A DNA stretch of 64,000 bases from an uncultured Gammaproteobacteria bacterium (GTDB lineage Bacteria > Patescibacteriota > Patescibacteriia > UBA11705 > JABHMO01). The notes beneath the pieces were generated by a model. The model was not told the DNA's origin and ran no database searches. It saw only the letters and a program-made list of their open reading frames with translations. The stretch lies in assembly GCA_964590105.1 (NCBI GenBank), contig CAZPYM010000001.1, positions 431,782 to 495,781 of the forward strand, given 5' to 3'. Every line of letters begins with the position of its first letter. The stretch's first letter is position 1. This document shows positions 1 through 64,000 of the stretch, piece after piece. The position numbers and the translations under genes were made by a program.

Positions 1-447
1 ATTCAGGCCGTTGGCATTTAACCCTCGGACAGCTGACTCTCTGCCCATGCCCACGCCGCGCACAAAAACATTTACGTCTTTTAGCCCGAACGGCTTGGCT
101 TTATTTACCGCTTCCCGAACAATCACGCTGGCCGCATATGGAGTAGCCTTTTTCGGTCCTTTGAATCCATTGGCTCCGGCGCTGGAAAAAGCGATTACAT
201 TGCCGGTCTGGTCAGTCAAAGAAACAATCGTATTATTATATGTTGCTTTGATATATGCATTGCCTATCGGCACTGAACGCTGTATTTTCTTTTTGCCTTT
301 TTTAGCTTTTAAGGTTTTCTTTGAGCCTTTTGCCTTTTTTTCAGTTTCAATCGGCGCGTCAGAAGACATCGGATCTTGACCGTTTACTTCAGCTGCTATA
401 TTTTTAGCGGATTCAGCTACTGGCATTGTTGTTTGATCTTCAACCAT
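1..447 (-). CDS. rpsK: 30S ribosomal protein S11 (partial; 3-prime end lies beyond the window start; N-terminal extension or an internal start near 369)
   Basis: Reverse-strand translation of 1-447 gives ...GNAYIKATYNNTIVSLTDQTGNVIAFSSAGANGFKGPKKATPYAASVIVREA...VRGVGMGRESAVRGLNANGLN, matching the S11 core (FNNTIV...GFKG...TPYAA...GPGRES). The frame runs off the window so it is absent from the ORF track. It sits in the expected position downstream of rpsM. Confidence 0.85.
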   Translation of the reverse strand, partial: MVEDQTTMPVAESAKNIAAEVNGQDPMSSDAPIETEKKAKGSKKTLKAKKGKKKIQRSVPIGNAYIKATYNNTIVSLTDQTGNVIAFSSAGANGFKGPKKATPYAASVIVREAVNKAKPFGLKDVNVFVRGVGMGRESAVRGLNANGLN

Positions 448-485
448 ATTTTATTGCAAATAAATTTTATTCAAATTATTAAAAA

Positions 486-875
486 TTATGTTTTTTGCGC
501 AGAGGTCTTTCTGCCGCTGCCCATAGTCCTGCGCACATTGCCGCGTCTTGTCCGGCAATTTGTTTTGGTTCTCTGTCCACGACACGGCAAACTTTTGGCA
601 TGTCGGCTGCCACGATAGCTTCGGATTTCTTTTAACCTTTTAATATTTGCTAAAATTTCCCTCCGGAGAGCGCCTTCTACGCGATTATCCCGCTCAACTT
701 CCAGACGCAGTATGTTTACTTGGTCTTCTGTTAAATCTTTTGTTCTGATGTTCGGATCAATCTTGGTCACCGCCATAATTTTTTCTGCTGTGGTGAGTCC
801 AATGCCAAAAATATATGTCAGGGCAATGACGATTCTTTTTTCATTTGGTAAATTGATTCCCGCTATTCTAGCCAT
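486..875 (-). CDS. rpsM: 30S ribosomal protein S13
   Basis: [26 protein letters not shown]... and the C-terminal [25 protein letters not shown] are S13 hallmarks. Confidence 0.9.
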
Positions 876-905
876 AGTTTTATATTCTTTTATCCTTGTA
901 TTCTT

Positions 906-1019
906 TTATCCTTGCCTTTGTTTGTGCTTTGGATTTTTGCAAATAACCCAAACTCTTCGCTTGCGGCGAATTGTTTTGCAGTCTTTGCAGATCTTTTTTA
1001 CAGAGGATCTTACTTTCAT
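906..1019 (-). CDS. rpmJ: 50S ribosomal protein L36 (37 aa; missed by the ORF track because of its size)
   Basis: Reverse translation gives [37 protein letters not shown], the canonical L36 zinc-ribbon sequence, between infA and rpsM as in the conserved operon. Confidence 0.85.
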
Positions 1020-1078
1020 ATTAATTAATAAAGGCAATAAAAAATTATATTCTGAAAACAATTTTTTTGTTTATATAT

Positions 1079-1294
1079 TTAGAAGCGATACACAATGCGT
1101 CCCTTGGTCAAATCGTATGGCGTCATTTCCACCTTTACGTCATCGCCAACCAAAACCCGGATTCTGTTCATGCGCATTTTCCCCGCCAAATGAGCCAGCA
1201 CTGTATGTCCGTTTTCCAGCCTGACGCGAAAAGCCGCTGCCGGTAAAAGTTCTTCAACTGTCCCTCGAATTTCAATGTTGTCTTTTTTACCCAT
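1079..1294 (-). CDS. infA: translation initiation factor IF-1
   Basis: [71 protein letters not shown] is the S1-like IF-1 fold; infA-rpmJ-rpsM-rpsK synteny. Confidence 0.9.
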
Positions 1295-1547
1295 GAAAAA
1301 GTAACTTAATTATAATGTTTTTTAAAAATATGTCAATACAAAAACAGTAAAATCAGCCTTGGCCTTGGCGCAATTTTTGATATTTATTTAATTTTAGCAA
1401 AATAATATCGATATCAACAAGTTTTTCAGGATCAACTTTTCAATTAATTTACTTAAATATACTACACAATATTTTTAATATTGTCAAACTACTTGTTAAC
1501 ATGTTCTGCGCTCTCACGTTCCACGCTACCCGTTCCAGCTCCACGCC

Positions 1548-3362
1548 CTACTTCCTTTTGAACATTTTTTCCAATTCACTGAACTTAAATTCTATGGCAC
1601 ATGGTCGGCCGTGTACACAGGTATAATGGTTGCTTAATTTTTCAAGATCAGCCACTAGCGCCTCCATTCCTTCAATCGATAATTCATCACCAAATTTAAT
1701 GGCGCTCTTACAAGCCATCATTTTAAAAATTTCTTCTACCGGTCCGCTTGGCAAATCATCCACTATCGCCATTTCAGTCAGTTCACCAAGTATCTGCAAA
1801 ATTATCTGCTTAATATCACTATTTACAAAAAACCGCGGTACGGCCGAAACAGCAAAACTATTGCCGCTGAAATTGGCAATTTCAAAACCCAGTCTTTCCA
1901 GCAGTTCCGCATTACTTTCAAATAAACTGATTTCTGTCGGCGCCAGTTCGATTTTTTGAGGCAAAAGCAATTTTTGGCTGGCCAATTTTCCGATCTGCCA
2001 TTCGCGGACAATCTTTTCATATTGGATTCTTTCTGAACTAGCATGTTGATCATATATTTTTATTGCTTCTTCTGTTTGCGCCACAATATAGGAATTCTGA
2101 ACCTGCCCTAAAATTTTGTATTCATCAACAAAAACTGGTTCATCGTTTTTAATCTCCGCAAAAACTTCTGGTCTCACTTCATCCGCCGTATGAACCATTC
2201 TCTGATTAAAATTATCAATTGCCTTTCGGAAATCCGTTGACATTATTTTGGGTTGAGAAAAATCCGAATTTGTATTTGGCCGATTAAATTTTTTGATTGG
2301 AATTTGTTCTTGTTTTTTTTCCAAAACATGCCCTATCGGCACAAACCCTTTAACTTCTTTGGCGCTAACCTGACGCTCGAGCTCATTTTCATCCAGAACA
2401 CCGGCGATAATTTGATAAATTGCCCGATAAATTATCTGCGGTTCTGAAAAACGCACTTCCATTTTTCGCGGATGCACATTGACATCAACGCTTATCGGAT
2501 CAATTATTAAATCAAAAATATAAACCGGATGTAAATCTCGCGCCAATAATGTGCCGAAAGCGGATTTAACTTGTTTGGAAATAATATACTCATTAACCGG
2601 CCTCTTATTAATAAACAAATACTGCAACTTGCGATTATTACGGCCGATAGCCGGCAAGCCAATATAACCTTTGACCTGGATCCCCTCGCGCTTCAAATCC
2701 ACCGGCAATAAATTGGCAGCAATATCATCGCCCAGGCAATCAGCAATCCGCGATGACAAGCCCGCCGCCGGAAACTGATAAACTGTTTTAGCGTTATGAA
2801 TCAACTTCCATGAGATTTCCGGATAAGCCAGACAATAATTCAAAAAAAGATCCACGATATGATTAAATTCAGTGACCGCGGTTTTTAAATATTTTTTTCT
2901 GGCCGGAATATTATAAAACAAATTTTTCACCTCCACGCTCGTGCCGTCCGCCGCGCCAATGTCTGCGACCGCCACTTGTCCGTTTTCCATTCTGAGGCTA
3001 GTACCGATGATTGATTCCTTGTTTTTCGTGACTAAACAAAATTCGCTGACTGCGGAAATACTGGACAGCGCTTCTCCGCGAAAACCCAGAGTTTTTATTT
3101 GATATAAATCTTCCGAAGAAGAAATTTTACTTGTTGAATGCTCGACCAGGCAGAGATTGGCGTCTTCCCGATCCATACCACAACCGTCGTCCGTCACTTT
3201 GATCAGATTTATTCCGCCGTTTTCCAATTCAACAATAATATTTTCCGCGCCGGCATCAAGCGCGTTTTCAACCAATTCTTTCATCACGGAAGCCGGCCGC
3301 TCCACCACTTCACCTGCCGCGATTTGATTGATTAATTCTTTTGGCAAAATTTTTATTGGCAT
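1548..3362 (-). CDS. mutL: DNA mismatch repair protein MutL
   Basis: N-terminal GHKL ATPase motifs (IAAGEVVERPASVMKELVENALDAGA, DDGCGM), MutL length and C-terminal dimerisation region. Confidence 0.9.
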   Translation of the reverse strand: MPIKILPKELINQIAAGEVVERPASVMKELVENALDAGAENIIVELENGGINLIKVTDDGCGMDREDANLCLVEHSTSKISSSEDLYQIKTLGFRGEALSSISAVSEFCLVTKNKESIIGTSLRMENGQVAVADIGAADGTSVEVKNLFYNIPARKKYLKTAVTEFNHIVDLFLNYCLAYPEISWKLIHNAKTVYQFPAAGLSSRIADCLGDDIAANLLPVDLKREGIQVKGYIGLPAIGRNNRKLQYLFINKRPVNEYIISKQVKSAFGTLLARDLHPVYIFDLIIDPISVDVNVHPRKMEVRFSEPQIIYRAIYQIIAGVLDENELERQVSAKEVKGFVPIGHVLEKKQEQIPIKKFNRPNTNSDFSQPKIMSTDFRKAIDNFNQRMVHTADEVRPEVFAEIKNDEPVFVDEYKILGQVQNSYIVAQTEEAIKIYDQHASSERIQYEKIVREWQIGKLASQKLLLPQKIELAPTEISLFESNAELLERLGFEIANFSGNSFAVSAVPRFFVNSDIKQIILQILGELTEMAIVDDLPSGPVEEIFKMMACKSAIKFGDELSIEGMEALVADLEKLSNHYTCVHGRPCAIEFKFSELEKMFKRK

Positions 3363-3372
3363 AAATATAGGT

Positions 3373-3427
3373 AGGGACAGTAGGGGCAGAATTATATTCT
3401 GCCCCTACTGTCCCTGCCCCTACTGTC
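3373..3427. repeat. perfect 20-bp inverted repeat (AGGGACAGTAGGGGCAGAAT / ATTCTGCCCCTACTGTCCCT, 3-nt loop) plus a third direct half-copy GCCCCTACTGTC, immediately 5-prime of the mutL start
   Basis: Read directly: 3373-3392 is the exact reverse complement of 3396-3415; the loop TAT and flanking bases spell TATAAT on the minus strand; 3416-3427 repeats 3401-3412. Confidence 0.8.
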
Positions 3428-3454
3428 ACTACCTTATCATATCTAAAAATTTTT

Positions 3455-3486
3455 GCAAAAAAAGGCGCCGTTACGTGTAACGACGC
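3455..3486 (-). terminator. rho-independent terminator downstream of the GC-rich 470-aa gene
   Basis: On the minus strand GCGTCGTTAC-ACG-GTAACGGCGC hairpin followed by CTTTTTTTGC (A-tract 3455-3463 on plus). Confidence 0.55.
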
Positions 3487-3538
3487 TCTTATTTATCGCC
3501 CCCCTAAGGGACTAATTTACTGTGCCTGTCTCACAGCC

Positions 3539-4951
3539 TCACAGCTTGATAATCCTGACTCCGAGGCCGGACAAACCTTCTTTCAACGAACTGAACAGCA
3601 TGGAAGCAAGCTCCCCGCCGGCCTGATTCGCCTTCGCGACTTCGTACACCGGCTTGTAGGCAGGATTCATGGCGGCCAGTTGCTCCAGCCTTTCAAAAAT
3701 CCGGTCAAAGACTGACGACAGGCGCTCCGTAAAGGCGTACTTGGCCGCCTCCTCGGCGAGAGCTGGACTCTCTTCCACCAGGGCAAGAATGCCTGCCGTG
3801 GAACAGTCGTCCGAAGTGAAGTATTCCTTCACCCGCGTCTCAATCGCCCGCGCTTCTTCGATCTTGGCGCGCTCCGCCTCGAACCGCGCCTGCAGATCAG
3901 TGAAGTACCCCCGATCGTCGCCCGCGCCGGCCAGCGCCGAAAGCTGTGCCCTCATCTGCGGCAACATTTCATCCTGCACCGCGAACGTGGCTACCGCCTT
4001 GCGGGGAAATGCCATGAGCGCATCCATGTCTCCGGTTGCCCAGGACGGCGGATTCACCGCCCGGAGCATTTCCATTTGCACCCGGACAATCTGCGCCTTG
4101 GTCTCATCCGAAAAGTCTGCGAGATCGCCCTCATAGTCGCCGCTCTCCATGGTCAGGTCCAGCTGATTCAGCGCAATGGCCTGGCGCAGAAAGCCAAGCA
4201 CCATGGCAAAGAAAAACTGATCCTGTTCCGCGCTCCGACCGATCGATTCGATTGTCTCCGCGAGCGAATGCAGGAGGCTGGGCATCCGATTGTTCACCAC
4301 CATTGCCAAACCGACGGCAGTGTCCGTATCCCGTGTTTCATTCATAAAATCGGCAATGAGATCAACAGCTTCCATCCTGATTTCGTCAGGACAGCAGCTG
4401 AAATCTCCATTTGCCTTGATCAACGCGTTGAAGCTTTCCTTGAAACCGGCTCGGCGTTCTACGAACGCCAAATACTTCAACGCTTCAGCGCTGCGCTCCG
4501 CGGACGGGCCGAGAGTACCGAGCGCCTTTTCCAAATCTGATCTGACCTGCGGCACAATACCGCTCAATTTCTCGAACACCGACTCCAGGATTACCTGTCC
4601 CAGGCACCTGTTGTGAATGAGCGGAACAACCATTGCGGCCACTCTTTGCTTGAGTTCTTCCGGCGCTGACACGAAATCGCCGTTCGCTTCACACAGATCC
4701 GCGAATTCGACGTACTGTTCCACGAACGCCGCAAGCTCGATCAGCCGATCGCGATTTTCTGCGCCGGCTTCAGCCGGTTTCCGCATTTCATCCAGCATAA
4801 ACGGCAGCAGGCCTTCGTCATGCTGACCCATCATTGCAGTGAAAATGCCTTCCCCATTGGCCAAATCATTTTGCAACTTTTCCATTTTCATTGCCAAGCA
4901 CTTTTTCAAGGCATGACAATCACGACACCTCGAATCTTCTTTCCTGATCAT
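3539..4951 (-). CDS. hypothetical protein, 470 aa, alpha-helical with internal repeats (ANGDF...PEEL / ANGDF...PDEI); GC-rich foreign-looking cassette between mutL and mutS
   Basis: Long ORF, about 57-60% GC against about 43% flanks; many spurious overlapping plus-strand ORFs, typical of GC-rich coding; perfect SD AAGGAGG 5 nt upstream of ATG (plus 4957-4963); no recognisable domain. Confidence 0.7.
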   Translation of the reverse strand: MIRKEDSRCRDCHALKKCLAMKMEKLQNDLANGEGIFTAMMGQHDEGLLPFMLDEMRKPAEAGAENRDRLIELAAFVEQYVEFADLCEANGDFVSAPEELKQRVAAMVVPLIHNRCLGQVILESVFEKLSGIVPQVRSDLEKALGTLGPSAERSAEALKYLAFVERRAGFKESFNALIKANGDFSCCPDEIRMEAVDLIADFMNETRDTDTAVGLAMVVNNRMPSLLHSLAETIESIGRSAEQDQFFFAMVLGFLRQAIALNQLDLTMESGDYEGDLADFSDETKAQIVRVQMEMLRAVNPPSWATGDMDALMAFPRKAVATFAVQDEMLPQMRAQLSALAGAGDDRGYFTDLQARFEAERAKIEEARAIETRVKEYFTSDDCSTAGILALVEESPALAEEAAKYAFTERLSSVFDRIFERLEQLAAMNPAYKPVYEVAKANQAGGELASMLFSSLKEGLSGLGVRIIKL

Positions 4952-5011
4952 GCGCGCCTCCTTGTTGTTGTTGCGCCAATCGACAAAACTGAAAAGAACA
5001 CTAGAAATAAG

Positions 5012-5040
5012 ATAGTATTATATTTTTAAATTTTTGTCAA
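5012..5040 (-). promoter_or_regulatory. candidate sigma70 promoter of the 470-aa gene (TTGACA-17-TACTAT on minus strand)
   Basis: Minus strand reads TTGACA (plus 5035-5040), a 17-nt spacer, then TACTAT (5012-5017), about 55 nt upstream of the SD/ATG. Confidence 0.45.
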
Positions 5041-5075
5041 GTCCAAACGTTTCAGTAATTATACGCAAAATTTAA

Positions 5076-7643
5076 TTACAACTCCACTAATTCATCCTTC
5101 AATTCCGCGATCTTCTGCAAAGCCTGGAGCGGCGTGAGTTCATCAACCTTCAAATTTGCCAATTCGCTCGAAACTTTCTTTTCTTTTGGCGTTGCTTGGA
5201 GCGCCAGACGGGTCTGCTCTGCTCTTTTTGTTAATTTAATTTCAGTCCGATTTTCAAGTCCGGCGAGGATTTCATTGGCGCGCGAAGTTAATTCCTCCGG
5301 CAGGCCGGCGATTTTTGCCACTTCAATTCCATAGCTCTCTGAAGTAGCGCCTTTAACAATTTTGTGAAGAAATACCACGCGCCCCTTGTCTTCGCTCACT
5401 GCCACGCAATAGTTTTCAGCCCGCTCAAGATTTTCCGCCACTGACGTCAATTCATGGTAATGAGTGGCAAATAAGGTTTTGGCGCGAAGATTATTGTGAA
5501 TATGCTCCATCATTGCCCAGGCAATGGAAACACCGTCGTAAGTGGAAGTGCCGCGTCCGGGCTCATCCAAAATTATAAGCGAATTTTTACTGGCATTATT
5601 TAAAATATTGGCCGCTTCCTGCATTTCCGCCATAAAAGTGGAAACGCCCTGCGTCAGATTGTCTGAAGCGCCGACCCGGGTAAAAATCCTGTCAACAACG
5701 CCGATTTCCGCGGCTTCAGCCGACACAAAACTACCGGTTTGCGCCATAAGAACGATCAACGCTGTCTGGCGCAAAAAACTTGATTTACCACTCATGTTCG
5801 GACCGGTCAGCAAAATAAATTCATTCTTGTCGTGATCCAAAACCAAATCATTTGGCACATATCTTTCTCTTTGAAATTTTTCTATCACCGGATGTCGACC
5901 GCTAGAAATTTTTATTTTTCCTGAATTATTCACAACAGGACGGCAAAAATTATTTTCACTTGCCAAGACCGCCAGGCCAAGAAAAATATCTAGGCGAGCA
6001 ATCAGATCAGTGGTTTTTTGCAAGGACGCAAAATACTTAACAATCTTTTCAACTGTTTCAAGAAAAATCTGGCGTTCAATATTACAAATTTTTTCTTCCG
6101 CGCCAAGTATTTTTTCTTCGTATTCTTTTAATTCAGGAGTAATGAATCGTTCGGCATTAACCAATGTTTGTTTGCGAATATAATCATCAGGCGCTTGATT
6201 CAGATTGGCATTGCTGATTTCAATATAATAGCCAAACACCCGATTAAACTTCACTTTCAAAGACGAAATACCGGTTCGCTCCACTTCCCTGGCCTGCATT
6301 TGCAAAAGCCAGTCTTTGCCGCCGCGGGAAATTTTCCGGAGTTCATCAAGCTCTTCATTATAATTATCCTTAATCATACCGCCCTCGACAATCAAGGCCG
6401 GTGGCTCCTCAACAAAAACTTCATCCAGCAATTGAACCAATTCTTCGTGATTGTCCAGTTCAGATTGAGTTTGAATCAACAGCGCTGATTTTTTTTGTTC
6501 AAGCAATCTTTTTATCTCAGGAACAATAGTTAAACTTTTTTTCAAACCCAAACAGTCGCGCGCGTTTCCGCGTCCACAGCCAAGCCGCGCCATGAGGCGC
6601 TCCAAATCAGCCATTAACTTTAGTTTTTCAATTAAACTTTTTATTAAAATTAAATCTTGTTTAATTTCTCCGACCGCTTCGAGCCGCTTTTCAATATACT
6701 CCGGATTTAATAACGGATAAAATAGCCAGCGCCTGAACATCCGGCCACCCATACTGGTCGTTGTTTTGTCAATTACGGACAATAAAGAACCCTGGAATTC
6801 ACCGGAAAAGTTCGCCCGGAATAATTCCAAATTTCTGATTGTCGCCTCGTCCAAAACCATTCGATCGGAAAAATTGTAGCGGCTAATCTTGGTAATATGC
6901 GCCAATTCTGATTTTTGATTGTCTTTTAAATATGCAAGTAACCGACCGGCGGCGCAGATTGCCTGTTCCATGTTTTCCAGTCCAAATGACTGCAGATTTT
7001 TCATTTTAAAATGCCGCGTCAGAATATTGTACGGTTTTTCAAAAACTGAAAGATCAAAAACATTAACATGACTTTGCTCCGCCACAAAATCGCGGCAACG
7101 GGTGTCATTGGCCAAACTTTTATTAATAATTACTTCAGTGGCTCTGATTCGGAACAATTCATTTTTTAAAACATTTAAATCACTGATTTCAGCCGCTAAA
7201 AACTCACCGGTTGTCAGATCAGCCACCGCCAGCCCCCAGATATTTTTTTCAAGCGTCAAGCTGGCAATATAATTATTTGAATTGTTTTGCAAAGTTGAAT
7301 TCACGAGCGTTGTACCTGGCGTAACAACCTGAGTTACTTCACGTTTCACAATTCCGGGCAATGAAGGATCGCTCACCTGGTCGCAGATCGCCACTCTTTT
7401 TCCGGCTTTTAATAATTTAGCCAGATAACTTTCGAGAGCATGATGCGGCACGCCGCACATGGGCGTTTCATTCGCCGCCCCCTTGTGTCTCGCTGTCAAG
7501 ACAATATCCAAAATACCTGAAGCCTGCCGGGCATCCTCTCCAAAAAGTTCGTAAAAATCGCCCAAACGAAAAAACAACAACTCATTAGGATGCTTTTCTT
7601 TTATTTCCCGATATTGTTTCAACATTGGAGTTAGTTCGCTCAT
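5076..7643 (-). CDS. mutS: DNA mismatch repair protein MutS
   Basis: MSELTPMLKQYREIKEKHPNELLFFRLGDFYELFGEDA mismatch-binding N-terminus; Walker A GPNMSGKSSFLRQ; DEPGRGTSTYDG; 855 aa. Confidence 0.92.
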   Translation of the reverse strand: MSELTPMLKQYREIKEKHPNELLFFRLGDFYELFGEDARQASGILDIVLTARHKGAANETPMCGVPHHALESYLAKLLKAGKRVAICDQVSDPSLPGIVKREVTQVVTPGTTLVNSTLQNNSNNYIASLTLEKNIWGLAVADLTTGEFLAAEISDLNVLKNELFRIRATEVIINKSLANDTRCRDFVAEQSHVNVFDLSVFEKPYNILTRHFKMKNLQSFGLENMEQAICAAGRLLAYLKDNQKSELAHITKISRYNFSDRMVLDEATIRNLELFRANFSGEFQGSLLSVIDKTTTSMGGRMFRRWLFYPLLNPEYIEKRLEAVGEIKQDLILIKSLIEKLKLMADLERLMARLGCGRGNARDCLGLKKSLTIVPEIKRLLEQKKSALLIQTQSELDNHEELVQLLDEVFVEEPPALIVEGGMIKDNYNEELDELRKISRGGKDWLLQMQAREVERTGISSLKVKFNRVFGYYIEISNANLNQAPDDYIRKQTLVNAERFITPELKEYEEKILGAEEKICNIERQIFLETVEKIVKYFASLQKTTDLIARLDIFLGLAVLASENNFCRPVVNNSGKIKISSGRHPVIEKFQRERYVPNDLVLDHDKNEFILLTGPNMSGKSSFLRQTALIVLMAQTGSFVSAEAAEIGVVDRIFTRVGASDNLTQGVSTFMAEMQEAANILNNASKNSLIILDEPGRGTSTYDGVSIAWAMMEHIHNNLRAKTLFATHYHELTSVAENLERAENYCVAVSEDKGRVVFLHKIVKGATSESYGIEVAKIAGLPEELTSRANEILAGLENRTEIKLTKRAEQTRLALQATPKEKKVSSELANLKVDELTPLQALQKIAELKDELVEL

Positions 7644-7889
7644 ATTTGAACACCTTATTGACCGCTGTTATCTTATCAAATAATTTTTTTTTCAGCAATA
7701 TTACTTTGCCAAGCTGACGGCGGAGACACAAGAACTTCCTAACTCCCATGATATGTATCATGAGAGCGCAAAAAATCATTCCAAAAAAAATACCCTCTGC
7801 CAAACTTTATAACAGACGGTAATTTTTCCCGCCATAAAATATTTCACGCTATTTTCGACAAGCTGACTTTAACCGCAAAACCATTTGGC

Positions 7890-8219
7890 CTACTTTTGAT
7901 CGCTAACATCTGCCTGTTCCTTTTTTAATTCTTCCGCCCACTGTTCTTCTTTTTCTCCCTGATTTTTTGGTTCAGCTTTTTTAGCATTTTCTATTTCTTC
8001 CTTTTTAACTTCAGCGCCGGACTCGCCAGCTTCATACAAATCTTTCGGTTCCAGCTTTTTTTCTAAATCTTTTTTCTGGCTATCCTCCATTTCAGCCATG
8101 GCTTCGCATTTATTGCAGTAATCAGGATATTTCAACGATTGCTTGACTCCGGCCAGCGCTGAAACTTTGGCAAACAAACCTTCAATTGGCGCTTTGCAGT
8201 ATTTACATTTTTTTGTCAT
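7890..8219 (-). CDS. hypothetical small protein with N-terminal CxxC...CxxC zinc ribbon and a K/E-rich tail
   Basis: MTKKCKYCKAPIEG...YCNKCEAM, four Cys in ribbon spacing, then a low-complexity charged tail. Confidence 0.5.
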   Translation of the reverse strand: MTKKCKYCKAPIEGLFAKVSALAGVKQSLKYPDYCNKCEAMAEMEDSQKKDLEKKLEPKDLYEAGESGAEVKKEEIENAKKAEPKNQGEKEEQWAEELKKEQADVSDQK

Positions 8220-8328
8220 AAAATTTATACTAATAATTATATAGGCGGATAATGCGAATATTATTACTCCTTTGTAACCATCTCATTGACTTCCATAATT
8301 TTTATTCTCTATCCTAACGAGCAATATG

Positions 8329-8583
8329 TTAATTTTCTTCAACTTGTTTATTGTGTCTTTGTAACTCTTTAATCCTGGCTTTTAAATTCTCTGCTTCTTG
8401 TTCAAGGTTTTGAAGTATAACTTTGCATGAACGAATTTTTTCCTTTAATTCCCTTTTTGGCTCCGGATCTTTTTTCTGGTCCAACGGCTCTTCAAGCTCT
8501 TTTAAATTTTCTCTTTTTTGTTTTATCACTTGTTCTATTATACTCAATTCCTCTTCCAATGCTCTAAGCTGACTTTCAATCAT
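8329..8583 (-). CDS. hypothetical coiled-coil protein (84 aa)
   Basis: Heptad-like E/K/L-rich sequence; no recognised family. Confidence 0.45.
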   Translation of the reverse strand: MIESQLRALEEELSIIEQVIKQKRENLKELEEPLDQKKDPEPKRELKEKIRSCKVILQNLEQEAENLKARIKELQRHNKQVEEN

Positions 8584-8647
8584 TTCAATTGAGTCGTGAC
8601 GTGGCGGTAATTAAAATCTCCGTATATTTTTATTTAAGATTAATAAT

Positions 8648-9298
8648 TTATTTAGCTTTTCCTTGCAAAAATTTATCTCTAAGTTTTATCACACAATCTC
8701 TTAATCCATAATTAGAAGTTAAAAACCTGGGATCAGATTCACCCTGCACAACTTTTATTATTACCGGTTTTAAATAATCCTGCACCTCTAATTCTCTTCC
8801 TTGAGAATCATATAATTTATTTTCATACAAATCTAAAGAGCTGAAAAGATCTTCAACTGTTTTAGAATGAGCGATATTATATTGTAATTTAGTTCTTTCT
8901 ATAATTAAGGATACTTCAGTAAAATTAGGTATATTATGTCCACTAAGATAAATATCTGTTATTAAAGCCGATATATCCACTAATTGACCTTTCTCATCTT
9001 TATTAAAAATTTTTCCAATTCTTATTGTGCCTTTATTATATTTTTTTACCTCTGGCGATAGATTTTGGATATTACCCATTTCCACAATAACACCTCTATT
9101 ATCATAATAAAAATTTACTCCGGCGCAACTAAACTTTCTACCATTAACATCTCGACAGCCAGCATTCCCTCCAACAGATTTTTGGCTTAATACTTGTCGC
9201 ATTCTTTTGCCAATAAATTCCAAATTGGCGGAGACTAACATGTCTCTATCATTTTCTAAAGCTTCTGACGAACTTAGGACTTCTCTATTTGCATTCAT
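8648..9298 (-). CDS. hypothetical protein (216 aa)
   Basis: ORF of host-like composition in tandem with the two small genes above; no motif recognised. Confidence 0.5.
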   Translation of the reverse strand: MNANREVLSSSEALENDRDMLVSANLEFIGKRMRQVLSQKSVGGNAGCRDVNGRKFSCAGVNFYYDNRGVIVEMGNIQNLSPEVKKYNKGTIRIGKIFNKDEKGQLVDISALITDIYLSGHNIPNFTEVSLIIERTKLQYNIAHSKTVEDLFSSLDLYENKLYDSQGRELEVQDYLKPVIIKVVQGESDPRFLTSNYGLRDCVIKLRDKFLQGKAK

Positions 9299-9333
9299 AT
9301 TGTTAGACTGCTAAATAAATTGTTTTATAAAAA

Positions 9334-11259
9334 TTATTCCAACACTGCCTTTATCCTCCGCACCCCAGCTGAACTGGATTCTTCTTTTTTGATTCTGAAT
9401 TTTCCAAGCTGGCCGGTTCTCAGCGCGTGCGGGCCGCCGCACATTTCGCAGGAAACGTTTCCAATCGTGTAAACTTTGGCCACGTGCCCGTATTTGTCTT
9501 CGAAAAGTCCGATCGCGCCTTTTTTCTTGGCATCTTCAATCGCCATCTCTTCACAACCAACTTCAATGTCACCGCCAATCCATTCATTAACCAAATCTTC
9601 AACCTGCTTGATTTGTTCCGAAGTCATTTTGTCGGGATGCGTAAAATCAAACCTCAACCTTTCCGGCGTGATATTACTTCCCTTTTGCAAAGCGTGCGGA
9701 CCCAATACTTTGTGCAAAGCCGCTTGAAGCAGATGAGTGGCTGTGTGCAATTTGCAAGTTTCTTCTGAAGCATCGGCCAGCCCGCCTTTGAATCTTTGCT
9801 CAGCACCGGCGCGAGAAAGGACCTGATGTTTTTCAAATTCAGCATCAAATTCTTCTTTTTTAATTATTGCCCCAATTTCTTTTGCCAGCTCTTCAGTCAT
9901 TTCAAATGGAAAACCATAAGTTGCAAATAAAACAAAAGCCTCCTTGCCGTCAATTTTTTTGTCTTTGGCCATTTTATTAAATTCCCGTAAACCTTTTTCC
10001 AAGGTCTCGGCAAACTTTTCTTCTTCCTTTACCAATTGATTTATAATTAGTTCTTTGTTTTTTTTCAATTCAGGATAAATATCCTGCATAACACTCACGA
10101 CCACTCCCGCGACTTTGTGAGTAAAGACACCCTCAATGCCTAGCTGTCTTCCGTAGCGCACCGCTCTTCTAATTAACCTACGCAAAACATACCCCTGATC
10201 AACATTTGACGGTTCGATCCCGTGTTCATCGCCCAAAATAAATGTGGCCGCCCGGACATGATCGACAATAACGCGAATCGCTTTTTTATTTTTTTCATAA
10301 TCATCAGCATCTTTTTTACCGTAAATGTCTGTGCCTTCAATTCCTTCTTGCCCCAGATATTTGTATTTTCTGAGCATATTCACCTCAGCCACGATCGGTT
10401 CAATATGCGGACAATAATAATTGTCAGGTAAGTCATTTAAAACTGAAATCGTTCTTTCCAATCCCATTCCAGTATCAACATTTCTCTGCTTTGCTTTTAC
10501 ATATTCATATTGTTCTTCACTACTTTTACCTTTTACCTTTTCACTTTTCCCGCCAAAGGCGGGTCCGCCCATGGCGGAAACTTTTAACTTTTTATTATAT
10601 TCCATAAACACATCATTCCAGATTTCAACATATTTGCCGCATGAACAGCTGGGCTGACAATCCGGCCCGCATGGTTCCTTGTCCGAAATATAAAACATTT
10701 CCGTGTCCGGTCCGCATGGTCCTGTTTTTCCGGCCGGCCCCCACCAGTTTTCTTTTTTATCGTATTTATAAATGCGTTCTTCCGGCATACCAAGCTTTTT
10801 CCAAACATTAAAACTATCCTCGTCAAAAGGAGCGTCATTGTCACCCGCAAAAACAGTGACTGCTAATTTTTCAATCGGCAGGCCCAAATATTTTTCAGAA
10901 GTCAAAAATTCAAAACTGCATTCAATCGCTTCTTTTTTCCAATAACCTGCCAGCCGTAGCCCATCAGGCGAAGGCTGGTCGCCAAGCGACCAATTACCGA
11001 GCATTTCAAAAAAAGTCAAATGCCATTGATCGCCGACTTCATCAATATCATTAGTGCGAATGCATTTTTGGAAATCAGTCAGCCTGGTGCCGGCCGCGTG
11101 TTTTTCGCCCATTAAATATGGAACCAGAGGATGCATTCCGGCTGTGGTAAATAAAACAGTCGGATCATTTTCCGGAATTAATGAAGCTGAAGGGATAATC
11201 GCGTGCCCTTTGTCTTTAAAAAAATTTAAATACATTTGGCGAAGTTCGTGCGCATTCAT
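9334..11259 (-). CDS. alaS: alanine--tRNA ligase, short form (catalytic + tRNA-binding + editing domain, lacking the C-terminal C-Ala/DHHA1 region)
   Basis: N-terminus FFKDKGH...PENDPTVLFTTAGM...FFEMLGNWSLGD; editing-domain HxxxH (HTATHLLQAALHKVLG) and CEMCGGPH zinc motif; 641 aa against about 870 typical. Confidence 0.85.
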   Translation of the reverse strand: MNAHELRQMYLNFFKDKGHAIIPSASLIPENDPTVLFTTAGMHPLVPYLMGEKHAAGTRLTDFQKCIRTNDIDEVGDQWHLTFFEMLGNWSLGDQPSPDGLRLAGYWKKEAIECSFEFLTSEKYLGLPIEKLAVTVFAGDNDAPFDEDSFNVWKKLGMPEERIYKYDKKENWWGPAGKTGPCGPDTEMFYISDKEPCGPDCQPSCSCGKYVEIWNDVFMEYNKKLKVSAMGGPAFGGKSEKVKGKSSEEQYEYVKAKQRNVDTGMGLERTISVLNDLPDNYYCPHIEPIVAEVNMLRKYKYLGQEGIEGTDIYGKKDADDYEKNKKAIRVIVDHVRAATFILGDEHGIEPSNVDQGYVLRRLIRRAVRYGRQLGIEGVFTHKVAGVVVSVMQDIYPELKKNKELIINQLVKEEEKFAETLEKGLREFNKMAKDKKIDGKEAFVLFATYGFPFEMTEELAKEIGAIIKKEEFDAEFEKHQVLSRAGAEQRFKGGLADASEETCKLHTATHLLQAALHKVLGPHALQKGSNITPERLRFDFTHPDKMTSEQIKQVEDLVNEWIGGDIEVGCEEMAIEDAKKKGAIGLFEDKYGHVAKVYTIGNVSCEMCGGPHALRTGQLGKFRIKKEESSSAGVRRIKAVLE

Positions 11260-11280
11260 AAATTTGGAGATTAGAGATTA

Positions 11281-11395
11281 GAGTTTGGGAATTAAAAGTT
11301 AAAAAGTGAAAGGTGAAAACCGAAATTCAGTTTACTCAATTAACTAGATTAACTTAATTAACTAGCTTAACTTGATTAACTTTACCACAAACCAC
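11281..11395. repeat. low-complexity word repeats (GAGATTAGAGATTAGAG; AAAAGTTAAAAAGTGAAAGGTGAAAACC; TTAACTAGATTAACTTAATTAACTAGCTTAACTTGATTAAC) upstream of alaS
   Basis: Read directly; the two halves are partially complementary. Confidence 0.55.
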
Positions 11396-11503
11396 GCCTA
11401 ACCATATATACTATTTTAGCTTAGAAATATACTTTTGACAAATGGGATTAATCACATTATTCGAACAACCACTTATTCAAATTTAGACAAAATCGAACAA
11501 CTA

Positions 11504-11532
11504 TTGACATTTACCGCACGGCATGCTATAAT
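11504..11532 (+). promoter_or_regulatory. consensus sigma70 promoter with extended -10 (TTGACA-17-TGcTATAAT)
   Basis: TTGACA 11504-11509; spacer 17 nt; TG 11524-11525; TATAAT 11527-11532; about 50 nt upstream of ATG 11582. Confidence 0.6.
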
Positions 11533-11581
11533 TAACTTTTGATCAATAATGTTCATTGCTCTATACAGTGGGAGGGAAATC

Positions 11582-12010
11582 ATGACGACTGATTCTGACA
11601 TGAAAGAGTACGAGGCCAGAAAGCAGAAGGCGCGACAAGCGGCCGAGGCGGAAGCTCGGCGAATCGCGGACGCGGAAACAGCCAAACTGGCCGGCGTCAG
11701 CCGGCACGTGCCGAAACAGGACTTCACCGACATGTGGCAAGAAGTGTACGACGTGGCCATTGCCAACATCATGGAATCATTCGAATTCGAAGAAGACATG
11801 CGCGACATTGACGCACAGATGCAGTACCCGTTCCCCGATGAAGCGCCGGATGCATTTGAACACGGATTCGACGCAGAAGGCAAGCTCGGCCTTCGCCGCC
11901 GGAATGTGTTCACCGACGCGGATTGCATGGACATGGCCATGTGTGAGGAGGAGCGCTGGAACGACGACTGGGTCATGACCGAAGAAGCATGGGGGCTGGA
12001 TCGCGATTGA
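11582..12010 (+). CDS. highly acidic hypothetical protein (142 aa; 37 D/E, net charge about -20, aromatic-rich), GC-rich cassette; DNA-mimic / anti-restriction candidate
   Basis: ATG 11582 preceded by GGAGGG 11571-11576 (5-nt spacing); GC about 58%; composition counted from the translation; own promoter and terminator. Confidence 0.7.
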   Translation: MTTDSDMKEYEARKQKARQAAEAEARRIADAETAKLAGVSRHVPKQDFTDMWQEVYDVAIANIMESFEFEEDMRDIDAQMQYPFPDEAPDAFEHGFDAEGKLGLRRRNVFTDADCMDMAMCEEERWNDDWVMTEEAWGLDRD

Positions 12011-12029
12011 TCTGGCCACCAGACAATAG

Positions 12030-12066
12030 CCCGCCTTTCGCGCAACGCGATTGGCGGGTTTTTTTA
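12030..12066 (+). terminator. rho-independent terminator
   Basis: CCCGCC-TT-TCGCG-CAA-CGCGA-TT-GGCGGG stem followed by TTTTTTTATTT. Confidence 0.7.
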
Positions 12067-12100
12067 TTTCACAAAATAATAATCGCTTCTTTTTCAAAAA

Positions 12101-13204
12101 TCACACAATCTCTCCCCCGCCCAGACATTCATCTCCCTGATAAAAAACACAGTATTGGCCGGGAGTGATTGCCCGCTCCGTTTTTTTCAGCTTAACAACA
12201 TATTTACTGGCCGCTGCTTTTTCCACAACACAAGCCAGATCTTTGGCGCGGTAGCGCACCCGACATTTGCATTTTAGCGGCAGTGAGGGAACTTGACCGG
12301 AAATCCAATTCACTTTTTTAACAACAAATTCTTTGTTTAAAATATCCTTCTCATCTTTGCTTACCCATAGCGTATTGTTTTTTTTATCCAGACGCACGAC
12401 ATACCACGGCCCGCCGGCCAGGCCAATCCCCTTGCGTTGACCAATTGTGTACAAGGGCAAACCATTGTGTTCGCCAATTATTTGCCTTGTAGACATTTCT
12501 AAAATATTTCCTTTTTCGAGTTTAATATATCTGGACAAAAATTCACCAATCTTATTATCCGCCACAAAACATATTTCCTGCGATTCTTTTTTTTCGGCGG
12601 TCGGCAATTTATATTTTTGAGCCAACTTTCTAACTTGTTCCTTGGTATAATTTCCAACCGGAAATAAAATATGCGCCAAATCTTTTTGTTTTATTTGATG
12701 CAAAAAATATGACTGATCTTTGTTTTTATCTTTTCCGCAGGACAATTTTATCTTTGCCCTTTGATCCTTGCCCTTTGATCCTCTTTGCTTTGCAAAGTGT
12801 CCCGTCGCCACAAAATCAATTCCCATTGGTTTTAATTTTTTCCACAGTTCACCAAATTTTATAAATTGATTGCATCGCACGCACGGATTCGGGGTACGGC
12901 CGCACTCGTATTCATTAACAAAATTGTCAACAATTTTTTTCTTGAACGGAAGCTTCATATCAATTACATAAAACGGGATGCCCAGCTTGCGACAAACTCG
13001 CCTGGCGTCTTCAGCAGATTCGAATGAACAGCAAATGTTTTCACGAACTTTGCCTTTCACTTTATCTGACCAAAATTTCATAAAAACGCCGACAACATCA
13101 TAACCTTGATCTAACAACAAGGCTGCGGCTACAGAAGAATCAACTCCACCGCTCATACCAACAGCGACTCGTTTATTTTTATTTTTTTTCATAATAACTA
13201 TCAA
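12101..13204 (-). CDS. mnmA: tRNA-specific 2-thiouridylase MnmA (start may be ATG at 13192)
   Basis: PP-loop SGGVDSS and the conserved MnmA C-terminal domain. Confidence 0.88.
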   Translation of the reverse strand: MIVIMKKNKNKRVAVGMSGGVDSSVAAALLLDQGYDVVGVFMKFWSDKVKGKVRENICCSFESAEDARRVCRKLGIPFYVIDMKLPFKKKIVDNFVNEYECGRTPNPCVRCNQFIKFGELWKKLKPMGIDFVATGHFAKQRGSKGKDQRAKIKLSCGKDKNKDQSYFLHQIKQKDLAHILFPVGNYTKEQVRKLAQKYKLPTAEKKESQEICFVADNKIGEFLSRYIKLEKGNILEMSTRQIIGEHNGLPLYTIGQRKGIGLAGGPWYVVRLDKKNNTLWVSKDEKDILNKEFVVKKVNWISGQVPSLPLKCKCRVRYRAKDLACVVEKAAASKYVVKLKKTERAITPGQYCVFYQGDECLGGGEIV

Positions 13205-13238
13205 AAAAGACGCTTTCCAGCGCCTTTTTTATATCATG

Positions 13239-13604
13239 TTAAGCTAATTTTTTCAAGGTCACCTTTACTTCCGGAACATAGGTATTATTATTTTCGTCCA
13301 CCACTTCCACTTTATTATTTTTCATCAATTCATTCCACATTATATCTGACAAAACCTGTCTTGTGTCACGAATATCTGTCCTGACGTCTTCCAAACTATT
13401 AAACTCTGAAGAATAATCTGCACGAATTATTTGTTCGATTTGTTTTTTCCTAGCGCGTAGCTTGGTCATTTCGTCCGCAATGTCCTGATATTCTTTCGTT
13501 CCCACAAAAGCCTCCTTGATAGTGGCGGTATATTCTTTTTGTTTCTTTTTTGCTTCCTGAATTTCATGATAAAGATCTTTGATTCGCTGTTGATTGTCAG
13601 ACAT
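13239..13604 (-). CDS. hypothetical coiled-coil protein (121 aa)
   Basis: Charged helical sequence; no family recognised. Confidence 0.45.
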   Translation of the reverse strand: MSDNQQRIKDLYHEIQEAKKKQKEYTATIKEAFVGTKEYQDIADEMTKLRARKKQIEQIIRADYSSEFNSLEDVRTDIRDTRQVLSDIMWNELMKNNKVEVVDENNNTYVPEVKVTLKKLA

Positions 13605-13777
13605 AAACTAATATTAATATTAAGTAAAGATAAACACAAAACTCATTATAACAAAACTGTTCAAAACAAACAATTGTGTATACAAAAACCGTTTTCAAAA
13701 CGGCCAATTTTCAACTTTTGTTATTTGTTATATTACGCAAATAAGAATCGTACGAATTACCAAGATTGCTGATCCTA

Positions 13778-13830
13778 ATTTGTTATTTGTAATTTGTTTG
13801 TGATTTGTTGTTTGTAATTTGTAATCTTTC
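13778..13830. repeat. degenerate heptamer tandem repeat, family TTTGTAA (TTTGTTA TTTGTAA TTTGTTT GTGATTT GTTGTTT GTAATTT GTAATC)
   Basis: Read directly; the same word family recurs at 18000-18170, 23400-23455 (reverse orientation) and 59841-59900. Confidence 0.7.
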
Positions 13831-15054
13831 ATTTTCGCCCGAAAGATACTGCTTTAACAAACGATAAACTTCTTCATAATTCATCCGGATCTTGGCGCCC
13901 ATAACCAGCGCAATTAATTCTTTATCATTATTTTTTGCCTGCGTTACCAAATTGTAGCCGGCTTCATCAGTCCAGCCGGTTTTGGAGCCAGTAATATACA
14001 AATCACGATTTAATAACTTTTCACTGGTATTTTGCACCCAATATACCAGCTCATTATTAAGCGGGCTAACCTTGTACCACCTGGTTGTGGTGGCTTTTAA
14101 TATTTCTAGATTATTAAACGCCTGCCTGGCAATCATCGCCATTTCCTCGGCCGTGGAAACATTGTGCTCATCCAGACCGGTCGGCTCGACAAAATAAGTA
14201 TTTGATAAACCCAGGTCAAGCGCTTTTTGATTCATCGATGCAATAAATTTATCCCGAGGCAAACCCGTCACGCGAGTCAGAGCTTCGGCGGCATTATTTT
14301 TTGACCCAACAAGCATGGCATAAAACAAATCTTTTACCAAAACCCGGTCGCCTTCCTTCACCCACAGCGTCGCGCCACCGACATAATCAGACTTTTGCAT
14401 GACAATTTCTTTGTCCCAGCCGGGATTATTCTCAAGGAAAACCAGAGCGGTCATTAATTTTGTCAAACTGGCGATTGAACGGACTTCATGCGAATTTTTT
14501 GTAAATAAAACATTGCCGGAAGATTTATCCATGACAATAGCGGATTCAGCCGTCAGCGACTCTGGATCATCTTCCAAAACCGCTATCTTGGCATAGGGGA
14601 AAATTGTTTTTGCGCGAGCAGTTTTATTTTCAAAATCAATTGTTGTCGGAAGCGCCCGCCATTTCCCTTGATGATTGTCATAAAAATATATTGACTTAGC
14701 CTCGACGTTTTCACTTTCAAAAGCCAGAGACAACAAAACCGGCTTAGCCAAAAAACCGGCTTTATTTGTTTTTATGTCATAAGAATAAAATCCGCTGACT
14801 GCCCTTTTCTTGTCCAGCAGAGAATCAACATTATCAGTATTGGCAATGCTTACTATTAAACTGTCTTTGTATTGACCGGAAAAAACAGGGATCCAAAGTT
14901 GTTTGTCAGCGCTTTTGACTGTAAATCCCCTTGCTAATGTTTGTTCATTAAAACTAACAACCACAAAATCAACAACCTTGGCATCAGCCGCCTGATAAAT
15001 CGCAAAAGTGAATACGATTATTGATATTAAAATTATCCACCTTTTTATATCCAT
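13783..15054 (-). CDS. D-alanyl-D-alanine carboxypeptidase (PBP5/DacB-like serine peptidase S11) with an N-terminal extra domain; C-terminal tail encoded by the heptamer repeat
   Basis: SxxK (SIASLTKLMT), SxN (VGSKNNAAE), N-terminal signal/TM; the last 12 codons overlap the TTTGTAA repeat, so the true stop is uncertain. Confidence 0.75.
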   Translation of the reverse strand: MDIKRWIILISIIVFTFAIYQAADAKVVDFVVVSFNEQTLARGFTVKSADKQLWIPVFSGQYKDSLIVSIANTDNVDSLLDKKRAVSGFYSYDIKTNKAGFLAKPVLLSLAFESENVEAKSIYFYDNHQGKWRALPTTIDFENKTARAKTIFPYAKIAVLEDDPESLTAESAIVMDKSSGNVLFTKNSHEVRSIASLTKLMTALVFLENNPGWDKEIVMQKSDYVGGATLWVKEGDRVLVKDLFYAMLVGSKNNAAEALTRVTGLPRDKFIASMNQKALDLGLSNTYFVEPTGLDEHNVSTAEEMAMIARQAFNNLEILKATTTRWYKVSPLNNELVYWVQNTSEKLLNRDLYITGSKTGWTDEAGYNLVTQAKNNDKELIALVMGAKIRMNYEEVYRLLKQYLSGENERLQITNNKSQTNYK

Positions 15055-15195
15055 ATTTTTCTCAAAACGCGTATCGCATAACGCATTGCGCGTAACGTAA
15101 AACGACTAACTCATCATTATAAACACAAATTTCAAACGCTTTATTAACAACGTTTGAAATTGCTCTGTGCCTTAAAATTCCTGCTTTATTTTAGT

Positions 15196-15669
15196 TTACA
15201 TTTTGATAATTCCGGCCGGCGTCACTTTGTAACAGCCTCCCAGATTAAACTCATTAACACCCTTTTCCAAATTAAAAAGAATCTCATAATCCGTCGGTTC
15301 CAGCCGGGTAAAACTATAATTACACCCTTTATCGGCACAGGCACCCGCATTGGCGCAACTTACGTCAAGAACTTTCGGATCATTTGTTTTTACCAAACCA
15401 GGCATTACTTTCACCAGCACTGAATTTTCTTTTTTGGAACACAGGCTGACAAAAGTCAGATCGCAATACGCCTGATCATAACCGCCAGTTTCATTTTTTA
15501 CCACTTCGAGCGCACTCCGGAGCGTCTGCATGTCGCTGATCCTTTTTGAATCTCTGATTTGTCGTTGCTTTGAATTTAACGAAATCACAAGCAAAGTCAA
15601 AATCAAACCTATGATTCCGACTACAATTAAAATTTCAACTAATGTAAAGCCTTTTAGTCTAGATTTCAT
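15196..15669 (-). CDS. type IV pilin-like protein (prepilin; start corrected to MKSRLKGFTLVE...)
   Basis: Class III signal KG/FTLVEILIVVGIIGL, prepilin peptidase site G-F, N-terminal hydrophobic helix; ATG at 15669. Confidence 0.75.
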   Translation of the reverse strand: MKSRLKGFTLVEILIVVGIIGLILTLLVISLNSKQRQIRDSKRISDMQTLRSALEVVKNETGGYDQAYCDLTFVSLCSKKENSVLVKVMPGLVKTNDPKVLDVSCANAGACADKGCNYSFTRLEPTDYEILFNLEKGVNEFNLGGCYKVTPAGIIKM

Positions 15670-15694
15670 ATAACTCCCATATTGAATTTTCCTA

Positions 15695-16165
15695 TTACTT
15701 CTTAACAATTCCCGTGTTAGACATACTATAACAACCGGCCTCTTTAAACATTCCGGCTCCAGTCTCCAGATAGAACTCAACAGCATAAGTACTCGCCGAT
15801 AGCATTCGCACTGCATATTCACAGCCAGCGACACAGTTACCCGCAACTATACAACTTCCGGCTGTTCCAATCGGGTCTTTAAGATTCTTAATTGTTGGCA
15901 AAAACCCTTCCAAAGCTCCACCAGTACACTGATATAACATTTTTCCCGCAAAACAAGTATTCTCTGGCTTGTACGAGCCACTTTCATTATTAACCAACTC
16001 AAACGCTGTTTTCAGCGCGTCCATATCGCTTAGCCGCTTGGTATCGCGTCCTTTTTCTCTGACATTGCCAAGCGAAACAACAGCCAGTGAAGATAAAAGC
16101 CCAATGATTGCAATCACAACCAAAAGCTCAATCAAAGTAAAACCTTTTTGCTTTTTCATAAACAT
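15695..16165 (-). CDS. type IV pilin-like protein (paralog 2)
   Basis: MKKQKGFTLIELLVVIAIIGLLSSLAVVSLGN...; Cys-rich C-terminal domain. Confidence 0.75.
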   Translation of the reverse strand: MFMKKQKGFTLIELLVVIAIIGLLSSLAVVSLGNVREKGRDTKRLSDMDALKTAFELVNNESGSYKPENTCFAGKMLYQCTGGALEGFLPTIKNLKDPIGTAGSCIVAGNCVAGCEYAVRMLSASTYAVEFYLETGAGMFKEAGCYSMSNTGIVKK

Positions 16166-16200
16166 TTAACAATTAATTTTTATTTTATCATTTCAATTTA

Positions 16201-16662
16201 TTATAGTTTTACGATTCCCTTTTCCGTCAAAGCATAACATCCCTTGTCTTTGAACTGCCCGGCGCCGTTCTCAAGATAGAAAATAATTCTATAGCTACTT
16301 TCCGTTAACGCTATCAGATTGTAATCACAGACACTGGTGCATCCGGTGGCGCAAACTGCAGTTCCCGCAGGATCAATTAAATTCTTAATTGTTGGCAAAC
16401 TCGCTTCCAAGTAACCGTTAACGCAGGAGTGTAGCGCTCCGGACACGCATCCAAGGCCGGTCTTGTATCCGCCATGATCATTATTCACCAGCTCCATGGC
16501 TGTTTTTACCGCGTCCATATCGCTCAAACGTTTTGTATCGCGGCCTTTTTCGCGAATATTTCCAAGAGAAACAACAGCGAGTGATGATAATAGACCAATA
16601 ATGGCAATCACCACCAATAACTCAATTAACGTAAAACCTTTTTTCCTCATAATTTTTTTCAA
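16201..16662 (-). CDS. type IV pilin-like protein (paralog 3; N-terminal about 55 aa nearly identical to paralog 2)
   Basis: MRKKGFTLIELLVVIAIIGLLSSLAVVSLGNIREKGRDTKRLSDMDAVKTA... Confidence 0.75.
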   Translation of the reverse strand: MKKIMRKKGFTLIELLVVIAIIGLLSSLAVVSLGNIREKGRDTKRLSDMDAVKTAMELVNNDHGGYKTGLGCVSGALHSCVNGYLEASLPTIKNLIDPAGTAVCATGCTSVCDYNLIALTESSYRIIFYLENGAGQFKDKGCYALTEKGIVKL

Positions 16663-16720
16663 TTAATTAAATTTTATATATATGACTTTGTTATTTGTGA
16701 CTTTCGCTGTTTTAATTATA

Positions 16721-17926
16721 TCACATATTATTAGAAATTTCATACATAGGCAGGACAATCGCGGTAATCATCACCGCCACTGCCACGCCGAGAACGATCA
16801 TAATGACCGGTTCGAGCAAAGACATCAGGTTGTCAATGGTATTATTTACTTCCCTAGTGTAAAATTCGCTTATTTTTTCCAATACCGCCTCCATCATTCC
16901 AGTTTCTTCGCCGGTTTCAAGCATTTGCGAGAGCATTTGCGGCACTAATTTGCTTTTGCTAAATTCTTCGCCCAGCGCGCCGCCGCCCTCAACGTTTTGT
17001 TTTGTCTTCAAAAGTAATTCCCGATATATTGAATTTCCAACCATATCAGAAGCAATGCCCAGACCCTCAACAATATCCACTCCACCTATGAGCAAAGTTC
17101 GGAAACTGCGCGCAAACCTGATTACGGCAATATAATTTAATAGTGGGCCAAAAATAGGTAAATTTAATTTTAAATTATCAACCGCCCTTTTTCCTTTTTT
17201 ACTCTTGGAAAAAAGGCGCAGACCACCAACAACCGCAATTATTACAAGTAACAAAAGCCACCAATCATGGATCAAAAATTCGCTGATCCCCTGAATAATC
17301 CTCGTGGCCAGCGGCAATTCCGCACCGGTCTGCGTCAGCATATCAGTTAATTTCGGAACGACAAAAATCATCATCAAAGCGCCGATCGCCACCAAACTGC
17401 AGACAATAAAAATCGGGTAAATCATGGCTCCTTTGATTTTGCTTTTCAAATCATAATCTTTTTCCATCTGATCAGCCAGATAAAGAAGTACTTCCTGCAG
17501 ACGGCCGGATACTTCGCCGGACTTGATAATATTGACAAAAAAACTATCAAAAATTTTCGGGTAGTGCGACAAGGCTTCTGAAAATCTTACTCCACCCTCA
17601 ACTTCCTGCACTACGCTGGCAGTTGTTTTTTTGAGCTTTTTATTTTTAGTTTGCGAAGCCAAATCTTTCAATGCTTCAACCACCGGCACTTCAGCAGAAA
17701 TCAATATTGAAAGCTGCCTGGAAAAAATAACCAAATCCTTTGGTTTTACGCGCCCGACCAGTAAATCAAAATTAAAAATATTACTTTTTTTTTCTTCCAA
17801 AAACAAAACTGAATATCCGCGCTCTTCCAAAAGATCCACGGCAATGCTTTCTGTTTCCGCCTCTACTGCGCCTTCTGACAGCGCCTGTTCATTGTATTTT
17901 TTCGCTCTATAGTTATATAAGGGCAT
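16721..17926 (-). CDS. pilC: type IV pilus assembly platform protein PilC (GspF family); start corrected to MPLYNYRAKKY
   Basis: Two GspF repeats (FSRQLSILISAEVP..., ...FARSFRTLLIGGV), three TM segments, adjacent to pilB. Confidence 0.85.
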   Translation of the reverse strand: MPLYNYRAKKYNEQALSEGAVEAETESIAVDLLEERGYSVLFLEEKKSNIFNFDLLVGRVKPKDLVIFSRQLSILISAEVPVVEALKDLASQTKNKKLKKTTASVVQEVEGGVRFSEALSHYPKIFDSFFVNIIKSGEVSGRLQEVLLYLADQMEKDYDLKSKIKGAMIYPIFIVCSLVAIGALMMIFVVPKLTDMLTQTGAELPLATRIIQGISEFLIHDWWLLLLVIIAVVGGLRLFSKSKKGKRAVDNLKLNLPIFGPLLNYIAVIRFARSFRTLLIGGVDIVEGLGIASDMVGNSIYRELLLKTKQNVEGGGALGEEFSKSKLVPQMLSQMLETGEETGMMEAVLEKISEFYTREVNNTIDNLMSLLEPVIMIVLGVAVAVMITAIVLPMYEISNNM

Positions 17927-17999
17927 AGTAGAGTAGTGAGTGGTGAGTGGTAAGTGGTGCTTGCCCTGTACCCGAACGAAGAGAGTGGTATAGGAAGTG

Positions 18000-18170
18000 G
18001 TGAATAAAACGAAAATCACAAATTCCGAACTACAAATCACAAACAATAAAGTATAAATAACAAATTACAATCAACTTTACTATCAATCAAGTTAGATTCT
18101 GACGCCTTTGGATTCATTTGAAATTTGTAATTTGTTTGTAATTTGGAATCTGTACTTTGTGATTTACAGT
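18000..18170. repeat. intergenic heptamer-word repeats in inverted orientation (ACAAATCACAAACAA...AACAAATTACAATCAA at 18020-18070, then TTTGTAATTTGTTTGTAATTTGG at 18121-18150), a potential long imperfect hairpin between pilB and pilC
   Basis: Read directly; 18121-18145 is the reverse complement of the ACAAATTACAAA words upstream. Confidence 0.65.
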
Positions 18171-18171
18171 T

Positions 18172-19932
18172 CTATTCCTGTTCCTCCACTTCCTTGCTGA
18201 CACGGAAGACTTCTTCCATAGTCGTAACACCAAGCAGTGCCTTGATAAGTCCATCCTGGATAAGGTTTATTCTCCCGAGCCTATCCAGTTCCTTTTCTAC
18301 TTCGACTTGAGCAAATCCATTGGCAATGATTATTCTCATTTTGTCGGAAATAGGCAGAGCCTCCGAAATTACCACGCGACCGCTATAGCCCGTGTTTTTA
18401 CAGACCGGACACCCTTTGCCCTTGTAACCGAACAATTCATTTTTTGTTAAATCAATCTCTGCCGGCAATTTATCCGCCGATATGTCCTTTAATTGCTGGC
18501 GAACTCGAACCGCCACATCTGCAGGCAACGGATATTGCTCTTTGCATTTTGAACAAATTCTGCGGCTCAATCTCTGGGCAATAATCAGATTGAGCGTTGA
18601 AGCCAGCAAAAACGGCTCCAATTTCATATCAATCAAACGCGGTATGGCTCCAAGAGAATCATTGGTATGCAAAGTGGAGAACAACAGATGACCGGTCAGT
18701 GCGGCGTGCACTGCCATTTCCGCAGTTTCATTATCGCGAATCTCTCCAACCATGATAATATCCGGATCTTGTCGCATAAGCGAACGCAAACCCGAGGCAA
18801 AAGTAAATTTTACTTCAGGCCGGACTTGCGCCTGATTGATGCCGGGAATATTGTATTCCACCGGATCCTCAAGCGTAGTGATATTCACCCCTTCCTTATT
18901 TAATTCGCTAAGAATTGAAAAAAGTGTGGTCGATTTACCGGAGCCCGTCGGACCAGTCACCAAAATCATGCCGTAGGTTTGTTCCAGCGCTTTTTTTACT
19001 ATTGCTCTGATTGAATCGCTGAATCCAAGCTGTTCCAAAGTCAAAGCCTTGTTTGACATGTCCAATATTCTGAGAGTAGCTTTTTCCTTGCCGGCCAAGG
19101 GCATAATCGATACTCGCAAATCATATCCTTGCTGACCGGTTTCATATTTAAAGCGACCATCTTGCGGCACTCTGGTTTCATCAATCTTCAAGTCTGATAA
19201 AACCTTTATTCTAGAAATAACAGAATCGTGGATATAGCCAGGCAGAGTAAGTACAGTATTTAATATGCCATCAATGCGGAAACGAACGCGGGAAATATTT
19301 TCGTACGGTTCAATATGAATATCAGAGGCTCGGCTCTCAATGCCATGTTTCACAATCATAGAAACGATTTGAGAAACCGGCGCGCTCTTGATTACCTCTT
19401 CAATATTTTCAGTTGAAACATCTTCAAGTTCTTTTTCTTTCCTTTCTTCTTCCACTTGGCTGACTGCCGTCGCCACGTCCGTGCCAAAAGCTCCATATTT
19501 TTTTAATGCTTCCTGCCAGGCATAAACTGAACATAAATAATATTCCACCGCAAAGTTCTTGTTTGCGGCCCAAAAATCAATTGCCTCTCTGGCATTGTAA
19601 TCTTCCGGCTTGGCAATGGCGATTTTTAATTTTTTGTCCTCCCTGGAAAAACAAATGGCAAAATGCTGCTCAGCCAATGTTAATGGCAGGACAGCCTGGG
19701 CATCTTCGGGAATATTTTGCTGTAAAAGAGAAATATATGGATAATTAAAAAATTCCGCCTCCGTTTGAGCCAGTCTTTCCGCATCGATAAATCCGCCTTT
19801 GACAGCCACTTCTCTTAATTCCTTATTAGCATTTGCGGCTAAAATATTTTCCAGCTCCCGCAATTGCGCCTCCCTGATCACGCCTTTTTGTAATAAAAAA
19901 TTCAGCAGTTTTTTTTGTATTTCTTTAATCAT
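18172..19932 (-). CDS. pilB: type IV pilus assembly ATPase PilB (GspE family)
   Basis: Walker A VTGPTGSGKSTT, Asp box, His box, tetracysteine CSKC...CPVC; 586 aa. Confidence 0.88.
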   Translation of the reverse strand: MIKEIQKKLLNFLLQKGVIREAQLRELENILAANANKELREVAVKGGFIDAERLAQTEAEFFNYPYISLLQQNIPEDAQAVLPLTLAEQHFAICFSREDKKLKIAIAKPEDYNAREAIDFWAANKNFAVEYYLCSVYAWQEALKKYGAFGTDVATAVSQVEEERKEKELEDVSTENIEEVIKSAPVSQIVSMIVKHGIESRASDIHIEPYENISRVRFRIDGILNTVLTLPGYIHDSVISRIKVLSDLKIDETRVPQDGRFKYETGQQGYDLRVSIMPLAGKEKATLRILDMSNKALTLEQLGFSDSIRAIVKKALEQTYGMILVTGPTGSGKSTTLFSILSELNKEGVNITTLEDPVEYNIPGINQAQVRPEVKFTFASGLRSLMRQDPDIIMVGEIRDNETAEMAVHAALTGHLLFSTLHTNDSLGAIPRLIDMKLEPFLLASTLNLIIAQRLSRRICSKCKEQYPLPADVAVRVRQQLKDISADKLPAEIDLTKNELFGYKGKGCPVCKNTGYSGRVVISEALPISDKMRIIIANGFAQVEVEKELDRLGRINLIQDGLIKALLGVTTMEEVFRVSKEVEEQE

Positions 19933-19962
19933 TCAGACGTTATTAATATCAAATTTTTAATT

Positions 19963-20364
19963 TTAATCTTCCTGAACCGGCGCTTCTGGGGCTAGTTCCT
20001 TTGCTTGATTTTGTTTTCCCGCGGCTAAAGTCGCGCTTTTTTCCGCTTCAAAAGGATTTTCTTTTGGGCCCACAATTTCTTCCGCTACGAGCGGCCAATC
20101 GCCATTCTTTTGCAAATCATTAAATTTTTTGTCTTCCTGCAAGTATCCCTTGATTACATTCAAGTCATCAATTGTCTTTGTTCCTTCCCCGGACAAAAAA
20201 TAATAATCAGAAGGGCTCGCAAGCAGACTCTGATATTGCGGTTGAAAATAAAAACGCTCGGCGCTCCAAATTCCCACCGCCAAAATTATTATGGCGGCTA
20301 TAACTATCGCCGCCACAGTCGCCTCTTTATTCTTCCGGCTCCGGCTCTTCATATTGTTCACCAA
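19963..20364 (-). CDS. hypothetical single-TM protein in the pilus locus
   Basis: N-terminal TM (AAIVIAAIIILAVGIW), low-complexity C-terminus; overlaps the upstream gene by 38 nt. Confidence 0.45.
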   Translation of the reverse strand: MVNNMKSRSRKNKEATVAAIVIAAIIILAVGIWSAERFYFQPQYQSLLASPSDYYFLSGEGTKTIDDLNVIKGYLQEDKKFNDLQKNGDWPLVAEEIVGPKENPFEAEKSATLAAGKQNQAKELAPEAPVQED

Positions 20365-21013
20365 AGTAATAAGTATTTAAAGTCAGACTATAAACATTGC
20401 TGTCTGGAGTATAAGCAATTGACTTGATATCCAGTAATCTTAAATTGTTTTCAATATCCGCCAAATAATTTTTAAATGTAAAATAATCTCCGCCCTTGAC
20501 ATTTAGCGTCAAGATTAGTTTATTCAACTGACGAGCGGCGACGCCTTCTTTTTCTTCAAGATTTTCGCCGGCGGCAATATCAAGTGAGCCAAGAAATAAA
20601 TTATTTTTTATGGCCAAGGCCTCCAATTGAACAAATATTCCCGGCAAATCTTTTTCTAAAGGTAATATATCAATAATTTTTTTCGAAGATTCGCCGATGT
20701 TATCAAAATCAATTTTTATTGACTTCGCTCTACCGAGTTCTTGTTCTTTTTCCGCGAGTACTGCTTGTTTTTGAACTATCCTACTTTTAATATCTTCAAT
20801 ATCAGTCCGATACAGCAAAAAACTAGCCGCCACAAAAACGCAAAGCGCTGCCGCTATGACCAATAATAACAATAGTTTATATATTTTAATAAAAGACTCG
20901 GCAAACGACACAAAGCCGCCTCTTTTTATTTTTTTATCGCTAATAATTTCCGACGAATGGCGGATTGTCTCTGGTTTTGGTTTGTTGTTTCGTGCTTCGG
21001 AAGAATTTAACAT
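20327..21013 (-). CDS. PilO-like pilus assembly protein
   Basis: Single TM, coiled coil, then a C-terminal domain with PilO-like topology; position between the pilN-like gene and pilB. Confidence 0.5.
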   Translation of the reverse strand: MLNSSEARNNKPKPETIRHSSEIISDKKIKRGGFVSFAESFIKIYKLLLLLVIAAALCVFVAASFLLYRTDIEDIKSRIVQKQAVLAEKEQELGRAKSIKIDFDNIGESSKKIIDILPLEKDLPGIFVQLEALAIKNNLFLGSLDIAAGENLEEKEGVAARQLNKLILTLNVKGGDYFTFKNYLADIENNLRLLDIKSIAYTPDSNVYSLTLNTYYFGEQYEEPEPEE

Positions 21014-21056
21014 AATAATTTATCAACGAATGCGGATAACACAGGGTGAAGGTTAT

Positions 21057-22175
21057 TTATTTTAGTAAAGCATTGTCCATCAGATGCAGGGTAATATTGA
21101 ATTCTATTGGAAAATAATTTGCCGGCAACTCTGGTTCGGTCATTTCGGTCTCAAAGGCAAACTCGTCTACTGTTTCTTCGGCAGACTGGCTGGCTGAACT
21201 GACTTCCACACTTTGGACAAAATCAGCCTTTTGAAAAATCTGCAGCTGCTCGGCCACGCTATGATAAGTCTTGGTTTTTGCGGTTAATAATATATCCCCA
21301 TTGCTCTCAGCAACAAAATTTGTGTAATAAACATCTTTGGCAATATTGTGTTCTAGCTCGTCAAATAAAGCGGTCCAATATATATGATTTTCCAAAAGCA
21401 CTTGCAATATTTTTGCCCTTTCATACAAATTGTCTGCCTGCAGCTGATCAGAACTGAATGAATTGATCTCCGCTTCAGTCTGCGATATTGACTGCATTAA
21501 ACCAGAATACTCACCAGCCAATTTTATTTTTTCAAATTTGATTACCAAAAACACCCCTGAAAATAACAACAAAAACATCAAAATAACTACCAGCAGCACA
21601 TTCAACCGTCGCCAAAACTGGGTGCGAACAATTCCCACATAATCTTCGGAAATTAAATTGATTTCTGCCGGCGGTTTTTTGAATCTAATCACAGCCAAGC
21701 CCCGTTGAAAAAGGCTGGCCAATGACTTCGAAGTTTTAACATCTTCTATTTCATCCGCTGTTTCACGAATTATTTTTTTACCGGTGCCATTCAACTTATC
21801 AATAATTTGCGGGATCTTCATGCGGAAAGTACTATCCGCTGGTGGCTGTTTGACTTCGATTATAGGCCTTGGCAATGGTGGAATTGGCGGCACCAGGGCT
21901 ATCGACGGAGTCGGAGGTGTTGGCAGAACCGACCTTAATTCAGGTTTTTTTTTAATTCGAAAAATTCCCCTTTTTTGCGGTTGGTCTTTTTGTTCTAGTC
22001 CGATTTTAATTGTCTGCTCAGATTTTGCCAGTCCTGATAAATCCTTTTTTCCTGCTAATTTCTCCGGCAAGTGCATTTCAAATTTCTTGGCCCCCATCGC
22101 CTCCTGCACTTTTTTCTTTTCCAATTCTTCTTTTTCTTTCAAATCATCAGGCAGCAAACTGATTCCATTTGACAT
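21057..22175 (-). CDS. PilN-like pilus assembly protein with a proline-rich N-terminal extension
   Basis: Central TM (LLVVILMFLLLFSGVFLVI) followed by a PilN-like periplasmic region; immediately downstream of pilM. Confidence 0.5.
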   Translation of the reverse strand: MSNGISLLPDDLKEKEELEKKKVQEAMGAKKFEMHLPEKLAGKKDLSGLAKSEQTIKIGLEQKDQPQKRGIFRIKKKPELRSVLPTPPTPSIALVPPIPPLPRPIIEVKQPPADSTFRMKIPQIIDKLNGTGKKIIRETADEIEDVKTSKSLASLFQRGLAVIRFKKPPAEINLISEDYVGIVRTQFWRRLNVLLVVILMFLLLFSGVFLVIKFEKIKLAGEYSGLMQSISQTEAEINSFSSDQLQADNLYERAKILQVLLENHIYWTALFDELEHNIAKDVYYTNFVAESNGDILLTAKTKTYHSVAEQLQIFQKADFVQSVEVSSASQSAEETVDEFAFETEMTEPELPANYFPIEFNITLHLMDNALLK

Positions 22176-22251
22176 ATTTAATTCAGTTTATAAGGTTCGT
22201 AAAATTCGTAAAGTTTATCAAGTTTGCGCCAAAGGCGGAAACTTTTAACTT

Positions 22252-23364
22252 CTACTCAATATCTCTCATGGCAAGCCCGATGGCAGTAGCCAGACGCGGT
22301 CCGATATTTTCCAGAACCGGTTGCATTTCTTCCGGATATATTACCCGCGACCAGGGATTGCCGATGAATGTTTTTATACCCAGATTGTCAGTAAAATATT
22401 TTGACATGTTAAACAACTTGGCGGTGCCACCTGATAAAACTATTCTTTCAATTTTTTTGCCTTTGTTGCCCGGCTGTTCTGTGTAAAAATTCATAGTGTA
22501 TTGGACCTCGTCCATGATTGCTCTCACCGGACGCTCGATAATTTCCGGCAAGGTCGCGCCATCCTGAAGCAACTCTGAATCGCCGGACAAATCCCGCTTA
22601 AATTGTTCTGCCTGACTTTCGGCAACATTTAATGTCTCGGCTATCTCTCTGGTAATTTCCAGCCCGCCAACACCCAGACTCCGACTTAAAAGAGGAATGG
22701 CGTTTTCTATTACAGATATATCAGTATTCACCGCGCCGATATCAACGAGAACAACTGTTGCTTTGTCTTTGCCGACAAGTGAACGCGCCAGGGCAAAAGA
22801 TTCGGTTTCTAAACTAATTAAATCCAGATTAGCTTTCTTGAAAATCTCAATGTATTTTTGAACCACTTCTTTTGAAGCGCCCGTAAGCAACACCTGTAAA
22901 TTTTTTATTTTATCCAACTTGGCTGTTTCTTTGTTGGTCAAAATATCATCTGAAGCTATAACTTTCCAATCCAGAATCATTTCTTCAAGCGGCAACGGCA
23001 AAACTTTTTTTGCCTCCCATTCAACTGCGGCAGTAATTTTTTTTGGCGAAGCCAGATCTTTTTTGCTAATTTCACTCAAAGAAATAATTGAACTAAAAAC
23101 CGCCGGCGCAGGTAAGGCTGTAACCGCTCTTTTGGTAATGACTTTGCTTTGTTGTGTAACTTTTTTGATTAATTCGGCAGTTTGTTCCGGTTGATCAATC
23201 AATTTTGCGCCCTCGCCTTTGAGCGATCGCTCCAAATAACCGTAAGTAACCAATTGCGCCCGGCCATTATTATTGGTCAATTCAACCAGCTTGATACTGC
23301 TGCCGCCAATGTCAATGCCAAGATAATTTGTGTCTGTTGAGCTGGTTTTTGAAAATAGTCCCAT
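22252..23364 (-). CDS. pilM: type IV pilus assembly protein PilM (actin-like ATPase)
   Basis: LGIDIGGSSIKLVEL..., actin-fold phosphate motifs (VDIGAVNTDISV, LSGGTAKL). Confidence 0.8.
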   Translation of the reverse strand: MGLFSKTSSTDTNYLGIDIGGSSIKLVELTNNNGRAQLVTYGYLERSLKGEGAKLIDQPEQTAELIKKVTQQSKVITKRAVTALPAPAVFSSIISLSEISKKDLASPKKITAAVEWEAKKVLPLPLEEMILDWKVIASDDILTNKETAKLDKIKNLQVLLTGASKEVVQKYIEIFKKANLDLISLETESFALARSLVGKDKATVVLVDIGAVNTDISVIENAIPLLSRSLGVGGLEITREIAETLNVAESQAEQFKRDLSGDSELLQDGATLPEIIERPVRAIMDEVQYTMNFYTEQPGNKGKKIERIVLSGGTAKLFNMSKYFTDNLGIKTFIGNPWSRVIYPEEMQPVLENIGPRLATAIGLAMRDIE

Positions 23365-23399
23365 ATAAGTTTATTAGTAAATAAATGATGAGTAGTGAA

Positions 23400-23455
23400 A
23401 AAATTACAAACCACAAACAACAAATCACAGGCAAATCACGAATTACAAACAAAAT
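23400..23455. repeat. heptamer-word repeat (AAATTACAAACCACAAACAACAAATCACAGGCAAATCACGAATTACAAACAAA) upstream of pilM
   Basis: Read directly; reverse-orientation copy of the TTTGTAA family. Confidence 0.65.
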
Positions 23456-23663
23456 GAAGATGTGAAATAAAATAAACGTTAGGAGACCTAAGAAGATAGA
23501 AAAGAAAAGACGGCTACCCCAATTTCTAATTTCAAATTTCTAGTTTCGCTTCTTCCTCCCTTACTCTTCTCACCCATTTCCATTCTTATTCGTTCATACT
23601 GATATTCCACAAAATTTATTATATCATTTTTCAACTAAAAAAGGAATTATTTATACACACCAA

Positions 23664-25253
23664 TTATTTTTTTATTTTTGGCAAGGCTTTCGCCAGATCA
23701 ACAAAGCCCAGCGGCGGGTTGGAAATAACCCTAGAGTCATAAATCACTCTTTCCGCTGACTCATTCAATCCTTGTTCAGAGTAATTGCGCTGAAACTTGA
23801 ATTCATGCGCTACCATTAGGCCCTGAACTTCAAGCGGCTTATCAATTTGCCCTTCTCCTTTCGTGCCGGTATTTATTGTCCCCTCCGCAAAATAACTGCC
23901 AACCACTTTTGTTACATTCGGATCAATGTAAATATTGCCACCGCCGCCATCGTCATTCTTTATAACAATCCAACCGATTGAAGCCAACTTTTTCAAGCTG
24001 TTTACAGACGTTAACTGGTAATATTGATTACCCTTAACATGCAGGTCGCCACGAACAATAATCGTACCGGCGCCGCTATAATTTGAATAACCATTATAAA
24101 TAACTTTCGCGGGTACGCTCAAATCATGATTTGAATAATACACATTTCCTTTTAAATAATTGTCATAAAATGTAGCCGCAGTAATCTTTTTTACTGGTCC
24201 GTATTGCTCTGCCAACATACCTTTTATGTCTAAAAGCCCCAATTCTGATTGATAAGCGCTTTCTTGTTTTGGCAGATTAAGGAGACCGACCTCGTCACTC
24301 ACCCAGTCGGCTGACCCGCACTGACCGGTCGCTTCACATTCTGAAGAAAAGTGAACTATACTGCCATTGCTTTGAACCATGTAAGTTGCGTTATAACTGT
24401 CCTCTGGCGTCACACCCTGGTACATTGAACCAACTCCCTTTTGCCCATAGACATCTCCGCCTATTGTTTCCAAGTACGGAGGATTAATTATTGCTTGTGA
24501 CTCTAATGGATGAAATCCCAACCAACCAAAGCCAGTCCCATTTCCATTACCATTCCAACCCCAACCAATTAGCATGTTATTTGAATAATCAATACCAACG
24601 CCGTATTTGTAACACTTGTCGCACTGATAACAGATATTCCCTACGCAATTACTACAGGCTTCGCAAATCTCCTGGCTACCAGAAAAATCTTCAGAAGCAA
24701 AACAAATTCCGCAACGCTCTCTGCTTTCATCTTTTAATAAAGCGCAGTTGCGGCAGGCGTATTTTTTGCCCGACAAATTAACTTCCGGCCCCAAAAGCTT
24801 CAGCCAGCCGTCGGCGCCAATTGAAGTCCAGGCCGCCCAGCCGTCAATAAGGCCATGGTCGGAAAGTCTGACTTGCGGAGCAAAGCCGTCAGGCGTGACT
24901 GCCAGATTAGGCAAACTCGGACCGGTACAGCTCTCGCCAAAACACAGCCAGCCGACATTTTCCGACCAGGCATAGCCGTTTAATTTACCCGTATTGGAAT
25001 CATAATCAACGCCATAATCAGTTTGAATACATTTATTGAGAATTTCTTCGTTATAGCAATTGAGCGACACCCAGCCGATATTTTCCGACCAGGCAAAACC
25101 GCTGACTTTGTGATTTTTGCTGGCGTTGACGGCGAAGTCTCCGGAGAGCAAAAAGGCAATAAAACAAAAAATCAATAAAGCAAAAAAGCAATAAAGCGAT
25201 TTATCTCTTAAATGAAATCGCGCCAAAAAATTTTTAACCGGTTGTTTTGCCAT
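23664..25253 (-). CDS. large Cys-rich secreted / membrane-anchored protein with GYAWSENxGW repeats (start corrected to MAKQPVKNF)
   Basis: N-terminal signal anchor (LYCFFALLIFCFIAFLL); repeated SGFAWSENIGWVSL / NGYAWSENVGWLCF; more than 30 Cys; pilus-locus neighbour. Confidence 0.6.
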   Translation of the reverse strand: MAKQPVKNFLARFHLRDKSLYCFFALLIFCFIAFLLSGDFAVNASKNHKVSGFAWSENIGWVSLNCYNEEILNKCIQTDYGVDYDSNTGKLNGYAWSENVGWLCFGESCTGPSLPNLAVTPDGFAPQVRLSDHGLIDGWAAWTSIGADGWLKLLGPEVNLSGKKYACRNCALLKDESRERCGICFASEDFSGSQEICEACSNCVGNICYQCDKCYKYGVGIDYSNNMLIGWGWNGNGNGTGFGWLGFHPLESQAIINPPYLETIGGDVYGQKGVGSMYQGVTPEDSYNATYMVQSNGSIVHFSSECEATGQCGSADWVSDEVGLLNLPKQESAYQSELGLLDIKGMLAEQYGPVKKITAATFYDNYLKGNVYYSNHDLSVPAKVIYNGYSNYSGAGTIIVRGDLHVKGNQYYQLTSVNSLKKLASIGWIVIKNDDGGGGNIYIDPNVTKVVGSYFAEGTINTGTKGEGQIDKPLEVQGLMVAHEFKFQRNYSEQGLNESAERVIYDSRVISNPPLGFVDLAKALPKIKK

Positions 25254-25333
25254 GTGTTTATTATACAACAAATTATCGCAAATAAAAAATCGCCCTGTCT
25301 TAACAGAACGATTGTCTTGCTTATAAAATCTCG

Positions 25334-25591
25334 CTACATCCAAACCCGAGGATCATTGTTCGGATCATCGTCGTCAGCTTCCTGCCAAACATCCAACCAT
25401 TTGCCGACAACAAACGAAGCGAGCCCTATGCCCAGCCCGACGACCGCCGCACAAAACGTTTGTACATCGCTCAAATTGATAATTTGAAACGTCGGCCCCA
25501 GCAATATGGCGCCGGCCACAATCAAACAGCCAAGCGTCATTCCCAAACGCGGCAAAAAATATTTCAGAGAATTCTTCATGGCCACCTCCAC
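25334..25591 (-). CDS. small hypothetical membrane protein (two TM)
   Basis: Two hydrophobic helices, acidic C-terminus (EADDDDPNNDP). Confidence 0.4.
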   Translation of the reverse strand: MEVAMKNSLKYFLPRLGMTLGCLIVAGAILLGPTFQIINLSDVQTFCAAVVGLGIGLASFVVGKWLDVWQEADDDDPNNDPRVWM

Positions 25592-25708
25592 GGTTTGAAT
25601 TTTGAATGAACCTAATAAACCGATTGTTAATGTTATAAAAATATAAGAGATTTGTCAAGACTGAAAATCCGAGATTGGCGCCGGATCTTTGAATAAAACT
25701 TCGCACCC

Positions 25709-25745
25709 TCAACCCTAGTTTCTAGTTTCCAGTTTCCAATTTCTA
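25709..25745. repeat. heptamer tandem repeat, family AGTTTCY (CCCTAGTTTCTAGTTTCCAGTTTCCAATTTCTATTTTCCAATTTC)
   Basis: Read directly; a nearly identical word string is at 56504-56545. Confidence 0.7.
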
Positions 25746-26147
25746 TTTTCCAATTTCATCAAGTGCTTTATTTACCAGCGCATCCGCTTCTGTGTTCTGC
25801 TCTCTATAAAGATGTTTATATACAATTTTTTTGAAATGATGCTGTAAATTGTAAATCTTCAAAAACTGCTGAGCCAATTCTTGGTTTTTCACTTTGTATT
25901 CTCCTTTCAACTGTTTCACAACAAGTTCGCTGTCCAAATTAAATTCCAATTCCGTACCACCCAACTCTTTTGCTTTTTCCAGCGCAAAAACCACGGCCTG
26001 ATACTCGGCCTGATTGTTGGTAGTCTCGCCAATGTATTTGCCTTCACCGTGCAAAACTTTACCTTTTTCATTTTTAATTACATACCCGATTGCAGCCGGG
26101 CCGGGATTGCCCCTCGCTCCCCCGTCGCAGTTTATTGTTAGTTTCAT
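25743..26147 (-). CDS. rnhA: ribonuclease HI
   Basis: MKLTINCDGGARGNPGPAAIGYVI...NNQAEYQAV...EL...NTEADALV, the RNase H DEDD carboxylates. Confidence 0.85.
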   Translation of the reverse strand: MKLTINCDGGARGNPGPAAIGYVIKNEKGKVLHGEGKYIGETTNNQAEYQAVVFALEKAKELGGTELEFNLDSELVVKQLKGEYKVKNQELAQQFLKIYNLQHHFKKIVYKHLYREQNTEADALVNKALDEIGK

Positions 26148-26163
26148 ATTGTGCTTATTACTT

Positions 26164-27900
26164 TTAGCTTTTACATTTTACCTTCAAATCCACAACTTTA
26201 AACTCAAATTCCCGATTCCCATTCCATTCATTAATACCAAGTTCGCACACTGCCTCTATTGTATCACCGACACGAAGCTTTTCCAACCACTCTTTTGCTT
26301 TTCCAAACCAAAGCATTTTGTAAAGCTGGGGACTTTCTTGTTTTACGCTAAGCCGCAAATGAGTTTGATCCTGGCCAATGGCATCCATGGCGGCAATTTT
26401 CAAATCCCTGATTACAAAAAGCGGTTTTGAATTGCCCTCGCCAAACGGAGCAAATTTTTCTAGCTGTCCCAAAAAATCAAAGTCAATTTGATTGATTTGG
26501 ATTTCAGCGTCAACATCGAGTACCGGCCGTAAATCAATTTCGCCAAGCTCTTTTTCCACGTGCTTGGTAAAATCATTTTCAAATTGCTCGCGAACCTCAA
26601 TCTCAGTCAATGTAAATCCGCAGGCACCGGCATGACCGCCATATCGAGCGAAAAAATTATTAACTGAATGCAACCCCTGAATAATATTAAATTCCGCGAT
26701 TGAACGGCCGGATCCTGTAACTTTTCCGTTGGAAAGCGTCATGGCGATTGCCGGACGATAAAACTCGTCACTAAGCCGCCCAGCAATCAGGCCAACAATT
26801 CCGGGTAACCAGGTCTCATCATATACAAAAATAATTTTTTTTGTTTCAATTGATTCAATCTGCAATTTAGCTTCTTCCAACGCCTTAATAATTACCTTCT
26901 GGCGCGCCTGATTATTCTCCTGCAATTCCAAAGCTATTCGCTCAGCTTCCAACGCATTTTCGGAAACTAATAATTCATAAGCAACGCTCGCGTGGTTCAT
27001 CCGACCAGCGGCATTTAGTCTCGGCGCGATTTGGAATCCGATTGTAAAAGAATTAATCCCCTTGGAACCAATTGATTCGAGCAACTTTTGCAATCCCACC
27101 CAGCGCGTTTGTTCCAACACTTTCAATCCCCACTTAACCAAAACTCTATTCTCGCCAATAATCGGTGCCACATCAGCCACCGTTCCTATCGCCACAATGT
27201 CCAGCAGCCATTTTTGAAATCCTTCAACCCCTCCATAAACGTGGAACGTGGAACGTGGAACGCGGCTGACATCAGTTAACAGTCCGCAAATTAACTTATA
27301 AGCAACTCCCGCGCCGACCAGCTCTTTGAACGGATAGCCGCTATTATCTACTTTGGGATCTAAAATTGCGTAAGCATCCGGCAATTCCAAAAGTGGCTCA
27401 TGGTGATCCGTAACGATGACATCAATCCCCATTGTGTTTAGGGTGGCGATTTCTTGCACATTAGTTATACCGCAATCAACTGTAATCAAAAGTTTTGTTC
27501 CCTGAACACGAAAGTTGTTCAGATTCTCCATGTTTAATCCATAACCATCGTCTTCCCGATGCGGGATGAAGACTTCCACTTCTGCGCCAAGCAATTTAAG
27601 GGTCCGGGACAAAATAGCTGCGCTAGTAACTCCATCAGCATCATAATCGCCGTGAATTAAAATTCTTTCCTTCTTTTCAATCGCCGACCAAATACGCTGG
27701 ACCGTCTTTTCCATGTCAGTAAACAAGAATGGATCATAGAGCTTTTCATATTCAGGATTAAAAAAATAATCAATTGCCGATTGACTTATCAAACCTCTGT
27801 TATATAATAGCTTTGCAATAATCGGATGATAGCCCGCAAGCTTAGTTTTAAACTCATCCGGTGGAGTATCTTTGATTTTCCAACTTTTTGACATATACAC
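26164..27900 (-). CDS. recJ: single-stranded-DNA-specific exonuclease RecJ
   Basis: DHH motifs (ILIHGDYDADGVTSAAIL, DHHE), DHHA1 region (GGHAGACGF), 578 aa. Confidence 0.88.
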   Translation of the reverse strand: MYMSKSWKIKDTPPDEFKTKLAGYHPIIAKLLYNRGLISQSAIDYFFNPEYEKLYDPFLFTDMEKTVQRIWSAIEKKERILIHGDYDADGVTSAAILSRTLKLLGAEVEVFIPHREDDGYGLNMENLNNFRVQGTKLLITVDCGITNVQEIATLNTMGIDVIVTDHHEPLLELPDAYAILDPKVDNSGYPFKELVGAGVAYKLICGLLTDVSRVPRSTFHVYGGVEGFQKWLLDIVAIGTVADVAPIIGENRVLVKWGLKVLEQTRWVGLQKLLESIGSKGINSFTIGFQIAPRLNAAGRMNHASVAYELLVSENALEAERIALELQENNQARQKVIIKALEEAKLQIESIETKKIIFVYDETWLPGIVGLIAGRLSDEFYRPAIAMTLSNGKVTGSGRSIAEFNIIQGLHSVNNFFARYGGHAGACGFTLTEIEVREQFENDFTKHVEKELGEIDLRPVLDVDAEIQINQIDFDFLGQLEKFAPFGEGNSKPLFVIRDLKIAAMDAIGQDQTHLRLSVKQESPQLYKMLWFGKAKEWLEKLRVGDTIEAVCELGINEWNGNREFEFKVVDLKVKCKS

Positions 27901-27908
27901 ATTTTACT

Positions 27909-28010
27909 ATGAACAAAAACAAATTACAAAAAATTGTCTGGATAATTATCGTGGTAATCATGATTTTTTCTATGGTTATGTGGACACTTGGCTCGCTGTT
28001 TTACTACTAA
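27909..28010 (+). CDS. possible 33-aa hydrophobic peptide ORF (MNKNKLQKIVWIIIVVIMIFSMVMWTLGSLFYY)
   Basis: ATG...TAA ORF read from sequence, single TM helix, immediately followed by the 28027-28051 hairpin; no SD, so this is speculative. Confidence 0.2.
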   Translation: MNKNKLQKIVWIIIVVIMIFSMVMWTLGSLFYY

Positions 28011-28026
28011 TAAGGCAAAAAAAAGG

Positions 28027-28060
28027 CCGCCCATGGCAGACGCCGGGCGGCTTTGTTGTT
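28027..28060 (-). terminator. rho-independent terminator of the metallophosphoesterase cassette
   Basis: GCCGCCC...GGGCGGC stem (28027-28051); on the minus strand it is followed by CTTTTTTTTTGCC (A-tract 28013-28024 on plus). Confidence 0.6.
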
Positions 28061-28800
28061 CAACTTCCTTCATACAGTCGCTTGGTAAGAATACCGTCGA
28101 GATTGAGCTTTTTCATTTCAGCAACCGTTTCATCAATCCTGTACGAAACGCGCCGATACTCTGCCAAGAGCTTGTGGCGGAAAAAATCCACCACCATGTA
28201 ACAGGCGCGCGGGTCATCGTCGCGCGGCTGGCCGACGCTACCCACATTGATGGCGAACTTCGACGGGAAACGAACCTCCAGCGGCGAATGTGACATACCA
28301 AGCTTTACTAATCCATGCTTGATGTGGTAGATTGCCGGCTGATGAGTATGGCCAAAGAACAAAACCGGCGTCGCAACAGCCGTCAACTGCTGGCGGGCGA
28401 TATGTTCGTTGCGAATATACTCCCAGCCGTCAGGATCTGTCCAGTTCGCGTGAACCATTGAAATTCCCAGGTTGGGAATATCCATGGCCATTTCCAGTCC
28501 CCGCAAAAAGGCCAGATCATCAGCCTTGAGCATTTTGGCATTCTGCGCCATTGCCAACAACGCCGGGTAATTATGATTGGCCATGTTGCAGCCATGCCCC
28601 ACGCCAAAATCATGATTTCCCATGAGCGTCAGATTGCAATGCTCCCTGGCCCAAGCAATGCATTCCCGCGGAAACGGACCATAACCGGTCACATCGCCGA
28701 GGCAGTAGATCACATCAACGCCCATTGTGGCAATGTCTTTCGCAACGGCTCGCAGAGCCGGCCAATTGCTGTGAATGTCCGACAATATCGCCGCTCTCAT
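28060..28800 (-). CDS. calcineurin-like metallophosphoesterase (GC-rich cassette)
   Basis: Motifs DIHSN (D-x-H), LGDVTGYGP (GDxxDRG-like), LMGNHD (GNHD/E), FFGHTHQ; GC about 55%; SD AGGAGGA 5 nt upstream of ATG. Confidence 0.75.
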   Translation of the reverse strand: MRAAILSDIHSNWPALRAVAKDIATMGVDVIYCLGDVTGYGPFPRECIAWAREHCNLTLMGNHDFGVGHGCNMANHNYPALLAMAQNAKMLKADDLAFLRGLEMAMDIPNLGISMVHANWTDPDGWEYIRNEHIARQQLTAVATPVLFFGHTHQPAIYHIKHGLVKLGMSHSPLEVRFPSKFAINVGSVGQPRDDDPRACYMVVDFFRHKLLAEYRRVSYRIDETVAEMKKLNLDGILTKRLYEGS

Positions 28801-28850
28801 TGTATCCTCCTATCGTTGTTTTGCTAAATATTACCAAACTAAAACATTAT

Positions 28851-28879
28851 ATGATAGCATGACAACCAAAGATTGTCAA
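28851..28879 (-). promoter_or_regulatory. sigma70 promoter with extended -10 (TTGACA-17-TGcTATCAT on minus strand)
   Basis: Reverse complement of plus 28874-28879 = TTGACA; reverse complement of 28851-28856 = TATCAT, preceded by TGc. Confidence 0.5.
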
Positions 28880-28940
28880 CGGCCAGCTATTTTTATCAAT
28901 TTTTTGTGTAAAATAAATCAAAAAACATCGCTAGGCTTGA

Positions 28941-28973
28941 CAAAAAACAAAGCAGCGCCTGATACGCTGCTTT
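28941..28973 (-). terminator. rho-independent terminator downstream of lepA
   Basis: Minus strand AAAGCAGCG-tatcagg-CGCTGCTTT followed by GTTTTTT. Confidence 0.6.
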
Positions 28974-28996
28974 ATAAAACAATTTAATCTCACATT

Positions 28997-30826
28997 TTAT
29001 CGCTTCATCACCGCAAGAAAAGCTTCCGGCGGAATATTCACTTTCCCTTTACCCAACGCCATCATTTTCTTTTTACCTTTTTTCTGCTTGGTGAGAAGTT
29101 TTTGGCGGCGACTATAATCACCGCCGTAAAGTTTGGCGGTCACATCTTTTCGCAAAGCTGAAATGCGTTCCGCGGCAATAATCTTGCCGCCAAGCGCCGC
29201 CTGCAATTTGATCACAAACTGCTGGCGAGGAATCGTGGCTTTCAGACCCTCAACAATTTTTTTTCCAACTTTAAATGCCGCGTCTCGATAAACAATCGTG
29301 CCAAAAGCTTCAATCGAATCTTCCGCAACTAAAATATCCAGCTTCAAAAGTTCAGCCGGCTTATAGTTGTCAATTTCATAATTCATTGAGCCGTAGCCGG
29401 AAGTTACGGTTTTTAATTTATCATAAAAATCAACAATCAACATGGCCAAAGGAATTTTGTAATGCAAAATCACTCTGGTTTCGTCAATAAATTCAGTATT
29501 TAAATATTCGCCGCGGCTCTCCTGCACCAAAGTCATAACATTGCCCATAAAATCTTTTGGCGCTACAATGTCAACCTTCATAATCGGCTCTTCCATATGA
29601 TCAATTTGCGACGGATCGGGAAATTCATTTGGATTTTTTATTAAATATTCCACATCAGACAAGATTTGTTCTGTTTTCACTCCCTTGGGAAATTTAGCGC
29701 CCGGCTTTAACACAACCTTGTAAGCCACGCTCGGAACAGTCACCACCAAGTCCAGATCAAATTCCCGCCTTAGCCGCTCCTGAAAAATTTCCAAGTGCAG
29801 CATTCCGAGAAATCCGCAGCGAAAGCCAAAACCAAGGACCGGAGAATTTTCCGGCTCGTAAGCCAGCGCGGCGTCATTTAATTTTAATTTGCCAATCGCT
29901 TCACGCAGTTCACTGTATTCGTTTCCTTCCTGACAAAATATGCCGGCGTAAACCATTGGCTTGACTTCTTTGTAGCCGGCCAAAGGCTGGGCTTTGCCTC
30001 GCTCTTTTAAAAGTGTAATCGTATCGCCGACCCGGCACTTTTCGATCTCCTTTAACCCGGTAACGACATAACCGATTTCACCGGCGCCTAATTTGTCTTT
30101 TGGAATTAAATTCGGTTTCAAAATTCCGCAATCCAGAACTTCGCCCAGAGCCTCTGTTCCGGCCATAAATATCTCATCGCTCTTTTTTATTTCCCCATCT
30201 ACAATACGGGCATAAGCAACCACGCCCTTGTATTCATCGTAATAAGAATCAAATATCAAGGCGCGGAAAGGCAAAGCCAGACTGCCTTTTGGTGCGGGAA
30301 CCTTTTCTATTACAGCCTGTAAAATTTCCAGTACTCCTTCACCGGTTTTAGCGCTGCACTTTAATATTTCCTCCGGCCTGCAACCGACAAGATTAATAAT
30401 CTCGTGCATTACCTTTTCAACATTGGCCGCCGGCAAATCAATTTTATTTATAACCGGAATAATTTCCAGTCCCTGCTCAATTGCCAAATATAAATTCGCC
30501 AGCGTCTGCGCCTGTACTCCCTGCGCCGCATCAACGAGAAGCACCGCGCCTTCGACCGCCGCGAGCGACCTGGAAACTTCATAATTAAAATCAACATGCC
30601 CAGGGGTATCAATTAGGTTCAGAATATAATCCTGGTAATTCATGCGGGCGGGCTGCAGTTTGATTGTAATTCCCCTTTCTCGCTCTAAATCCATTGTATC
30701 CAAAACCTGTTCTTTCATATTTCTCTTTTCTACAGTTCCGGTTAATTCCAAAAAACGGTCAGCCAGAGTACTTTTCCCGTGATCTATATGTGCTATTATA
30801 CAAAAATTTCTTATTTTATTCATCAT
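28997..30826 (-). CDS. lepA: elongation factor 4 (LepA); start corrected to MMNKIRNF
   Basis: FCIIAHIDHGKSTLADR G1 motif, DTPGHVDF, NKIDL; LepA-specific C-terminal domain. Confidence 0.88.
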   Translation of the reverse strand: MMNKIRNFCIIAHIDHGKSTLADRFLELTGTVEKRNMKEQVLDTMDLERERGITIKLQPARMNYQDYILNLIDTPGHVDFNYEVSRSLAAVEGAVLLVDAAQGVQAQTLANLYLAIEQGLEIIPVINKIDLPAANVEKVMHEIINLVGCRPEEILKCSAKTGEGVLEILQAVIEKVPAPKGSLALPFRALIFDSYYDEYKGVVAYARIVDGEIKKSDEIFMAGTEALGEVLDCGILKPNLIPKDKLGAGEIGYVVTGLKEIEKCRVGDTITLLKERGKAQPLAGYKEVKPMVYAGIFCQEGNEYSELREAIGKLKLNDAALAYEPENSPVLGFGFRCGFLGMLHLEIFQERLRREFDLDLVVTVPSVAYKVVLKPGAKFPKGVKTEQILSDVEYLIKNPNEFPDPSQIDHMEEPIMKVDIVAPKDFMGNVMTLVQESRGEYLNTEFIDETRVILHYKIPLAMLIVDFYDKLKTVTSGYGSMNYEIDNYKPAELLKLDILVAEDSIEAFGTIVYRDAAFKVGKKIVEGLKATIPRQQFVIKLQAALGGKIIAAERISALRKDVTAKLYGGDYSRRQKLLTKQKKGKKKMMALGKGKVNIPPEAFLAVMKR

Positions 30827-31036
30827 ATTATAATTTGAACTTGCCGCCTGCCCGCCGAAGCCTTGGCGAAGGCGGGTGATCAATGTGAACAATAATACAA
30901 AAATTACGAATATTATTCATAACAAAAACTTAAACAATTGTTGCGAGTGATTACATAATAGCCAAAAACCGCCAAAAAATCAATACACAAAAAAAGGACC
31001 CGCGCTGGGATCCTTTGCTCTATGTCATTTCTTTTT

Positions 31037-31216
31037 TCAACTTTTCTTGTTTTTCGGAGTCAACGATGTTGAAAGTGGCTGACCTGTTGGTTGCACATAA
31101 TCAGATAACTTAAAGGTTCCATTCTCCAACGTCTCTGCTATATCCGGCGGCAGAGCCTTTGCCTTGCTGCCTTCAAGCATGCACCATTTTCCGCCAACTT
31201 TTCTGATATGCGCCAT
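31037..31216 (-). CDS. hypothetical 59-aa protein (MAHIRKVGGKWCMLEG...), second gene of a two-gene cassette
   Basis: ATG 31216 with perfect SD GAGGAGGA 5 nt upstream, overlapping the stop of the upstream gene; not in the ORF track (under 60 aa). Confidence 0.4.
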   Translation of the reverse strand: MAHIRKVGGKWCMLEGSKAKALPPDIAETLENGTFKLSDYVQPTGQPLSTSLTPKNKKS

Positions 31217-31227
31217 TTGATCCTCCT

Positions 31228-31482
31228 CTATTCCTCCGCCAAAAGTTTCATCAACTCGTCCAAAGAATATCGGCGATCCTTACCGCTCTTTGCTTCTTCA
31301 TATCCCGCCGCCACTCTATCGCGAAAAGCAGGGTCGGTATTCAGTCTTTGTTCAAATCGTATTCTCACCAATTCTTCTTCCGTCAACTGCTCCGGCAGAC
31401 CGTCTTCTCCTTTTGGAAAACACTCGGCCATGGCGCAAAAGCCGCTTTTTTCGCCGCCTTTCTTGTTGTCTTTATCCGTCAT
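31228..31482 (-). CDS. putative addiction-module antitoxin-like protein (84 aa)
   Basis: C-terminal ...FRDRVAAGYEEAKSGKDRRYSLDELMKLLAEE resembles the 'putative addiction module component' antitoxin family C-terminal helix (my recollection, not searched); GC about 50%; SD GGAGGG. Confidence 0.45.
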   Translation of the reverse strand: MTDKDNKKGGEKSGFCAMAECFPKGEDGLPEQLTEEELVRIRFEQRLNTDPAFRDRVAAGYEEAKSGKDRRYSLDELMKLLAEE

Positions 31483-31574
31483 CTAGCCCTCCGTTGCCAT
31501 AACAGTCCAATTTAGTTTATCATAATGGCTTTAATTAATCAATAATCATAGATTTCATTATTTGCAATCATTTT

Positions 31575-33203
31575 TTAACCCGCTTCTCGAATTCCCTCTT
31601 CGACTTCCACGCTCTTAAATAATTTTTTCTTCAAGCCTGCTACAAAATTCAAAAGCTCTTCTGTCTGCAATAAATATCCGACCAGGACAAAAACTGCAAT
31701 TCCCACGATTGTAGCAATAAGCCCCTGCATGAAAACGCCCCAGAACTTTTGCATATCAACAGAAAGGCCGAGCCAAGTTTTGGTATACTGAACCGCAACT
31801 CCCATTAGCAATGAAGCAAAGGAAATTTTTGCCAGCGCGACGATGATGCCATTACGCCAGATATTCGGTATTCTCAGCTTCAGCCAGACCACAAGCAAAA
31901 CCAGATTAAAAATCGAACTTATAGAAAATCCGAGAGCCAAACCAAGCACGCCAATCTTTTGAATCAGCCACCAGCTCAAAAAAACATTTACCAAAAGGCA
32001 CAAAAAGGCGGCATAAAACGGAATTTTGGTATTGTGCCGGGCATAAAACGCTCTCGCCAACAAAGGAAGCAATGATTGCGCGAACAAGCTAAGACAAAAC
32101 AAACCAAGCGAATTGGCTGTCAAAACCGTATCATTCCAGTCAAATTTTCCAGAACCGAGAATAATGCGGACAATCTGCGCTCGCAGAATTATAAATAAAA
32201 TTGAACAAGGGATTACAAAAAATAAAATTTGTTTAAAAGTGCGCTGAAAAGATGAACAAAAATTTTGTTCATCTTTTCCCGCAAATGACTTTGACAGAGC
32301 CGGAAAAACAGCAATAGCGTAAGACACACCGAATATACCGATGGCAAAACTTTGTAAATTATTTGCTAGGTTAAATATCGCCAAACTTCCGGCGGCCAAA
32401 GTTGAGGCCAGAACAGTAATTATGATCAAATTAAACTGGCCGCTCGCCAAACCCAGGATTCTCGGCCCCATCATTTTAATTATTTTTACAAAATGTGAAT
32501 CCTTAAAATTTAATATAAGACGGTAACCAAACCCAAGCCGGAAAACCGTTGGAATTTGTATTAACAAATGCAGGCCGGCGCCGAGTATCACGCCAAAAGC
32601 CAAACCATAAATATTGTACCGATCCACCAAGAACAAGGCGCCAAAAATAATTCCCAAATTATACATCACCGGCGCCAGTGAAAAAATTAAAAATCGCCTG
32701 AATGATTGCAAGACGCCGCCAAAAACACCGCTAAGTCCGAGCAATATCGGACTAAAAAACATCAGACGAGTTAAATTGATAGTGAGCTGGAGCTTGTCGC
32801 CGCTAAAACCGGGCGTTATGAGCGGCACCAACCACGGACTTAACACTGCCAGGATCAAACATGCGCCGAACAAAAACAAAGCCAGAATATTTAAAATATT
32901 ATTTACAAGATTCCAGGCCAGCTCATTTGTTTTGTATAGCGGGCTTTCTTCATTTTTCAAAAGACCAATAAAAACAGGAATAAAACCCGCGGACAGCGCG
33001 CCGAGAACAATCAAATTGTAAACCAAATCAGGCACGCGAAAAGCCGCGTAGTAAATATCCAGCTCATTGCCGGCGCCAAATTGGCCGGCCAAAATGCGAT
33101 CTCGCACGATTCCCAAAATCCGAGAAAGCAAACCGGCCGCGGCGATCACCACGGCGGCTGAAGTTATGGAAGTGAATTTAGTTGCAAAAAGTTTTTTAAA
33201 CAT
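31575..33203 (-). CDS. murJ: lipid II flippase MurJ
   Basis: 14-TM MviN/MurJ sequence with conserved RILGIVRDRILAGQFGAG...DIYYAAFRVPD N-terminus. Confidence 0.85.
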   Translation of the reverse strand: MFKKLFATKFTSITSAAVVIAAAGLLSRILGIVRDRILAGQFGAGNELDIYYAAFRVPDLVYNLIVLGALSAGFIPVFIGLLKNEESPLYKTNELAWNLVNNILNILALFLFGACLILAVLSPWLVPLITPGFSGDKLQLTINLTRLMFFSPILLGLSGVFGGVLQSFRRFLIFSLAPVMYNLGIIFGALFLVDRYNIYGLAFGVILGAGLHLLIQIPTVFRLGFGYRLILNFKDSHFVKIIKMMGPRILGLASGQFNLIIITVLASTLAAGSLAIFNLANNLQSFAIGIFGVSYAIAVFPALSKSFAGKDEQNFCSSFQRTFKQILFFVIPCSILFIILRAQIVRIILGSGKFDWNDTVLTANSLGLFCLSLFAQSLLPLLARAFYARHNTKIPFYAAFLCLLVNVFLSWWLIQKIGVLGLALGFSISSIFNLVLLVVWLKLRIPNIWRNGIIVALAKISFASLLMGVAVQYTKTWLGLSVDMQKFWGVFMQGLIATIVGIAVFVLVGYLLQTEELLNFVAGLKKKLFKSVEVEEGIREAG

Positions 33204-33229
33204 GAGGTATTAATACTTGATGTACTGAT

Positions 33230-34354
33230 TTATCCAATCAACCGAGCAATCATCAACTCCTCATTTGTCGGAATAACTAAAACTCGCGGCCGATTCGGCA
33301 ATCCTCTGACAATTAGATCGCGCACGTCTTTATTGCGCTCGCCAATCCCTGCGGTAAATACGACAGCGTCAACATTATCAAGAACAACAGTATAAGCGCC
33401 AATATATTTTTGAATTCTATAAACAAACATTTGCAAAGCTAATCGCGAAAGATATTTTTGCTGATCGGTAAATTTCAATGGCGTTGTATATCCGGGGATT
33501 TTATAACCCGAGGCAATCATTATGTCACGCATATCTTTCAGACCTGAAACGCCTTTTAAACCAGATTCAAAGTTTAACAATTTTTCTATCTGACTATCGC
33601 TCATTCCTTCGCGCTTCAAATAAAAAATAATCGCCGGATCAATGTCTCCCGACCGCGTCGACATCATCACTCCTTCTAGCGGAGTAAAGCCCATTGACGT
33701 GTCAATTGATTTCCCTTGCTTTATTGCGGTAACTGAACAACCGCTGCCCAAATGGCAAGTAATCAAATTTGGCTTTTCCTTTCTCAACTGTTTTGCCGCC
33801 TGTAAACTGACATATTGATGAGAAATTCCATGAAAACCATAGCGTCGCAACTGATATTTTTTATAAATTTTATAAGGCAAAGGATACAAAAAAGCATAAT
33901 CTGGCATCGAAGCGTGAAAAGCAGTGTCAAAAACCGCGTAATTTTTTACAGTCGGCAATAGTTTCAGGCAAGCTTTAATGCCGGCAATATTATGCGGGTT
34001 ATGCAAAGGCGCCAACTTATTATATTTTTCCAGCTGCTTCAAAGTTTGAGCAGTTATCAATATCGGCTTAATAAATTTCTCCCCGCCATGAACAACGCGA
34101 TGGCCGACCTTATAAATTTTGTGAAGTTCAACCTGATTTCTCCGCAGAACGTCAATAACCGCACTAAAAGCCTGATCATGATCTGCTATATTTTGCGCGC
34201 GCTTCTCACTTGTTTTTCCAAAATTATAACTGACAAAAGATCCTTTTTGTCCGATTTTTTCAACCAGCCCCGCGGCAACTTCTTTTTGTTTCTCAGTGAA
34301 CAATTTGAATTTCAGGCTTGAACTACCGACATTAATAACCAAAATATATTTCAT
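33230..34354 (-). CDS. ackA: acetate kinase
   Basis: ILVINVGSSSLKFKLF, HRVVHGG, the C-terminal VIPTNEELMIA motif. Confidence 0.85.
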   Translation of the reverse strand: MKYILVINVGSSSLKFKLFTEKQKEVAAGLVEKIGQKGSFVSYNFGKTSEKRAQNIADHDQAFSAVIDVLRRNQVELHKIYKVGHRVVHGGEKFIKPILITAQTLKQLEKYNKLAPLHNPHNIAGIKACLKLLPTVKNYAVFDTAFHASMPDYAFLYPLPYKIYKKYQLRRYGFHGISHQYVSLQAAKQLRKEKPNLITCHLGSGCSVTAIKQGKSIDTSMGFTPLEGVMMSTRSGDIDPAIIFYLKREGMSDSQIEKLLNFESGLKGVSGLKDMRDIMIASGYKIPGYTTPLKFTDQQKYLSRLALQMFVYRIQKYIGAYTVVLDNVDAVVFTAGIGERNKDVRDLIVRGLPNRPRVLVIPTNEELMIARLIG

Positions 34355-34379
34355 ACATTTAAGAAAGCTTGTTGCTTAT

Positions 34380-34952
34380 TTATTCAACAATAATTATTCC
34401 TTCGGTCGGCCCGTCAATTCCCGCGGCATTGGCTTCGTCAGTATCTAGGTGAATCGCCTCTTCATAATTTTCCGCCACTCTCACTTCCACCTCATCAAAT
34501 ACTAATGCCCGCGGGCCTTCCACTGCGACTTTAACGTTTTGTCCGTTTGCCAGCCCGTAATTAGCCGCCTCCTGCGAAGACAAATGAATATGTCTTTTGG
34601 GTACTATCAAGCCCTCTTCCAAGTCCAATTCTCCTTTCGGACCAATAATTTTAACCGCGCCGGAACGAATCACTTTTCCTGACAAGCGCAAAGGAGCTTT
34701 GCAACCGAGAGCAAAAGTATCTGTTCTGGAAACTTCCGCCTGTGTATGACTGCGGCACGGTCCGATGATTCTGACGCCCTCTAACTTCCCCTTCGACCCG
34801 ACTAAAATCACTGTATCAGTACTGGCAAATTCTCCGCCTTGGGATAAATCCTTAACTTTGGCCAATTCATAGCTATCGCCAAAAAGCGTTTCCAAATCGT
34901 GCCTGGTAAAATGGATATGACGCGCTGAAATTTCAATTCTGATTTTTAACAT
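34380..34952 (-). CDS. phosphate acyltransferase of the PduL type (two PduL repeats)
   Basis: Duplicated RHIH(F/L) motifs (ARHIHFTRHD, KRHIHLSSQE), about 190 aa; adjacent to ackA. Confidence 0.65.
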   Translation of the reverse strand: MLKIRIEISARHIHFTRHDLETLFGDSYELAKVKDLSQGGEFASTDTVILVGSKGKLEGVRIIGPCRSHTQAEVSRTDTFALGCKAPLRLSGKVIRSGAVKIIGPKGELDLEEGLIVPKRHIHLSSQEAANYGLANGQNVKVAVEGPRALVFDEVEVRVAENYEEAIHLDTDEANAAGIDGPTEGIIIVE

Positions 34953-34962
34953 AATTTATAAA

Positions 34963-34989
34963 TTATTATTATTATTATTATTATTATTA
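34963..34989. repeat. (ATT)9 microsatellite
   Basis: Read directly. Confidence 0.9.
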
Positions 34990-35121
34990 AAACCAACTTT
35001 ACGCAACATTTAATTGCGTTTTATATTATCCATTTTTATTATTCAACTATATTTTAGCATATCTGCCTGACATTTGGAAGTTGATAAGTTTTATGTAAAA
35101 CAGCAATGAATCTTCTTTTAC

Positions 35122-35150
35122 TTGACATTACAATAAAATTTGCTTATATT
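35122..35150 (+). promoter_or_regulatory. sigma70 promoter (TTGACA-17-TATATT, TGc just upstream)
   Basis: TTGACA 35122-35127; TATATT 35145-35150. Confidence 0.5.
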
Positions 35151-35192
35151 TAAATGTCAAACAGTTTTGTCCAACAACGAGGAGGGGCATTA

Positions 35193-35843
35193 ATGGACAA
35201 AAACAGAGCTCCGCCAAAAAAACAGTTCTTTGCCAAAGTAAGGCAAAAAATTTCAGATGAACGTTGTATTGTAGCCATTGAAGTGGCCTACAATATTGCC
35301 AAAGAAGCGCACCGTCAGCAACAGCGCAAAGACGGAGAACGCTATTTTGACCACGTCAAAGCCGTTGCCTGGATTCTGCTCACAGAAACAGGAATTACTG
35401 ATCAATTACGGCTAACAATTCTGTTAACAGCAGCCCTGCTACATGACATTATTGAAGACACCTTTGTTGCCAAGCGCCGGCATCTTAAATTCATGTTTGA
35501 TCAGGTTTCTCCGGACATCACCGCAGTCGCCTGGGAAGTGACAAAAGTCAAGGTGAACGATCCGCAAAAAAAATGGCGAAAACTGCTGGCCAGCAATCGG
35601 GTACCGACCAAGCTGGTCAAAGCGGCCGATCGACTGCACAATCAACGAACTCTGCTTTACTGCAGTCGCCGTCAGATCAGAAAGAAAAACAAAGAAACCA
35701 GAAACACGATCCTGCCATGGCTACGCACCAATCTTGAGACGATAGATGAGCAAAGCCGTCAGCAAATACTCGCCCTGGTCGATAAAATTGAAAAGCAAAC
35801 CGCGGCTAACGAAGAATGGCTGAAAAGCCAGAGAAAAAAATAA
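35193..35843 (+). CDS. HD-domain (p)ppGpp hydrolase-like protein (small alarmone hydrolase, RelA/SpoT HD family)
   Basis: H...R..G.....H...VAWIL...............AALLHDIIEDT HD motif; ATG 35193 with SD GAGGAGGGG; GC about 47%. Confidence 0.7.
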   Translation: MDKNRAPPKKQFFAKVRQKISDERCIVAIEVAYNIAKEAHRQQQRKDGERYFDHVKAVAWILLTETGITDQLRLTILLTAALLHDIIEDTFVAKRRHLKFMFDQVSPDITAVAWEVTKVKVNDPQKKWRKLLASNRVPTKLVKAADRLHNQRTLLYCSRRQIRKKNKETRNTILPWLRTNLETIDEQSRQQILALVDKIEKQTAANEEWLKSQRKK

Positions 35844-35845
35844 AA

Positions 35846-35880
35846 CAGCATCCTTACATCAGGAGCTGTTTATTTTTTTA
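35846..35880 (+). terminator. intrinsic terminator (probably bidirectional, shared with the minus-strand pfkB gene)
   Basis: CAGCATCCT-tacatc-AGGAGCTG followed by TTTATTTTTTTAT. Confidence 0.5.
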
Positions 35881-35897
35881 TTGAAAGTATTAACAAT

Positions 35898-36875
35898 TTA
35901 CAATCTTATTTTCAGTAGTCCGTTCTGCGCGCCCACTCGATACAAAACATTGGCGCTGTTTCTGATTCCGAGACGCAGCGCTTTTTCAAAATCTTCCCAC
36001 TTCACAAGGCCGGCCAATAGTCCGGAAGAAAAAGCATCGCCCGCGCCCACCGTGTCAACTATTCTGTGGATCACACTGACAGCTGGAGCATAAAAATAAT
36101 TATTTAATTCATCAATCGCAACAGCCCCCCTGACTCCCTGCGTAATTACGACTTTTTGCGGGCCGTACGCTTTTATTTTTCGCAGTAAATACTTTGAATC
36201 ATTCAATCTGGTTTTGACTGTTCGAGGATTATCATTTTTCACAAGTTCAATAGCTTCATCTTTATTCAAAATTAAAAGTTCAATGTCTGGTAAAAAGCTG
36301 ATCAATTTATTAAATTCCTTGAGCTGCAACGAGCCCGGATTCCAGGCGATCTTCACATTCCTGCGCGTTTGCCGCACCAGTTTGTCAAATTCCAGCGCCC
36401 AGCTCCTATTAGTTAAAGCAGAAACATAAAACCATTTTGTGCGAAAGTTTCTTAAACCGGCAACTTCCAGAAAACTACTCGCTCCTTTGTAAGTAAAAAT
36501 AGTGTGCTCCTTGTCCCGGGCCGCTGTCATAACAATTGAAAACCCGGTTCTCTCTTCTCGGTCAACGCTGATGAGCCTGGTGCTGATTTGTTTACTTTTT
36601 AAATAAGAATACATTTCTCTGCCAACCTGATCGCGTCCGACATGAACCATGGGCGCGCTATCAAGTCCAAAATTTTTCAAACCAACCGCCGTGTTCAGCG
36701 CTCCGCCGCCATAATTGACAAACACCTCCTTAATGGGGACTTTGGCGCCGTATTCCACTGCCATTAATTTTTGGCGGGTAATGTCCTTGCTGTTTTTTAT
36801 CACGCTTATTTCGTCACTGTAAAACATTATGTCTTTTAGAGCGCTGCCCACGGTGACCACATCAAAAATTTTCAT
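35898..36875 (-). CDS. PfkB-family carbohydrate/nucleoside kinase (start corrected to MKIFDVVTVG)
   Basis: N-terminal GG motif region and C-terminal DTVGAGDAFSSGLLAG signature. Confidence 0.75.
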   Translation of the reverse strand: MKIFDVVTVGSALKDIMFYSDEISVIKNSKDITRQKLMAVEYGAKVPIKEVFVNYGGGALNTAVGLKNFGLDSAPMVHVGRDQVGREMYSYLKSKQISTRLISVDREERTGFSIVMTAARDKEHTIFTYKGASSFLEVAGLRNFRTKWFYVSALTNRSWALEFDKLVRQTRRNVKIAWNPGSLQLKEFNKLISFLPDIELLILNKDEAIELVKNDNPRTVKTRLNDSKYLLRKIKAYGPQKVVITQGVRGAVAIDELNNYFYAPAVSVIHRIVDTVGAGDAFSSGLLAGLVKWEDFEKALRLGIRNSANVLYRVGAQNGLLKIRL

Positions 36876-37114
36876 ACTTTTATTTTTATGTTTTTGTTTT
36901 CTTCCGCAATGAACGGACAGATGTTTTATTAATTTATTAGTTTCTTGATTTTTTATTTTTACAATCGCATCTTTTAATATTATAACACAAAATAAAAAAA
37001 AGGGCGAAGCGTCACCCTTTGTAAACACGGACTTAACGTTATCGTTCATCCACAGATGCGATCACCTGCCTAGGTTTTTCTTCTATAATGATGAACAGAT
37101 AGGTAACCGCGCGT

Positions 37115-37384
37115 TCACTGGCCATTGCTTTCCTTCCACAAAGGCGGTTGTGAATTCGCAACCGCTTCAATCTTTTCAATAAGCTCCGACAATTCCTCTG
37201 CGGTCGGCTCATCGAAAATAGAAATCGCCAGCGGACAGATGAAGCCATCGAAAACCCTAAGCTCAATCTGCCTAGGTTTTGCAAATTCACGACGACAGAA
37301 AACGATTAAGGCAATCAAAGTCCCATAAGCTATCAAAAGCGTCAGAATCATACCCGCAAAAAAATATGGGTCATGGAAGTTCAT
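37115..37384 (-). CDS. small hypothetical membrane protein (89 aa)
   Basis: One TM (FFAGMILTLLIAYGTLIALIVF), SD AAGGAGGG before ATG 37384. Confidence 0.4.
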   Translation of the reverse strand: MNFHDPYFFAGMILTLLIAYGTLIALIVFCRREFAKPRQIELRVFDGFICPLAISIFDEPTAEELSELIEKIEAVANSQPPLWKESNGQ

Positions 37385-37411
37385 TGTTTCCCTCCTTGTC
37401 AAAGGACAAAA

Positions 37412-37786
37412 CTACGCCAAACGTTTTATTTTATTTATTGTGATTAAAATCGCGCCGCGGCACGGTTCGCCCTGATTCTCTTTCAAGGCTCTCACCTTGT
37501 CAAACCATTTTCCTTTTGTAAAATAATCGGCTTTGCCGGAAAATTCATACCCCTCGCATTTAGTTTGCCAGTCGCTGTTCCAAACAGCCACGGCCGCCAA
37601 ATTATTTTTCAAAATATTTTCCGTTGTCTCCCGCATATAATTGTCCGTCGCCAAAATCCTGTTTACACCCACGACCTTGCAATAACCAACGGCAATCACA
37701 TGCGGCGAGCCGTCCTCATTTACAGTGGCCAAACCTAAAGCATTATTTTCAATCAGTTGCTTTTGTTTTGAATTGAGTTTGACCAT
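37412..37786 (-). CDS. pyridoxamine 5-prime-phosphate oxidase-like FMN-binding protein
   Basis: Size and GLATVNEDGSPHVIAVGY split-barrel-like motif; weak assignment. Confidence 0.5.
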   Translation of the reverse strand: MVKLNSKQKQLIENNALGLATVNEDGSPHVIAVGYCKVVGVNRILATDNYMRETTENILKNNLAAVAVWNSDWQTKCEGYEFSGKADYFTKGKWFDKVRALKENQGEPCRGAILITINKIKRLA

Positions 37787-37792
37787 ACCGAA

Positions 37793-39172
37793 TCACAATT
37801 TTTCCTCAAAATATTTTTCCAAATCTTTAATTTTAATTCTTTCCTGTTCCATTGAATCTCTATCTCGAACTGTGACAGAATCATCTTTCTCCACAGTATC
37901 AAAATCTACAGTAATACAATAAGGTGTTCCGATCTCATCCTGACGGCGGTATCGTTTCCCAACATTGCCATTGTCGTCAAATTCACAAACCCACTTGGTT
38001 TTCAAATTGTCAAATATTTCCTTGGCTATTTTGACAAGCTCGGGTTTATTTTTCAAAAGCGGGAACACCGCGATTTTTACCGGCGCTAATTCATTTTTTA
38101 ATTTAAGAACAACGCGTTCTTCCTCGCCGACTTTTTCCTCGGTATAAGCATCGCACAAAACCACAAACAAACTTCGACTCAACCCGGCGGAAGTTTCCAC
38201 CACCCACGGAATGAATTTTTCATTTGTTTTCGGGTCAGTGTAGCTGAGGTCACAACCGGAATGCTTGGAATGCTGGGTTAAATCATAATCAGAACGATTG
38301 TGAATACCTTCCACTTCTTTGAACCCGAATGGGAATTCATATTCAATATCCCAAGCTTCCTTGGCATAAAAAACTAAATTTTCATGTTCATGCCAGCGCA
38401 ATTTTTTTTCATTAATTCCCAAATTATGAACATAAAAATCCCAACGCTCCTTTTTCCAACGATTATATTCTTTCGTCGCCTCTTTCTCTTTGACAAAGTA
38501 TTGCATTTCCATCTGTTCAAATTCGCGCGTGCGGAAAATAAACTGGCGGGCGGTAATTTCATTACGAAAAGCTTTGCCAACTTGCGCAATGCCAAATGGA
38601 ACCTTCACCCGGCTGGAATCAAGCACATTTTTAAAATTAACATAAATGCCCTGGCAAGTCTCGCCGCGCAAATACGTCGGTTCCTTGTCCCAGTCGCCGG
38701 TAAAGTTACCAAGATTTGATTTGACCAGTAAATTAAAATTCCTGGCTTCGGTAAAATTTTTGGCTCCACAACTCGGGCATTTGACTTTGTCTTTATTTTT
38801 TTCAAATATTTTATTGATCTCGTCTTCCGACATTTTTTCGTCGGCAAAAACACCGACTTCTTCGAGCAAATGATCCACTCTGGAACGAGCATGGCATTTT
38901 TTACATTCAGCCAAAGGATCAGAAAACCCGCTGACATGCCCGCTCGCCTCCCAAACTTTTGGCGACATAAAAATCGCTGAATCTAGCCCGACAATGTTTT
39001 CATGATTCTGAACCATGTTTTTCCACCAAGCTTGCTCAATGTTTTTTTTCAATTCTACGCCATAAGGACCAAAATCATAAACAGCGGCAAACCCGCCGTA
39101 TATTTCACTTGACGGATAAACAAATCCCCGCCTTTTGCAAAGGCTTATAATTTTTTCCATTGAATCTTTCAT
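37793..39172 (-). CDS. glyQS: glycine--tRNA ligase (dimeric GlyQS type)
   Basis: Class II motifs, RGFVYPSSEIYGG N-terminus, C-terminal anticodon-binding domain; 459 aa. Confidence 0.85.
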   Translation of the reverse strand: MKDSMEKIISLCKRRGFVYPSSEIYGGFAAVYDFGPYGVELKKNIEQAWWKNMVQNHENIVGLDSAIFMSPKVWEASGHVSGFSDPLAECKKCHARSRVDHLLEEVGVFADEKMSEDEINKIFEKNKDKVKCPSCGAKNFTEARNFNLLVKSNLGNFTGDWDKEPTYLRGETCQGIYVNFKNVLDSSRVKVPFGIAQVGKAFRNEITARQFIFRTREFEQMEMQYFVKEKEATKEYNRWKKERWDFYVHNLGINEKKLRWHEHENLVFYAKEAWDIEYEFPFGFKEVEGIHNRSDYDLTQHSKHSGCDLSYTDPKTNEKFIPWVVETSAGLSRSLFVVLCDAYTEEKVGEEERVVLKLKNELAPVKIAVFPLLKNKPELVKIAKEIFDNLKTKWVCEFDDNGNVGKRYRRQDEIGTPYCITVDFDTVEKDDSVTVRDRDSMEQERIKIKDLEKYFEEKL

Positions 39173-39241
39173 ATTTACAGATTACAGATCAATACGGAAG
39201 TACGGATATTTAATCAGTATATCAGTACAATCAGTAATCAT

Positions 39242-39799
39242 TTACACAGACATTATTTCTTTTTCTTTTACCTCAGTCAAATTTTGCAAATCCTTATTCA
39301 AGCCAGTAACCTTTTCATCCAACTCTTTTACATAATCGTATTTATCATCTTCAGTAATATCGCTATTCTTAAAGGCCTCAGTGACCTCATCCTTGATTCT
39401 CTCTCTCACTGAACGCACTGCGACTTTGGCGGTTTCCAATTTTTCATTAATTGACTTAACCATATCTTTCCTGTTTTCTTCTGTCATCTGAGGTACGGTC
39501 ACCCTGACCAAAGTGCTTTCTGCGGAAACAGCCAAACCTAAATTAGCATATGAAATAGCTTTTTCAATTTCTTTGATCAAATTCTTGTCCCACGGCTCAA
39601 TAGTCATGGAACGAGCTTCCGGCACAGCAATACTGGCCAGCTGTTTGATTGGAGTTTTCACGCCATAAGAATCCACCAGTATATCCTCAACCATGCTCGG
39701 ATTTGCTCGGCCGGCGCGAACATTGGCCAGTTCTTTTTTAAAATGATCAATCGACTGAACAAAGTCCCCCTCATACTTTTGAATAAATTCATTACTCAT
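39242..39799 (-). CDS. frr: ribosome recycling factor
   Basis: Typical RRF sequence and length (185 aa), VRAGRANPSMVEDI motif. Confidence 0.88.
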   Translation of the reverse strand: MSNEFIQKYEGDFVQSIDHFKKELANVRAGRANPSMVEDILVDSYGVKTPIKQLASIAVPEARSMTIEPWDKNLIKEIEKAISYANLGLAVSAESTLVRVTVPQMTEENRKDMVKSINEKLETAKVAVRSVRERIKDEVTEAFKNSDITEDDKYDYVKELDEKVTGLNKDLQNLTEVKEKEIMSV

Positions 39800-39851
39800 A
39801 TATTTTTTTTATTTCTTAATTACCCAATTCCCCAATTACTTAATCTCAAAT

Positions 39852-40916
39852 TTATTCCGCAATTTCTTTCACACCAACAAAGATCTTTGCGGGTTCCTTT
39901 GGATGAACTATTATTTCGCTCGCCACTCTAGTGGTCGGCGTTTTCTTCACTACCCAATTTACACCTGCATCAAGCGTTTTGTAAACCGCGGAATTAGTAC
40001 TGTAATAAATATAATTCGCATTGGTCGGATCAATTGCCAAGGAATAAATAATCTCCGAAGCCGGCGGAGTCAAAAGCTTCACCTCAAGCCAGGTGTCGCC
40101 GCCGTCGAGACTGCGCAACAGACCATATTTATTGGCATAAATAATCATATTCTTGACAGTAACCGACAAATCAAAGTCATAATATGATTTTGACTCCTTG
40201 TAATCCTTCATTGCTTTATTCAGATCCTGCCAGGTTTCCCCTTTATCCATTGACTTAAATAAACCGGTACTTTCTACTCCCACATAAACATTTCGGCTGT
40301 CATGCGGGTCAACCATGATCTTAAAAATCCTTTTTTTCAATTGATTAACCATTCTCCAGCTAACCCCCATATTTTCACTCTTAAGAACTGACCCATCGGA
40401 CAACCCGCTATAGATAACATTCGGATCATACCAATCGATCGCCAAAGCCGTAACCAGTTTCTCCGCATTGTCAGTATAATAAATCTGAACCCAACTCCTA
40501 GCGCAATCCTCACTCTTGAAAATGCGGGTATCCACCGCCGCATAGAGCCGGCATTTATTTTTATTATCCACCGCCAGATCCCTAACCAACCCGGCCGGCA
40601 AGCGCTCTGACTTCATCCAGCCGAGACCACCATTATAGGAATAATACAAACCATCAGCTCGAGTTCCCACATAAATAGCGTCTGAATCGCTCGGATCAAA
40701 TTTCATAAAATACACATCCACTCCGCCTATCGTTCCCGGAGTCTCGCCCGGAGTCATCAGCTGTGAACGGTGTTTCCAGGTCTCAAATCGATCATCAGTA
40801 AAAAAGGCGCCACCCAATTTACTCGGCGCAGCCGCTTGTTTTTTTAGTGTAATGCAGCCAGTTGCGCTAAAGATTAAGATTAACACGACCGCCAGCAATA
40901 AAAATTTCCTCCACAT
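39852..40916 (-). CDS. lipoprotein with BNR/Ycf48-like beta-propeller repeats
   Basis: Lipobox LIFSATGC; repeated S.DGG.TW motifs (DGGDTW, KGETW, MGVSW). Confidence 0.6.
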   Translation of the reverse strand: MWRKFLLLAVVLILIFSATGCITLKKQAAAPSKLGGAFFTDDRFETWKHRSQLMTPGETPGTIGGVDVYFMKFDPSDSDAIYVGTRADGLYYSYNGGLGWMKSERLPAGLVRDLAVDNKNKCRLYAAVDTRIFKSEDCARSWVQIYYTDNAEKLVTALAIDWYDPNVIYSGLSDGSVLKSENMGVSWRMVNQLKKRIFKIMVDPHDSRNVYVGVESTGLFKSMDKGETWQDLNKAMKDYKESKSYYDFDLSVTVKNMIIYANKYGLLRSLDGGDTWLEVKLLTPPASEIIYSLAIDPTNANYIYYSTNSAVYKTLDAGVNWVVKKTPTTRVASEIIVHPKEPAKIFVGVKEIAE

Positions 40917-41036
40917 ATTATTTTTAAGTTAAAAGTTTCCGCCATTGGCGGATGCGCCTTTGGCACAAAAAGTGAAAAGCGATATTAGCGGTTTTTCGCA
41001 CCTACCACTTCTATCACTTCTTTCTCTTTTTATTTA

Positions 41037-42089
41037 TTAAATATCAATTATTAAATTTTCCAGAGCAAATCTGGCGTTGATGTTTTCTTTTATTAATTTC
41101 TTTGTTTCTTCTATCCGCTGAATGAATCCGACAATTTTTCCACAATCATATACATCGGATATTTTTTTTAATTCTTCGATTAAATACGGATTGACCACCA
41201 ATTCATTTTTATAATTAGCGATCAGCAACAAATCTCGGGATAGACCGCTCAGGTGATTAAGCTTTTCCATTAGCGCATCTGTCTGCTTGTTATTTTCCGC
41301 GAGTTTTTCCACAAACTTAAATTTCTTCACTATCCCGCTGTTAAAAATTTGTAGCATTTCAGTATTTTCCTGTTTGTAAGACTGAAACTTTTCAGGCTCA
41401 GCAAAAAACTTCATCGCCACTGTCGGTCGCCCCTCAGCCACGCTTGCCAATTCCAGAGCCAGTGAACGATTAGCTCCCCGGCCAAGCAAATACTGATAAA
41501 TCTCCTCATTGGTCACCGGTAAAAACTTTAACGACTGACAACGGGACAAAATAGTCGGCAAAAGCAATTCCTTGTTCGGCGTCATTAGTATAATGATTGT
41601 CCGCGGCGTTGGCTCTTCCAACGTTTTTAATAAACAATTGCTGGCCTCCTGATTGAGCAGCTGGGCCTCCGGAATCAAAACGATTTTGTATGAATTGAGA
41701 AACGCTCGCTTGCTGATTTTTTCCAGCAAATCCCGGATTTGAGCCACGCTGAGCGCATTTTTCTTTTTGCCTGTTTTTTCATTGATCTCCCGCTCAACAA
41801 CGTACAAATCAGCGTACACTTTTGATTTAAATTGTTTACATGAATTACACAGTCCGCAGGGAACAACTAATTTGTCTGCCTCAAAGCTTGATGCTTGTAA
41901 ATATTTTTTATAATTCTCGCAAAGTATGGTTTGAGCAAATGTTCTGGCAGTCAGAGTTTTTCCTGTTTTAGCCGGCCCGCAAAAAATATAAGCATGGGCA
42001 AAATTGTTACCTAGCACTCCTCTCTGCAAAAAACCTTTGATTTTTTTGTGTCCAATGATTGGCCAGTCAAAACTGAGCTCTGGTCTCAT
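41037..42089 (-). CDS. holB: DNA polymerase III subunit delta-prime
   Basis: AAA+ P-loop-like GPAKTGKT, Zn module CGLCNSC, sensor motifs. Confidence 0.8.
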   Translation of the reverse strand: MRPELSFDWPIIGHKKIKGFLQRGVLGNNFAHAYIFCGPAKTGKTLTARTFAQTILCENYKKYLQASSFEADKLVVPCGLCNSCKQFKSKVYADLYVVEREINEKTGKKKNALSVAQIRDLLEKISKRAFLNSYKIVLIPEAQLLNQEASNCLLKTLEEPTPRTIIILMTPNKELLLPTILSRCQSLKFLPVTNEEIYQYLLGRGANRSLALELASVAEGRPTVAMKFFAEPEKFQSYKQENTEMLQIFNSGIVKKFKFVEKLAENNKQTDALMEKLNHLSGLSRDLLLIANYKNELVVNPYLIEELKKISDVYDCGKIVGFIQRIEETKKLIKENINARFALENLIIDI

Positions 42090-42120
42090 AAATATATTTT
42101 AGCAAAAAATAAAACTATTG

Positions 42121-43218
42121 TCATTTTTCTCTAATAACTTGGAGCGTTTGCCGAGCGCATTTTTCCCAGGAAAAGTTTTGCGCGCGGTCAAATCCTCGTC
42201 TGCGCAGATCAGCCGCCACCTCTGGTTTTAACAAAACCTGTTCCATTTTCTCAACAATTTCGTGTTCATTTTCCGGATCAAACAAGAGCGCCGCTTCACC
42301 CGCCGCTTCCGGCAGGCTGGTGGCATTGGAACAAATAACCGGGCAACCCGAGGCCATGGCTTCCAGAACCGGGATGCCGAAGCCTTCGAACAAAGAAGGA
42401 AAAACAAAAAGGTCGGCACAGTTCAGCCAGATCGGCAAATCCTTGTCGTCAATCCAGCCGGGAAAAATTACTTCTGTTTGTAAATTATTTTCTATTATAT
42501 TTTTCTGAACCCGCTCAAAGCCAAACCCCCGCTTGCCAATTAAAACCAATTTGTGTTTATCTTCAGGATTTTTACTTTTAAACTTCCCAAAAGCATTCAC
42601 CAGCCGCGGAATATTTTTTTTCTCTTCCAGCCGGCCAATAAATAATATGTAAGGATTGCCAAGTGGCGAAGCGGGCGAATCCAGCTTGCGATAATTAACA
42701 GAATCAAAACCGTTCAGAACAACTCTGATCTTTTCAGATGGAATTTTATAATAATCGCGGATATCTTTTTTGGAATACTCAGAAACAGTAATAATCTGAT
42801 CAGCAAATCTTTTGATAAAACGAATGGTCAGCCGGTGATACAATTTATCAGCCCAGGGATAAAGCTCTGGAAAATGTTCAAACCCGATGTCGTGAACCGT
42901 TACGACAACTTTCGACGGATTAAAAAGCGGAATGGTGTGCGCCGGCACAAACAAAACATCGGGAATCTCCCGGCCAAATTTCATTTCCAAACTTAATCTA
43001 CTAAGTGTCCAGAATCGCGGCAAGGGCCATTTTAAAACACGCTCTTCAAAATTATCTGGACAAATTGCCAATGCGCCCTGCAATGGTTTGTCCGTAAACA
43101 AAAAATAGCGGTTATCCTTATCTATTTTTTTGAACTCTTCAATCAAATGATAAGAATACCACTCCACTCCGGTCTTCTTTGGTTTGTTGGCGCGGGATGC
43201 GTCTATTCCTATTAACAT
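42121..43218 (-). CDS. family 1 (GT4) glycosyltransferase
   Basis: EGFGIPVLEAMASGCPVI and the E-x7-E region. Confidence 0.75.
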   Translation of the reverse strand: MLIGIDASRANKPKKTGVEWYSYHLIEEFKKIDKDNRYFLFTDKPLQGALAICPDNFEERVLKWPLPRFWTLSRLSLEMKFGREIPDVLFVPAHTIPLFNPSKVVVTVHDIGFEHFPELYPWADKLYHRLTIRFIKRFADQIITVSEYSKKDIRDYYKIPSEKIRVVLNGFDSVNYRKLDSPASPLGNPYILFIGRLEEKKNIPRLVNAFGKFKSKNPEDKHKLVLIGKRGFGFERVQKNIIENNLQTEVIFPGWIDDKDLPIWLNCADLFVFPSLFEGFGIPVLEAMASGCPVICSNATSLPEAAGEAALLFDPENEHEIVEKMEQVLLKPEVAADLRRRGFDRAQNFSWEKCARQTLQVIREK

Positions 43219-43350
43219 AAATTCAAAGCACAAAACTCAAAGCTCAAAGAACAAAAAAAACTTAAAGTGTAAAATTCAAAATATAAAAACAACCTTGGAA
43301 TTTTAAATTTTTAATTTTAGATTTCCTTTGGACTTTAAATTTTGTACTTT
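43205..43350. repeat. intergenic imperfect palindrome built from A-rich heptamer words (CAAAGCACAAAACTCAAAGCTCAAAGAAC...TTAAAGTGTAAAATTCAAA // TTTGGACTTTAAATTTTGTACTTTGGGCTTT)
   Basis: Read directly: the second arm is approximately the reverse complement of the first. Confidence 0.6.
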
Positions 43351-43355
43351 GGGCT

Positions 43356-44363
43356 TTATTTAGTAGCTAATACAGACCGCTTGTACAATTCAAGATTATC
43401 AAGCGCAATGCCCGTTCCCTTGGCCACGCAAAGCAGAGCGTCATCAGCCACATAAACCGGCACGCCGACCGCGCGCGAAACCAATTGATCAATATCGCGG
43501 AGCAAACTGCTACCACCGGACATAATTATTCCTTTGTCAATAATATCAGCTGACAATTCCGGTGGTGTCTGATGTAAAACTTCTTTTACCGCGTCAATTA
43601 TTCCTTGCAAATCTCTTTGCAAAGCTTCCGTCACGTCATTGGCGCTGATGCTGATAGTTTTTGGTAAACCGGAAATCATGTCGCGGCCGCGAATGTCTAT
43701 CACTGCCGGCCCCTCTGAATACATAGCTGAACCGATTTCTATTTTAATATCTTCAGATGTTCTCTCGCCAATAGCCAGATTATATTTTCGCCGGATGTAT
43801 TCAGCGATTGAAGCGTCAAATTTATTTCCGCCGATCCGAACCGAGGCAGAAGCAACTATACCGCCGAGAGAAATAACCGCAATTTCAGACGTGCCGCCGC
43901 CGATATCAATAATCATATGTCCGGAAGCGCTGCCAATCGGAATATTGGCACCGATAGCCGCGGCAATCGGTTCTTTAATAATGTAAGCGGCTCTGGCGCC
44001 GGCCGCAATGGTCGCGTCAATCACTGATCTGCGCTCCACGGAAGTAATGCCGGCCGGTACGGCGACCATAACTTCCGGTCTGAACAACTTGATGCCGCCA
44101 ACTGCTTTATTAATAAAATAACGAAGCATTGCTTCGGTTGTTTTATAATCAGCGATCACGCCGTCTTTGAGCGGCCGGCTGGCGACAATTGTATCCGGCG
44201 TGCGGCCAATCATTTCTTTGGCTTCATCTCCCACAGCCATAATTTTTTTGTCAGTCATTGAAATGGCCACAACAGACGGCTCATTAATCACAATCCCTCT
44301 CTTCGGCAGATGAACCAGAGTATAAGTAGTGCCAAGATCAATTCCAATTTTCCGGATAAACAT
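43356..44363 (-). CDS. mreB: rod shape-determining protein MreB (start corrected to MFIRKIGIDLG)
   Basis: IGIDLGTTYTLV, actin-fold motifs, 336 aa. Confidence 0.88.
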   Translation of the reverse strand: MFIRKIGIDLGTTYTLVHLPKRGIVINEPSVVAISMTDKKIMAVGDEAKEMIGRTPDTIVASRPLKDGVIADYKTTEAMLRYFINKAVGGIKLFRPEVMVAVPAGITSVERRSVIDATIAAGARAAYIIKEPIAAAIGANIPIGSASGHMIIDIGGGTSEIAVISLGGIVASASVRIGGNKFDASIAEYIRRKYNLAIGERTSEDIKIEIGSAMYSEGPAVIDIRGRDMISGLPKTISISANDVTEALQRDLQGIIDAVKEVLHQTPPELSADIIDKGIIMSGGSSLLRDIDQLVSRAVGVPVYVADDALLCVAKGTGIALDNLELYKRSVLATK

Positions 44364-44369
44364 AATCAA

Positions 44370-44520
44370 GTTAAAAGTGTAAAGTTCAAAGTTAAAGGTA
44401 AATTCCAGCGCAAGTTTTCCTGCTACAACAATCACTGCCTGTTTTTACTTTCAACTTCTTATTTATACTCTTCCTTTTAATTTTTACCTTTTAACTTTTA
44501 ATTCTCCAATTTTCCAATCA
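44370..44520. repeat. intergenic imperfect palindrome of heptamer/octamer words (GTTAAAAGTGTAAAGTTCAAAGTTAAAGGTAAATT ... TTTTAATTTTTACCTTTTAACTTTTAATTCTCC)
   Basis: Read directly. Confidence 0.6.
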
Positions 44521-45045
44521 CTTAATTTCTGGTTTTTGTTTTTGATTTTTATATTCCAATAATCTATCTGCTTTTATTTTTGATTCTTGTTCAAGAAAAA
44601 ATTTATTTACGCCGGGAATCATTTTCAGCCATTCCACAATCACCCTGACCACTTTGTGCATTTTAACTTTTGCCGCGTGCAACAGTCCTTCAACTTCTCT
44701 GGCAGTTTCTTCGCCCTTTTGTTTGAACTCTGGCTTGCGATTGTCAGGCAGTTCTTTGTAAAGATCCGCCAGTCCTTCCGCCAGGATCGTTTCAATCTGA
44801 ATCAAATCCTCGCTTTTTGGCTGGCTCACTGCTGTCGGCTGGGCCGGAGCGGTTTGAGTCGGAGCCGCGGATACCGGCGCTTGTTCAGCCGCCTGTTCCG
44901 GAGTCGGTTTTTCTACTGATTGCTCCGGCGCAATTTCAACTTTAACCGGCGCTTGCTCAGCGGTTTCTGCAATTTGTTGTTCCGGAACTACTTCTTGTTT
45001 TAGAAATTCTGCCTCGGGCGTCGGCGAGGTATTTTGGATAGCCAT
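44518..45045 (-). CDS. hypothetical protein with a P/Q/A/E-rich low-complexity N-terminal half
   Basis: ORF only. Confidence 0.45.
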   Translation of the reverse strand: MAIQNTSPTPEAEFLKQEVVPEQQIAETAEQAPVKVEIAPEQSVEKPTPEQAAEQAPVSAAPTQTAPAQPTAVSQPKSEDLIQIETILAEGLADLYKELPDNRKPEFKQKGEETAREVEGLLHAAKVKMHKVVRVIVEWLKMIPGVNKFFLEQESKIKADRLLEYKNQKQKPEIK

Positions 45046-45280
45046 ATTAGTATACTTATTTTACTTGTTAAATCATAATAAATCAAGCGCAGTTATTCAC
45101 TGATAATTATACAATATTTTCAATAAATATACAAACATTTCAATTAGCCCAATTAAACCGAATTTTGTAGTTTAATATTGATAATTTCCGCTCCAAATAT
45201 TTTTTAAAAACGCCCCACCTCTTGTAACCTTTACTACTAGTATCCATATCGGCTAAATTTACAACAAAGACCAACTAGCA

Positions 45281-45309
45281 TTGACTTTTTTTAAAAAACA
45301 TGCTACAAT
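45281..45309 (+). promoter_or_regulatory. sigma70 promoter with extended -10 (TTGACT-17-TGcTACAAT)
   Basis: TTGACT 45281-45286; TG 45301-45302; TACAAT 45304-45309. Confidence 0.55.
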
Positions 45310-45343
45310 TATTTGTTCATAAACAATATAATGGAGAAAGAAA

Positions 45344-45622
45344 ATGATCGGAATCGACGGCCTTTTTCAAGTAGTAATTGCCTTTGTCCTCACAATTTTC
45401 ATTTTCGGAGTGCTCATCAACATGGCACTCTTGCCCTTCCCGAAGTCGTGGCAAAAGGCTGTCAACAAGGCCGGCAAGAACGCCATCGTGGCAATCTGGA
45501 CCGGCGCCTGGAGACTGGTATTCTGGATACTCACAGCTCCCTTCATCGGCATCTGGCGCGCCATCCGGAGGATGCGCAACCAACCGCCGCCGCCCCGCCC
45601 TCAAGGCAATCAGCGTCGATGA
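45344..45622 (+). CDS. small two-TM membrane protein with a basic proline-rich C-terminus (92 aa), GC-rich cassette
   Basis: Two hydrophobic helices; SD GGAGA; GC about 55%; the overlapping antisense ORFs are composition artifacts. Confidence 0.6.
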   Translation: MIGIDGLFQVVIAFVLTIFIFGVLINMALLPFPKSWQKAVNKAGKNAIVAIWTGAWRLVFWILTAPFIGIWRAIRRMRNQPPPPRPQGNQRR

Positions 45623-45643
45623 CGATGATCCCGCCAACACAAA

Positions 45644-45680
45644 ACACTGCCGTTCTCGCCTGGCAGTGTTTTTCTTTTTA
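45644..45680 (+). terminator. rho-independent terminator
   Basis: ACACTGCC-gttctcgcct-GGCAGTGT followed by TTTTCTTTTT. Confidence 0.65.
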
Positions 45681-46643
45681 AATTTTTTTCAATATCGATT
45701 TTATATCTCGAACACTTTCAACGCGTACCAATTGCGAACGCAAAGCGCCGGCGCCGGGAAACCCGCGGAAATACCAGCACAAATGTTTTCGCAGTTCGAT
45801 AATGCCGTGGCTATTTTTTGCTTTAAAGTTTAATTCAGCGTGCCGCAGTACAATTTTCTTTACTTTATTTAAATTCGGATAAGTATACTTTCCGCTCCGC
45901 AAATAATCTTTTGTCTGCTGAAATAGCCACGGCCGGCCATACACGCCGCGCGCCAGAGCTATTCCGTCAACACCGGTTTGGTCAAGCATTTTTTTCGCAT
46001 CTTCAGGATTATTCAATCCCCCATTGCCGATTACAAGGCCGTTAAACTTTTTCTTTGCTTGCTTTATCATTTCATAATCAACTTCACCGCCAAACGCCTG
46101 TTCGTAAGTTCGGCCATGCAGCATAAGAGTTGAAACAGATAAGTTTTTTATTTTATCAATAAAATCCAAAACTGTAATTTGTTTTTTACCCGTATCAATT
46201 GATACGCGCGTTTTAACGGAAACCGGCAATTTAGTTGCTTCGCAAACCGCCTGAACAAGTTCGTGACACAGATTCAAACTTCTAAGCAAAGTAATGCCTC
46301 CTTCATGCGCCACCACTTTTTTCGCCGGACAGCCGAAATTAATATCAATGCCGTCAAAGCCCGCCTGCTCAACTATTTCAACTGCCTTGGAAACCAATTC
46401 CGGCCGCTTACCAAAAAGCTGGAGCACAATCGGCTTGGCTTTGTTTTGCCGGGCAAGCATGGCTATAGTTTTCTTGGAATCATAATAAAGCGCGTCGATC
46501 GAAGTCATTTCCGTATAAACAACATCAGCTCCATTTTCCCGACAAAGCAAACAAAAAGAACTGTCCGTGATGCCGGCCATAGGCGCGAGCACTAGTATTG
46601 GATTTTTTATTGTTAACCAAAAATTTTTCATATTATAATACAA
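45678..46643 (-). CDS. dusB: tRNA-dihydrouridine synthase
   Basis: LAPMAGITD, TIM-barrel Dus motifs, catalytic Cys region. Confidence 0.8.
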   Translation of the reverse strand: MYYNMKNFWLTIKNPILVLAPMAGITDSSFCLLCRENGADVVYTEMTSIDALYYDSKKTIAMLARQNKAKPIVLQLFGKRPELVSKAVEIVEQAGFDGIDINFGCPAKKVVAHEGGITLLRSLNLCHELVQAVCEATKLPVSVKTRVSIDTGKKQITVLDFIDKIKNLSVSTLMLHGRTYEQAFGGEVDYEMIKQAKKKFNGLVIGNGGLNNPEDAKKMLDQTGVDGIALARGVYGRPWLFQQTKDYLRSGKYTYPNLNKVKKIVLRHAELNFKAKNSHGIIELRKHLCWYFRGFPGAGALRSQLVRVESVRDIKSILKKI

Positions 46644-46674
46644 TTAATTCATTTTAATAATATCTTTTAATTAT

Positions 46675-46702
46675 TGACAAATATTATTTTCTACATTATA
46701 AT
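46675..46702 (+). promoter_or_regulatory. sigma70 promoter (TTGACA-16-TATAAT)
   Basis: TTGACA 46675-46680; TATAAT 46697-46702. Confidence 0.55.
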
Positions 46703-46747
46703 CTAACGACTGCATTTATTTTTCACACCAGAAAAAGGAGGTGTGCC

Positions 46748-47131
46748 ATGAAAGAGCTCGGCCGCCATGTGTTGATTGAATTTTATGAATGCGCCACCGA
46801 GGCGCTGAACAACCTAGAATTCATTGAAGAACAAATGCTCGAAGCCGCCAGATTGACGGGCGCGACCATTGTCGGCAAAATCTTCCACCGATTCAGTCCA
46901 CACGGTGTTTCAGGCGCAGTGGTGATTGCTGAGTCGCACCTCACGATTCACACCTGGCCGGAATACGACTACGCGGCAGTTGATCTTTTCACCTGCGGAC
47001 CAACCGTTGATCCGTGGAAAGCTTTCACTCACCTGCAAACCGCAATCGGTTCCAAACGCACTTCTCAGACTGAGATCCGACGCGGGCTTTTTCCACAAAA
47101 CGTCAGCCACAAGCCCGGCGCTGACGGATGA
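46748..47131 (+). CDS. speH: S-adenosylmethionine decarboxylase proenzyme (small SpeH type), GC-rich cassette
   Basis: [11 protein letters not shown]..., self-processing site region ...[11 protein letters not shown]; perfect SD AAGGAGGTG; GC about 52%. Confidence 0.8.
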
Positions 47132-47156
47132 CTGGCGATAATTAATCGCCCAATTT

Positions 47157-47196
47157 TCAAAAAGCTGCATCTTCACAGAGCAGCTTTTTCTTTTAC
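47157..47196. terminator. bidirectional intrinsic terminator between speH (+) and cysS (-)
   Basis: AAAAAGCTGC-atcttcacagag-GCAGCTTTTT with A-tract and T-tract on both sides. Confidence 0.65.
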
Positions 47197-48575
47197 CTTT
47201 TTTTTCTTAGTTTACTGTTGTCGGCCATATCATCTATAATCCAGCCGGCTTCTTCTATCTGCCGGCGAAATTCATCCGCCTTTTCCCATTTTTTGTTTGC
47301 TCTGGCTTTGTTTCTCTCCTGCAAAAGCGCTTCAATCTCCGCGGGAATATCCACCTGCTCTTCGACCGCTTTTTCCAGGCCCAAACCCAATATTTTATCG
47401 AATTCAATGAGTGTGGCTCGTTTATCAAAATCTGAAATCGGCGCCTTGAAAACTTCCCAGGCCACGGCCACGGCCTGCGGCATAGACAAGTCATTATTCA
47501 CATATTCCACGAATCTCTTTAATAACCCCTGATCAACCTGACCGACTTGTTTTCCTAAATCAATAAATTTATTTTTCATTTTTTCCCAAATATGGCTGGC
47601 ATTTTCTATTGCCTCCCAACTAAAATTCAACTTGCTGCGATAATGAGATGACAAGCAGAAAAAACGGTAAACAACAGGATCAAAACCTTTTTGCTCAAAT
47701 GTTTCCAGCGTCACAAAATTGCCTTCTGATTTTGCCATTTTTTCTTCATCATTAACAATTAAAAATTCTCCATGCAGCCAGTAACGAACAAATTGTTTGC
47801 CGGTCGCCGCTTCGCTCTGCGCGATTTCATTTGTATGATGCACCGAAACATGATCAATGCCGCCGGCATGAATATCAATTGTTTCACCGCAATATTTCAT
47901 GCTCATGGCCGAACATTCTAGGTGCCAGCCGGGAAATCCAACGCCCCAGGGACTTTCCCACTCTTGTTGCCTTTTGCCGGGAGTAGCGGAAAATTTCCAA
48001 AGCGCAAAATCAGTTGGATTTTTTTTCTCAATATTTGTTTCCACGCGCGCGCCTTCTTCCTGGCCTTCGAGATTGAGTCTAGCCAGGTCTGCGTAACTGG
48101 GAAACTTTGACGTATCAAAATATATTCCGTCAGAAATTTTATATGTATATCCTTTTTTCTCCAATGTCTTTACTAATTCAATCTGTTCATTGATATGAGC
48201 AGTCGCCCGAGCCCAGATATCCGGTGCCAAGATATTTAATTCATCAAGATCATTCTTAAATGCTTCCGTATAAAATTCCGCGATTTCTCTGGCGGTTTTC
48301 ATTTCCAGACGAGCGCTCTTTTCAATTTTGTCTTCACCTTCATCGCTGTCACTGGTCAAATGTCCGACATCAGTTATGTTGATCACATGCTTAACCTTAA
48401 AATCATTGAACAACAATGCCCTTTTTAAGATATCTTCAAAAATATATGTCCGCAAATTTCCAATATGCGCAAAATCATAAACCGTTGGTCCGCAAGCATA
48501 AAAAGTCACCTCTGCCGGATTCAGAGGCTTGAATTCTTCAATTTCTCTTGAGAGCGTATTGAATAGTTTCAGCAT
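47193..48575 (-). CDS. cysS: cysteine--tRNA ligase
   Basis: HIGN (HIGH-like) and KMSKS motifs, Zn-binding Cys residues, 460 aa. Confidence 0.88.
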   Translation of the reverse strand: MLKLFNTLSREIEEFKPLNPAEVTFYACGPTVYDFAHIGNLRTYIFEDILKRALLFNDFKVKHVINITDVGHLTSDSDEGEDKIEKSARLEMKTAREIAEFYTEAFKNDLDELNILAPDIWARATAHINEQIELVKTLEKKGYTYKISDGIYFDTSKFPSYADLARLNLEGQEEGARVETNIEKKNPTDFALWKFSATPGKRQQEWESPWGVGFPGWHLECSAMSMKYCGETIDIHAGGIDHVSVHHTNEIAQSEAATGKQFVRYWLHGEFLIVNDEEKMAKSEGNFVTLETFEQKGFDPVVYRFFCLSSHYRSKLNFSWEAIENASHIWEKMKNKFIDLGKQVGQVDQGLLKRFVEYVNNDLSMPQAVAVAWEVFKAPISDFDKRATLIEFDKILGLGLEKAVEEQVDIPAEIEALLQERNKARANKKWEKADEFRRQIEEAGWIIDDMADNSKLRKKR

Positions 48576-48595
48576 AGCCTTTCCCTAAATGTAAA

Positions 48596-48660
48596 TTCAC
48601 CAATTCGCTAATTCACTAATTCGCCAATTCACACTTCAATCACACCTCACAACTTTAACT
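48596..48660. repeat. octamer-word tandem repeat (NNNAATTC: GTAAATTC ACCAATTC GCTAATTC ACTAATTC GCCAATTC ACACTTC...)
   Basis: Read directly; similar words at 39811-39850 and 44480-44520. Confidence 0.6.
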
Positions 48661-48667
48661 TATTTTC

Positions 48668-49819
48668 TCAATCCCCGCAAGTGCCTCCAAACCAACCCAG
48701 CGACACGAATATTTTCACTGTTCCACTCGCTTCACGCAGATTTTCAAGAGCTTTGCCGACCACAGTTCCCGCACTGACTGCTTTCATGCCATAGCCCGAC
48801 CGCGAAGAAGCTGTAATAAAATCGCCGGCTTCAATCGGCCCATTTTCATTGGTAACTTTTACCGGCACAATTCCGCTAAGGGCCACCGGCGCGCCGTTTA
48901 TTTCACTGGCATTGTTTAGTGTCATTGACGGCGCGGTTGAAACAACGCCCACCACTGTTTTATTTTTACTGGTTGCTTTTATTAAGTTCAGATTGTCATC
49001 AACAGCCACAATATCACCGCCGGCTACCGGATCTGACATAGTAATCGCTTCCGCCAAGTCGCCGCAACCATTACAGCCGCTACTCACGTTGAGCATACCA
49101 TTAATCTCAACATTGCCCTGAAAACTACCCGCCCAAGTATTTCCTTGCGCCTTGATGCCAATATCATTTAGCCCAAGCTCAACAGCGCTATTAAGAACTT
49201 TATAAGTCGGTGCGCTATAATTATACGCGCCGAGAGCAACCGGCTCAGTCTGCGTATCCGAATTTTTAAAAAAGTTTAACTGTGTTATGGATGCTGGTTT
49301 ATTATCCTTGTACAACTTGGCCTGCATGGCCATTTTATCCGCTCCAAGATTCATACCGGTTCCCTTACCATAGATATTCGCGCCCAGAAAAAGGCTATAA
49401 GCAAACATACCGGTACCGCTCAAATCAGAATTCAAAAAATATCCACCATATGAATTACTGCCACTTATAGAGGAATAATATCCAGAGTAACCACTTTTAT
49501 TAGCGGTAACATAGGCTCCCCGAGAAACAGTATTTATATTAACCTCTGAACCATTGCTATTATTTTTCGTACGAATAGCTCCCGAAGTACCAATCCCCAC
49601 TCCAAGTCCATATGAATTGCCTGGATCAATTCCGCGCAAACCGAGCGAACCGGTCTTGGACTGATTATTGGAACTCACATTGAGAGGCGCCTCGACATTT
49701 CCCGCGGGCGGAGTATTACTAGGCTCAGTCCAGGCAAAGGCCCGATTTATTACCAGGACGCAACCAAAAATAGCTATCAAAAATATAAAATTAACAACCA
49801 ATAACATTTTGCTCTTCAT
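48668..49819 (-). CDS. secreted Gly/Ser/Asn-rich hypothetical protein
   Basis: Signal peptide; low-complexity G/S/N/Y-rich central region; C-terminal ...SLGWFGGTCGD. Confidence 0.5.
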   Translation of the reverse strand: MKSKMLLVVNFIFLIAIFGCVLVINRAFAWTEPSNTPPAGNVEAPLNVSSNNQSKTGSLGLRGIDPGNSYGLGVGIGTSGAIRTKNNSNGSEVNINTVSRGAYVTANKSGYSGYYSSISGSNSYGGYFLNSDLSGTGMFAYSLFLGANIYGKGTGMNLGADKMAMQAKLYKDNKPASITQLNFFKNSDTQTEPVALGAYNYSAPTYKVLNSAVELGLNDIGIKAQGNTWAGSFQGNVEINGMLNVSSGCNGCGDLAEAITMSDPVAGGDIVAVDDNLNLIKATSKNKTVVGVVSTAPSMTLNNASEINGAPVALSGIVPVKVTNENGPIEAGDFITASSRSGYGMKAVSAGTVVGKALENLREASGTVKIFVSLGWFGGTCGD

Positions 49820-50041
49820 ATTTTTTTTATTAATTTATTTCAGTCAAATTGTACCACTATTTAACTATTATGCCAATTTGTGCTATAATTCTTGTAAGGA
49901 TTTAAAACAAAATTCTGAATTAATTGTTCAGATCGCATTGTAAATAATATTGCCTTCCACCTTCATCACTTCTAGCTCTTTATATTTTCCATTCGGCATC
50001 CGCCGGACAAGTCTTCGTCAATCTTCTTTAATCATCTTTAT

Positions 50042-50563
50042 ATGCAAAACTTTTTCACTTGGACTTTGGTCATCTTTTTAATCGTTCTAATCAGCGTTAT
50101 TAGTTTTCTAACCGGCATTTATATCGGCAAAAGCAAACTGTCCGAAAGCAAAATCGCGCAGGAAAAACAACTTTACGTTGAAAAAATCAGCGAAAAAATA
50201 AAATCTCTGCCGGGCATGAGCATCATGGAATCATTGCCTGACGATATTATTCACGGCCGGATTATTTCAATCTCCGGAAACAAACTGCAAATAGCCGCTG
50301 AACCAATGTCAATCAATGAGTTACTGCAAGAAAACCCAGTCGAATACCAGCTGCAAATTACAGATAAAACAAAAATTTATTACTTAAAAATCAAAGATAA
50401 TATTGAACTGCCAGCTGATCCGACAACAATGCCAAACTTAATAACCGAACAAGCATTATCTTTTGAAGACATCAAAGTCAATGAGCAAATCGCCGTAATC
50501 ATTGATCCCGCGCAAAAATCAAATCCGGTGATAGACGCCATAGAAATAAAAGTCAATAGATAA
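50042..50563 (+). CDS. hypothetical N-terminally anchored membrane protein
   Basis: N-terminal TM; no SD; plus-strand gene in a minus-strand block. Confidence 0.4.
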   Translation: MQNFFTWTLVIFLIVLISVISFLTGIYIGKSKLSESKIAQEKQLYVEKISEKIKSLPGMSIMESLPDDIIHGRIISISGNKLQIAAEPMSINELLQENPVEYQLQITDKTKIYYLKIKDNIELPADPTTMPNLITEQALSFEDIKVNEQIAVIIDPAQKSNPVIDAIEIKVNR

Positions 50564-50604
50564 AAAACAAAAACCGCCAGAGTTCAACTGGTGGTTTTTT
50601 ATTT
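50562..50604. terminator. bidirectional intrinsic terminator (CCGCCAG-agttcaa-CTGGTGG, A-tract before and T-tract after)
   Basis: Read directly; lies between convergent genes. Confidence 0.55.
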
Positions 50605-50610
50605 GGAAAA

Positions 50611-51714
50611 TTATTTTTCTTTTTCAAATTCTTCAAGCAATTTTTTCTGACGTCGGCTCAGTTTTTTCGGCACATCAATTTCAATTATTACATACAAGTC
50701 TCCCCTGCCCGCGGAATGAAGATATGGCACCCCCTTGCCCCGCAAACGAAATTTATTTCCCGGTTGAGTGCCGGCCGGGACTTTGAGTTCTATGGCGCCG
50801 TCAAGAGTTTCAACTTCTGTTTTACAACCAAGCGCCGCTTCGGCAAAGCTGATTTTTTTTGCCGTATAAACATCATTGCCGTGTCGTTCAAAATTCTTGT
50901 CCGACAACACGCGGATCTGAACATACAAATCTCCCGACTGACCGCCATATGGCGCCGCGTTTCCCTGCTCTCTCATTTTCAAACCTGAATCATTTTCTAT
51001 TCCGGCAGGAACCTGCAGGTCAATCACTTCTTTTTTCTTGGTAATTCCTTGACCATGACATTTGGTGCAAGGCGTTTGCGCTTTTTTACCTTCGCCTCCG
51101 CAATCAGGACAAGTGGTTGCCGTCTGAATTGCTCCAAGTATAGTTTGTTGTACTCGGCTCACCCGCCCCTGGCCGCCGCATTTCTGACAAGTGATAATTT
51201 TTGTTCCGGGTTCTGCCAAATTGCCGTGGCAGTGGTCGCATTTTACAGTTTTATAAAGCTCAACTTGCTTTTTTGTTCCAAAAACAGCTTCCTTGAAATC
51301 TATTTGCAGATCGATCTGAATGTCTTCACCAAAATTTTGAGATCGGCTCTGCCCCCGGCCACCGCCAAATCCGAATATGTCGCCGAAAATATCGCCTAGA
51401 TCAAGTCCGCCGAAATCAAAATTCGCGCTTCTACTGCCGCCGCCGCCACGAGCCTGCTTCATAAAATCATCCCAATTCATGCCGCCGCCAAATCCGCCCA
51501 TCTGGTCGAATGTTGAGCCGTACTGATCATACTTCTGGCGCTTTTCCACATTGCCAAGGACTTGATATGCTTCATTTATTTCTTTGAATTTTTTTTCATC
51601 TCCGGTTTGTTTATCAGGATGGTATTGGTGCGCCAGCTTACGAAAAGCGCGCTTGATCTCATCTTGATCAGCGCTTTTATCGACATTTAGAATTTTATAG
51701 TAATCTTTACCCAT
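50611..51714 (-). CDS. dnaJ: molecular chaperone DnaJ
   Basis: J domain HPD (YHPDKQ), G/F-rich linker, four CxxCxGxG zinc-finger repeats. Confidence 0.9.
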   Translation of the reverse strand: MGKDYYKILNVDKSADQDEIKRAFRKLAHQYHPDKQTGDEKKFKEINEAYQVLGNVEKRQKYDQYGSTFDQMGGFGGGMNWDDFMKQARGGGGSRSANFDFGGLDLGDIFGDIFGFGGGRGQSRSQNFGEDIQIDLQIDFKEAVFGTKKQVELYKTVKCDHCHGNLAEPGTKIITCQKCGGQGRVSRVQQTILGAIQTATTCPDCGGEGKKAQTPCTKCHGQGITKKKEVIDLQVPAGIENDSGLKMREQGNAAPYGGQSGDLYVQIRVLSDKNFERHGNDVYTAKKISFAEAALGCKTEVETLDGAIELKVPAGTQPGNKFRLRGKGVPYLHSAGRGDLYVIIEIDVPKKLSRRQKKLLEEFEKEK

Positions 51715-51734
51715 ATATAATCATGACACTGCAA

Positions 51735-52322
51735 TTATTTGACTAAACGGTAATAATAATCTCTCTCTTTATCAACTTTATCACTTTCAATTTCTACTTC
51801 CTCCACTTGTTTAAATCCAAAACTTTGTAAAAATTCCAATGACTTCCCGCGGAAAAATTTAAATATCTGCTCCAACTCAAGATCTTTTTTAACCGGCTCA
51901 AATATATTAGCATTTAGATAACCTTGCCCGATTCTAGCCTCACCGCCAGACTTTAATACTCTTTTAATTTCCTTAATAATTTTTTCGACCTGCTCTCTGT
52001 CTTCCAAAATACTAACCGGCCCGCCCATGGAAAGAATAAGATCAAAGGATTCATCCTCAAAAGGCATTTGAGTGGCGTCCGCCCGCACAAAGCCTTCAGT
52101 TTTCAATTTAGGTTCTTTAATATCAATAGCAATGATACTAATATCCTTTTCATCTTTATAACATTCAGCCAAACTGCTGTCGCCGGCACCGACGTCAAGA
52201 GTTTTCTTGTTTTTCAGAAATTTTTTTGACACTCCCAGATTGCGTTCAATTCGTTCCGCATATTCTTGATGCGACGATTTTTGTTCCGGTGCTTCAAACA
52301 TATTAAATATTTTTATTTTCAA
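51735..52322 (-). CDS. class I SAM-dependent methyltransferase
   Basis: Motif I LDVGAGDS. Confidence 0.55.
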   Translation of the reverse strand: MKIKIFNMFEAPEQKSSHQEYAERIERNLGVSKKFLKNKKTLDVGAGDSSLAECYKDEKDISIIAIDIKEPKLKTEGFVRADATQMPFEDESFDLILSMGGPVSILEDREQVEKIIKEIKRVLKSGGEARIGQGYLNANIFEPVKKDLELEQIFKFFRGKSLEFLQSFGFKQVEEVEIESDKVDKERDYYYRLVK

Positions 52323-52737
52323 AATTATTAAATTCCTTTAATTGTTTTTTTACTTCGCTATCAGTCATGAAAAAGGTTGCTTGTTCATCCGGATCAATCG
52401 GAACAGGTTTCGAGGCGGAAAAATTGAATTCCTCGGACTTGATACATTTAATTTTCTTTTGCCTGGCCAGATACCTGATTTCCTTGTCCGACGTAACCAG
52501 AACATACATGGAAGGATTATCGCACTTATCAATCAATCGGGCAATACCGTCATCAGCATCGCCTGTGAATATCACCTGAACAAAATTTGTGTTCAAGTCA
52601 TGCGGACACCGGCCATCAAAAATAATTATGGCTGTTTTTCTCCTTGTTCGGCAAAATTCATTCACCGCGTTAATCAGGCCTTCTTTTTCCGGAAAGTCAG
52701 TTTGATACAGCAAGTTGTAGCCATCTATTAAGTACAT
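52303..52737 (-). CDS. NYN/YacP-like PIN-fold domain protein (predicted RNase)
   Basis: YLIDGYNLL...IIIFDGR...VTSD conserved acidic residues typical of the YacP/NYN family. Confidence 0.55.
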   Translation of the reverse strand: MYLIDGYNLLYQTDFPEKEGLINAVNEFCRTRRKTAIIIFDGRCPHDLNTNFVQVIFTGDADDGIARLIDKCDNPSMYVLVTSDKEIRYLARQKKIKCIKSEEFNFSASKPVPIDPDEQATFFMTDSEVKKQLKEFNNFENKNI

Positions 52738-52810
52738 GTATAATAATTTTGCAAAATACTTATTATTATCGCAATATATTAGCTAAATTTAGACAAAACC
52801 ATCATTACTA

Positions 52811-52839
52811 TTGACTTTTTATGTAAAATATAATATAAT
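52811..52839 (+). promoter_or_regulatory. sigma70 promoter (TTGACT-17-TATAAT)
   Basis: TTGACT 52811-52816; TATAAT 52834-52839. Confidence 0.55.
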
Positions 52840-52910
52840 GTATTGATTTAATCTGTTCATTTCACTAACCGTCTCAGGCAGCTATGCCACAAATAGCAAA
52901 GGGAGAAAAC

Positions 52911-54035
52911 ATGGGAAAGAAAGCGTGGACATTCGCAATTCTGCTGGGGCTTGTAGCTTCTATTTCCGTACCATGGATTGTTATCAAGATCGTTGCCAAG
53001 ACGCAGAGCCCCGAGACGCACGAGCCGACGATGATGGAGAACGGCGACAACCCGGTAGAGTCCGGCCAGGACGAGCCCACAATGATGGAAAACAGCGACA
53101 ACCCGGTAGAGTCAAGCCAGGACGAACCCACGACTCTTCGCCTGCCGATGTACGTACAAACGACGGTCCAGGCGCGCCTCCTCACGATGGAGGAACTGGC
53201 CTTGGACTTTCCGGAAAACTATGACATTGAACAACGGGGTGACTATCACAGAATCGCCAAGAACTGCACGGCGACCGAACTGGCCACCAAGGCTGATTGC
53301 CTGCCGCTCACCGGCTGGTTCAAGAAGGCTTACTTGAAGTCTGACGGTTCCATTACCGTGGACTTCCAATGCAATCCAAACGACTCGCGAATGTGTACCG
53401 TGCTTTTGCGCGGACCTGTAAGCGATGGAACTGTCTACGGCTGTGGTCTTCCGGATGCGGCCCTCGAAGATATCCTCGTCATGGACTTACTTGGCGCCGG
53501 ATATAGCCTTCTGAAAGACGGGGCAGTCGAATACATCCGCTACGGCGGCAAAGACCTAACCGGCGGCCACCATTCATTCTTCATCAAGGACGGCCTGATC
53601 TATGGTAGGTACGGAACCGATGAAGAGCTCGTGCGCCGCGCTGACGGCTCGTTTGTCCGCGAAAGCGGCTCGTTCGCCGAGCAGATCAGGAAAGAGGCTC
53701 AGGCTAAGAAAGTGCTGGACTTTCTCGGCTCCGGATACTCCATGCGCTACGACGCCGTGTTCGAGTTTATCCAATACGACAAGCAGGACGTGGTGCCTCG
53801 CGGCTACCATTACTACATCCTCCGCGATGATCGGATCTACGGCATTCTCGGCGCGACCGAAGAGGAAGTTCTCGCCAACCGGCCGAAGATTCCGCCAGAA
53901 AAAAGGGATATGATCGGTCAATCATGTCTTTGTCCGGATCTCGGACTTGGGACATGGGTGGAACTCGGGTACAAAGAGCTGGTCTGCGTTCATCTGCCGG
54001 AAAGAGGTCCCATCTGCCATTCCAACTGCTTCTAG
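52911..54035 (+). CDS. secreted hypothetical repeat protein (GC-rich cassette; alternative upstream start 52884)
   Basis: Signal peptide MGKKAWTFAILLGLVASISVPWIV; tandem EPTMMENxDNPVESxQD repeats; duplicated about 55-aa module (LLGAGYSLLKDGAVEYIRYGGKD... / FLGSGYSMRYDAVFEFIQYDKQD...); SD GGGAGA before 52911; GC about 57%. Confidence 0.65.
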   Translation: MGKKAWTFAILLGLVASISVPWIVIKIVAKTQSPETHEPTMMENGDNPVESGQDEPTMMENSDNPVESSQDEPTTLRLPMYVQTTVQARLLTMEELALDFPENYDIEQRGDYHRIAKNCTATELATKADCLPLTGWFKKAYLKSDGSITVDFQCNPNDSRMCTVLLRGPVSDGTVYGCGLPDAALEDILVMDLLGAGYSLLKDGAVEYIRYGGKDLTGGHHSFFIKDGLIYGRYGTDEELVRRADGSFVRESGSFAEQIRKEAQAKKVLDFLGSGYSMRYDAVFEFIQYDKQDVVPRGYHYYILRDDRIYGILGATEEEVLANRPKIPPEKRDMIGQSCLCPDLGLGTWVELGYKELVCVHLPERGPICHSNCF

Positions 54036-54101
54036 CCAAACTCGCCCAGTCCCAACATCCGTTGGGCAAGCCCCGGGCAAATTCAACAAAATAATTGAAA
54101 G

Positions 54102-54135
54102 GAGTTCAAGCCTCACCGCTTGAGCTCTTTTTTAT
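54102..54135 (+). terminator. rho-independent terminator
   Basis: GAGTTCAAGC-ctcaccgc-TTGAGCTC followed by TTTTTTATT. Confidence 0.6.
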
Positions 54136-54137
54136 TA

Positions 54138-54151
54138 GCGTAGTTTCGCGT
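54138..54151 (+). repeat. 14-bp motif GCGTAGTTTCGCGT (copy 1; a GTTTCGCGT half-copy again at 54165-54173)
   Basis: Identical 14-mer at 57928-57941, the other end of the hrcA-grpE-dnaK operon. Confidence 0.8.
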
Positions 54152-54181
54152 TCTGTTTTACACGGTTTCGCGTATTCCTCT

Positions 54182-54463
54182 TTATTTTTCTTCCTTAAAT
54201 CCAATTTCCTTATTTAATTCCGGCGACTCTTCAATCACGCCATACTTTTCTTCATACTTTTTCAAATTGTCAGTCAAGGCGGCTACCATTTTTTTGTAGT
54301 GCCCCGGATTGGAAATCAGTTTGCCGACCACCTTACCGGACGGTGGCAAGACATTGGCAAACATCAGGATAAATTCTTCCTTTGTATGCTGTACCTGCAT
54401 CAGATTGGTGTATTCTCCGCCGGCAATGTTGTCGCTGATCTGAATTTTTTGTTGTTCTGTCAT
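54182..54463 (-). CDS. small conserved hypothetical protein at the distal end of the dnaK operon
   Basis: 93-aa ORF tightly linked to dnaK; no motif recognised. Confidence 0.5.
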   Translation of the reverse strand: MTEQQKIQISDNIAGGEYTNLMQVQHTKEEFILMFANVLPPSGKVVGKLISNPGHYKKMVAALTDNLKKYEEKYGVIEESPELNKEIGFKEEK

Positions 54464-54528
54464 ATATAATATTTCTCTATATTATTAATTCCGCGTAAAC
54501 CCGCGTTAAATCCGCTGAGTTCACGTCT

Positions 54529-56457
54529 TTATTTCTTTTCCTCAAAATCCGCATCCTGCGTTTTGTCGTCAGATCCTGAGCTTGCCGAAGCGTCACTATC
54601 CTTTCCGGTTCCCTTCTCGCTCTTCTCTCCCTGTTTCCCCTGTTCCGCCTGCGCCTTGTACATTGCCTCGCCCGCCTTCATCGCCACCTGATTAATTTCT
54701 TCCAGTTTTTTCTTGATCGCTTCAATATCTTCTCCGTCCTTAATCTTTTTAAGTTCTTCGACTTTTGTCGTTAAATCTTTTTTTATTTCCTCGGAAATTT
54801 TATCACCGGATTCCTTCATCATTTTTTCAGTTGTATAGCAAATACTCTCTGCCTGATTTTTGATTTCAATTGCTTCTTTCTTTTTCTTGTCTTCATCAGC
54901 ATGCTCCTCCGCGTCTTTTTTCATTTTTTCAATTTCTTCTTTGCTTAAACCGGACGACGCTGTTATTGTAATGGCCTGCTCTTTATTTGTCGCTTTGTCT
55001 TTAGCTTTTACATTCAGAATGCCATTGGCATCAATATCAAAGCTGACTTCAACTTGAGGCACGCCTCTCGGAGCCGGCGGAATTCCGTCGAGAATAAATC
55101 TACCAAGTGTTTTATTGCCCTCGGACATTTCACGTTCGCCTTGAAGCACATGAATCTCAACCGTATTCTGATTATCAGCGGCGGTTGAAAAGACCTGTGA
55201 TTTCGAAGCCGGAATTGTCGTATTTTTTTCAATAAGTTTTGTCATTACTCCTCCCAGAGTTTCGATCCCAACTGAGAGCGGTGTAACATCAAGCAAAAGC
55301 ACATCTTTAACATCTCCCTGCAAAACTCCAGCCTGAACAGCCGCGCCCATAGCCACCACTTCATCAGGATTAACGCCCACGTGAGGTTTTCGTTTGAAAA
55401 ACTCTTCCACTTTTTTTAAAACAAGCGGCATGCGGGTCATCCCGCCGACCATCAGAACTTCTTCCAGATCTTCAACTTTTAGACCGGCGTCTACTAAAGC
55501 TTTTTTGCACGGCTCCAAAGTTCGGTCAACCAGAGAGGCAACTAATTCCTCAAGTTTTGCCCTGCTGACTTTTTTTACCAAGTGAGTCGGATTCCCGCTG
55601 GCATCCTGCGCAATAAAAGGCTGGTTAATTTCCGTTTCTTGCGCCGTTGACAATTCAATCTTGGCTTTTTCCGCCGCTTCTTTCACTCGCTGCAAAGCCA
55701 TTTGATCTTTACTCAGGTCAACGCCGGTTTCAGATTTGAATTCTTTAATTATCCAGTCAATTATTACTTTATCAAAATCATCGCCGCCCAAATGAGTATC
55801 TCCATTGGTAGATTTCACCTCAACAGTGTCTTCGCCAACATCTAAAATTGAAATATCAAAAGTTCCGCCGCCAAGATCATAAACCGCGATTTGCTCGCCT
55901 TTTTTCTTGTCAAAACCATAGGCCAAAGCTGCTGCAGTGGGCTCATTTATAATACGGCGAACTTTCAATCCGGCAATTTCACCAGCATCTTTTGTTGCTT
56001 GTCTTTGCGCGTCATTAAAATACGCCGGCACGGTAATTACCGCTTCCTCTATTTTTTCACCCAATTTTTCTTCCGCATCCGATTTCATTTTTTGGAGTAG
56101 CATTGCTGAAATTTCCTGTGGTGTATATTCTTTGTCTGCCATTTTGACTTTTACGCCGTCACCCGACTGAACTAGTTCATAAGGAAGCGTTTCTTTGTCT
56201 TTTTGGACTTCATCATCTGAGAAGCGAAGCCCGATCATTCGTTTAATTGAAAAAACTGTATCTTTTGGATTGGTTACTGCTTGTCTTTTCGCAGAAAGCC
56301 CCACCAATCTTTCTCCTGTTTTGCCGATTGCAATTACGGAAGGCGTAGTTCTATTGCCTTCTTTATTTTCTAAAATTTTTGGCTTTCCGCCCTCAACAAT
56401 TGCCATGCAACTGTTAGTTGTGCCCAAATCGATTCCTAGAATTTTTGACATATTCAT
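54529..56457 (-). CDS. dnaK: molecular chaperone DnaK (Hsp70)
   Basis: [25 protein letters not shown]-type motifs, EEVD-less C-terminus, 642 aa. Confidence 0.93.
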
Positions 56458-56503
56458 TTTTAGAAACCGGGAACAGGAAATTGGAAATCAGGGTTTAGCG
56501 CTG

Positions 56504-56545
56504 TTACTTTCTACCCTAGTTTCCAGTTTCAAGTTTCCAATTTCG
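56504..56545. repeat. heptamer tandem repeat, family AGTTTCY (CCCTAGTTTCCAGTTTCAAGTTTCCAATTTCGTTTTA) between grpE and dnaK
   Basis: Near-copy of 25709-25745. Confidence 0.7.
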
Positions 56546-56547
56546 TT

Positions 56548-57144
56548 TTATTTATTATTGACTACTACCTTCGCCGCCTGAACACATTTTTTGTTCAGCA
56601 TATATCCAGGTCGAATTTCTTTTATAACTTGGCCATCTTTTTCTTGCTCTGAAGGACGCTCCATAGTTCTGCCGGAGACAGCCTGTGGCGTGCTTGCCGG
56701 AGCGGCTGAATTTTCCACCGTTCCACCGGAGGCAAATTGTGGAGCGCTTGCGGGAGCGGCTGAATCTTCCACCGCCTCGTGCAGACCAGGATCAAATTTT
56801 TCTCCGACAGTCTTGATGGTCTCAACTCCATTTTGCGCCAGGAAATCCTCCAGTTGCTTTTTGATGTAACCGAAACCGATTACCCATGGACTATCTTTTT
56901 CATTTTCCGGAATCTGACTAAACGCCGCTTTGAAATTATCCAAAACCGGCAATATTTCCATGATCAAATTCGCATTTGCGTATCGAACATAGTCTATTCT
57001 CTTTGCATCAAATTCTTTTACTAAATTCTGATAGTCAGCTTGTGCTCTTTTCCAGCCGTTTAGGTACTCTTCACATTTTTGCTTAAGATCTTCTTCCTTA
57101 CTTTTACCTTTAACCTTTGGTCTTTTAACTTCTTTTTCTGCCAT
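56548..57144 (-). CDS. grpE: nucleotide exchange factor GrpE (with an in-frame internal tandem duplication)
   Basis: GrpE coiled-coil and beta-domain motifs; C-terminal AAPASAPQFASGGTVENSAAPASTPQAVSG repeat. Confidence 0.85.
   Translation of the reverse strand: MAEKEVKRPKVKGKSKEEDLKQKCEEYLNGWKRAQADYQNLVKEFDAKRIDYVRYANANLIMEILPVLDNFKAAFSQIPENEKDSPWVIGFGYIKKQLEDFLAQNGVETIKTVGEKFDPGLHEAVEDSAAPASAPQFASGGTVENSAAPASTPQAVSGRTMERPSEQEKDGQVIKEIRPGYMLNKKCVQAAKVVVNNK
56684..56774. repeat. about 54-bp period tandem duplication inside grpE (TGTGGNGNGCTTGCSGGAGCGGCTGAATYTTCCACCG twice)
   Basis: Read directly, 56684-56720 against 56738-56774. Confidence 0.7.
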
Positions 57145-57149
57145 ATATT

Positions 57150-57842
57150 TTATGTTAATAATTTTACTGACTCTCGCACCAAGGCATAATTTTTTTGATA
57201 ATTCATGCGCATTGGACCGATAAGAGCAATTATTCCTTTATATTTTCCTAATTGGTATTTAAAAACTACTAAACTACAATCACAACCGAGCGGATTATTT
57301 GAACCGATCAGAACCTCCGCCTCTTGAATCGCCTTTTTATCAAGCTCAATAATTTTTGAATCCAGGCGATCAATTACCGAAGACAGGTTGACTACCAAGT
57401 CTGATCGCTGAAATTCCGGCTGGGAAAAAATATTTGACAGGCCGGTGTAATAATTGTCGCATTCTGCAAAGGTGACCATTACACCCTGCTTTGACAGTTC
57501 GGCAATTTTTTGGGCGAAATTTTTTATTTTAAGCCGATCTTCTGTTTGTTGTTTTTTTATTTCAAGTAATATTTTGTTTTCTAGCTCGGTTAATTGCTTT
57601 GTTTTATCCAAATAATTTTCAACATAAAACTGATAAGCTTTTTCTGTCGGAACCCGTCCGGCAGAAGTGTGCGGCTGGAAAACGTAACCTTCTTTTTCCA
57701 AAGCAACTAATTCATTTCTCACCGTTGCAGGGCTAAGCTTTTCTTTCATTTTGGCGACTAAAAAACTTGAGGCCAAAGGTTTTGCATCTTTTATAAATGC
57801 CTCAATAATTCGTTTTAATATTTTTCTTTGTCTTTCGTTCAT
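57150..57842 (-). CDS. hrcA: heat-inducible transcription repressor HrcA (ORF-track start 57860 would be TTG; ATG at 57842)
   Basis: N-terminal winged HTH (RQRKILKRIIEAFI...PATVRNELVALEKEG), HrcA C-terminal domain; CIRCE immediately upstream. Confidence 0.8.
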   Translation of the reverse strand: MNERQRKILKRIIEAFIKDAKPLASSFLVAKMKEKLSPATVRNELVALEKEGYVFQPHTSAGRVPTEKAYQFYVENYLDKTKQLTELENKILLEIKKQQTEDRLKIKNFAQKIAELSKQGVMVTFAECDNYYTGLSNIFSQPEFQRSDLVVNLSSVIDRLDSKIIELDKKAIQEAEVLIGSNNPLGCDCSLVVFKYQLGKYKGIIALIGPMRMNYQKNYALVRESVKLLT

Positions 57843-57864
57843 ACTAAACCATTCTAACAAACAA

Positions 57865-57891
57865 TTAGCACTCCTGTCAAGTGAGTGCTAA
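57865..57891. promoter_or_regulatory. CIRCE operator (TTAGCACTC-N9-GAGTGCTAA), perfect consensus, with TTGACA -35 inside the spacer and TAGAAT -10 just downstream on the minus strand
   Basis: TTAGCACTC 57865-57873, spacer CTGTCAAGT, GAGTGCTAA 57883-57891; minus strand reads TTGACA (57875-57880) then TAGAAT (57851-57856). Confidence 0.9.
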
Positions 57892-57927
57892 TTTGTTACT
57901 TTTTTCGCTTTTGCGTTGTAAGGGTTC

Positions 57928-57941
57928 GCGTAGTTTCGCGT
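57928..57941 (+). repeat. 14-bp motif GCGTAGTTTCGCGT (copy 2, preceded by GGGTTCGCG)
   Basis: Identical to 54138-54151. Confidence 0.8.
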
Positions 57942-59798
57942 CTACTTCACTACCCCATCTTTCAATTTCCCCTTGCTGTCATAAATAAGTTTCGTCGTCA
58001 CCGTTCCTAAATCTTTTCGTATCAGCTTGCCAGTGGCTTTGTCTGCTCCGGAAATAGTTAAATCAGTCAGGAGAGCAGGATATGTCCCCTTTTGTCCAGC
58101 CGTCGGAATAATGCCTACCTCAAAAGCAAATCCAATATTTTCCGGATTAACCGGAACCTTGGAAATCTGCCAGGTTAATGTTTTGGTTGCATCGTCATAT
58201 TTAATCGGGTCGCCGACCGGCACATTGGTTTTTTCATTCCAGCTGACATTGAAGGGCAGGGTGGCGGAAACCGTAACGTTCTCAACATCATTAATATCAT
58301 TAATCATTTTGGCAAAAATCCAATATTTGGTTTCCTTGCCAACTCGCGGTGGAATTGAGCCGCGACCGAGCTGATCGCCGGTTTTCGCGTAATACATTGG
58401 ATAGGCTTGGACTGATAAATTGCTATTCAATTGAAATCCCAAAGTTGGCGCAAAGAATCCCGCCTCTTGCCCTTCGGCTTTAAACCCATACGACAAGGCG
58501 CTGTTCAAAGTTCTCGACTGACTGCCGGCCACATATTCCCTGGTGCCAATACTTAACTTGATCTCACCTGATTCGCCGGGTTGGATCAAGGCCAGCCGCG
58601 GAATCTCTTGAAAATCCCAGGCAATCATTTGCTCTTCAAATCGACCATTATCCATCTGAATATTTTTCAAATCCCAATAATCATCTGATAAATCAAGCTT
58701 AAATGAGACGTTCTCAATAGTATGGCCGCCCTTATTAAAATATGAAATCATTGCCTCAACTGACTGGCCGGGAGTAATTGTCCCATCGCCCGAGGCGCTA
58801 AATTTGACTTCAAATTTTGGATCGAAAATTTCAATTGAATAAACTTTTTGCGCCTGCAACAATTCCTGGCCGTTCGGGCTTTTCCAGATTAATTCGAAAG
58901 TTAAATCAGCTGACTCCCGGTCTGTTTCAGCTGCCAAGCCAAAGGCCAGACTGTATTTTTCTTCGTGATCCAAATCAATTTGCCAAGTGTAATCATCTTG
59001 CTGAAGCGGTTTGCCGGCAAATGAGGTTCGCAAAGATAATTGTTGATAATCGGTGGAAGCATTATTATTGGCTATCTCGCCGGTAATCTCAATCTTCTGA
59101 TTTTTTATCATTTGAGCCGGCGTATCAGTCGTGAGAACCAGGAAACTACTACCAATGTTGTAACGGAAAAATTTTGTTTTGCTGAATTGTCCCCACAGCC
59201 GTTCGCCCTTTTTGTCGGTTTTGTAAAAGCTGGCATTAACCACCAAATTATAATCCTCTCCAATACTGCCAAATGTTCTGACTTTTATTAAGATCTTGCC
59301 ATTAGCCCCTGGCCCCAGATCGCCAAGATGAAGAGTGTTGTGATTAAAATCATAACCGGCGGCGGAAACATCCAACAATTCAAAATAGCCTTCGTATTTA
59401 AAGCTCAAATTTACTTCTTGAAGAGGAAATTTATTTTCATTGGAATAATCAACCTGAAAAACTGTTTCCTGTCCGCTGATCAAAGCCTCCCTCGGACCAG
59501 ATACTTCCAGCTGGAAATTATCAGAAAAATAATGAAATCCGCCCCAGAGCCAAAATATATTCAAGCCAATCAAAACCAAAACTCCGGCCGCGATTAACAG
59601 ATCCATTACCAAATGTTTTTTATTGAATTTATATCTTACATTCCACCGCTGTTTTAATCTTTTGTGCGGATATGTAATTATATTGACAATCACATTCTTT
59701 TTGCCCGCTTTGTCCGCCGCTTTGATAATGTCTTCCTCAATTTTTTCCAAATCATCGCCATTGGAATCGACTTCGAATGTTTTAATTTTCTTTCCCAT
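57942..59798 (-). CDS. large hypothetical membrane-anchored protein with an extracellular beta-rich domain
   Basis: N-terminal cytoplasmic segment, TM (LLIAAGVLVLIGLNIFWLWGGF), long extracellular region; no family recognised. Confidence 0.5.
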   Translation of the reverse strand: MGKKIKTFEVDSNGDDLEKIEEDIIKAADKAGKKNVIVNIITYPHKRLKQRWNVRYKFNKKHLVMDLLIAAGVLVLIGLNIFWLWGGFHYFSDNFQLEVSGPREALISGQETVFQVDYSNENKFPLQEVNLSFKYEGYFELLDVSAAGYDFNHNTLHLGDLGPGANGKILIKVRTFGSIGEDYNLVVNASFYKTDKKGERLWGQFSKTKFFRYNIGSSFLVLTTDTPAQMIKNQKIEITGEIANNNASTDYQQLSLRTSFAGKPLQQDDYTWQIDLDHEEKYSLAFGLAAETDRESADLTFELIWKSPNGQELLQAQKVYSIEIFDPKFEVKFSASGDGTITPGQSVEAMISYFNKGGHTIENVSFKLDLSDDYWDLKNIQMDNGRFEEQMIAWDFQEIPRLALIQPGESGEIKLSIGTREYVAGSQSRTLNSALSYGFKAEGQEAGFFAPTLGFQLNSNLSVQAYPMYYAKTGDQLGRGSIPPRVGKETKYWIFAKMINDINDVENVTVSATLPFNVSWNEKTNVPVGDPIKYDDATKTLTWQISKVPVNPENIGFAFEVGIIPTAGQKGTYPALLTDLTISGADKATGKLIRKDLGTVTTKLIYDSKGKLKDGVVK

Positions 59799-59840
59799 AT
59801 TTTATTTTATTATTCTTCATCTGACACGCGCCATGAAATA

Positions 59841-59900
59841 TTTATTGTTATTTGTTATTTGTTTGTAATTTGTTATTTGTCATTTGTAATTTTCATGTTT
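59841..59900. repeat. heptamer tandem repeat, family TTTGTAA (TTGTTATTTGTTATTTGTTTGTAATTTGTTATTTGTCATTTGTAATTTT)
   Basis: Read directly. Confidence 0.7.
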
Positions 59901-60170
59901 TATCTTCCTTATAATTATCATTCCTGCAATATACAAAAAAATCGGTTTGATGAATAAAATTAAAAGTCCAAGTCCGTCGCTGCCAACCTTGACTAAGCCG
60001 GAACGATCGGCACTATAAATCGGATTGGCCATTATTCGGTGAACAATCAAGTTAAGCCAAACAAAAACGACCAAGCTTAAAACGATCATTAAACTCAATT
60101 CAGTTTTTTGAGTAAAATAATATTTTAGCAAAGTGGATAAGTAAAGTTTGTATTTTTGAATTCTCGTCAT
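59880..60170 (-). CDS. small hypothetical membrane protein (96 aa)
   Basis: Two or three hydrophobic segments; the start overlaps the repeat. Confidence 0.35.
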   Translation of the reverse strand: MTRIQKYKLYLSTLLKYYFTQKTELSLMIVLSLVVFVWLNLIVHRIMANPIYSADRSGLVKVGSDGLGLLILFIKPIFLYIAGMIIIRKIKHENYK

Positions 60171-60196
60171 AATAATAATTTAGTACTAATTCTTCC

Positions 60197-60907
60197 TTAC
60201 AAATATAGAATATCAATAGAATGTCTGACATTAATTATACAATGGCCGCCAACCTCTTTGCCAATTAGATCTTTGATTATTTCATCTTTGTTCTCCGCGT
60301 AAAACTTTTTATTTTCTGTTCCCTGAAAAAAGAACCTCAAAATTTCATACATTTCCGCTGCGTTTTGAGTTTTTATTTGAGCAGAGAAAGGATGCTTCTC
60401 GTGTTTTATTTTATTTGAACTAAAATAATCATACCTATCTGGACAGCTTGAAAATTGTGACAAATTGGTATTAAAATCAAAAAATTGATTATCAAACTTG
60501 TTTTTCGAATTTACATCAATAACCATGACAATCCCATTTTTTGATAATAACCTTTTCATCTTAGCGAAAAAATTATCCCAGGATTGATATGGTATTTCCC
60601 ACAACACATAAGCAACTAAGATGACATCAAAAAACATGTCGGTCCGGAATTCAAAAAAACTTTGTTTGCTAAAAGTGACTTTTGGATTAGCTTCAACATC
60701 TTTATTTAATCTAAATTCCTTATCTATAGCCACGATCTGATTAAAAAATTTTATAATTGGTTGCAATATCTCTCCGGTACCACAACCGATATCTAAAAGA
60801 TTATTATATTTTTTTCGATCCAAAACCTTAATCAAATTTCTCTTAATAACCTCTTTCTCGTTTGAATAAAAAATGTATTTTTGAATTAAAGTCGTATAGT
60901 CCTTCAT
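60197..60907 (-). CDS. class I SAM-dependent methyltransferase
   Basis: Motif I LLDIGCGTGEI. Confidence 0.6.
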   Translation of the reverse strand: MKDYTTLIQKYIFYSNEKEVIKRNLIKVLDRKKYNNLLDIGCGTGEILQPIIKFFNQIVAIDKEFRLNKDVEANPKVTFSKQSFFEFRTDMFFDVILVAYVLWEIPYQSWDNFFAKMKRLLSKNGIVMVIDVNSKNKFDNQFFDFNTNLSQFSSCPDRYDYFSSNKIKHEKHPFSAQIKTQNAAEMYEILRFFFQGTENKKFYAENKDEIIKDLIGKEVGGHCIINVRHSIDILYL

Positions 60908-60962
60908 AGCGTCTTGCCTTAAATTTTAAAATTTGATTTTCATTATTCCTCTCGCGCCCGCC

Positions 60963-62996
60963 TTAAAACCCCGCCAGCGTAAAAACATCGGCAGTGGTGG
61001 CGATAATTTCAACTTTTCCATCGCCGTCTGTGTCTGAAGTTACAACTTTGACACCGGCCCGCAAATTTTTGTCAAAAGCGAAAAAATCAGGACCATCCGC
61101 CTTACCGTTTTTATCAAAAGACTTAACGTGCGGTCCGCCGCCATTGCCCGGCCCCGTGATAATTTCATCCACGCCGTCGCCGTCAATATCGCCGGCCGCC
61201 ACATTTACCCCGCCACGAAATTTCGGATCATAGGCGAAAAATCCCGGATTAATACAACGTCCGTCAGGCGCGAAAACGCGCACATGAGGGCCCCCGCCAA
61301 AACCAGCGCCGGTTACTATTTCATACCAACCGTCGCCATCCAAATCAGCAATGGTAACATTCACGCCGCCGCGAAATTCCGGGCCATAGGCAAAAAATCC
61401 CGGATTAATCAGTTTGCCACTGCTGTTAAAAATTCTGACTTGCGGTCCGCCACCTTTTTCCGTGCCGGTAATTATTTCCATTGTGCCGTTATTATCCAGA
61501 TCACCGACAGTAATATTAATACCACTATCGTACTTTTCTGTATATGGAAAAAAGCTGGTTATTAATTCGCCTTTTGAATTATAAATTTTTACTTGATTAA
61601 TGTCCGCCACTAGAATTTCTTTTTGCCCATCATTATTTATGTCTTTCTCAATTATCTGACTTCCGCCTTTGTAATTTTCATTGTAGGCAAAAAATCCGGT
61701 TCTAGCCACATGGCCGAACTCGTTGTAAACTTTGGCAAACGAGCCATTGACATAAGTGGCATTATAAATATTTTCAATCGGCCGAAGCAGGACAAGGCCG
61801 TCATTGGCCGCCAAATCCACATAATCGACAAAAGAGCCGTCATTGGTCAGCGCGTCCTGCGTACCATGCAATTTTTCATATTCGCCGCCAAGATCAAGTC
61901 CATATTCTTTGTTCGTGGAATTAACCAGAATCAAGCCGTTTTTAAAATCCCGGCGCCACAAGCCCTCGGCATATGTTTTGGAATTATTAAGAACATTTGT
62001 TGCTTGCCCGGCCGGCTCGCCAAGATATGCTTCATACTCGTCATACCACCATATTTCCCGATGGCTCTGATCGCCATTATCAAAGCTGTAATAACCGTTA
62101 TCAAGAAGCGCGCTCGCCAGACCAAAACGCATTTTTTTGTAATCCTGACTATTTCCTGAGTTATTTACGTTGGCATTAAGAATGCTGAGCGATGGATGCG
62201 CGCCATTACTATTTACAAATGAATATTTTTTCAGAGTTTCAGCCCAACCCTTGGCTGGAAAATGTTCATACAACACTCCATTTAAATATTTGTAATAATA
62301 GTCGCCGCCATTACCCATTATCAAAGCGTCTTCACCCAAGAGCATGCGGGTATTGCCAAGCAAGACTTCCATGCCTTCGCGCCACTTATTATTAATTTCA
62401 CCGATTGGTTCTGCCACGCCGTTCTGATCAAGGTCAATATTATAAGATTCCATAAAGGAAAGATCATCCCAGACATTATCATAAAATACTCCATCCCAAT
62501 AACCGCTGGCCATTAATTCATTTTTCACAAACAACGGCAAAACATCCTGCCAGCGCTTACCGTTTTTAATGGGCGCGTTTGAAGTCACATTAAGCATCGG
62601 ATTTGGCGCCCACCAAGCGACTTTCTTCCCGCCTGAATCTTTTAGCCACCAGCTCTCATCAATCTGCTGATATAATTTTTGTCGGAGCGTCCCTGCGAGC
62701 GTACCCGAGTCTCCCCGGATTTCTTCAGACGCAATGTAAGCCAAAAGTTTTACATCAGGATTTAATTTTTTAATTAATTTCAAACTTTCCGGCGAATAGG
62801 TCTGCACTTCCATGGCAATGATAAGCACATCCCATTTGGCTAATTCTTTTGCTTCTTCCGTTGTAATATCCCAGCGGAAAAATAGATTCGCCAGCTTTGG
62901 ATATTGATTGTGATTCAAATCAGCTCCCGTGGTGATAAACAAGGGAGTTATAATTAAAAATAAAATAATTGTTGTGTATAAAAACTTTTTACGCAT
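60963..62996 (-). CDS. secreted protein with an N-terminal glycoside-hydrolase-like (TIM-barrel-like) domain and C-terminal FG-GAP/VCBS repeats
   Basis: Signal peptide; five or more repeats of D(L/I)D(N/G)(N/D)G..EI(I/V)TG.G.GGGP(Q/H)V(R/K).F. Confidence 0.6.
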   Translation of the reverse strand: MRKKFLYTTIILFLIITPLFITTGADLNHNQYPKLANLFFRWDITTEEAKELAKWDVLIIAMEVQTYSPESLKLIKKLNPDVKLLAYIASEEIRGDSGTLAGTLRQKLYQQIDESWWLKDSGGKKVAWWAPNPMLNVTSNAPIKNGKRWQDVLPLFVKNELMASGYWDGVFYDNVWDDLSFMESYNIDLDQNGVAEPIGEINNKWREGMEVLLGNTRMLLGEDALIMGNGGDYYYKYLNGVLYEHFPAKGWAETLKKYSFVNSNGAHPSLSILNANVNNSGNSQDYKKMRFGLASALLDNGYYSFDNGDQSHREIWWYDEYEAYLGEPAGQATNVLNNSKTYAEGLWRRDFKNGLILVNSTNKEYGLDLGGEYEKLHGTQDALTNDGSFVDYVDLAANDGLVLLRPIENIYNATYVNGSFAKVYNEFGHVARTGFFAYNENYKGGSQIIEKDINNDGQKEILVADINQVKIYNSKGELITSFFPYTEKYDSGINITVGDLDNNGTMEIITGTEKGGGPQVRIFNSSGKLINPGFFAYGPEFRGGVNVTIADLDGDGWYEIVTGAGFGGGPHVRVFAPDGRCINPGFFAYDPKFRGGVNVAAGDIDGDGVDEIITGPGNGGGPHVKSFDKNGKADGPDFFAFDKNLRAGVKVVTSDTDGDGKVEIIATTADVFTLAGF

Positions 62997-63000
62997 TCAA

Positions 63001-63060
63001 CGTTTATTAAGCTCAAAGTTACAAGCTCAAAGTTCAAAGTAAATTTAAAATTTCAAATAT
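63001..63060. repeat. A-rich heptamer words (GCTCAAAGTTACAAGCTCAAAGTTCAAAGTAAATTTAAAA), left arm of inverted repeats flanking the four-helix-bundle gene
   Basis: The reverse complement of 63505-63565 gives CCAAGTCCAAAGCTCAAAGTTCAAAAATCAAAGTAAACTTCAAG..., sharing the GCTCAAAGTTCAAA and CAAAGTAAA words. Confidence 0.6.
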
Positions 63061-63070
63061 AAAACTTCAA

Positions 63071-63493
63071 CTAATCACAAGGAGAATCCTCCCTACTGAC
63101 GTCTTCGTGCTTGTCAACTGCTGTTTTAATTCTTGTTCCTTCCCTATCATGCACTATTGAAGCGAAAATTTTCGTTAATTCAAATGCTTCTTGAGCTGAA
63201 GCCATTCTCTCTGTTTCCAAAATGCTATCTTCAGGAACGCATAGCAATCGCAACCACAATCTGCTTTCCTTAGCTTCTTTCCGACAAAGCTTTAACCTAT
63301 GTAATTCGTCTTTCTTGCTTATTGCTTCGCAAGCTTCTATATAATTGGCGGCTACTGAACCAGATGATCTAATCACCTGTTTGCCATCTTCAATGTTTGA
63401 GGTAGTTTTAGGTATCTGGCAAACATGCGCTCTAACCCTTTTGGCAAAATTAAAAGTTCTTTCTTCTAGATCATACTTTTTGTCTTGAAGCAT
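63071..63493 (-). CDS. four-helix-bundle protein of the family usually encoded inside 23S rRNA intervening sequences
   Basis: DLEERTFNFAKRV...SSGSVAANYIEA...SKKDELHRLKLCRKEAKESRLWLRL resembles the recalled family consensus (DLxxR.F.FA..V......P..........QL.RSATSIGANIAEG...S.KDF...L.IA.GE..ET..WL). Confidence 0.65.
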   Translation of the reverse strand: MLQDKKYDLEERTFNFAKRVRAHVCQIPKTTSNIEDGKQVIRSSGSVAANYIEACEAISKKDELHRLKLCRKEAKESRLWLRLLCVPEDSILETERMASAQEAFELTKIFASIVHDREGTRIKTAVDKHEDVSREDSPCD

Positions 63494-63499
63494 ATGCCA

Positions 63500-63565
63500 G
63501 TATTTAAATTTTTAACTTTAGACTTGAAGTTTACTTTGATTTTTGAACTTTGAGCTTTGGACTTG
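63500..63565. repeat. T-rich heptamer words (TTTAAATTTTTAACTTTAGACTTGAAGTTTACTTTGATTTTTGAACTTTGAGCTTTGGACTTGG), right arm of the inverted repeats
   Basis: Approximately the reverse complement of 63001-63060. Confidence 0.6.
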
Positions 63566-63566
63566 G

Positions 63567-64000
63567 TTAACCGAGCTTCACTCCGCCTTTATCCAAAACG
63601 CCTTCATAACAGCGCATCAACCGTTGATAATATTCGCTTGAACAATTTTTGTGTTCAACCGCCTGCCGCGCGTTTCTGCCCAATTGTTCGAGGCTATCAG
63701 TTTCATTGAAATGTTGGCTAATTTTTGCCCGCAAATCCTTTAGATTACCGGCCTCAAAATGCCAGCCGTTTACTCCGTCGGCAATCATTTCGTTCAGCCC
63801 ACCCAAATTGGCGGCCAGCACCGGTTTACCAAGCGCCATTGCTTCGATGGCCAGCATCGGATAATTTTCATACCATTCCGACGGCATGACTACAAATCTG
63901 GCATTCTTTATACAAGCAAAAAGTTCCTGGTCATATTTTGCACCCAAATATTCAACATTTTTTATTTGCTTTCTGGCAATAAAATTTTCAATCAGCTTTT
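63567..64000 (-). CDS. family 1 glycosyltransferase, C-terminal part (gene continues beyond the window end)
   Basis: EWYENYPMLAIEAMALGKPVLAANLGGLNEMI is a GT4 C-terminal motif; the reading frame stays open to position 64000. Confidence 0.6.
   Translation of the reverse strand, partial: KLIENFIARKQIKNVEYLGAKYDQELFACIKNARFVVMPSEWYENYPMLAIEAMALGKPVLAANLGGLNEMIADGVNGWHFEAGNLKDLRAKISQHFNETDSLEQLGRNARQAVEHKNCSSEYYQRLMRCYEGVLDKGGVKLG

Follow-up and report, generated by a model that had tools for sequence, protein, structure and literature searches.

The intergenic spacers of a 64,000-nt stretch of an uncultured Patescibacteria chromosome (hereafter the window) contain short degenerate tandem words, several of which face inverted copies of themselves, raising the question of what kind of sequence they represent. 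Records of heptanucleotide repeats go back to 1990 for cyanobacteria and to 2007 for many other bacteria; to our knowledge, they have no established function or partner. The phenomenon in the window fits this known class, i.e., heptanucleotide SSRs and the cyanobacterial STRR, which the first-pass annotation did not name, and the heptamer-repeat landscape is now found in a reduced CPR genome too. Our preferred reading, to which we assign a probability of about one half, is that these STRR-like arrays are the arms of palindromic elements that resemble 23S-rRNA intervening sequences (IVS), with or without a gene, located in the spacers of a Patescibacteria (CPR) chromosome.

Heptamer arrays in the intergenic spacers

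Tandem words are present at every position where they had previously been reported, and a periodicity check on the intergenic DNA of the window places both period 7 and period 8 above the shuffled expectation. Counting arrays of at least 3 copies in intergenic DNA (+40 nt), TRF identifies 17 of period 7, compared with 0.22 ± 0.46 (maximum 2) in 100 dinucleotide shuffles, and 3 of period 8, compared with 0.11 expected, with the other periods close to expectation. The repeats are therefore non-random and consist of head-to-tail units, within the 1–11 nt range, beyond chance, as in heptanucleotide long SSRs. Autocorrelation peaks at lag 7 and lag 14 appear only in intergenic DNA. The arrays are degenerate (69–86% matches by TRF), and gapless lag-match scans, which under-detected them because they contain 4-nt indels, were replaced by TRF with shuffles. 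They are not CRISPR, as already noted in the first pass: the 7–8 nt units are contiguous and lack unique spacers, whereas CRISPR combines 23–50 nt repeats with unique spacers. At gathering thresholds, no Rfam match, and no rRNA, was obtained in the window, and no tRNA was found in it. At the array edges, ORF callers push gene starts and ends into the repeats, a practical concern for annotation.

The arrays sort into three dispersed families (A to C in Table 1), with the cores CAAAG, ACAAAT and GGAAAC. Word families, of which at least four had been proposed, are borne out at the multi-unit level, where near-identical stretches of 19–35 nt recur in separate spacers: ATTTGTAATTTGTTTGTAATTTG occurs 3 times with at most one mismatch (0.01 expected), the CAAAG stretch 6 times (0.05 expected) and the CTAGTTTCC stretch 4 times (0 expected). 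The solitary array at 25.7 kb, which lies upstream of a promoter-like site, is homologous over ~35 nt to the 5' arm of the 56.5 kb hairpin, and the homology takes in the flanking ACCCTAG (z 14.9). Similarity of the consensus 7-mers alone is marginal (20 pairs vs 11.6, P = 0.064). The array at 13786–13825 encodes the C-terminus of the Peptidase_S11 gene (LQITNNKSQTNYK, followed by the stop), where 12 codons had been counted previously, and the octamer array upstream of cysS is self-complementary via its AATT core.

Table 1. Repeat arrays, hairpins and the PF05635 element in the window
Feature	Coordinates	Strand	Context or basis
Composite arrays, 7-, 8-, 9-nt units	11267..11382	(-)	reach ATG of alaS
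Solitary family-B array	13776..13825	(-)	last 13 codons and stop of Peptidase_S11 (dacB-like) gene
ACCACTC x4 array	17931..17959	(-)	ends 5 nt upstream of real pilC start (ATG at 17926)
Family-B (ACAAAT/ATTTGT) hairpin	18013..18165	(-)	directly after pilB stop codon; z -3.2
Family-B array, U-rich in mRNA sense	23400..23455	(-)	~35 nt upstream of pilM
Family-C-like array, AGAAATT in mRNA sense	23521..23547	(-)	TRF
Solitary family-C array	25709..25757	(-)	straddles RNase H stop codon (25743)
GTAAAAG-type array	26153..26184	(-)	9 nt upstream of RNase H start
CTGATTA/TAATCTG hairpin	39173..39241	(-)	between frr and class-II aminoacyl-tRNA synthetase gene; z -5.0
Octamer array, GGGTAATT in mRNA sense	39811..39850	(-)	upstream of frr
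ORF-less family-A hairpin, ~54 pairs	43219..43355	(-)	fills mreB-to-GT4 spacer
Family-A hairpin, ~70 nt loop	44365..44517	(-)	between 175-aa ORF and mreB; z -2.2 to -3.1
Octamer array, GGTGAATT in mRNA sense	48594..48649	(-)	upstream of cysS; z -4.4
Family-C (GGAAACT/AATTTCC) hairpin	56458..56547	(-)	fills grpE-to-dnaK spacer; z -6.0
Solitary family-B array	59841..59900	(-)	overlaps end of 96-aa ORF, likewise ending ...NYK and stop
3' arm, U-rich in mRNA sense, ACTTTGA/GCTTTGA units	62997..63070	(-)	inverted-repeat search
PF05635/TIGR02436 gene, S23p-like, 140 aa, intact	63071..63493	(-)	Pfam, TIGR02436, PDB matches
5' arm, A-rich in mRNA sense, TCAAAGC/TCAAAGT units	63494..63566	(-)	inverted-repeat search
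Period-7 arrays, <30 kb	13776-13825, 18116-18165, 23406-23429, 23521-23547, 25715-25757		TRF
Period-7 arrays, 43-45 kb	43219-43249, 43299-43324, 44374-44402, 44474-44501		TRF
Period-7 arrays, >56 kb	56518-56544, 59845-59892, 63009-63064, 63533-63564		TRF
Period-8 arrays	39818-39839, 48594-48632		TRF

Inverted arrays between same-strand genes

At least five same-strand spacers contain two inverted arrays with stems of ~20–60 pairs that occupy the spacer largely or completely, starting a few nt past one stop codon and running towards or up to the next start. Inverted-repeat search and folding thus agree with the first-pass annotation in that both orientations, present in several spacers, yield long AT-rich hairpins. 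The top inverted repeats of the window are 63009–63063/63503–63557, 18013–18077/18129–18165 and 44371–44401/44471–44501, and 17 of the 42 spacers fold with z < -2. The placement of these hairpins at operon boundaries does not hold: they sit inside same-strand gene strings, and several of the gene pairs are functionally linked (grpE-dnaK, pilB-pilC, neighbours of mreB). The 43.2 kb hairpin (-40.7 kcal/mol, z -5.4, or -5.9 in spacer-wide folding) has the stop codon of mreB and the start codon of GT4 at the base of its stem. Two further array hairpins, 56458–56547 and 39173–39241, had been overlooked in the first pass.

Comparison with related genomes, the closest of which are Kuenenbacteria, Falkowbacteria and other Patescibacteria MAGs, indicates that the arrays are lineage-specific and that their positions are not conserved, which is also expected from neutral turnover. 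Close relatives with the same gene order have repeat-free equivalent spacers of 3–60 nt, and the spacer matching the 44.4 kb hairpin measures 3–111 nt in relatives; divergence prevents alignment of the empty sites in these genomes. The large spacers that follow frr in two relatives (L007 and L018) hold unrelated ORFs and no arrays. No array length polymorphism was detected among 12 same-strain contigs, all of which are clonal (100% identical, apart from a single SNP in one) and thus say little on array instability. A cyanobacterial origin, suggested by the STRR-like appearance, is rejected given that HIP1 is not enriched and that the nearest genomes belong to Patescibacteria. Nor can the arrays be put down to a loss of mismatch repair, since both mutS and mutL are encoded in the window.

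The PF05635 gene and its homologues

A gene of the PF05635/TIGR02436 family (23S-rRNA-IVS protein, 'four helix bundle') lies within the longest inverted repeat of the window; its product matches the Pfam family with 2.9e-10 and 40.8 bits (cut-off 33.8), TIGR02436 with 59.4 bits (cut-off 24) and PDB entry 2rld, which has 5 chains, with 1.7e-8. In the minimum-free-energy fold, the ORF is enclosed by a stem of the two arms (55 nt, with 71% complementarity and 439 nt between them), and these arms score higher against the solo hairpin at 43.2 kb (32–37) than against each other (26). The element, 62997..63566, has a glycosyltransferase gene on one side and a GHL15 gene on the other, with the 3' arm ending 14 nt before the ATG of the latter. 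The repeats at 63001–63060 and 63500–63565, which the first-pass annotation had not linked to each other or to the gene, are parts of this single element.

This arrangement is not confined to the window. Among 80 metagenomic PF05635 homologues, 75 loci were testable, and flanking inverted repeats (score of at least 14) were found at 69% of these, compared with 0.65% of 153 control windows (P = 9e-23). The density of period-7 arrays in the homologue flanks (3.82 per kb) is 16 times that found elsewhere (0.24 per kb), and the unit AAATYCG is conserved over metagenomic loci of 33–65% GC. Heptamer arrays bracket all 15 plasmid homologues inspected, which come from Cyanobacteria, Chloroflexota and Bacteroidota, and only 2 of the 51 CDS in a Nostoc stretch have arrays at both ends. 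In four phyla, the arrays abut both the ATG and the stop codon of the PF05635 genes. A relative of the window genome (L008) encodes three more PF05635 genes, each within inverted heptamer arrays of a different word (AAATCCG, ACATAGC and GAGTAAT); two of these genes occupy the mreB-GT4 and frr-aminoacyl-tRNA synthetase spacers, where the window has ORF-less hairpins. Across at least four phyla, as well as in the Coxiella rRNA IVS, PF05635 genes almost always sit inside inverted heptamer arrays, and this shared bracketing suggests a possible protein partner for the repeats. A literature search yielded no paper on heptamer repeats in Patescibacteria and, apart from the Coxiella IVS paper, none linking PF05635 to heptamer arrays.

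Under the IVS-like reading, the spacers would have been colonised by STRR-like heptanucleotide arrays whose palindromes are of the same type as rRNA IVSs rather than isolated microsatellites. The element at 62997–63566, whose loop, flanked by two inverted arrays, contains the gene, would be the full copy, the hairpins at 43.2, 44.4, 18.0, 56.5 and 39.2 kb would be ORF-less copies, and the arrays at 13.8, 23.4, 25.7 and 59.85 kb single-arm copies. Given their same-strand location and the lack of a separate promoter, the elements are probably transcribed within polycistronic mRNAs, where pairing of the inverted arrays would bring the upstream stop and downstream start codons together; by analogy with rRNA IVSs, the stems are likely substrates of RNase III. 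Arrays probably lengthen and shorten through replication slippage in 7-nt steps, 7-nt loops being expected to escape MutS and MutL even though both are present, and recombination between similar arrays probably carries copies from one spacer to another. A six-frame HMM search of the ORF-less hairpins detected no PF05635 coding remnants, so that their descent from gene-carrying copies is a proposal only; the excess of arrays over the PF05635 gene (~20 to 1) counts against it. Also weighing against the IVS-like reading are the unconserved array positions, the lack of a significant G.U signal in the arms (see below) and the better folding of sense than antisense RNA in only 5 of the 8 window hairpins.

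We further propose, as a generalization that we regard as rather doubtful, that heptamer arrays across bacteria (cyanobacterial STRR, Patescibacteria, Coxiella IVS) could be the cis partner of PF05635 (S23p/Avd-like) pentamers, with about five heptamers recognised per arm, the two forming an IVS-like element, selfish or regulatory and widely distributed, that would insert between operon genes and leave ORF-less hairpins behind. The heptamer arrays, which commonly pair into hairpins bridging neighbouring genes, would thereby be tied to a small and widespread family that likewise has no established function, turning two unknowns into one testable hypothesis, namely that the protein binds the repeats and RNase III processes IVS-like elements inside mRNAs.

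Competing readings and known systems

We consider it unlikely that the arrays are a neutral by-product, i.e., functionless 7-nt SSRs made by slippage and tolerated only in spacers, with the inverted pairs produced by template switching and the PF05635 link by hitch-hiking. Heptanucleotide SSRs are described as the commonest class of long SSRs in many prokaryotes and ascribed to polymerase slippage (Mrazek, 2007, as cited in PMC4679880 and PMC4692102), and the degeneracy of the arrays, their lineage-specific positions and the similarity of their consensus units, barely above composition, are compatible with such an origin. Mismatches within the arms point the same way: sense-strand G.U pairs are not significantly in excess (121 vs 100, P = 0.18), so that selection at the RNA level is not demonstrated. 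Slippage alone, however, leaves unexplained the long blocks common to distant spacers, the concentration of inverted pairing around one gene family, the conservation of AAATYCG across loci of widely different GC content and the abutment of arrays on PF05635 start and stop codons.

The protein known as bAvd binds nucleic acid. A reading in which the arrays are DNA or RNA binding sites of the PF05635 homopentamer, with roughly one heptamer per subunit, genome-wide action in trans and autoregulation, would account for the embedding of PF05635 genes in arrays, but we likewise hold it to be improbable. S23p is quoted as crystallising as a homopentameric toroid (PMC4990558), in line with the chain count of 2rld; its relative bAvd serves diversity-generating retroelements as their accessory protein (PMC10053308), and a heptamer-binding protein has been postulated in a study of Nostoc (bioRxiv 10.1101/2022.06.06.494920). 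The arms cluster at ~4.4–5.7 copies, although requiring at least 3 copies biases these TRF counts. The different words around the L008 paralogs count against this reading, which would need either a separate protein for each word or recognition by shape instead of sequence.

Quite unlikely, in our view, is a role of the arrays as host regulatory RNA, with intercistronic stems that would couple translation or protect mRNA ends and A/U-rich leaders that would replace the Shine-Dalgarno motif. A GGAG-type motif precedes only ~4 of 62 genes; arrays abut the starts of pilC, alaS, dnaK, GT4, mreB, RNase H and the aminoacyl-tRNA synthetase gene; and the mreB-GT4, grpE-dnaK and frr-aminoacyl-tRNA synthetase stems extend from just past the stop codon to 0–10 nt before the ATG. 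Furthermore, sense-strand folding is the stronger for several hairpins, and the TAACTGA repeats of Beggiatoaceae have been proposed as translational regulators in spacers without ribosome-binding sites (PMC4679880). Nevertheless, neither covariation nor a G.U signal is seen, words and positions are not conserved, and the repeat-free spacers of close relatives imply that the elements are dispensable. Finally, a reading of the hairpins as rho-independent terminators at operon boundaries, where the first-pass annotation had placed them, is highly improbable: they are stable and some arrays follow stop codons, but the stems are long and AT-rich without a U-tail rather than short and GC-rich with a U-tract, none is among the terminator-like sites in a terminator/promoter consensus scan of the window (a scan that says little about the arrays themselves), canonical terminators (GC stem and U-tract) occur elsewhere in it (~28.9 kb, 47.15 kb and 3.45 kb), and the hairpins separate functionally linked genes.

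Several known systems share features with the IVS-like elements proposed here. REP/BIME and MITEs are also dispersed imperfect palindromes in spacers between co-transcribed genes; the arms in the window differ in being periodic with a 7-nt unit, no conserved REP sequence is seen, and no transposase or RAYT gene is present among the annotated genes of the window. The Xanthomonas GGGAATC and Nostoc GGGGAYT repeats are likewise intergenic heptamers, some in inverted pairs, and vary in length between related strains; these are G-rich and form quadruplexes (PMC4692102), whereas the AT-rich window arrays cannot form G4. The TAACTGA repeats of marine Beggiatoaceae, also reported in Cyanobacteria and Bacteroidetes, likewise lie directly upstream of starts in spacers without canonical ribosome-binding sites; they differ in comprising a single word in 2–6 copies, essentially in direct orientation only, with no PF05635 link reported (PMC4679880). 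The latter two phyla are also among those with inspected array-bracketed PF05635 genes.

The cyanobacterial STRR (Calothrix, Nostoc, Anabaena), as well as the wider class of heptanucleotide long SSRs (Mrazek, 2007), share with the window arrays 7-nt intergenic units, several word families per genome and a variable copy number; in addition, the Nostoc plasmid stretch contains inverted pairs with a PF05635 gene inside one of them. STRR are defined by occurrence in (heterocystous) cyanobacteria, whereas the window belongs to Patescibacteria, and its AT-rich words have a (C/G)AAA core, with no classical STRR word among its TRF consensus units.

The closest parallel to the 63 kb element is the rRNA IVS with an S23p ORF (Coxiella burnetii, Leptospira; PMC4990558). 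Both carry a PF05635 ORF in the loop of a long stem made by terminal inverted repeats, and in both the ORF has a poor or absent Shine-Dalgarno site. In the Coxiella 23S IVS, which is regarded as a selfish element, the 28-bp terminal stem is cut by RNase III, and 2–4 strain-variable heptamers precede the ATG (PMC4990558), corresponding to the tandem heptamers immediately upstream of the ATG in the 63 kb element. The latter is distinct in that it lies between protein-coding genes rather than in 23S rRNA helix 25 or 45, both of its arms consist wholly of heptamer arrays, and it is accompanied in the window by numerous ORF-less and single-arm copies.

Heptamer arrays of the window and their host

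The repetition of short words in the spacers of the window is real and non-random. The words reported in the first-pass annotation are present at each of the coordinates it cited, and period 7 dominates the 87 rows of the TRF output for the window. When intergenic DNA extended by 40 nt was compared with 100 dinucleotide shuffles, 17 period-7 arrays with 3 or more copies were counted vs a mean of 0.22 +/- 0.46 in the shuffles, as well as 3 period-8 arrays vs 0.11, the other periods being at background. Furthermore, autocorrelation at lag-7 and lag-14 is prominent in intergenic DNA only, and the periodicity thus exceeds that of shuffled sequence, the comparison on which the first-pass annotation had staked its claim.

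The proposed grouping of the words into families holds when multi-unit stretches are compared: a TTTGTAA-family 23-mer occurs 3 times at no more than 1 mismatch (0.01 expected), and a CAAAG-family 19-mer and an AGTTTCC-family 22-mer occur 6 and 4 times (0.05 and 0 expected, respectively). The copies at 25.7 and 56.5 kb have ~35 nt in common, flanking non-repeat bases included. For the consensus heptamers alone, significance is only marginal (P = 0.064) because AT-rich 7-mers easily look alike. Pairwise alignment defines three families (Table), all with a (C/G)AAA core at 7-nt phase. The 8/16-nt "array" identified by TRF at 25147-25197 is part of a coding sequence, where it falls within a hydrophobic N-terminal segment (LYCFFALLIFCFIAFLL), and was rejected as a part of the intergenic repeat system. 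A divergent spacer contains an (ATT)9 microsatellite (34962-34989), about 10 nt ahead of the PTAC (pduL-like) ATG.

Nearly all genes of the 64 kb are on the minus strand, GC content is 36-48% (mean about 41%) and GC skew is negative throughout. The Pfam annotation includes the housekeeping genes mutL, mutS, alaS, mnmA, Peptidase_S11 (dacB-like), pilins, pilC, pilB and pilM, followed by recJ, RNase H, lepA, murJ, ackA, frr, holB, a GT4 glycosyltransferase, mreB, dus, cysS, dnaJ, dnaK and grpE; HrcA comes from the gene table. The proteins closest to that of GT4 are encoded in Candidatus Kuenenbacteria MAGs (75% amino-acid identity) and in MAGs of Falkowbacteria and other Patescibacteria, where gene order is conserved. 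Given these relatives and the lack of HIP1 enrichment in the window, the host is a CPR bacterium, not a cyanobacterium. One clonal population, repeatedly sampled, is indicated by 12 contigs drawn from three or more sequencing projects (ENA ERZ272489xx; Logan SRR8437217; JGI 3300028162/3300028191), which match the window at 100% identity apart from a single SNP in one of them. A plus-strand ORF of 383 aa (52884-54035), unmatched in Pfam, has an internal 51-nt tandem repeat (53020-53131, 2.2 copies, score 175); given the higher GC of this local island (0.47) and its almost nil GC skew, the region may be foreign DNA.

Gene boundaries and predicted stems between genes

Several gene starts had been misplaced by extension of ORFs into arrays: pilC in fact starts at 17926, 5 nt past an ACCACTC x4 array, and the corrected starts of GT4 and mreB are at 43218 and about 44364. 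The dacB-like Peptidase_S11 gene does end inside an array, as the first-pass annotation had it (...NYK* within a family-B array), and a 96-aa ORF terminates likewise. A Shine-Dalgarno motif (GGAG/GAGG at -20 to -4) precedes only about 4 of 62 genes in the window, and the leaders are rich in A/U. Cyanobacteria and Bacteroidota, both of which also have array-bracketed PF05635 genes in this analysis, typically make little use of Shine-Dalgarno sites as well. A small membrane-protein ORF, 25345-25600 (-), which starts at about 25578 and whose longest-ORF call (25374-25712) overruns into an array, differs from its neighbours in having a TTGACA-N17-TATAAC-like promoter of its own as well as a strong Shine-Dalgarno site, GGAGG.

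It is array pairs that form the longest inverted repeats of the entire window. Among the 42 spacers that are 50 nt or longer, folded as minus-strand RNA, z is below -2 in 17 and below -3 in 13. Most array stems begin a few nt from the upstream stop codon and run to 0-10 nt short of the next ATG. Two hairpins depart from this pattern: in pilB-pilC, about 85 nt separate the stem from the pilC ATG, and between the 175-aa ORF and mreB the first stem base is about 21 nt past the stop codon. For mreB-GT4, the predicted fold pairs the stop codon with bases abutting the start codon. The hairpins had been assigned to operon boundaries. However, they are unlike the canonical terminators (GC stem and U-tract) at about 28.9, 47.15 and 3.45 kb, and a terminator scan of the window lists none of them; this label is therefore wrong. 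No PF05635 coding remnant was found in the ORF-less hairpins, and the sense-strand G.U excess in the arms is not significant. A hairpin of another kind than the AT-rich heptamer hairpins, GC-rich and near-perfect over 20 bp, is made of 9- and 15-nt repeats at 3369-3434 (GTAGGGACA...), downstream of a canonical terminator and 10 nt ahead of the mutL start (spacer z -8.7).

Array families, hairpins, insertions and PF05635 junctions
Feature	Location	Property
Family A (CAAAG)	43.2, 44.4, 63.0, 63.5 kb	pairwise alignment
Family B (ACAAAT)	13.8, 18.0-18.2, 23.4, 59.85 kb	pairwise alignment
Family C (GGAAAC)	23.5, 25.7, 56.5 kb	pairwise alignment
Array hairpin	mreB-GT4	-40.7 kcal/mol, z -5.4 to -5.9
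Array hairpin	grpE-dnaK	z -6.0
Array hairpin	frr-aaRS	z -5.0
Array hairpin	175-aa ORF to mreB	z -2.2 to -3.1
Array hairpin	pilB-pilC	z -3.2
Genes with Shine-Dalgarno motif (examples)	3539-4951; 28060-28800; 46748-47131	
mreB-GT4 spacer insert	L008 9014-9658	PF05635 pseudogene
mreB-GT4 spacer insert	L015 1931-2389	ORF resembling GIY-YIG nuclease, judged by eye
mreB-GT4 spacer insert	L018 8809-10007	two unrelated ORFs
mreB-GT4 spacer insert	L011 8134-8788	another ORF
mreB-GT4 spacer insert	L009 6189-6359	TAAAAGT x8.9 array
PF05635 arms	Nostoc C052	TAATTCG x4.7 / AATTACG x4.7
PF05635 arms	Aulosira	TTCAAAA x5.3 / AATTTTG x5.6
PF05635 junction	cas2/cas1	two genera
PF05635 junction	DUF1156 / Swt1-HEPN	Gloeocapsa and Chlorohelix
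PF05635 junction	DISARM drmD / MmeI	
PF05635 junction	helicase / methylase	

Inverted arrays around PF05635 genes

The arrays at 63001-63060 and 63500-63565 form one element, in which inverted arrays surround an ORF (63071-63493) of PF05635, the 23S rRNA-intervening-sequence protein (TIGR02436 "four helix bundle"), related to PDB 2rld. Its arms score 32-37 against the ORF-less 43.2-kb hairpin and 26 against each other. A related MAG, L008, contains three further PF05635 genes, one frameshifted, each within inverted heptamer arrays of differing words (AAATCCG, ACATAGC, GAGTAAT); two of these genes are in the mreB-GT4 and frr-aaRS spacers, which in the window are ORF-less hairpins. Comparison among related genomes shows that array gain and loss is lineage-specific: the spacer between the 175-aa ORF and mreB is 153 nt in the window vs 3-111 nt in relatives, and the GT4-holB spacer has about 110 nt of arrays in L010, a Falkowbacteria MAG, vs 31 nt in the window. 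Among the relatives, the spacer between mreB and GT4 is a hot spot for insertions (Table). In L010, an AATTACG/GATTACG array (x5.4, 700-737) lies in frame within the GT4 coding sequence and the inverse word, CGTAATT x6, downstream of holB (2544-2585); Nostoc C052 and Dolichospermum have PF05635 genes flanked by the AATTACG-type word.

The association of PF05635 with heptamer arrays extends across phyla. A scan of metagenome contigs yielded 80 loci with PF05635 relatives (52-66% identity). An inverted repeat (score at least 14) flanks 69% of the 75 loci whose two flanks are both available, vs 0.65% of 153 control windows of the same size from the same contigs (P = 9e-23). Period-7 arrays are present on at least one side of 60 of the 80 loci, with a density of 3.82 per kb within the 160-nt flanks vs 0.24 per kb elsewhere; the dominant unit is AAATCCG / AAATTCG / AAATCCT, locus GC is 33 to 65%, and the median gap from the 5' arm to the ATG is 6 nt.

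Among 72,556 plasmids searched with the window protein (tblastn), 21 records matched, 18 from Cyanobacteria, 2 from Candidatus Chlorohelix (Chloroflexota) and 1 from Bernardetia (Bacteroidota). Heptamer arrays are found on both sides of all 15 plasmid genes inspected, in inverted orientation in 13-14; they are often perfect, abut start and stop codons and have about 4.4-5.7 copies per arm. Across 50 kb of a Nostoc plasmid, period-7 arrays are found at both ends of only 2 of 51 CDS, and ORF-less inverted array pairs are present as well. The plasmid PF05635 genes are located inside operons, and some adjoin XisH/XisI. The same junctions in defence operons are reused by four-helix-bundle genes on cyanobacterial and Chlorohelix plasmids (Table; plasmid loci L111, L113, L114, L117, L118, L121, L123 and L126).

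Possible mechanism and known heptamer repeats

We propose that the arrays are co-transcribed with the flanking genes and that inverted arrays would form stems within the mRNA which, by analogy with the intervening sequences (IVS), could be cleaved by RNase III. Copy number might change by slippage, and the arrays might spread through recombination between similar arrays. Loss of mismatch repair was rejected as the cause given that both mutS and mutL are present in the window.

Our literature search found no paper on heptamer repeats in Patescibacteria and none generalising the link between PF05635 and heptamers. We know of no established function for the heptamers of cyanobacteria, Xanthomonas or Beggiatoaceae. 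Slippage of the polymerase has been given as the origin of heptanucleotide simple-sequence repeats (SSRs), which are recognised as a class (Mrazek 2007, cited by PMC4679880 and PMC4692102), and the cyanobacterial heptamers, the GGGAATC repeats of Xanthomonas (PMC4692102) and the TAACTGA repeats of Beggiatoaceae (PMC4679880) have been described earlier. A preprint on Nostoc postulates a heptamer-binding protein (bioRxiv 10.1101/2022.06.06.494920). The word flanking PF05635 in Planktothrix, AATCCCC, is a rotation of CCCCAAT, a classical word of the cyanobacterial short tandemly repeated repetitive (STRR) type. It is the PF05635 link, unexpected and testable, that lifts these arrays above an ordinary repeat in interest. 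The closest precedent is the IVS of Coxiella 23S rRNA: it carries an S23p ORF, RNase III cuts its terminal stem of 28 bp, and 2-4 heptamers, strain-variable in number, stand ahead of the ATG (PMC4990558). The arrays of this CPR genome are best described as STRR/SSR-like heptamers arranged as IVS-like palindromic elements outside rRNA.

What the first reader, a model, noticed from the sequence alone, without database searches (positions are those of the whole stretch)
28027..28879. Stand-alone calcineurin-like metallophosphoesterase cassette between recJ and lepA
Phosphoesterase motifs are complete (D-x-H, GDVTGYG, GNHD, GHTH). GC is about 55%. It has its own TG-extended promoter, SD AGGAGGA and an oppositely oriented terminator. 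Metallophosphoesterases of this size occur as effectors in several phage-defence and anti-defence contexts and as phage-encoded Ser/Thr phosphatases. Here it is a single-gene insertion beside a DNA-repair exonuclease.
Basis: partly seen in the sequence, partly recalled or inferred. Interest (0 to 1): 0.5.

Follow-up and report, generated by a model that had tools for sequence, protein, structure and literature searches.

The report
Conserved GC-rich stand-alone metallophosphoesterase gene
A complete single-gene unit for a metal-dependent phosphatase lies between lepA and recJ in a small candidate-phyla-radiation bacterium; it is an old, vertically inherited housekeeping-type gene and not a mobile defence cassette, but its persistently high GC content is unexplained.

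Summary
A 246-aa ORF (28060-28800, minus strand) encodes a calcineurin-like metallophosphoesterase (MPE) with all metal-binding motifs. It has its own near-consensus promoter, a strong Shine-Dalgarno site and a strong terminator, and lies between lepA and recJ. Its GC is 52.6% (GC3 61%) against 42% for native genes (z about 6-9).

The defence/mobile reading does not hold. There are no PADLOC hits in the gene or its ten neighbours. Similarity to phage phosphatases is at superfamily level only. The family is large and cellular: 5,507 50%-identity clusters at E<=1e-10.

Its closest structures are 3RQZ (TM 0.87) and the Ap4A/ATP hydrolase SapH (TM 0.80).

lepA-MPE-recJ is conserved in seven lineages that form one RecJ clade (84/100 bootstrap). 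MPE divergence tracks RecJ and LepA. Outgroups have an empty junction or other cargo, so this was one ancient insertion that became fixed.

The substrate is unresolved. Relatives are translationally coupled to FHA-domain proteins or sit in tight operons with Hanks-type kinases, which slightly favours a phosphoprotein phosphatase over a SapH-like nucleotide hydrolase.

One real puzzle remains: the syntenic orthologues are also GC-elevated although synonymous sites are saturated. This is a new member of a known kind, of low to moderate interest.

The parts
28851..28879 (-). Sigma-70-type promoter of the MPE gene: -35 TTGACA (28879-28874), 17-nt spacer with TG at -15/-14, -10 TATCAT (28856-28851).
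   Evidence: 11 of 12 matches, TG present. Equivalent TTGACA-16/17-TAT(T/A/C)(A/C)T promoters lie upstream of the orthologues in L006, L005 and L089.
28805..28811 (-). Shine-Dalgarno AGGAGGA, 4 nt upstream of the ATG.
   Evidence: Read directly from the sequence.
28060..28800 (-). CDS of a 246-aa calcineurin-like metallophosphoesterase of the 3RQZ/SapH-like subfamily. Metal ligands and catalytic residues are D8, H10, D36, N62, H63, H117, H151, H153. The family motif GSVGQPRD occupies residues 187-194.
28017..28052 (-). Intrinsic terminator of the MPE gene: interrupted GC-rich hairpin (28025-28052) followed by U8 (28017-28024 on the plus strand are A8).
   Evidence: -19.9 kcal/mol, z -2.55. Orthologues in L006 and L005 also have a hairpin plus T-run directly after the stop codon.
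28947..28975 (-). Terminator-like hairpin after lepA. It insulates the MPE unit from upstream transcription.
28997..30826 (-). lepA (EF4 GTPase), the upstream neighbour. The likely true start is at the MMNKIRNF methionines.
26164..27894 (-). recJ (DHH, DHHA1, RecJ_OB), the downstream neighbour, separated from the MPE stop codon by about 165 bp.

Best explanation
What it is. A monocistronic, constitutively expressible housekeeping gene of a Patescibacteria (CPR) genome. It encodes a cytoplasmic binuclear-metal phosphohydrolase of the uncharacterised 3RQZ-like branch of the calcineurin-like superfamily. The nearest characterised relative is the streptococcal ATP/Ap4A hydrolase and phosphodiesterase SapH.

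How it works (inferred from superfamily chemistry). Two metal ions are held by D8/H10/H153, the bridging D36, and N62/H117/H151. They activate a water or hydroxide that attacks a phosphate ester, and H63 of the GNHD motif assists the leaving group. A C-terminal helical cap and the invariant GSVGQPRD, R217, Y220 and R241 residues shape substrate choice.

History (shown). The gene entered the ancestral lepA|recJ junction once, at the base of a subclade. It has since been inherited vertically in all seven sampled lineages of that subclade and kept under purifying selection. It is not a mobile, phage-derived or defence element.

Substrate (inferred, not shown). I favour phospho-Ser/Thr proteins, that is a PPP-like antagonist of Hanks-type kinases (about 0.4). 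A SapH-like nucleotide or dinucleoside-polyphosphate hydrolase is nearly as likely (about 0.3).
For: Family and fold:
- Pfam Metallophos_2 and Metallophos.
- 3RQZ matches at E 1.4e-36 over the full length; SapH at 7e-8.
- AF2 model has pLDDT 95.3. TM is 0.87 to 3RQZ, 0.80 to SapH and 0.78 to 1NNW/2GJU, then drops to about 0.5 for lambda phosphatase, YfcE, Vps29, calcineurin and ApaH.
- All catalytic residues are invariant in 56 homologues and in 17 CPR homologues.
- The family is large and cellular: 13,291 / 5,507 / 341 50%-identity clusters at E<=1e-3 / 1e-10 / 1e-30.

Vertical inheritance:
- lepA-MPE-recJ is present in the window, L005, L006, L089, L091, L092 and L173.
- These seven form one clade in a RecJ tree, 84/100 bootstrap, with the empty-junction L009 as sister.
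- MPE pairwise identities rank as RecJ, LepA and RnhA identities do.
- The L089/L091 pair has the same synonymous retention in MPE (0.35) as in RecJ (0.30).
- CPR MPEs cluster together in an NJ tree.

Insulated transcription unit: own promoter and terminator here and in L005 and L006.

Not defence or phage. Neighbours are type IV pilus genes, RNase HI, MurJ, acetate kinase and PTAC.

Substrate hint:
- In the sister CPR clade the MPE is followed at 12-23 bp by a Pkinase gene.
- In 5 of 59 non-CPR loci a double-FHA protein gene is upstream; in the three loci inspected it abuts or overlaps the MPE start codon.
- Motif III keeps its His (GNHD), unlike GNWE in SapH.
Against: - No member of the 3RQZ-like branch has a published activity that I could find, so the substrate is inference only.
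- FHA or kinase linkage is seen in a minority of loci. NusB (11/59) and acylphosphatase (5/59) are equally common neighbours.
- No kinase was found in the 64-kb window. The rest of the 564-kb genome could not be checked.
- The PPP signature motifs (GDxHG, GDxVDRG) are absent.
- The strong, persistent GC excess is unusual for an old resident gene and is not explained by this account.
- The NJ trees are distance-based, and the MPE tree has no support values.
Confidence: 0.7

Rival explanations
1. SapH-like nucleotide hydrolase. The enzyme clears ATP, Ap4A or other dinucleoside polyphosphates, or generic phosphodiesters (nucleotide housekeeping or alarmone turnover), and does not act on proteins.
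For: SapH is the only biochemically characterised protein with the same overall fold and cap (TM 0.79-0.80; PDB title 'asymmetric Ap4A hydrolase and phosphodiesterase'; E 7e-8). N-terminal matches to YfcE-type phosphodiesterase models. JGI names for relatives include 'predicted phosphodiesterase'. The one phage homologue is annotated as a phosphodiesterase.
Against: Only 21-22% identity to SapH, which has lost the motif III histidine (GNWE versus GNHD). All NCBIfam nucleotide-hydrolase models score below their cut-offs: YfcE 36 vs 56, PRK09453 35 vs 117, ApaH 16 vs 176. Within-family gene context points to FHA proteins and kinases instead.
Confidence: 0.3
2. Nucleic-acid end-processing partner of RecJ and RNase HI. 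The MPE would act as a 3'-phosphatase or 2',3'-cyclic phosphodiesterase that heals ends before exonucleolytic processing. On this view the conserved MPE-recJ-rnhA order is functional.
For: MPE-recJ adjacency is kept in seven lineages whose synonymous sites are saturated. In another clade the same slot holds a 2H/LigT-like phosphoesterase (L013, L015, L027), a different fold with end-healing or cyclic-phosphodiesterase chemistry. One non-CPR homologue is followed by ligA, two are preceded by priA and one by a DHH protein.
Against: The MPE is transcriptionally insulated from recJ by a strong terminator and 140-335 bp spacers. None of about 55 non-CPR RecJ loci has an MPE within 6 kb. The same slot also holds unrelated cargo: an NTP-transferase, an Imm40 protein and membrane proteins. 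The whole murJ-lepA-recJ-rnhA block is syntenic across the class, so adjacency may be inheritance only.
Confidence: 0.1
3. One reading: a recently acquired foreign cassette (defence effector, anti-defence gene or phage-type Ser/Thr phosphatase) dropped next to recJ. Its GC excess would be the residue of that transfer.
For: Strong compositional outlier: GC +10 points, GC3 z about 8.6, with the shift in all codon classes. Self-contained promoter and terminator. The lepA|recJ junction is a variable slot in relatives and once carries an Imm40 immunity gene. The window also holds three other GC-rich islands of about 53-56% GC; the two searched are strict orphans.
Against: Orthologues sit at the same locus in seven lineages forming one RecJ clade, with congruent divergence. 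No PADLOC hit in the gene or its neighbours. No mobility genes nearby. The subfamily is essentially absent from phages. The closest sequences are other CPR proteins.
Confidence: 0.04
4. For the composition only: the locus is vertically inherited, but the allele is repeatedly replaced, or gene-converted, from GC-richer members of the same clade through the conserved lepA and recJ flanks. Alternatively, gene-specific selection or GC-biased conversion holds GC3 high.
For: The GC excess recurs in syntenic orthologues: L006 51.2 vs 38.6%, L005 55.9 vs 50%, L091 47.7 vs 42%. Across the clade MPE GC stays at 46-56% while host GC ranges from 39 to 51%. The wider family shows no intrinsic offset: 78 loci, mean -0.6 points, sd 3.0, max +7.6. 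Flank 4-fold sites retain only about 0.22 (upper bound 0.30) of the ancestral state per lineage since the window/L006 split, so passive decay would need an impossible starting GC3 above 1. The slot is demonstrably variable.
Against: No donor allele closer than 64% identity was found. The MPE's own synonymous retention is poorly measured (n=47, upper bound 0.48 per lineage), which still allows slow amelioration from a donor with GC3 of 0.80-0.85. The lepA and recJ gene ends are not clearly GC-enriched. Three lineages (L173, L092, L089) show little or no excess.
Confidence: 0.35

Closest known systems
PDB 3RQZ, metallophosphoesterase from Sphaerobacter thermophilus (structural genomics, no published function)
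   Same: Same length (246 aa). Full-length alignment at E 1.4e-36 and 34-35% identity, TM 0.84-0.87. Same motifs, including GDxVGYGP, GNHD, GHTH and GAVGQPRDGDPRA.
   Different: It comes from a high-GC Chloroflexi-type organism and has no functional data, so the match names the subfamily but not the activity.
SapH / Spr1479 of Streptococcus pneumoniae (PDB 3QFM/3QFN/3QFO), asymmetric Ap4A/ATP hydrolase and phosphodiesterase
   Same: Same catalytic core plus C-terminal cap architecture, TM 0.76-0.80. Shares SDIHGN, the LGD motif and the GSxGQP motif.
   Different: Only 21-22% identity. Motif III is GNWE in SapH and GNHD here. The GYGP loop is replaced. The SapH activities are known to me from the PDB titles and from memory of Jiang et al. 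2011 (J Biol Chem); the paper was not retrievable here.
PPP-family Ser/Thr phosphatases (lambda phosphatase / NinI, PP1/PP2A, bacterial PrpA/PrpE, ApaH)
   Same: Same superfamily fold and binuclear chemistry. JGI labels relatives COG0639 'ApaH / Ser/Thr PP2A family'. Relatives are gene-linked to FHA proteins and Hanks-type kinases.
   Different: GDxHG and GDxVDRG are replaced by SDIHSN and GDVTGYG. TM is only 0.46-0.51 to lambda phosphatase and about 0.37 to ApaH. The PHROG NinI-like hit is partial (residues 5-131, E 4e-8). The ApaH model scores 16 bits against a cut-off of 176.
YfcE / MJ0936-type phosphodiesterases (Pfam Metallophos_2, TIGR00040)
   Same: Best Pfam model is Metallophos_2, and the N-terminal 60 residues match the YfcE models.
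   Different: Scores fall below the family cut-offs (36 vs 56 bits). YfcE is about 180 aa and lacks the C-terminal cap. TM is 0.45.

Membership tests
Calcineurin-like metallophosphoesterase superfamily (PF00149 / PF12850) | Five motifs: DxH, GD, GNH[DE], H, GHxH, on a beta-alpha-beta-alpha-beta sandwich fold. | tested here: met
   D8/H10, G35-D36, G61-N-H-D64, H117 and G150-H-T-H153 are all present and invariant in 56 homologues. Pfam scores are above the gathering thresholds. Confident model, pLDDT 95.3.
3RQZ / SapH / 1NNW-type capped MPE subfamily (about 240-270 aa) | Full-length similarity, including the C-terminal helical cap and the GS(V)GQP(R)D motif. | tested here: met
   E 1.4e-36 to 3RQZ over residues 1-244. 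TM 0.87 / 0.80 / 0.78 to 3RQZ / SapH / 1NNW, with the next folds at 0.57 or below. GSVGQPRD is invariant.
SapH-type Ap4A/ATP hydrolase (activity) | Mn-dependent hydrolysis of Ap4A, ATP and bis-pNPP. | not testable with these tools
   Needs enzymology. Only 21-22% identity, and motif III differs.
PPP Ser/Thr protein phosphatases (lambda phosphatase / NinI, PP1/PP2A) | Signature motifs GDxHG, GDxVDRG and GNHE. | tested here: not met
   The sequence has SDIHSN and GDVTGYG, and only GNHD matches. TM 0.46-0.51 to 1G5B. Partial PHROG hit. Best viral structures reach TM 0.57 or less.
Symmetrical Ap4A hydrolase ApaH | Match to the equivalog model NF001204 above its cut-off. | tested here: not met
   16.2 bits against a cut-off of 176. 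TM about 0.37 to E. coli ApaH.
YfcE family phosphodiesterase (TIGR00040) | Score above the curated cut-off; a protein of about 180 aa without a cap. | tested here: not met
   36.3 bits against 56.25, and only residues 1-64 match.
Mre11 / SbcD nucleases | MPE domain plus a DNA-binding capping domain, with a Rad50/SbcC partner. | tested here: not met
   No Mre11 or SbcD Pfam domains. The protein is only 246 aa. No SbcC-like neighbour. Mre11/SbcD-like viral structures match at TM 0.5 or less.
Class III cyclic-nucleotide phosphodiesterases (CpdA / Rv0805 / GpdQ type) | Close fold or sequence match to CpdA/GpdQ. | tested here: not met
   GpdQ reaches only TM 0.45, and no CpdA-type hit appears among the top matches. 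No NCBIfam match.
Known anti-phage defence systems with MPE components | Match to a PADLOC model and presence of partner genes. | tested here: not met
   0 PADLOC families at E<=1 for the MPE and 0 at E<=1e-3 for ten neighbours. PADLOC-DB is v2.0.0 of 2023, so later systems are not covered.

The most novel reading that the evidence does not exclude
Two linked possibilities. (a) The 3RQZ-like MPE family is an unrecognised class of bacterial phosphoprotein phosphatase that partners Hanks-type kinases and FHA proteins in place of PP2C. (b) In this CPR clade, its gene is held 10-13 GC points above the genome by a gene-specific force. Candidates are recurrent allelic replacement or GC-biased conversion at a recombination-prone lepA|recJ slot, or selection on the mRNA. 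This would be a rare case of persistent compositional disequilibrium in a vertically inherited gene.
Probability: 0.15. Interest if true: 0.5.

Novelty: new member of a known kind. Interest (0 to 1): 0.22.

Why it matters
It mainly corrects a tempting misreading. A GC-rich, self-contained single gene next to a repair nuclease looks like a mobile defence cassette, but here it is an old resident gene. Composition alone is therefore a poor guide to recent transfer in CPR genomes.

Two smaller leads follow:
- A very large, uncharacterised MPE subfamily (thousands of clusters, one orphan crystal structure) has genomic links to FHA proteins and Ser/Thr kinases. That gives a cheap, testable functional hypothesis.
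- The lepA|recJ junction behaves as a long-lived cargo slot in this CPR class. The MPE there keeps an unexplained GC excess across lineages whose synonymous sites are saturated. This could inform how composition evolves in reduced genomes.

Tried and rejected
- Structural RNA. An Rfam scan of the whole window found no RNA family, so no structured RNA explains the GC island.
- AlphaFold database.
- Translational selection as the cause of high GC3. Rejected, because the G/C shift appears in 4-fold, pyrimidine-ending and purine-ending codon classes alike.
- A protein-level constraint as the cause. Rejected, because family members in other low-GC hosts (35-40% GC) match host GC.
- Assembly chimera. 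Rejected, because the same junctions occur in four independent samples.
- Mobile origin. Rejected as a general property: 1 phage record, 12 viral contigs, and 89 mostly mega-plasmid or chromid records at about 35% identity or less.
- Taxon names. The cluster look-up gave no taxon name for the window's genome.
- First bootstrap script. It timed out and was rerun with a faster distance routine.
Full report
**1. What is there**

The flagged interval brackets one complete transcription unit on the minus strand.
- The ORF 28060..28800 encodes 246 aa. It matches Pfam Metallophos_2 (1.3e-16) and Metallophos (2e-13).
- The four quoted motifs are present: D8-I-H10, G35-DVTGYG, G61-NHD, G150-HTH. So is H117. 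All are invariant in an alignment of 56 homologues and in 17 CPR homologues.
- Upstream lies a near-consensus promoter, TTGACA-17-TATCAT preceded by TG (28879->28851, 11/12 matches). AGGAGGA sits 4 nt before the ATG.
- Directly after the stop codon is a GC-rich hairpin of -19.9 kcal/mol (z -2.55) followed by U8 on the minus strand. This is the gene's own terminator, not an oppositely oriented one.
- lepA also ends in a terminator-like hairpin at 28975->28947. The unit is therefore insulated on both sides.
- The flanks are RecJ (DHH, DHHA1, RecJ_OB) and LepA, both also on the minus strand.
- The same arrangement is seen on contigs from four independent samples, the longest 563,767 bp, so it is not an assembly artefact.

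**2. Composition**

- The CDS has GC 52.6% and GC3 60.7%. Twenty-seven native genes of the window have GC 42.1+-1.8% and GC3 41.8+-2.2%. That gives z of about 6 for GC and about 8.6 for GC3.
- The G/C shift is seen in 4-fold, pyrimidine-ending and purine-ending codons alike. It is therefore a general compositional shift and not selection for particular codons.

**3. Family and fold**

- The protein belongs to a very large family of stand-alone proteins of about 241 aa. There were 3,644 hits in the word-indexed search. There are 13,291 / 5,507 / 341 50%-identity clusters at E<=1e-3 / 1e-10 / 1e-30.
- The family is spread over many phyla, including Eisenbacteria, Binatia, Planctomycetota, Zixibacteria and Patescibacteria.
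- The best solved relative is 3RQZ from Sphaerobacter, a structural-genomics entry (E 1.4e-36, full length). Next is SapH/Spr1479 (E 7e-8).
- An AlphaFold model built on 56 sequences is confident: pLDDT 95.3, pTM 0.93.
- It superposes on 3RQZ at TM 0.87, on SapH at 0.80, and on the Pyrococcus hypothetical proteins 1NNW and 2GJU at 0.78. TM then drops to 0.57 or below for lambda phosphatase, YfcE, Vps29, calcineurin, GpdQ and ApaH.
- NCBIfam models for YfcE, PRK09453 and ApaH all score far below their cut-offs.
- It is therefore a member of a capped-MPE subfamily whose only characterised member, SapH, is distant (21-22% identity) and has GNWE where this protein has GNHD.

**4. Defence or phage origin?**

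- PADLOC gives no hit for the protein, even at E<=1, and none for ten neighbouring proteins.
- PHROG hits are weak and partial: NinI-like, residues 5-131, E 4e-8.
- The best viral predicted structures reach only TM 0.55-0.57.
- The family is found in 1 of 50,697 phage records (Vibrio phage Va2, 32% identity) and at 12 loci among 2.9 million IMG/VR contigs. It also occurs in 89 plasmid records, mostly mega-plasmids or chromids, at about 35% identity or less.
- The window neighbours are housekeeping genes: PilB-, PilM- and PilN-like proteins, RNase HI, RecJ, LepA, MurJ, acetate kinase, PTAC, an HD protein and a PfkB kinase.
- There is no integrase or transposase nearby.

**5. Neighbourhood comparison**

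- Exact or related proteins were traced to contigs. lepA-MPE-recJ is conserved in L005 (MPE 64% identical), L006/7/8 (44%), L089/L090 (40%), L091 (40%), L092 (41%) and L173 (41%).
- Pairwise MPE identities rank as RecJ, LepA and RNase HI identities do. Window/L005 and L089/L091 are the closest pairs in every protein.
- L089/L091 is the only pair whose synonymous sites are not saturated. There, 4-fold-site retention in the MPE (0.35) equals that in RecJ (0.30). The gene is as old as its flanks.
- A scan of species-representative genomes with a RecJ profile returned 80 loci.
- murJ-lepA-recJ-rnhA synteny is widespread in this CPR class, whose relatives are labelled Falkowbacteria, Magasanikbacteria and 'Parcubacteria'. 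No MPE was found in the lepA|recJ gap of those loci.
- The gap content varies:
  - Empty, with 117-244 bp spacers: L009, L016, L018, L029, L030, L034, L035, L045.
  - A 2H/LigT-like phosphoesterase: L013, L015, L027.
  - An NTP-transferase: L019.
  - An Imm40-domain protein: L017.
  - Membrane or unknown proteins: L010, L028.
- In a RecJ neighbour-joining tree the seven MPE-bearing lineages form one clade (84/100 bootstrap), with the empty-junction L009 as sister.
- CPR MPEs also cluster together in an MPE tree (NJ, no support values).
- Conclusion: one insertion into the ancestral lepA|recJ junction at the base of this subclade, then fixation.
- Promoter plus terminator insulation is also conserved in L005 and L006. 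In L089 the promoter was found but no terminator.

**6. The part that stays odd**

| Lineage | MPE GC (%) | Flank GC (%) |
|---|---|---|
| Window | 52.6 | about 42.5 |
| L006 | 51.2 | 38.6 |
| L005 | 55.9 | 50 |
| L091 | 47.7 | 42 |
| L089 | 46.2 | 42.5 |
| L092 | 50.0 | 46.5 |
| L173 | 52.4 | 51.6 |

- In the kinase-linked CPR clade (L174-L176) and in 78 metagenomic loci of the wider family there is no systematic offset: mean -0.6 points, sd 3.0, max +7.6. Members in 35-40% GC hosts match their hosts. The protein therefore does not require GC-rich coding.
- Between the window and L006, 654 four-fold sites in flanking genes retain only 4.9% (95% interval 0.5-9.1%) of ancestral identity. Under an F81-type model this is about 0.22 (upper bound 0.30) retention per lineage.
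- On those numbers, the present GC3 excesses of +0.19 and +0.22 would require a GC3 above 1 at the split if they were passively decaying.
- Using the MPE's own noisy estimate instead (n=47, upper bound 0.48), a start at GC3 0.80-0.85 remains possible.
- Passive amelioration of one old transfer is therefore unlikely but not excluded. The alternatives are recurrent allele replacement from GC-richer clade members through the conserved flanks, GC-biased conversion at a recombination-prone slot, or selection on the mRNA.
- I could not discriminate between them. No donor allele closer than 64% identity was found.
- The window holds three other single-gene GC-rich islands. Two of them have no homologue at all among 5.8 billion proteins. 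This lineage does carry GC-rich DNA of unknown source.

**7. How it most likely works**

Shown:
- An intact binuclear-metal active site under purifying selection.
- A capped MPE fold.
- An independent, strong-looking expression unit.

Inferred from superfamily chemistry:
- Two metal ions bound by D8/H10/H153, D36 (bridging) and N62/H117/H151 activate a hydroxide for attack on a phosphate ester.
- H63 assists the leaving group.
- The cap, together with the invariant R193, D194, R217, Y220 and R241, selects the substrate.

Two readings compete for the substrate.

(a) Phosphoprotein phosphatase:
- In the sister CPR clade the MPE is followed, 12-23 bp downstream, by a Hanks-type kinase gene, in two lineages whose MPEs are only 47% identical.
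- In 5 of 59 non-CPR loci a double-FHA protein gene lies upstream; in the three inspected (L094, L114, L162) it ends 8 bp before, abuts or overlaps the MPE start.
- One further locus has a kinase downstream.
- Motif III keeps its histidine.

(b) SapH-like nucleotide or Ap4A hydrolase or phosphodiesterase:
- This rests on the only characterised structural relative.

I favour (a) at about 0.4 against (b) at about 0.3. The caveats are that NusB (11/59) and acylphosphatase (5/59) are equally frequent neighbours, that no kinase lies in this window, and that the canonical PPP motifs are absent.

A third reading is an end-healing partner of RecJ and RNase HI. It is suggested by the conserved adjacency and by a 2H phosphoesterase occupying the same slot in another clade. 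It is weakened by the terminator between the genes, by the absence of MPE-RecJ linkage outside CPR and by the unrelated cargo found in the slot. I put it at about 0.1.

**8. Comparison with known families and novelty**

- It is a new member of a known kind: the 3RQZ-like capped MPE subfamily, which is already annotated generically in databases as 'metallophosphoesterase family protein'.
- It fails membership tests for PPP phosphatases, ApaH, YfcE, Mre11/SbcD, class III cyclic-nucleotide phosphodiesterases and PADLOC defence components.
- No literature on the subfamily's function was found.

**9. Verdict**

- The interpretation as a stand-alone inserted MPE unit is partly right, but the insertion is ancient and fixed.
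- The defence/phage framing is not supported.
- Interest is low to moderate. It rests on the persistent GC disequilibrium and on the FHA/kinase linkage as a functional lead for a large uncharacterised family.

Noticed in passing
window 3539-4951 (-), 11549-12010 (+), 52884-54035 (+): Three further single-gene GC-rich islands (GC 55.8%, about 53% and 55.2% against 41.5% for the window), none with a Pfam hit. The 470-aa helical protein and the 383-aa secreted-looking, Cys-rich protein are strict orphans: each finds only itself among 5.8 billion proteins. The 383-aa protein carries a duplicated 'EPTMMEN(G/S)DNPVES(G/S)QDEPT' segment. Two of the three islands are on the plus strand in a window that is otherwise almost entirely minus-strand. 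The 190-aa minus-strand ORF 11473-12045 looks like a spurious antisense of the 153-aa acidic plus-strand ORF.
   Followed up: partly
L009-L045, the gap between lepA and recJ (e.g. L015:4838-5464, L027:5011-5595, L017:4833-5543, L019:5321-6004): The lepA|recJ junction is a long-lived variable cargo slot in this CPR class. It is empty in eight genomes. It holds a 2H/LigT-like phosphoesterase in one clade (L013, L015, L027), an Imm40 immunity-domain protein in L017, an NTP-transferase in L019, and membrane or unknown proteins in L010 and L028. The MPE occupies it in the window's clade.
   Followed up: partly
L174:4001-7569 and L175:1763-5435: In a sister CPR clade the homologous MPE heads a tight operon: MPE, a Hanks-type Ser/Thr kinase of about 262-265 aa (12-23 bp gap), an unknown protein of 319-349 aa, then pyruvate kinase. 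The arrangement is conserved between two lineages whose MPEs are only 47% identical. Here the MPE has host-like GC.
   Followed up: partly
L094:3226-4735, L114:661-2085, L162:461-2555 (also L100, L110): In five non-CPR metagenomic loci a protein with two FHA domains is encoded upstream of the MPE homologue. In the three inspected, its gene ends 8 bp before, abuts or overlaps the MPE start. In L162 the MPE is followed by NAD-dependent DNA ligase. NusB is the commonest upstream neighbour (11 of 59 loci), and acylphosphatase occurs in 5 of 59.
   Followed up: partly
L009, L014, L016, L017, L019, L025-L027, L029, L030 (record titles): Several 'binchicken' co-assembly MAGs titled 'uncultured Gammaproteobacteria bacterium' carry the CPR-type murJ-lepA-recJ-rnhA synteny. 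Their RecJ is 39-53% identical to the window's, and they nest among Falkowbacteria and Magasanikbacteria in the RecJ tree. Their record titles look taxonomically wrong.
   Followed up: no
window 18172-25343 (-): A type IV pilus-like cluster lies just downstream of rnhA: PilB-type ATPase 18172-19932, PilN-like protein 21057-22175 and PilM 22252-23364. It also includes a 559-aa Cys-rich protein with no Pfam hit (23664-25343). The same PilM gene follows recJ-rnhA in L089 and L092.
   Followed up: no
L177 (IMGVR_UViG_3300029286_002355, 186 kb) and L178-L188: Twelve IMG/VR 'viral' contigs, several of 90-255 kb, carry homologues of this MPE at 28-36% identity, with no RecJ or LepA nearby. I did not examine whether these are jumbo phages or misclassified cellular contigs.
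   Followed up: no

What the first reader, a model, noticed from the sequence alone, without database searches (positions are those of the whole stretch)
31037..31482. Two-gene translationally coupled cassette resembling a toxin-antitoxin pair
The 84-aa product ends in ...GYEEAKSGKDRRYSLDELMKLLAEE, which resembles addiction-module antitoxin C-termini. Its stop overlaps a perfect SD (GAGGAGGA) for a 59-aa ORF (MAHIRKVGGKWCMLEGSKAKALPPD...) that was absent from the ORF track. GC is moderately elevated. The small partner resembles no toxin family I know.
Basis: partly seen in the sequence, partly recalled or inferred. Interest (0 to 1): 0.5.

Follow-up and report, generated by a model that had tools for sequence, protein, structure and literature searches.

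The report
Orphan antitoxin-like two-gene operon
A real two-gene mini-operon in a variable spot of an ultra-small (CPR) bacterium's genome; its relatives sit next to antitoxin-type genes, but no known toxin is present, so calling it a toxin-antitoxin pair is only partly supported.

Summary
The two minus-strand ORFs exist as described: 84 aa (31482-31228) and 59 aa (31216-31037). Each has GGAGG 5 nt before its ATG. They are 11 nt apart and are followed by a terminator hairpin. Both are protein-coding under purifying selection. Neither matches any Pfam, NCBIfam, PADLOC, PHROG or PDB family at a curated threshold.

Searches of 1.8-5.8 billion proteins found about a dozen relatives, all in related CPR bacteria. 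The cassette sits between murJ and lepA. These genes abut in distant relatives, and the slot carries different cargo in closer ones.

In sister lineages the slot holds a larger island of small, mosaic proteins:
- a protein with a bona fide Phd/YefM antitoxin domain;
- homologues of the 59-aa protein, all basic;
- several proteins sharing the 84-aa protein's C-terminal motif (DPxFRxR..AGYEEAKSGK), and acidic ones of its N+C architecture.

The 59-aa ORF is therefore conserved, but its position varies, and it is missing beside the closest 84-aa homologue. The antitoxin resemblance rests on context and sub-threshold RelB-like hits.

My best reading is a reduced, toxin-antitoxin-derived pair: an acidic neutraliser without a DNA-binding domain and a small basic partner. 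Toxicity is unproven. Interest is moderate to low.

The parts
31483..31574 (-). Intergenic leader between the murJ stop and the 84-aa start. It holds the GGAGG SD (31492-31488). By eye I read a possible promoter: TTGATT (31542-31537), 17 nt, then TGaTAAACT (-10 at 31519-31514). A palindrome TTAATTAAT lies at 31531-31542.
   Evidence: Sequence read. SD. Palindrome. The promoter reading is my inference; it scores 8 of 12 and falls below the scan threshold.
31228..31482 (-). 84-aa gene, acidic (pI 4.86). Residues 16-33 form a conserved N-module, CAMAECFPKGEDGLPEQL. Residues 38-84 form a helical C-module, F..RL..DPAFRDRVAAGYEEAKSGK...SLDEL.
   Evidence: ORF. dN/dS 0.15-0.16. Family of about 11 proteins. 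AF2 gives three helices at 35-49, 51-66 and 74-83, with a disordered N-terminus and mean pLDDT 67. pI.
31217..31230 (-). Junction: stop TAG (31230-31228), AGGAGG (31227-31222), 5-nt spacer, then the ATG at 31216.
31037..31216 (-). 59-aa gene, basic (pI 9.52). The predicted structure is three beta-strands plus one helix over residues 2-32, then a disordered Lys-rich tail. It belongs to a small 'beta family' with the motif xIRKxxGKW[CY]...GxK..LP.DIAE..E.GTF.
   Evidence: ORF. Homologues. Selection and pI. AF2.
30993..31016 (-). Intrinsic-terminator-like hairpin followed by a T-run. The hairpin is 87-94% identical to those after beta-family genes in L040 and L014. Stem positions differ in L018 and L012; by eye these changes look compensatory.
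30955..30983 (-). Promoter-like site (TTGATT, 17 nt, TATTAT) for lepA. It marks the downstream border of the cassette.
   Evidence: The stretch 31017-30953 is 77% identical to the region after the second beta gene of L040.

Best explanation
The cassette is an autonomous, accessory two-gene operon in a CPR/Patescibacteria genome. It sits in the murJ-lepA slot, which is a hot spot for variable cargo. It is a reduced version of a larger island of small, mosaic proteins found in sister lineages, where that island also contains Phd/YefM-domain proteins.

I infer that the two products act as a toxin-antitoxin-like protein pair. The 84-aa acidic, helical protein has no DNA-binding domain. It would bind and neutralise the 59-aa basic, beta-rich protein, whose Lys-rich tail suggests nucleic-acid binding. 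The close SD-mediated spacing would keep the two made together.

Shown: operon anatomy, coding status, selection, narrow distribution, hot-spot location, and the shared island with Phd/YefM proteins.

Inferred: physical interaction between the two proteins, neutralisation, and any toxicity of the 59-aa protein.
For: Anatomy: SD at 5 nt before each ATG, an 11-nt gap, and a terminator.

Coding under constraint.

Charge asymmetry holds across the families. N+C-type proteins have pI 4.8-4.9 and all beta-family proteins have pI 9.1-10.4.

Hot spot: murJ and lepA are 9-47 nt apart in L026, L031 and L032. Pentapeptide-repeat genes are inserted in L028 and L030, and an uncharacterised 130-aa ORF in L029. 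L022-25 carry a 115-aa and a 48-aa gene. L012, L014 and L018 carry an island of more than 4 kb.

In four locus types the beta-family gene follows a Phd/YefM-domain gene, by 11-39 nt in three (L014, L018, L040) and 233 nt in L012; this is the usual toxin position. The Phd hits exceed curated cut-offs: 33.7-38.9 bits against 29.8, and TIGR01552 at 36.3 against 20.8.

In L040 a beta gene also follows the 86-aa N+C gene, as in the window. The window's beta gene and terminator are related at DNA level to that copy.

Sub-threshold antitoxin signals: the window's C-module against NF048017 RelB-like, positions 43-66 of 70, E = 0.027; and the 55-aa paralogue against NF050811 RelB/ParD, positions 55-82 of 83, E = 0.003.

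Precedent: antitoxins without a DNA-binding domain exist, for example PaaA2 (PMC8630535).
Against: No toxin or antitoxin family is matched at threshold in Pfam, NCBIfam, PADLOC, PHROGs or PDB.

The YefM C-terminal similarity is not significant. BLASTP finds no local alignment between the L039 Phd-protein segment and YefM.

The pairing is loose. The closest 84-aa homologue (70% identity; L001-3) has no beta gene downstream. Five of the eleven locus types lack a beta gene. The tightly coupled conserved pair in relatives is 55-65 aa plus 86-98 aa, with 4-14 nt overlaps, not N+C plus beta.

Both structure models are of modest confidence (pLDDT 66-67).
Confidence: 0.38

Rival explanations
1. This is a toxin-less remnant or regulatory pair. 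The 59-aa basic three-strand-plus-helix protein is a small DNA-binding regulator, of Arm/AP2-like or AbrB-like type. The 84-aa protein is an orphan antitoxin-type modulator. Nothing in the cassette is toxic.
For: The cassette has no recognisable toxin and no Phd-domain gene, whereas relatives have a longer island. The beta-beta-beta-alpha prediction with a basic tail fits small DNA binders. The N-terminal MxxIRKxGGKW pattern recalls integrase Arm-type domains; this is from my memory and is not confirmed. An AT-rich palindrome lies in the promoter region.
Confidence: 0.3
2. These are lineage-specific small proteins unrelated to toxin-antitoxin biology. For example, they could be adaptors built from short linear motifs such as CAMAECFPKGEDGLPEQL, acting in envelope or host-interaction processes of an episymbiotic CPR cell.
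For: The N-module is the best conserved stretch between sister lineages: 81% DNA identity over 64 nt to L022, and 86% protein identity to P0008. It recurs at the C-terminus of 63-70-aa proteins and the N-terminus of 84-115-aa proteins. The island in L012 and L018 also carries proteins with hydrophobic N-termini and proline-rich tails on the other strand; by eye these look secreted or lipoprotein-like. All homology searches are negative.
Against: The repeated, above-threshold association with Phd/YefM-domain proteins and the acid/base pairing are more simply read as TA-derived. No signal peptide or membrane segment is evident by eye in either window protein.
Confidence: 0.2
3. The motif-bearing small proteins are Nif11-type RiPP leader-peptide precursors.
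For: Four 62-aa-type members hit the Nif11 models PF07862 and TIGR03798 at E about 0.003-0.012. The genes are tandem small paralogues, and some end in ..AGGGEHGRK.
Against: The hits are sub-threshold and cover only 19 model positions, a generic F..K..DP helix-turn that also 'hits' Protein A repeats. The window's 84-aa protein gave no Nif11 hit. It has no core peptide after the motif. No maturation enzyme or transporter is nearby.
Confidence: 0.03
4. The ORFs are chance ORFs, or the antisense 92-aa ORF is the real gene.
For: All three antisense frames of the 84-aa gene are open in the window. The wobble-sharing antisense frame is also open in L001.
Against: The sense frame has an SD and an ATG. 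Its dN/dS is 0.147 against 0.235 for the antisense frame. Motifs are conserved across divergent paralogues. The antisense frame is closed in 7 of 13 family genes. Gene callers in four sources call the sense genes.
Confidence: 0.02

Closest known systems
Phd/YefM-family type II antitoxins (for example E. coli YefM of YefM-YoeB, PDB 2A6Q)
   Same: Both are small acidic proteins. The C-module motif P-x4-R-[LV]-x3-[IY]-x3-K-[SA]-G-K lines up in register with the YefM C-terminal, toxin-wrapping segment SPANARRLMDSIDSLKSGK (real sequences, register). Homologues of both window proteins are neighbours of proteins with a true Phd/YefM domain.
   Different: The 84-aa protein has no Phd N-terminal domain. 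The profile score against three solved YefM proteins is null. No YoeB or Doc partner is present. In the island's Phd proteins the Phd domain is at the extreme C-terminus and lacks a tail.
RelB/ParD-like antitoxins (NCBIfam NF048017, NF050811)
   Same: The best, though sub-threshold, database hits of the C-module fall on the C-terminal, toxin-binding part of these models.
   Different: Scores are 14.7-17.9 bits against cut-offs of 50-60. There is no ribbon-helix-helix domain and no RelE/ParE-like partner.
Antitoxins without a DNA-binding domain in three-component loci (PaaA2 of paaR2-paaA2-parE2; epsilon of omega-epsilon-zeta)
   Same: A short helical neutraliser-type protein with no DNA-binding domain, with any regulation left to a separate protein (PMC8630535).
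   Different: Those systems carry a recognisable toxin (ParE2, zeta) and a regulator gene at the front of the operon. Neither is found here, and homology to PaaA2 was not tested.
Nif11-type leader peptides
   Same: Weak similarity of the first helix-turn, F..K.K.DP..R.
   Different: The hits are sub-threshold and only in the 62-aa paralogues. There is no core peptide and no maturation genes.

Membership tests
Type II toxin-antitoxin system (generic) | Two small adjacent co-oriented genes in one operon with close or overlapping stop and start | tested here: met
   11-nt gap, SD at the stop codon, and a shared terminator.
Type II toxin-antitoxin system (generic) | Antitoxin belongs to a recognised antitoxin family or fold | tested here: not met
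   No hit at curated cut-offs. Only sub-threshold RelB-like hits, E = 0.027.
Type II toxin-antitoxin system (generic) | Toxin belongs to a recognised toxin family or fold | tested here: not met
Type II toxin-antitoxin system (generic) | The two genes co-occur as a conserved pair in other genomes | tested here: inconclusive
   The beta family and C-module genes share an island in 5 of 11 locus types, but the order varies. The beta gene is absent beside the closest 84-aa homologue.
Type II toxin-antitoxin system (generic) | Toxin arrests growth and the antitoxin rescues | not testable with these tools
   Needs expression assays.
Type II toxin-antitoxin system (generic) | Antitoxin carries a DNA-binding domain for autoregulation | tested here: not met
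   No DNA-binding domain detected in the 84-aa protein. This feature is not universal (PaaA2).
Phd/YefM antitoxin (PF02604 / TIGR01552) | N-terminal Phd/YefM dimerisation and DNA-binding domain | tested here: not met
   No hit for the 84-aa or the 59-aa protein even at E up to 10. The domain is present only in neighbouring 182-200-aa proteins of relatives.
Phd/YefM antitoxin (PF02604 / TIGR01552) | C-terminal toxin-binding segment homologous to YefM | tested here: inconclusive
   The alignment is in register, but scores are 3.7, -0.9 and -3.4 bits against 6L8E, 2A6Q and 3CTO. No PDB-wide hit.
RelB-like antitoxin (NF048017 / NF050811) | Score above the curated cut-off | tested here: not met
   14.7 bits against a cut-off of 50, and 17.9 against 60.
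Nif11 leader RiPP precursor (PF07862 / TIGR03798) | Full leader match, a core peptide, and linked maturation genes | tested here: not met
   Partial sub-threshold hits only in the 62-aa paralogues. The neighbouring genes are murJ and lepA.

The most novel reading that the evidence does not exclude
The murJ-lepA island of this CPR clade may encode a previously undescribed, modular toxin-antitoxin-like system. Four short modules would be shuffled between small genes: the Phd domain, the helical DPxF..AK.GK module, the PCxxxEC[FL]P motif, and the basic beta module. The beta-family protein would be a new, unusually small toxin or effector. Free-standing 'tail-only' proteins such as the 84-aa product would be its neutralisers.
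Probability: 0.2. Interest if true: 0.6.

Novelty: new variant of a known kind. Interest (0 to 1): 0.35.

Why it matters
If the pair is a working neutraliser-effector module, it would add a new, very small effector family. It would also be an example of split or tail-only antitoxins in Patescibacteria, whose tiny genomes hold many unexplained small genes.

The firmer result is that the murJ-lepA junction is a recombination hot spot in this clade and swaps small-gene cargo. That is useful for studying strain-level variation in CPR genomes.

If the pair is only a decaying remnant, it is an ordinary pair of hypothetical proteins.

Tried and rejected
- Family libraries. Pfam, NCBIfam, PADLOC and PHROGs gave nothing meaningful for either protein at E up to 10.
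- PDB sequence searches. Profiles A3, A4, A5 and A6 gave only spurious hits, such as Protein A repeats and WW domains.
- YefM homology. An A5 HMM against three real YefM sequences was not significant. BLASTP of the L039 200-aa middle segment against YefM and against its own Phd domain found no alignment. Pfam on isolated N-terminal segments of island Phd proteins gave no hits. My eye-ball idea that the C-module follows a cryptic Phd-like domain is therefore unsupported.
- Plasmid search. tblastn of the 84-aa and 55-aa proteins against plasmids gave only chance-level hits.
- Viral origin. There are no relatives of the C-module, the beta family or the Phd protein in IMG/VR.
- Genome collection. 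No family member was found in the GTDB representatives. The window's own genome is not among them; the best MurJ identity is 48%.
- Metagenome scan. It added only one new locus.
- Operator or repeat search around the cassette found nothing convincing.

Full report
**Observation**

The finding lies on the minus strand. The 84-aa ORF runs 31482..31228 and the 59-aa ORF runs 31216..31037. On the coding strand the junction reads GAG GAA TAG AGGAGGATCAA ATG. The stop codon abuts a perfect Shine-Dalgarno sequence (SD), the gap is 11 nt, and the SD-to-ATG spacing is 5 nt. The 84-aa ORF has its own GGAGG 5 nt upstream of its ATG.

In this window 20 of 61 GGAGG sites precede the start of an ORF of at least 50 aa. 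SD motifs are therefore meaningful here.

A terminator-like hairpin with a T-run (31016..30993) follows the 59-aa stop. A promoter-like site for lepA comes next. The cassette is a self-contained transcription unit between murJ (33203..31575) and lepA (about 30826..28997).

GC is 0.471 against 0.415 for the window. That is about one standard deviation, and 11% of equal-sized windows are as high.

**Coding status**

The only close homologue of the 84-aa protein is P0002, at 70% identity. Against it, dN/dS is 0.15-0.16.

A 92-aa antisense ORF shares the wobble positions. It has no GGAGG site within 4-10 nt before its start, a higher dN/dS (0.235), and a frame that is closed in 7 of 13 family genes.

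For the 59-aa family, pN is 0.28-0.40 while pS is saturated at 0.71 or more. Eight metagenome contigs from different samples are 100% identical to the window over the 608-708 nt of the cassette that each covers.

**Homology**

Neither protein hits Pfam, NCBIfam, PADLOC or PHROGs at E up to 10, apart from noise.

A word-indexed search of 5.8 billion clusters found only self and P0002 for the 84-aa protein, and only self for the 59-aa protein. An exhaustive HMMER search of 1.84 billion representatives and a profile search then showed that the 84-aa protein is made of two modules:
- The C-module (residues about 38-84, F..RL..DPAFRDRVAAGYEEAKSGK...SLDEL) occurs alone in 48-65-aa proteins P0004-6 and P0009-13.
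- The N-module (CAMAECFPKGEDGLPEQL) occurs in the 115-aa P0008.

Local scans found the N-module also at the C-terminus of 63-70-aa proteins and the N-terminus of 90-98-aa proteins. The 84-aa protein aligns over its full length with the 98-aa protein of L018 (BLASTP 2e-12).

The whole family numbers about a dozen clusters, none of them named. It is absent from IMG/VR, and no C-module relative was found among the GTDB representative genomes; the 84-aa protein gave only chance-level hits in plasmids.

**Organism and location**

The window's MurJ is at most 48% identical to anything in the species-representative genomes. The best hits are Candidatus Parcubacteria and Magasanikiibacteriota MAGs, so the organism is a CPR/Patescibacteria bacterium.

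The murJ-lepA arrangement is conserved, but the gap between the two genes varies:
- L026, L031 and L032: 9-47 nt.
- L028 and L030: pentapeptide-repeat genes on the other strand; L029: an uncharacterised 130-aa ORF there.
- L022-25: a 115-aa N-module protein plus a 48-aa ORF.
- L012, L014 and L018 lineages: an island of more than 4 kb, holding about ten small genes.
- The window: only this 0.75-kb cassette.

The cassette is therefore accessory cargo in a hot spot.

**The island in relatives**

The typical gene order, as in L014-17, is:
1. a 67-70-aa protein ending in the N-module;
2. a 184-aa protein whose C-terminus is a bona fide Phd/YefM domain (PF02604 at 33.7-38.9 bits against a cut-off of 29.8; TIGR01552 at 36.3 against 20.8);
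3. an 80-aa homologue of the window's 59-aa protein (BLASTP 2e-15);
4. a 62-aa C-module protein;
5. an 89-aa N+C protein that overlaps the previous gene by 14 nt;
6. a 55-aa protein with the same motif;
7. lepA.

Six beta-family members are now known. All are basic, with pI 9.1-10.4. The N+C proteins are acidic, with pI 4.8-4.9.

In four locus types the beta gene follows the Phd-domain gene, by 11-39 nt in three of them (L014, L018, L040) and by 233 nt in L012. In L040 a second beta gene follows the 86-aa N+C gene, as in the window. The window's beta gene 5' end, its terminator hairpin and the following promoter are related at DNA level to that second L040 copy. The hairpin itself is 87-94% identical in L040 and L014, and the stem changes in L018 and L012 look compensatory by eye.

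The tightest conserved pair in relatives is 55-65 aa plus 86-98 aa, with 4-14 nt overlaps in five locus types; in a sixth (L018-21) the first gene is frameshifted and the two are 12 nt apart. It is not N+C plus beta.

The closest 84-aa homologue (L001-3) is followed by a 32-aa hydrophobic ORF and a 55-type gene with an in-frame TGA, not by a beta gene.

**Is it antitoxin-like?**

I recalled that the YefM C-terminus resembles the C-module, and confirmed the real YefM sequences from PDB. HMMER aligns them in register, with P..R[LV]...[IY]...K[SA]GK. The scores are 3.7, -0.9 and -3.4 bits, which is not significant. BLASTP and Pfam tests of a supposed cryptic Phd-like domain ahead of the C-module in the island's Phd proteins also failed.

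Two things remain:
- the above-threshold Phd/YefM neighbours;
- sub-threshold hits of the C-module to the C-terminal part of two RelB-type antitoxin models. The window segment hits NF048017 at E = 0.027, and the 55-aa type hits NF050811 at E = 0.003.

Nif11-leader hits at E about 0.003-0.012 concern only a generic helix-turn in the 62-aa paralogues.

**Structures**

AF2 predicts a disordered N-terminus and three helices for the 84-aa protein (pLDDT 67). For the 59-aa protein it predicts three strands, one helix and a disordered Lys-rich tail (pLDDT 66). No fold search gave a significant match.

**Interpretation**

The anatomy, the charge asymmetry and the shared island with Phd/YefM proteins make a toxin-antitoxin-derived neutraliser-partner pair the best single reading, at confidence about 0.4. 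The 84-aa protein would be a DNA-binding-less, tail-only antitoxin analogue. Precedent exists in PaaA2 (PMC8630535).

Whether the 59-aa protein is a toxin, a DNA-binding regulator or neither cannot be decided from sequence.

Because neither protein belongs to a known family and the pairing is loose, I file it as a possible new variant of a known kind, with moderate to low interest.

Noticed in passing
window 30877-30920 (-) and 30827-30876: A degenerate 45-nt duplicate of the lepA 5' end encodes MNNIRNFCIIVHIDH. It lies about 95 nt upstream of the true lepA start (MMNKIRNFCIIAHIDHGKS). A GC-rich hairpin, CCCGCC...GGCGGG, sits between the two copies. It looks like a recombination or insertion scar at the lepA edge of the variable slot. 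It also makes the mechanical lepA ORF, and public gene calls of 631 aa, start too far upstream at a TTG (30892).
   Followed up: partly
L026-L032, L012, L014, L018, L022 (murJ-lepA interval): The murJ-lepA junction is a cargo hot spot across this CPR clade. It is empty (9-47 nt) in some MAGs. Others hold pentapeptide-repeat genes, an uncharacterised 130-aa ORF, a 115-aa plus 48-aa pair, or a small-protein island of more than 4 kb that includes Phd/YefM-domain proteins.
   Followed up: yes
L001:765-932 (also L002): The 55-aa-type gene next to the closest 84-aa homologue carries an in-frame TGA at codon 18, in two independent assemblies. It could be a pseudogene, read-through or recoding. The neighbouring 84-aa gene itself ends in TGA.
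   Followed up: no
L001:658-756: A 32-aa strongly hydrophobic ORF (MGIVMDIVFPALFVLCGAMVTLVVRMWCENGK), with an AAGGAGGT SD, lies directly after the 84-aa homologue. It occupies the position that the 59-aa gene holds in the window and is a candidate small membrane peptide.
   Followed up: no
L018:3295-3458 (P0013): The 48-aa 'C-module' protein of this lineage is a frameshifted copy of the 62-aa gene. The rest of the motif continues in another frame.
   Followed up: partly
L039:1533-1805 and L013:240-398: A stand-alone S1 RNA-binding-domain protein of about 90 aa follows the Phd-domain gene by 10 nt in L039. This is the position that the beta-family gene occupies in other lineages.
   Followed up: no
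L001:990-1060 and L035 (about 1040-1110): The two loci share a downstream promoter and leader, CTTGACTT-N17-GTGTATAATATGCGGTYGGTTCGCAT. They therefore occupy the same genomic slot, but with different combinations of small genes.
   Followed up: no
window 31208-31486 (+): A 92-aa antisense ORF fully overlaps the 84-aa gene. All three antisense frames are open in the window. This is probably a by-product of the purine-rich coding strand.
   Followed up: yes
window 53020-53131: A 51-nt tandem repeat (2.2 copies, 88% matches) lies inside the + strand ORF 52884-54035.
   Followed up: no
window 1-64000: There are no tRNA genes and no Rfam matches at gathering thresholds in 64 kb. Nearly all long ORFs are on the minus strand.
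   Followed up: no
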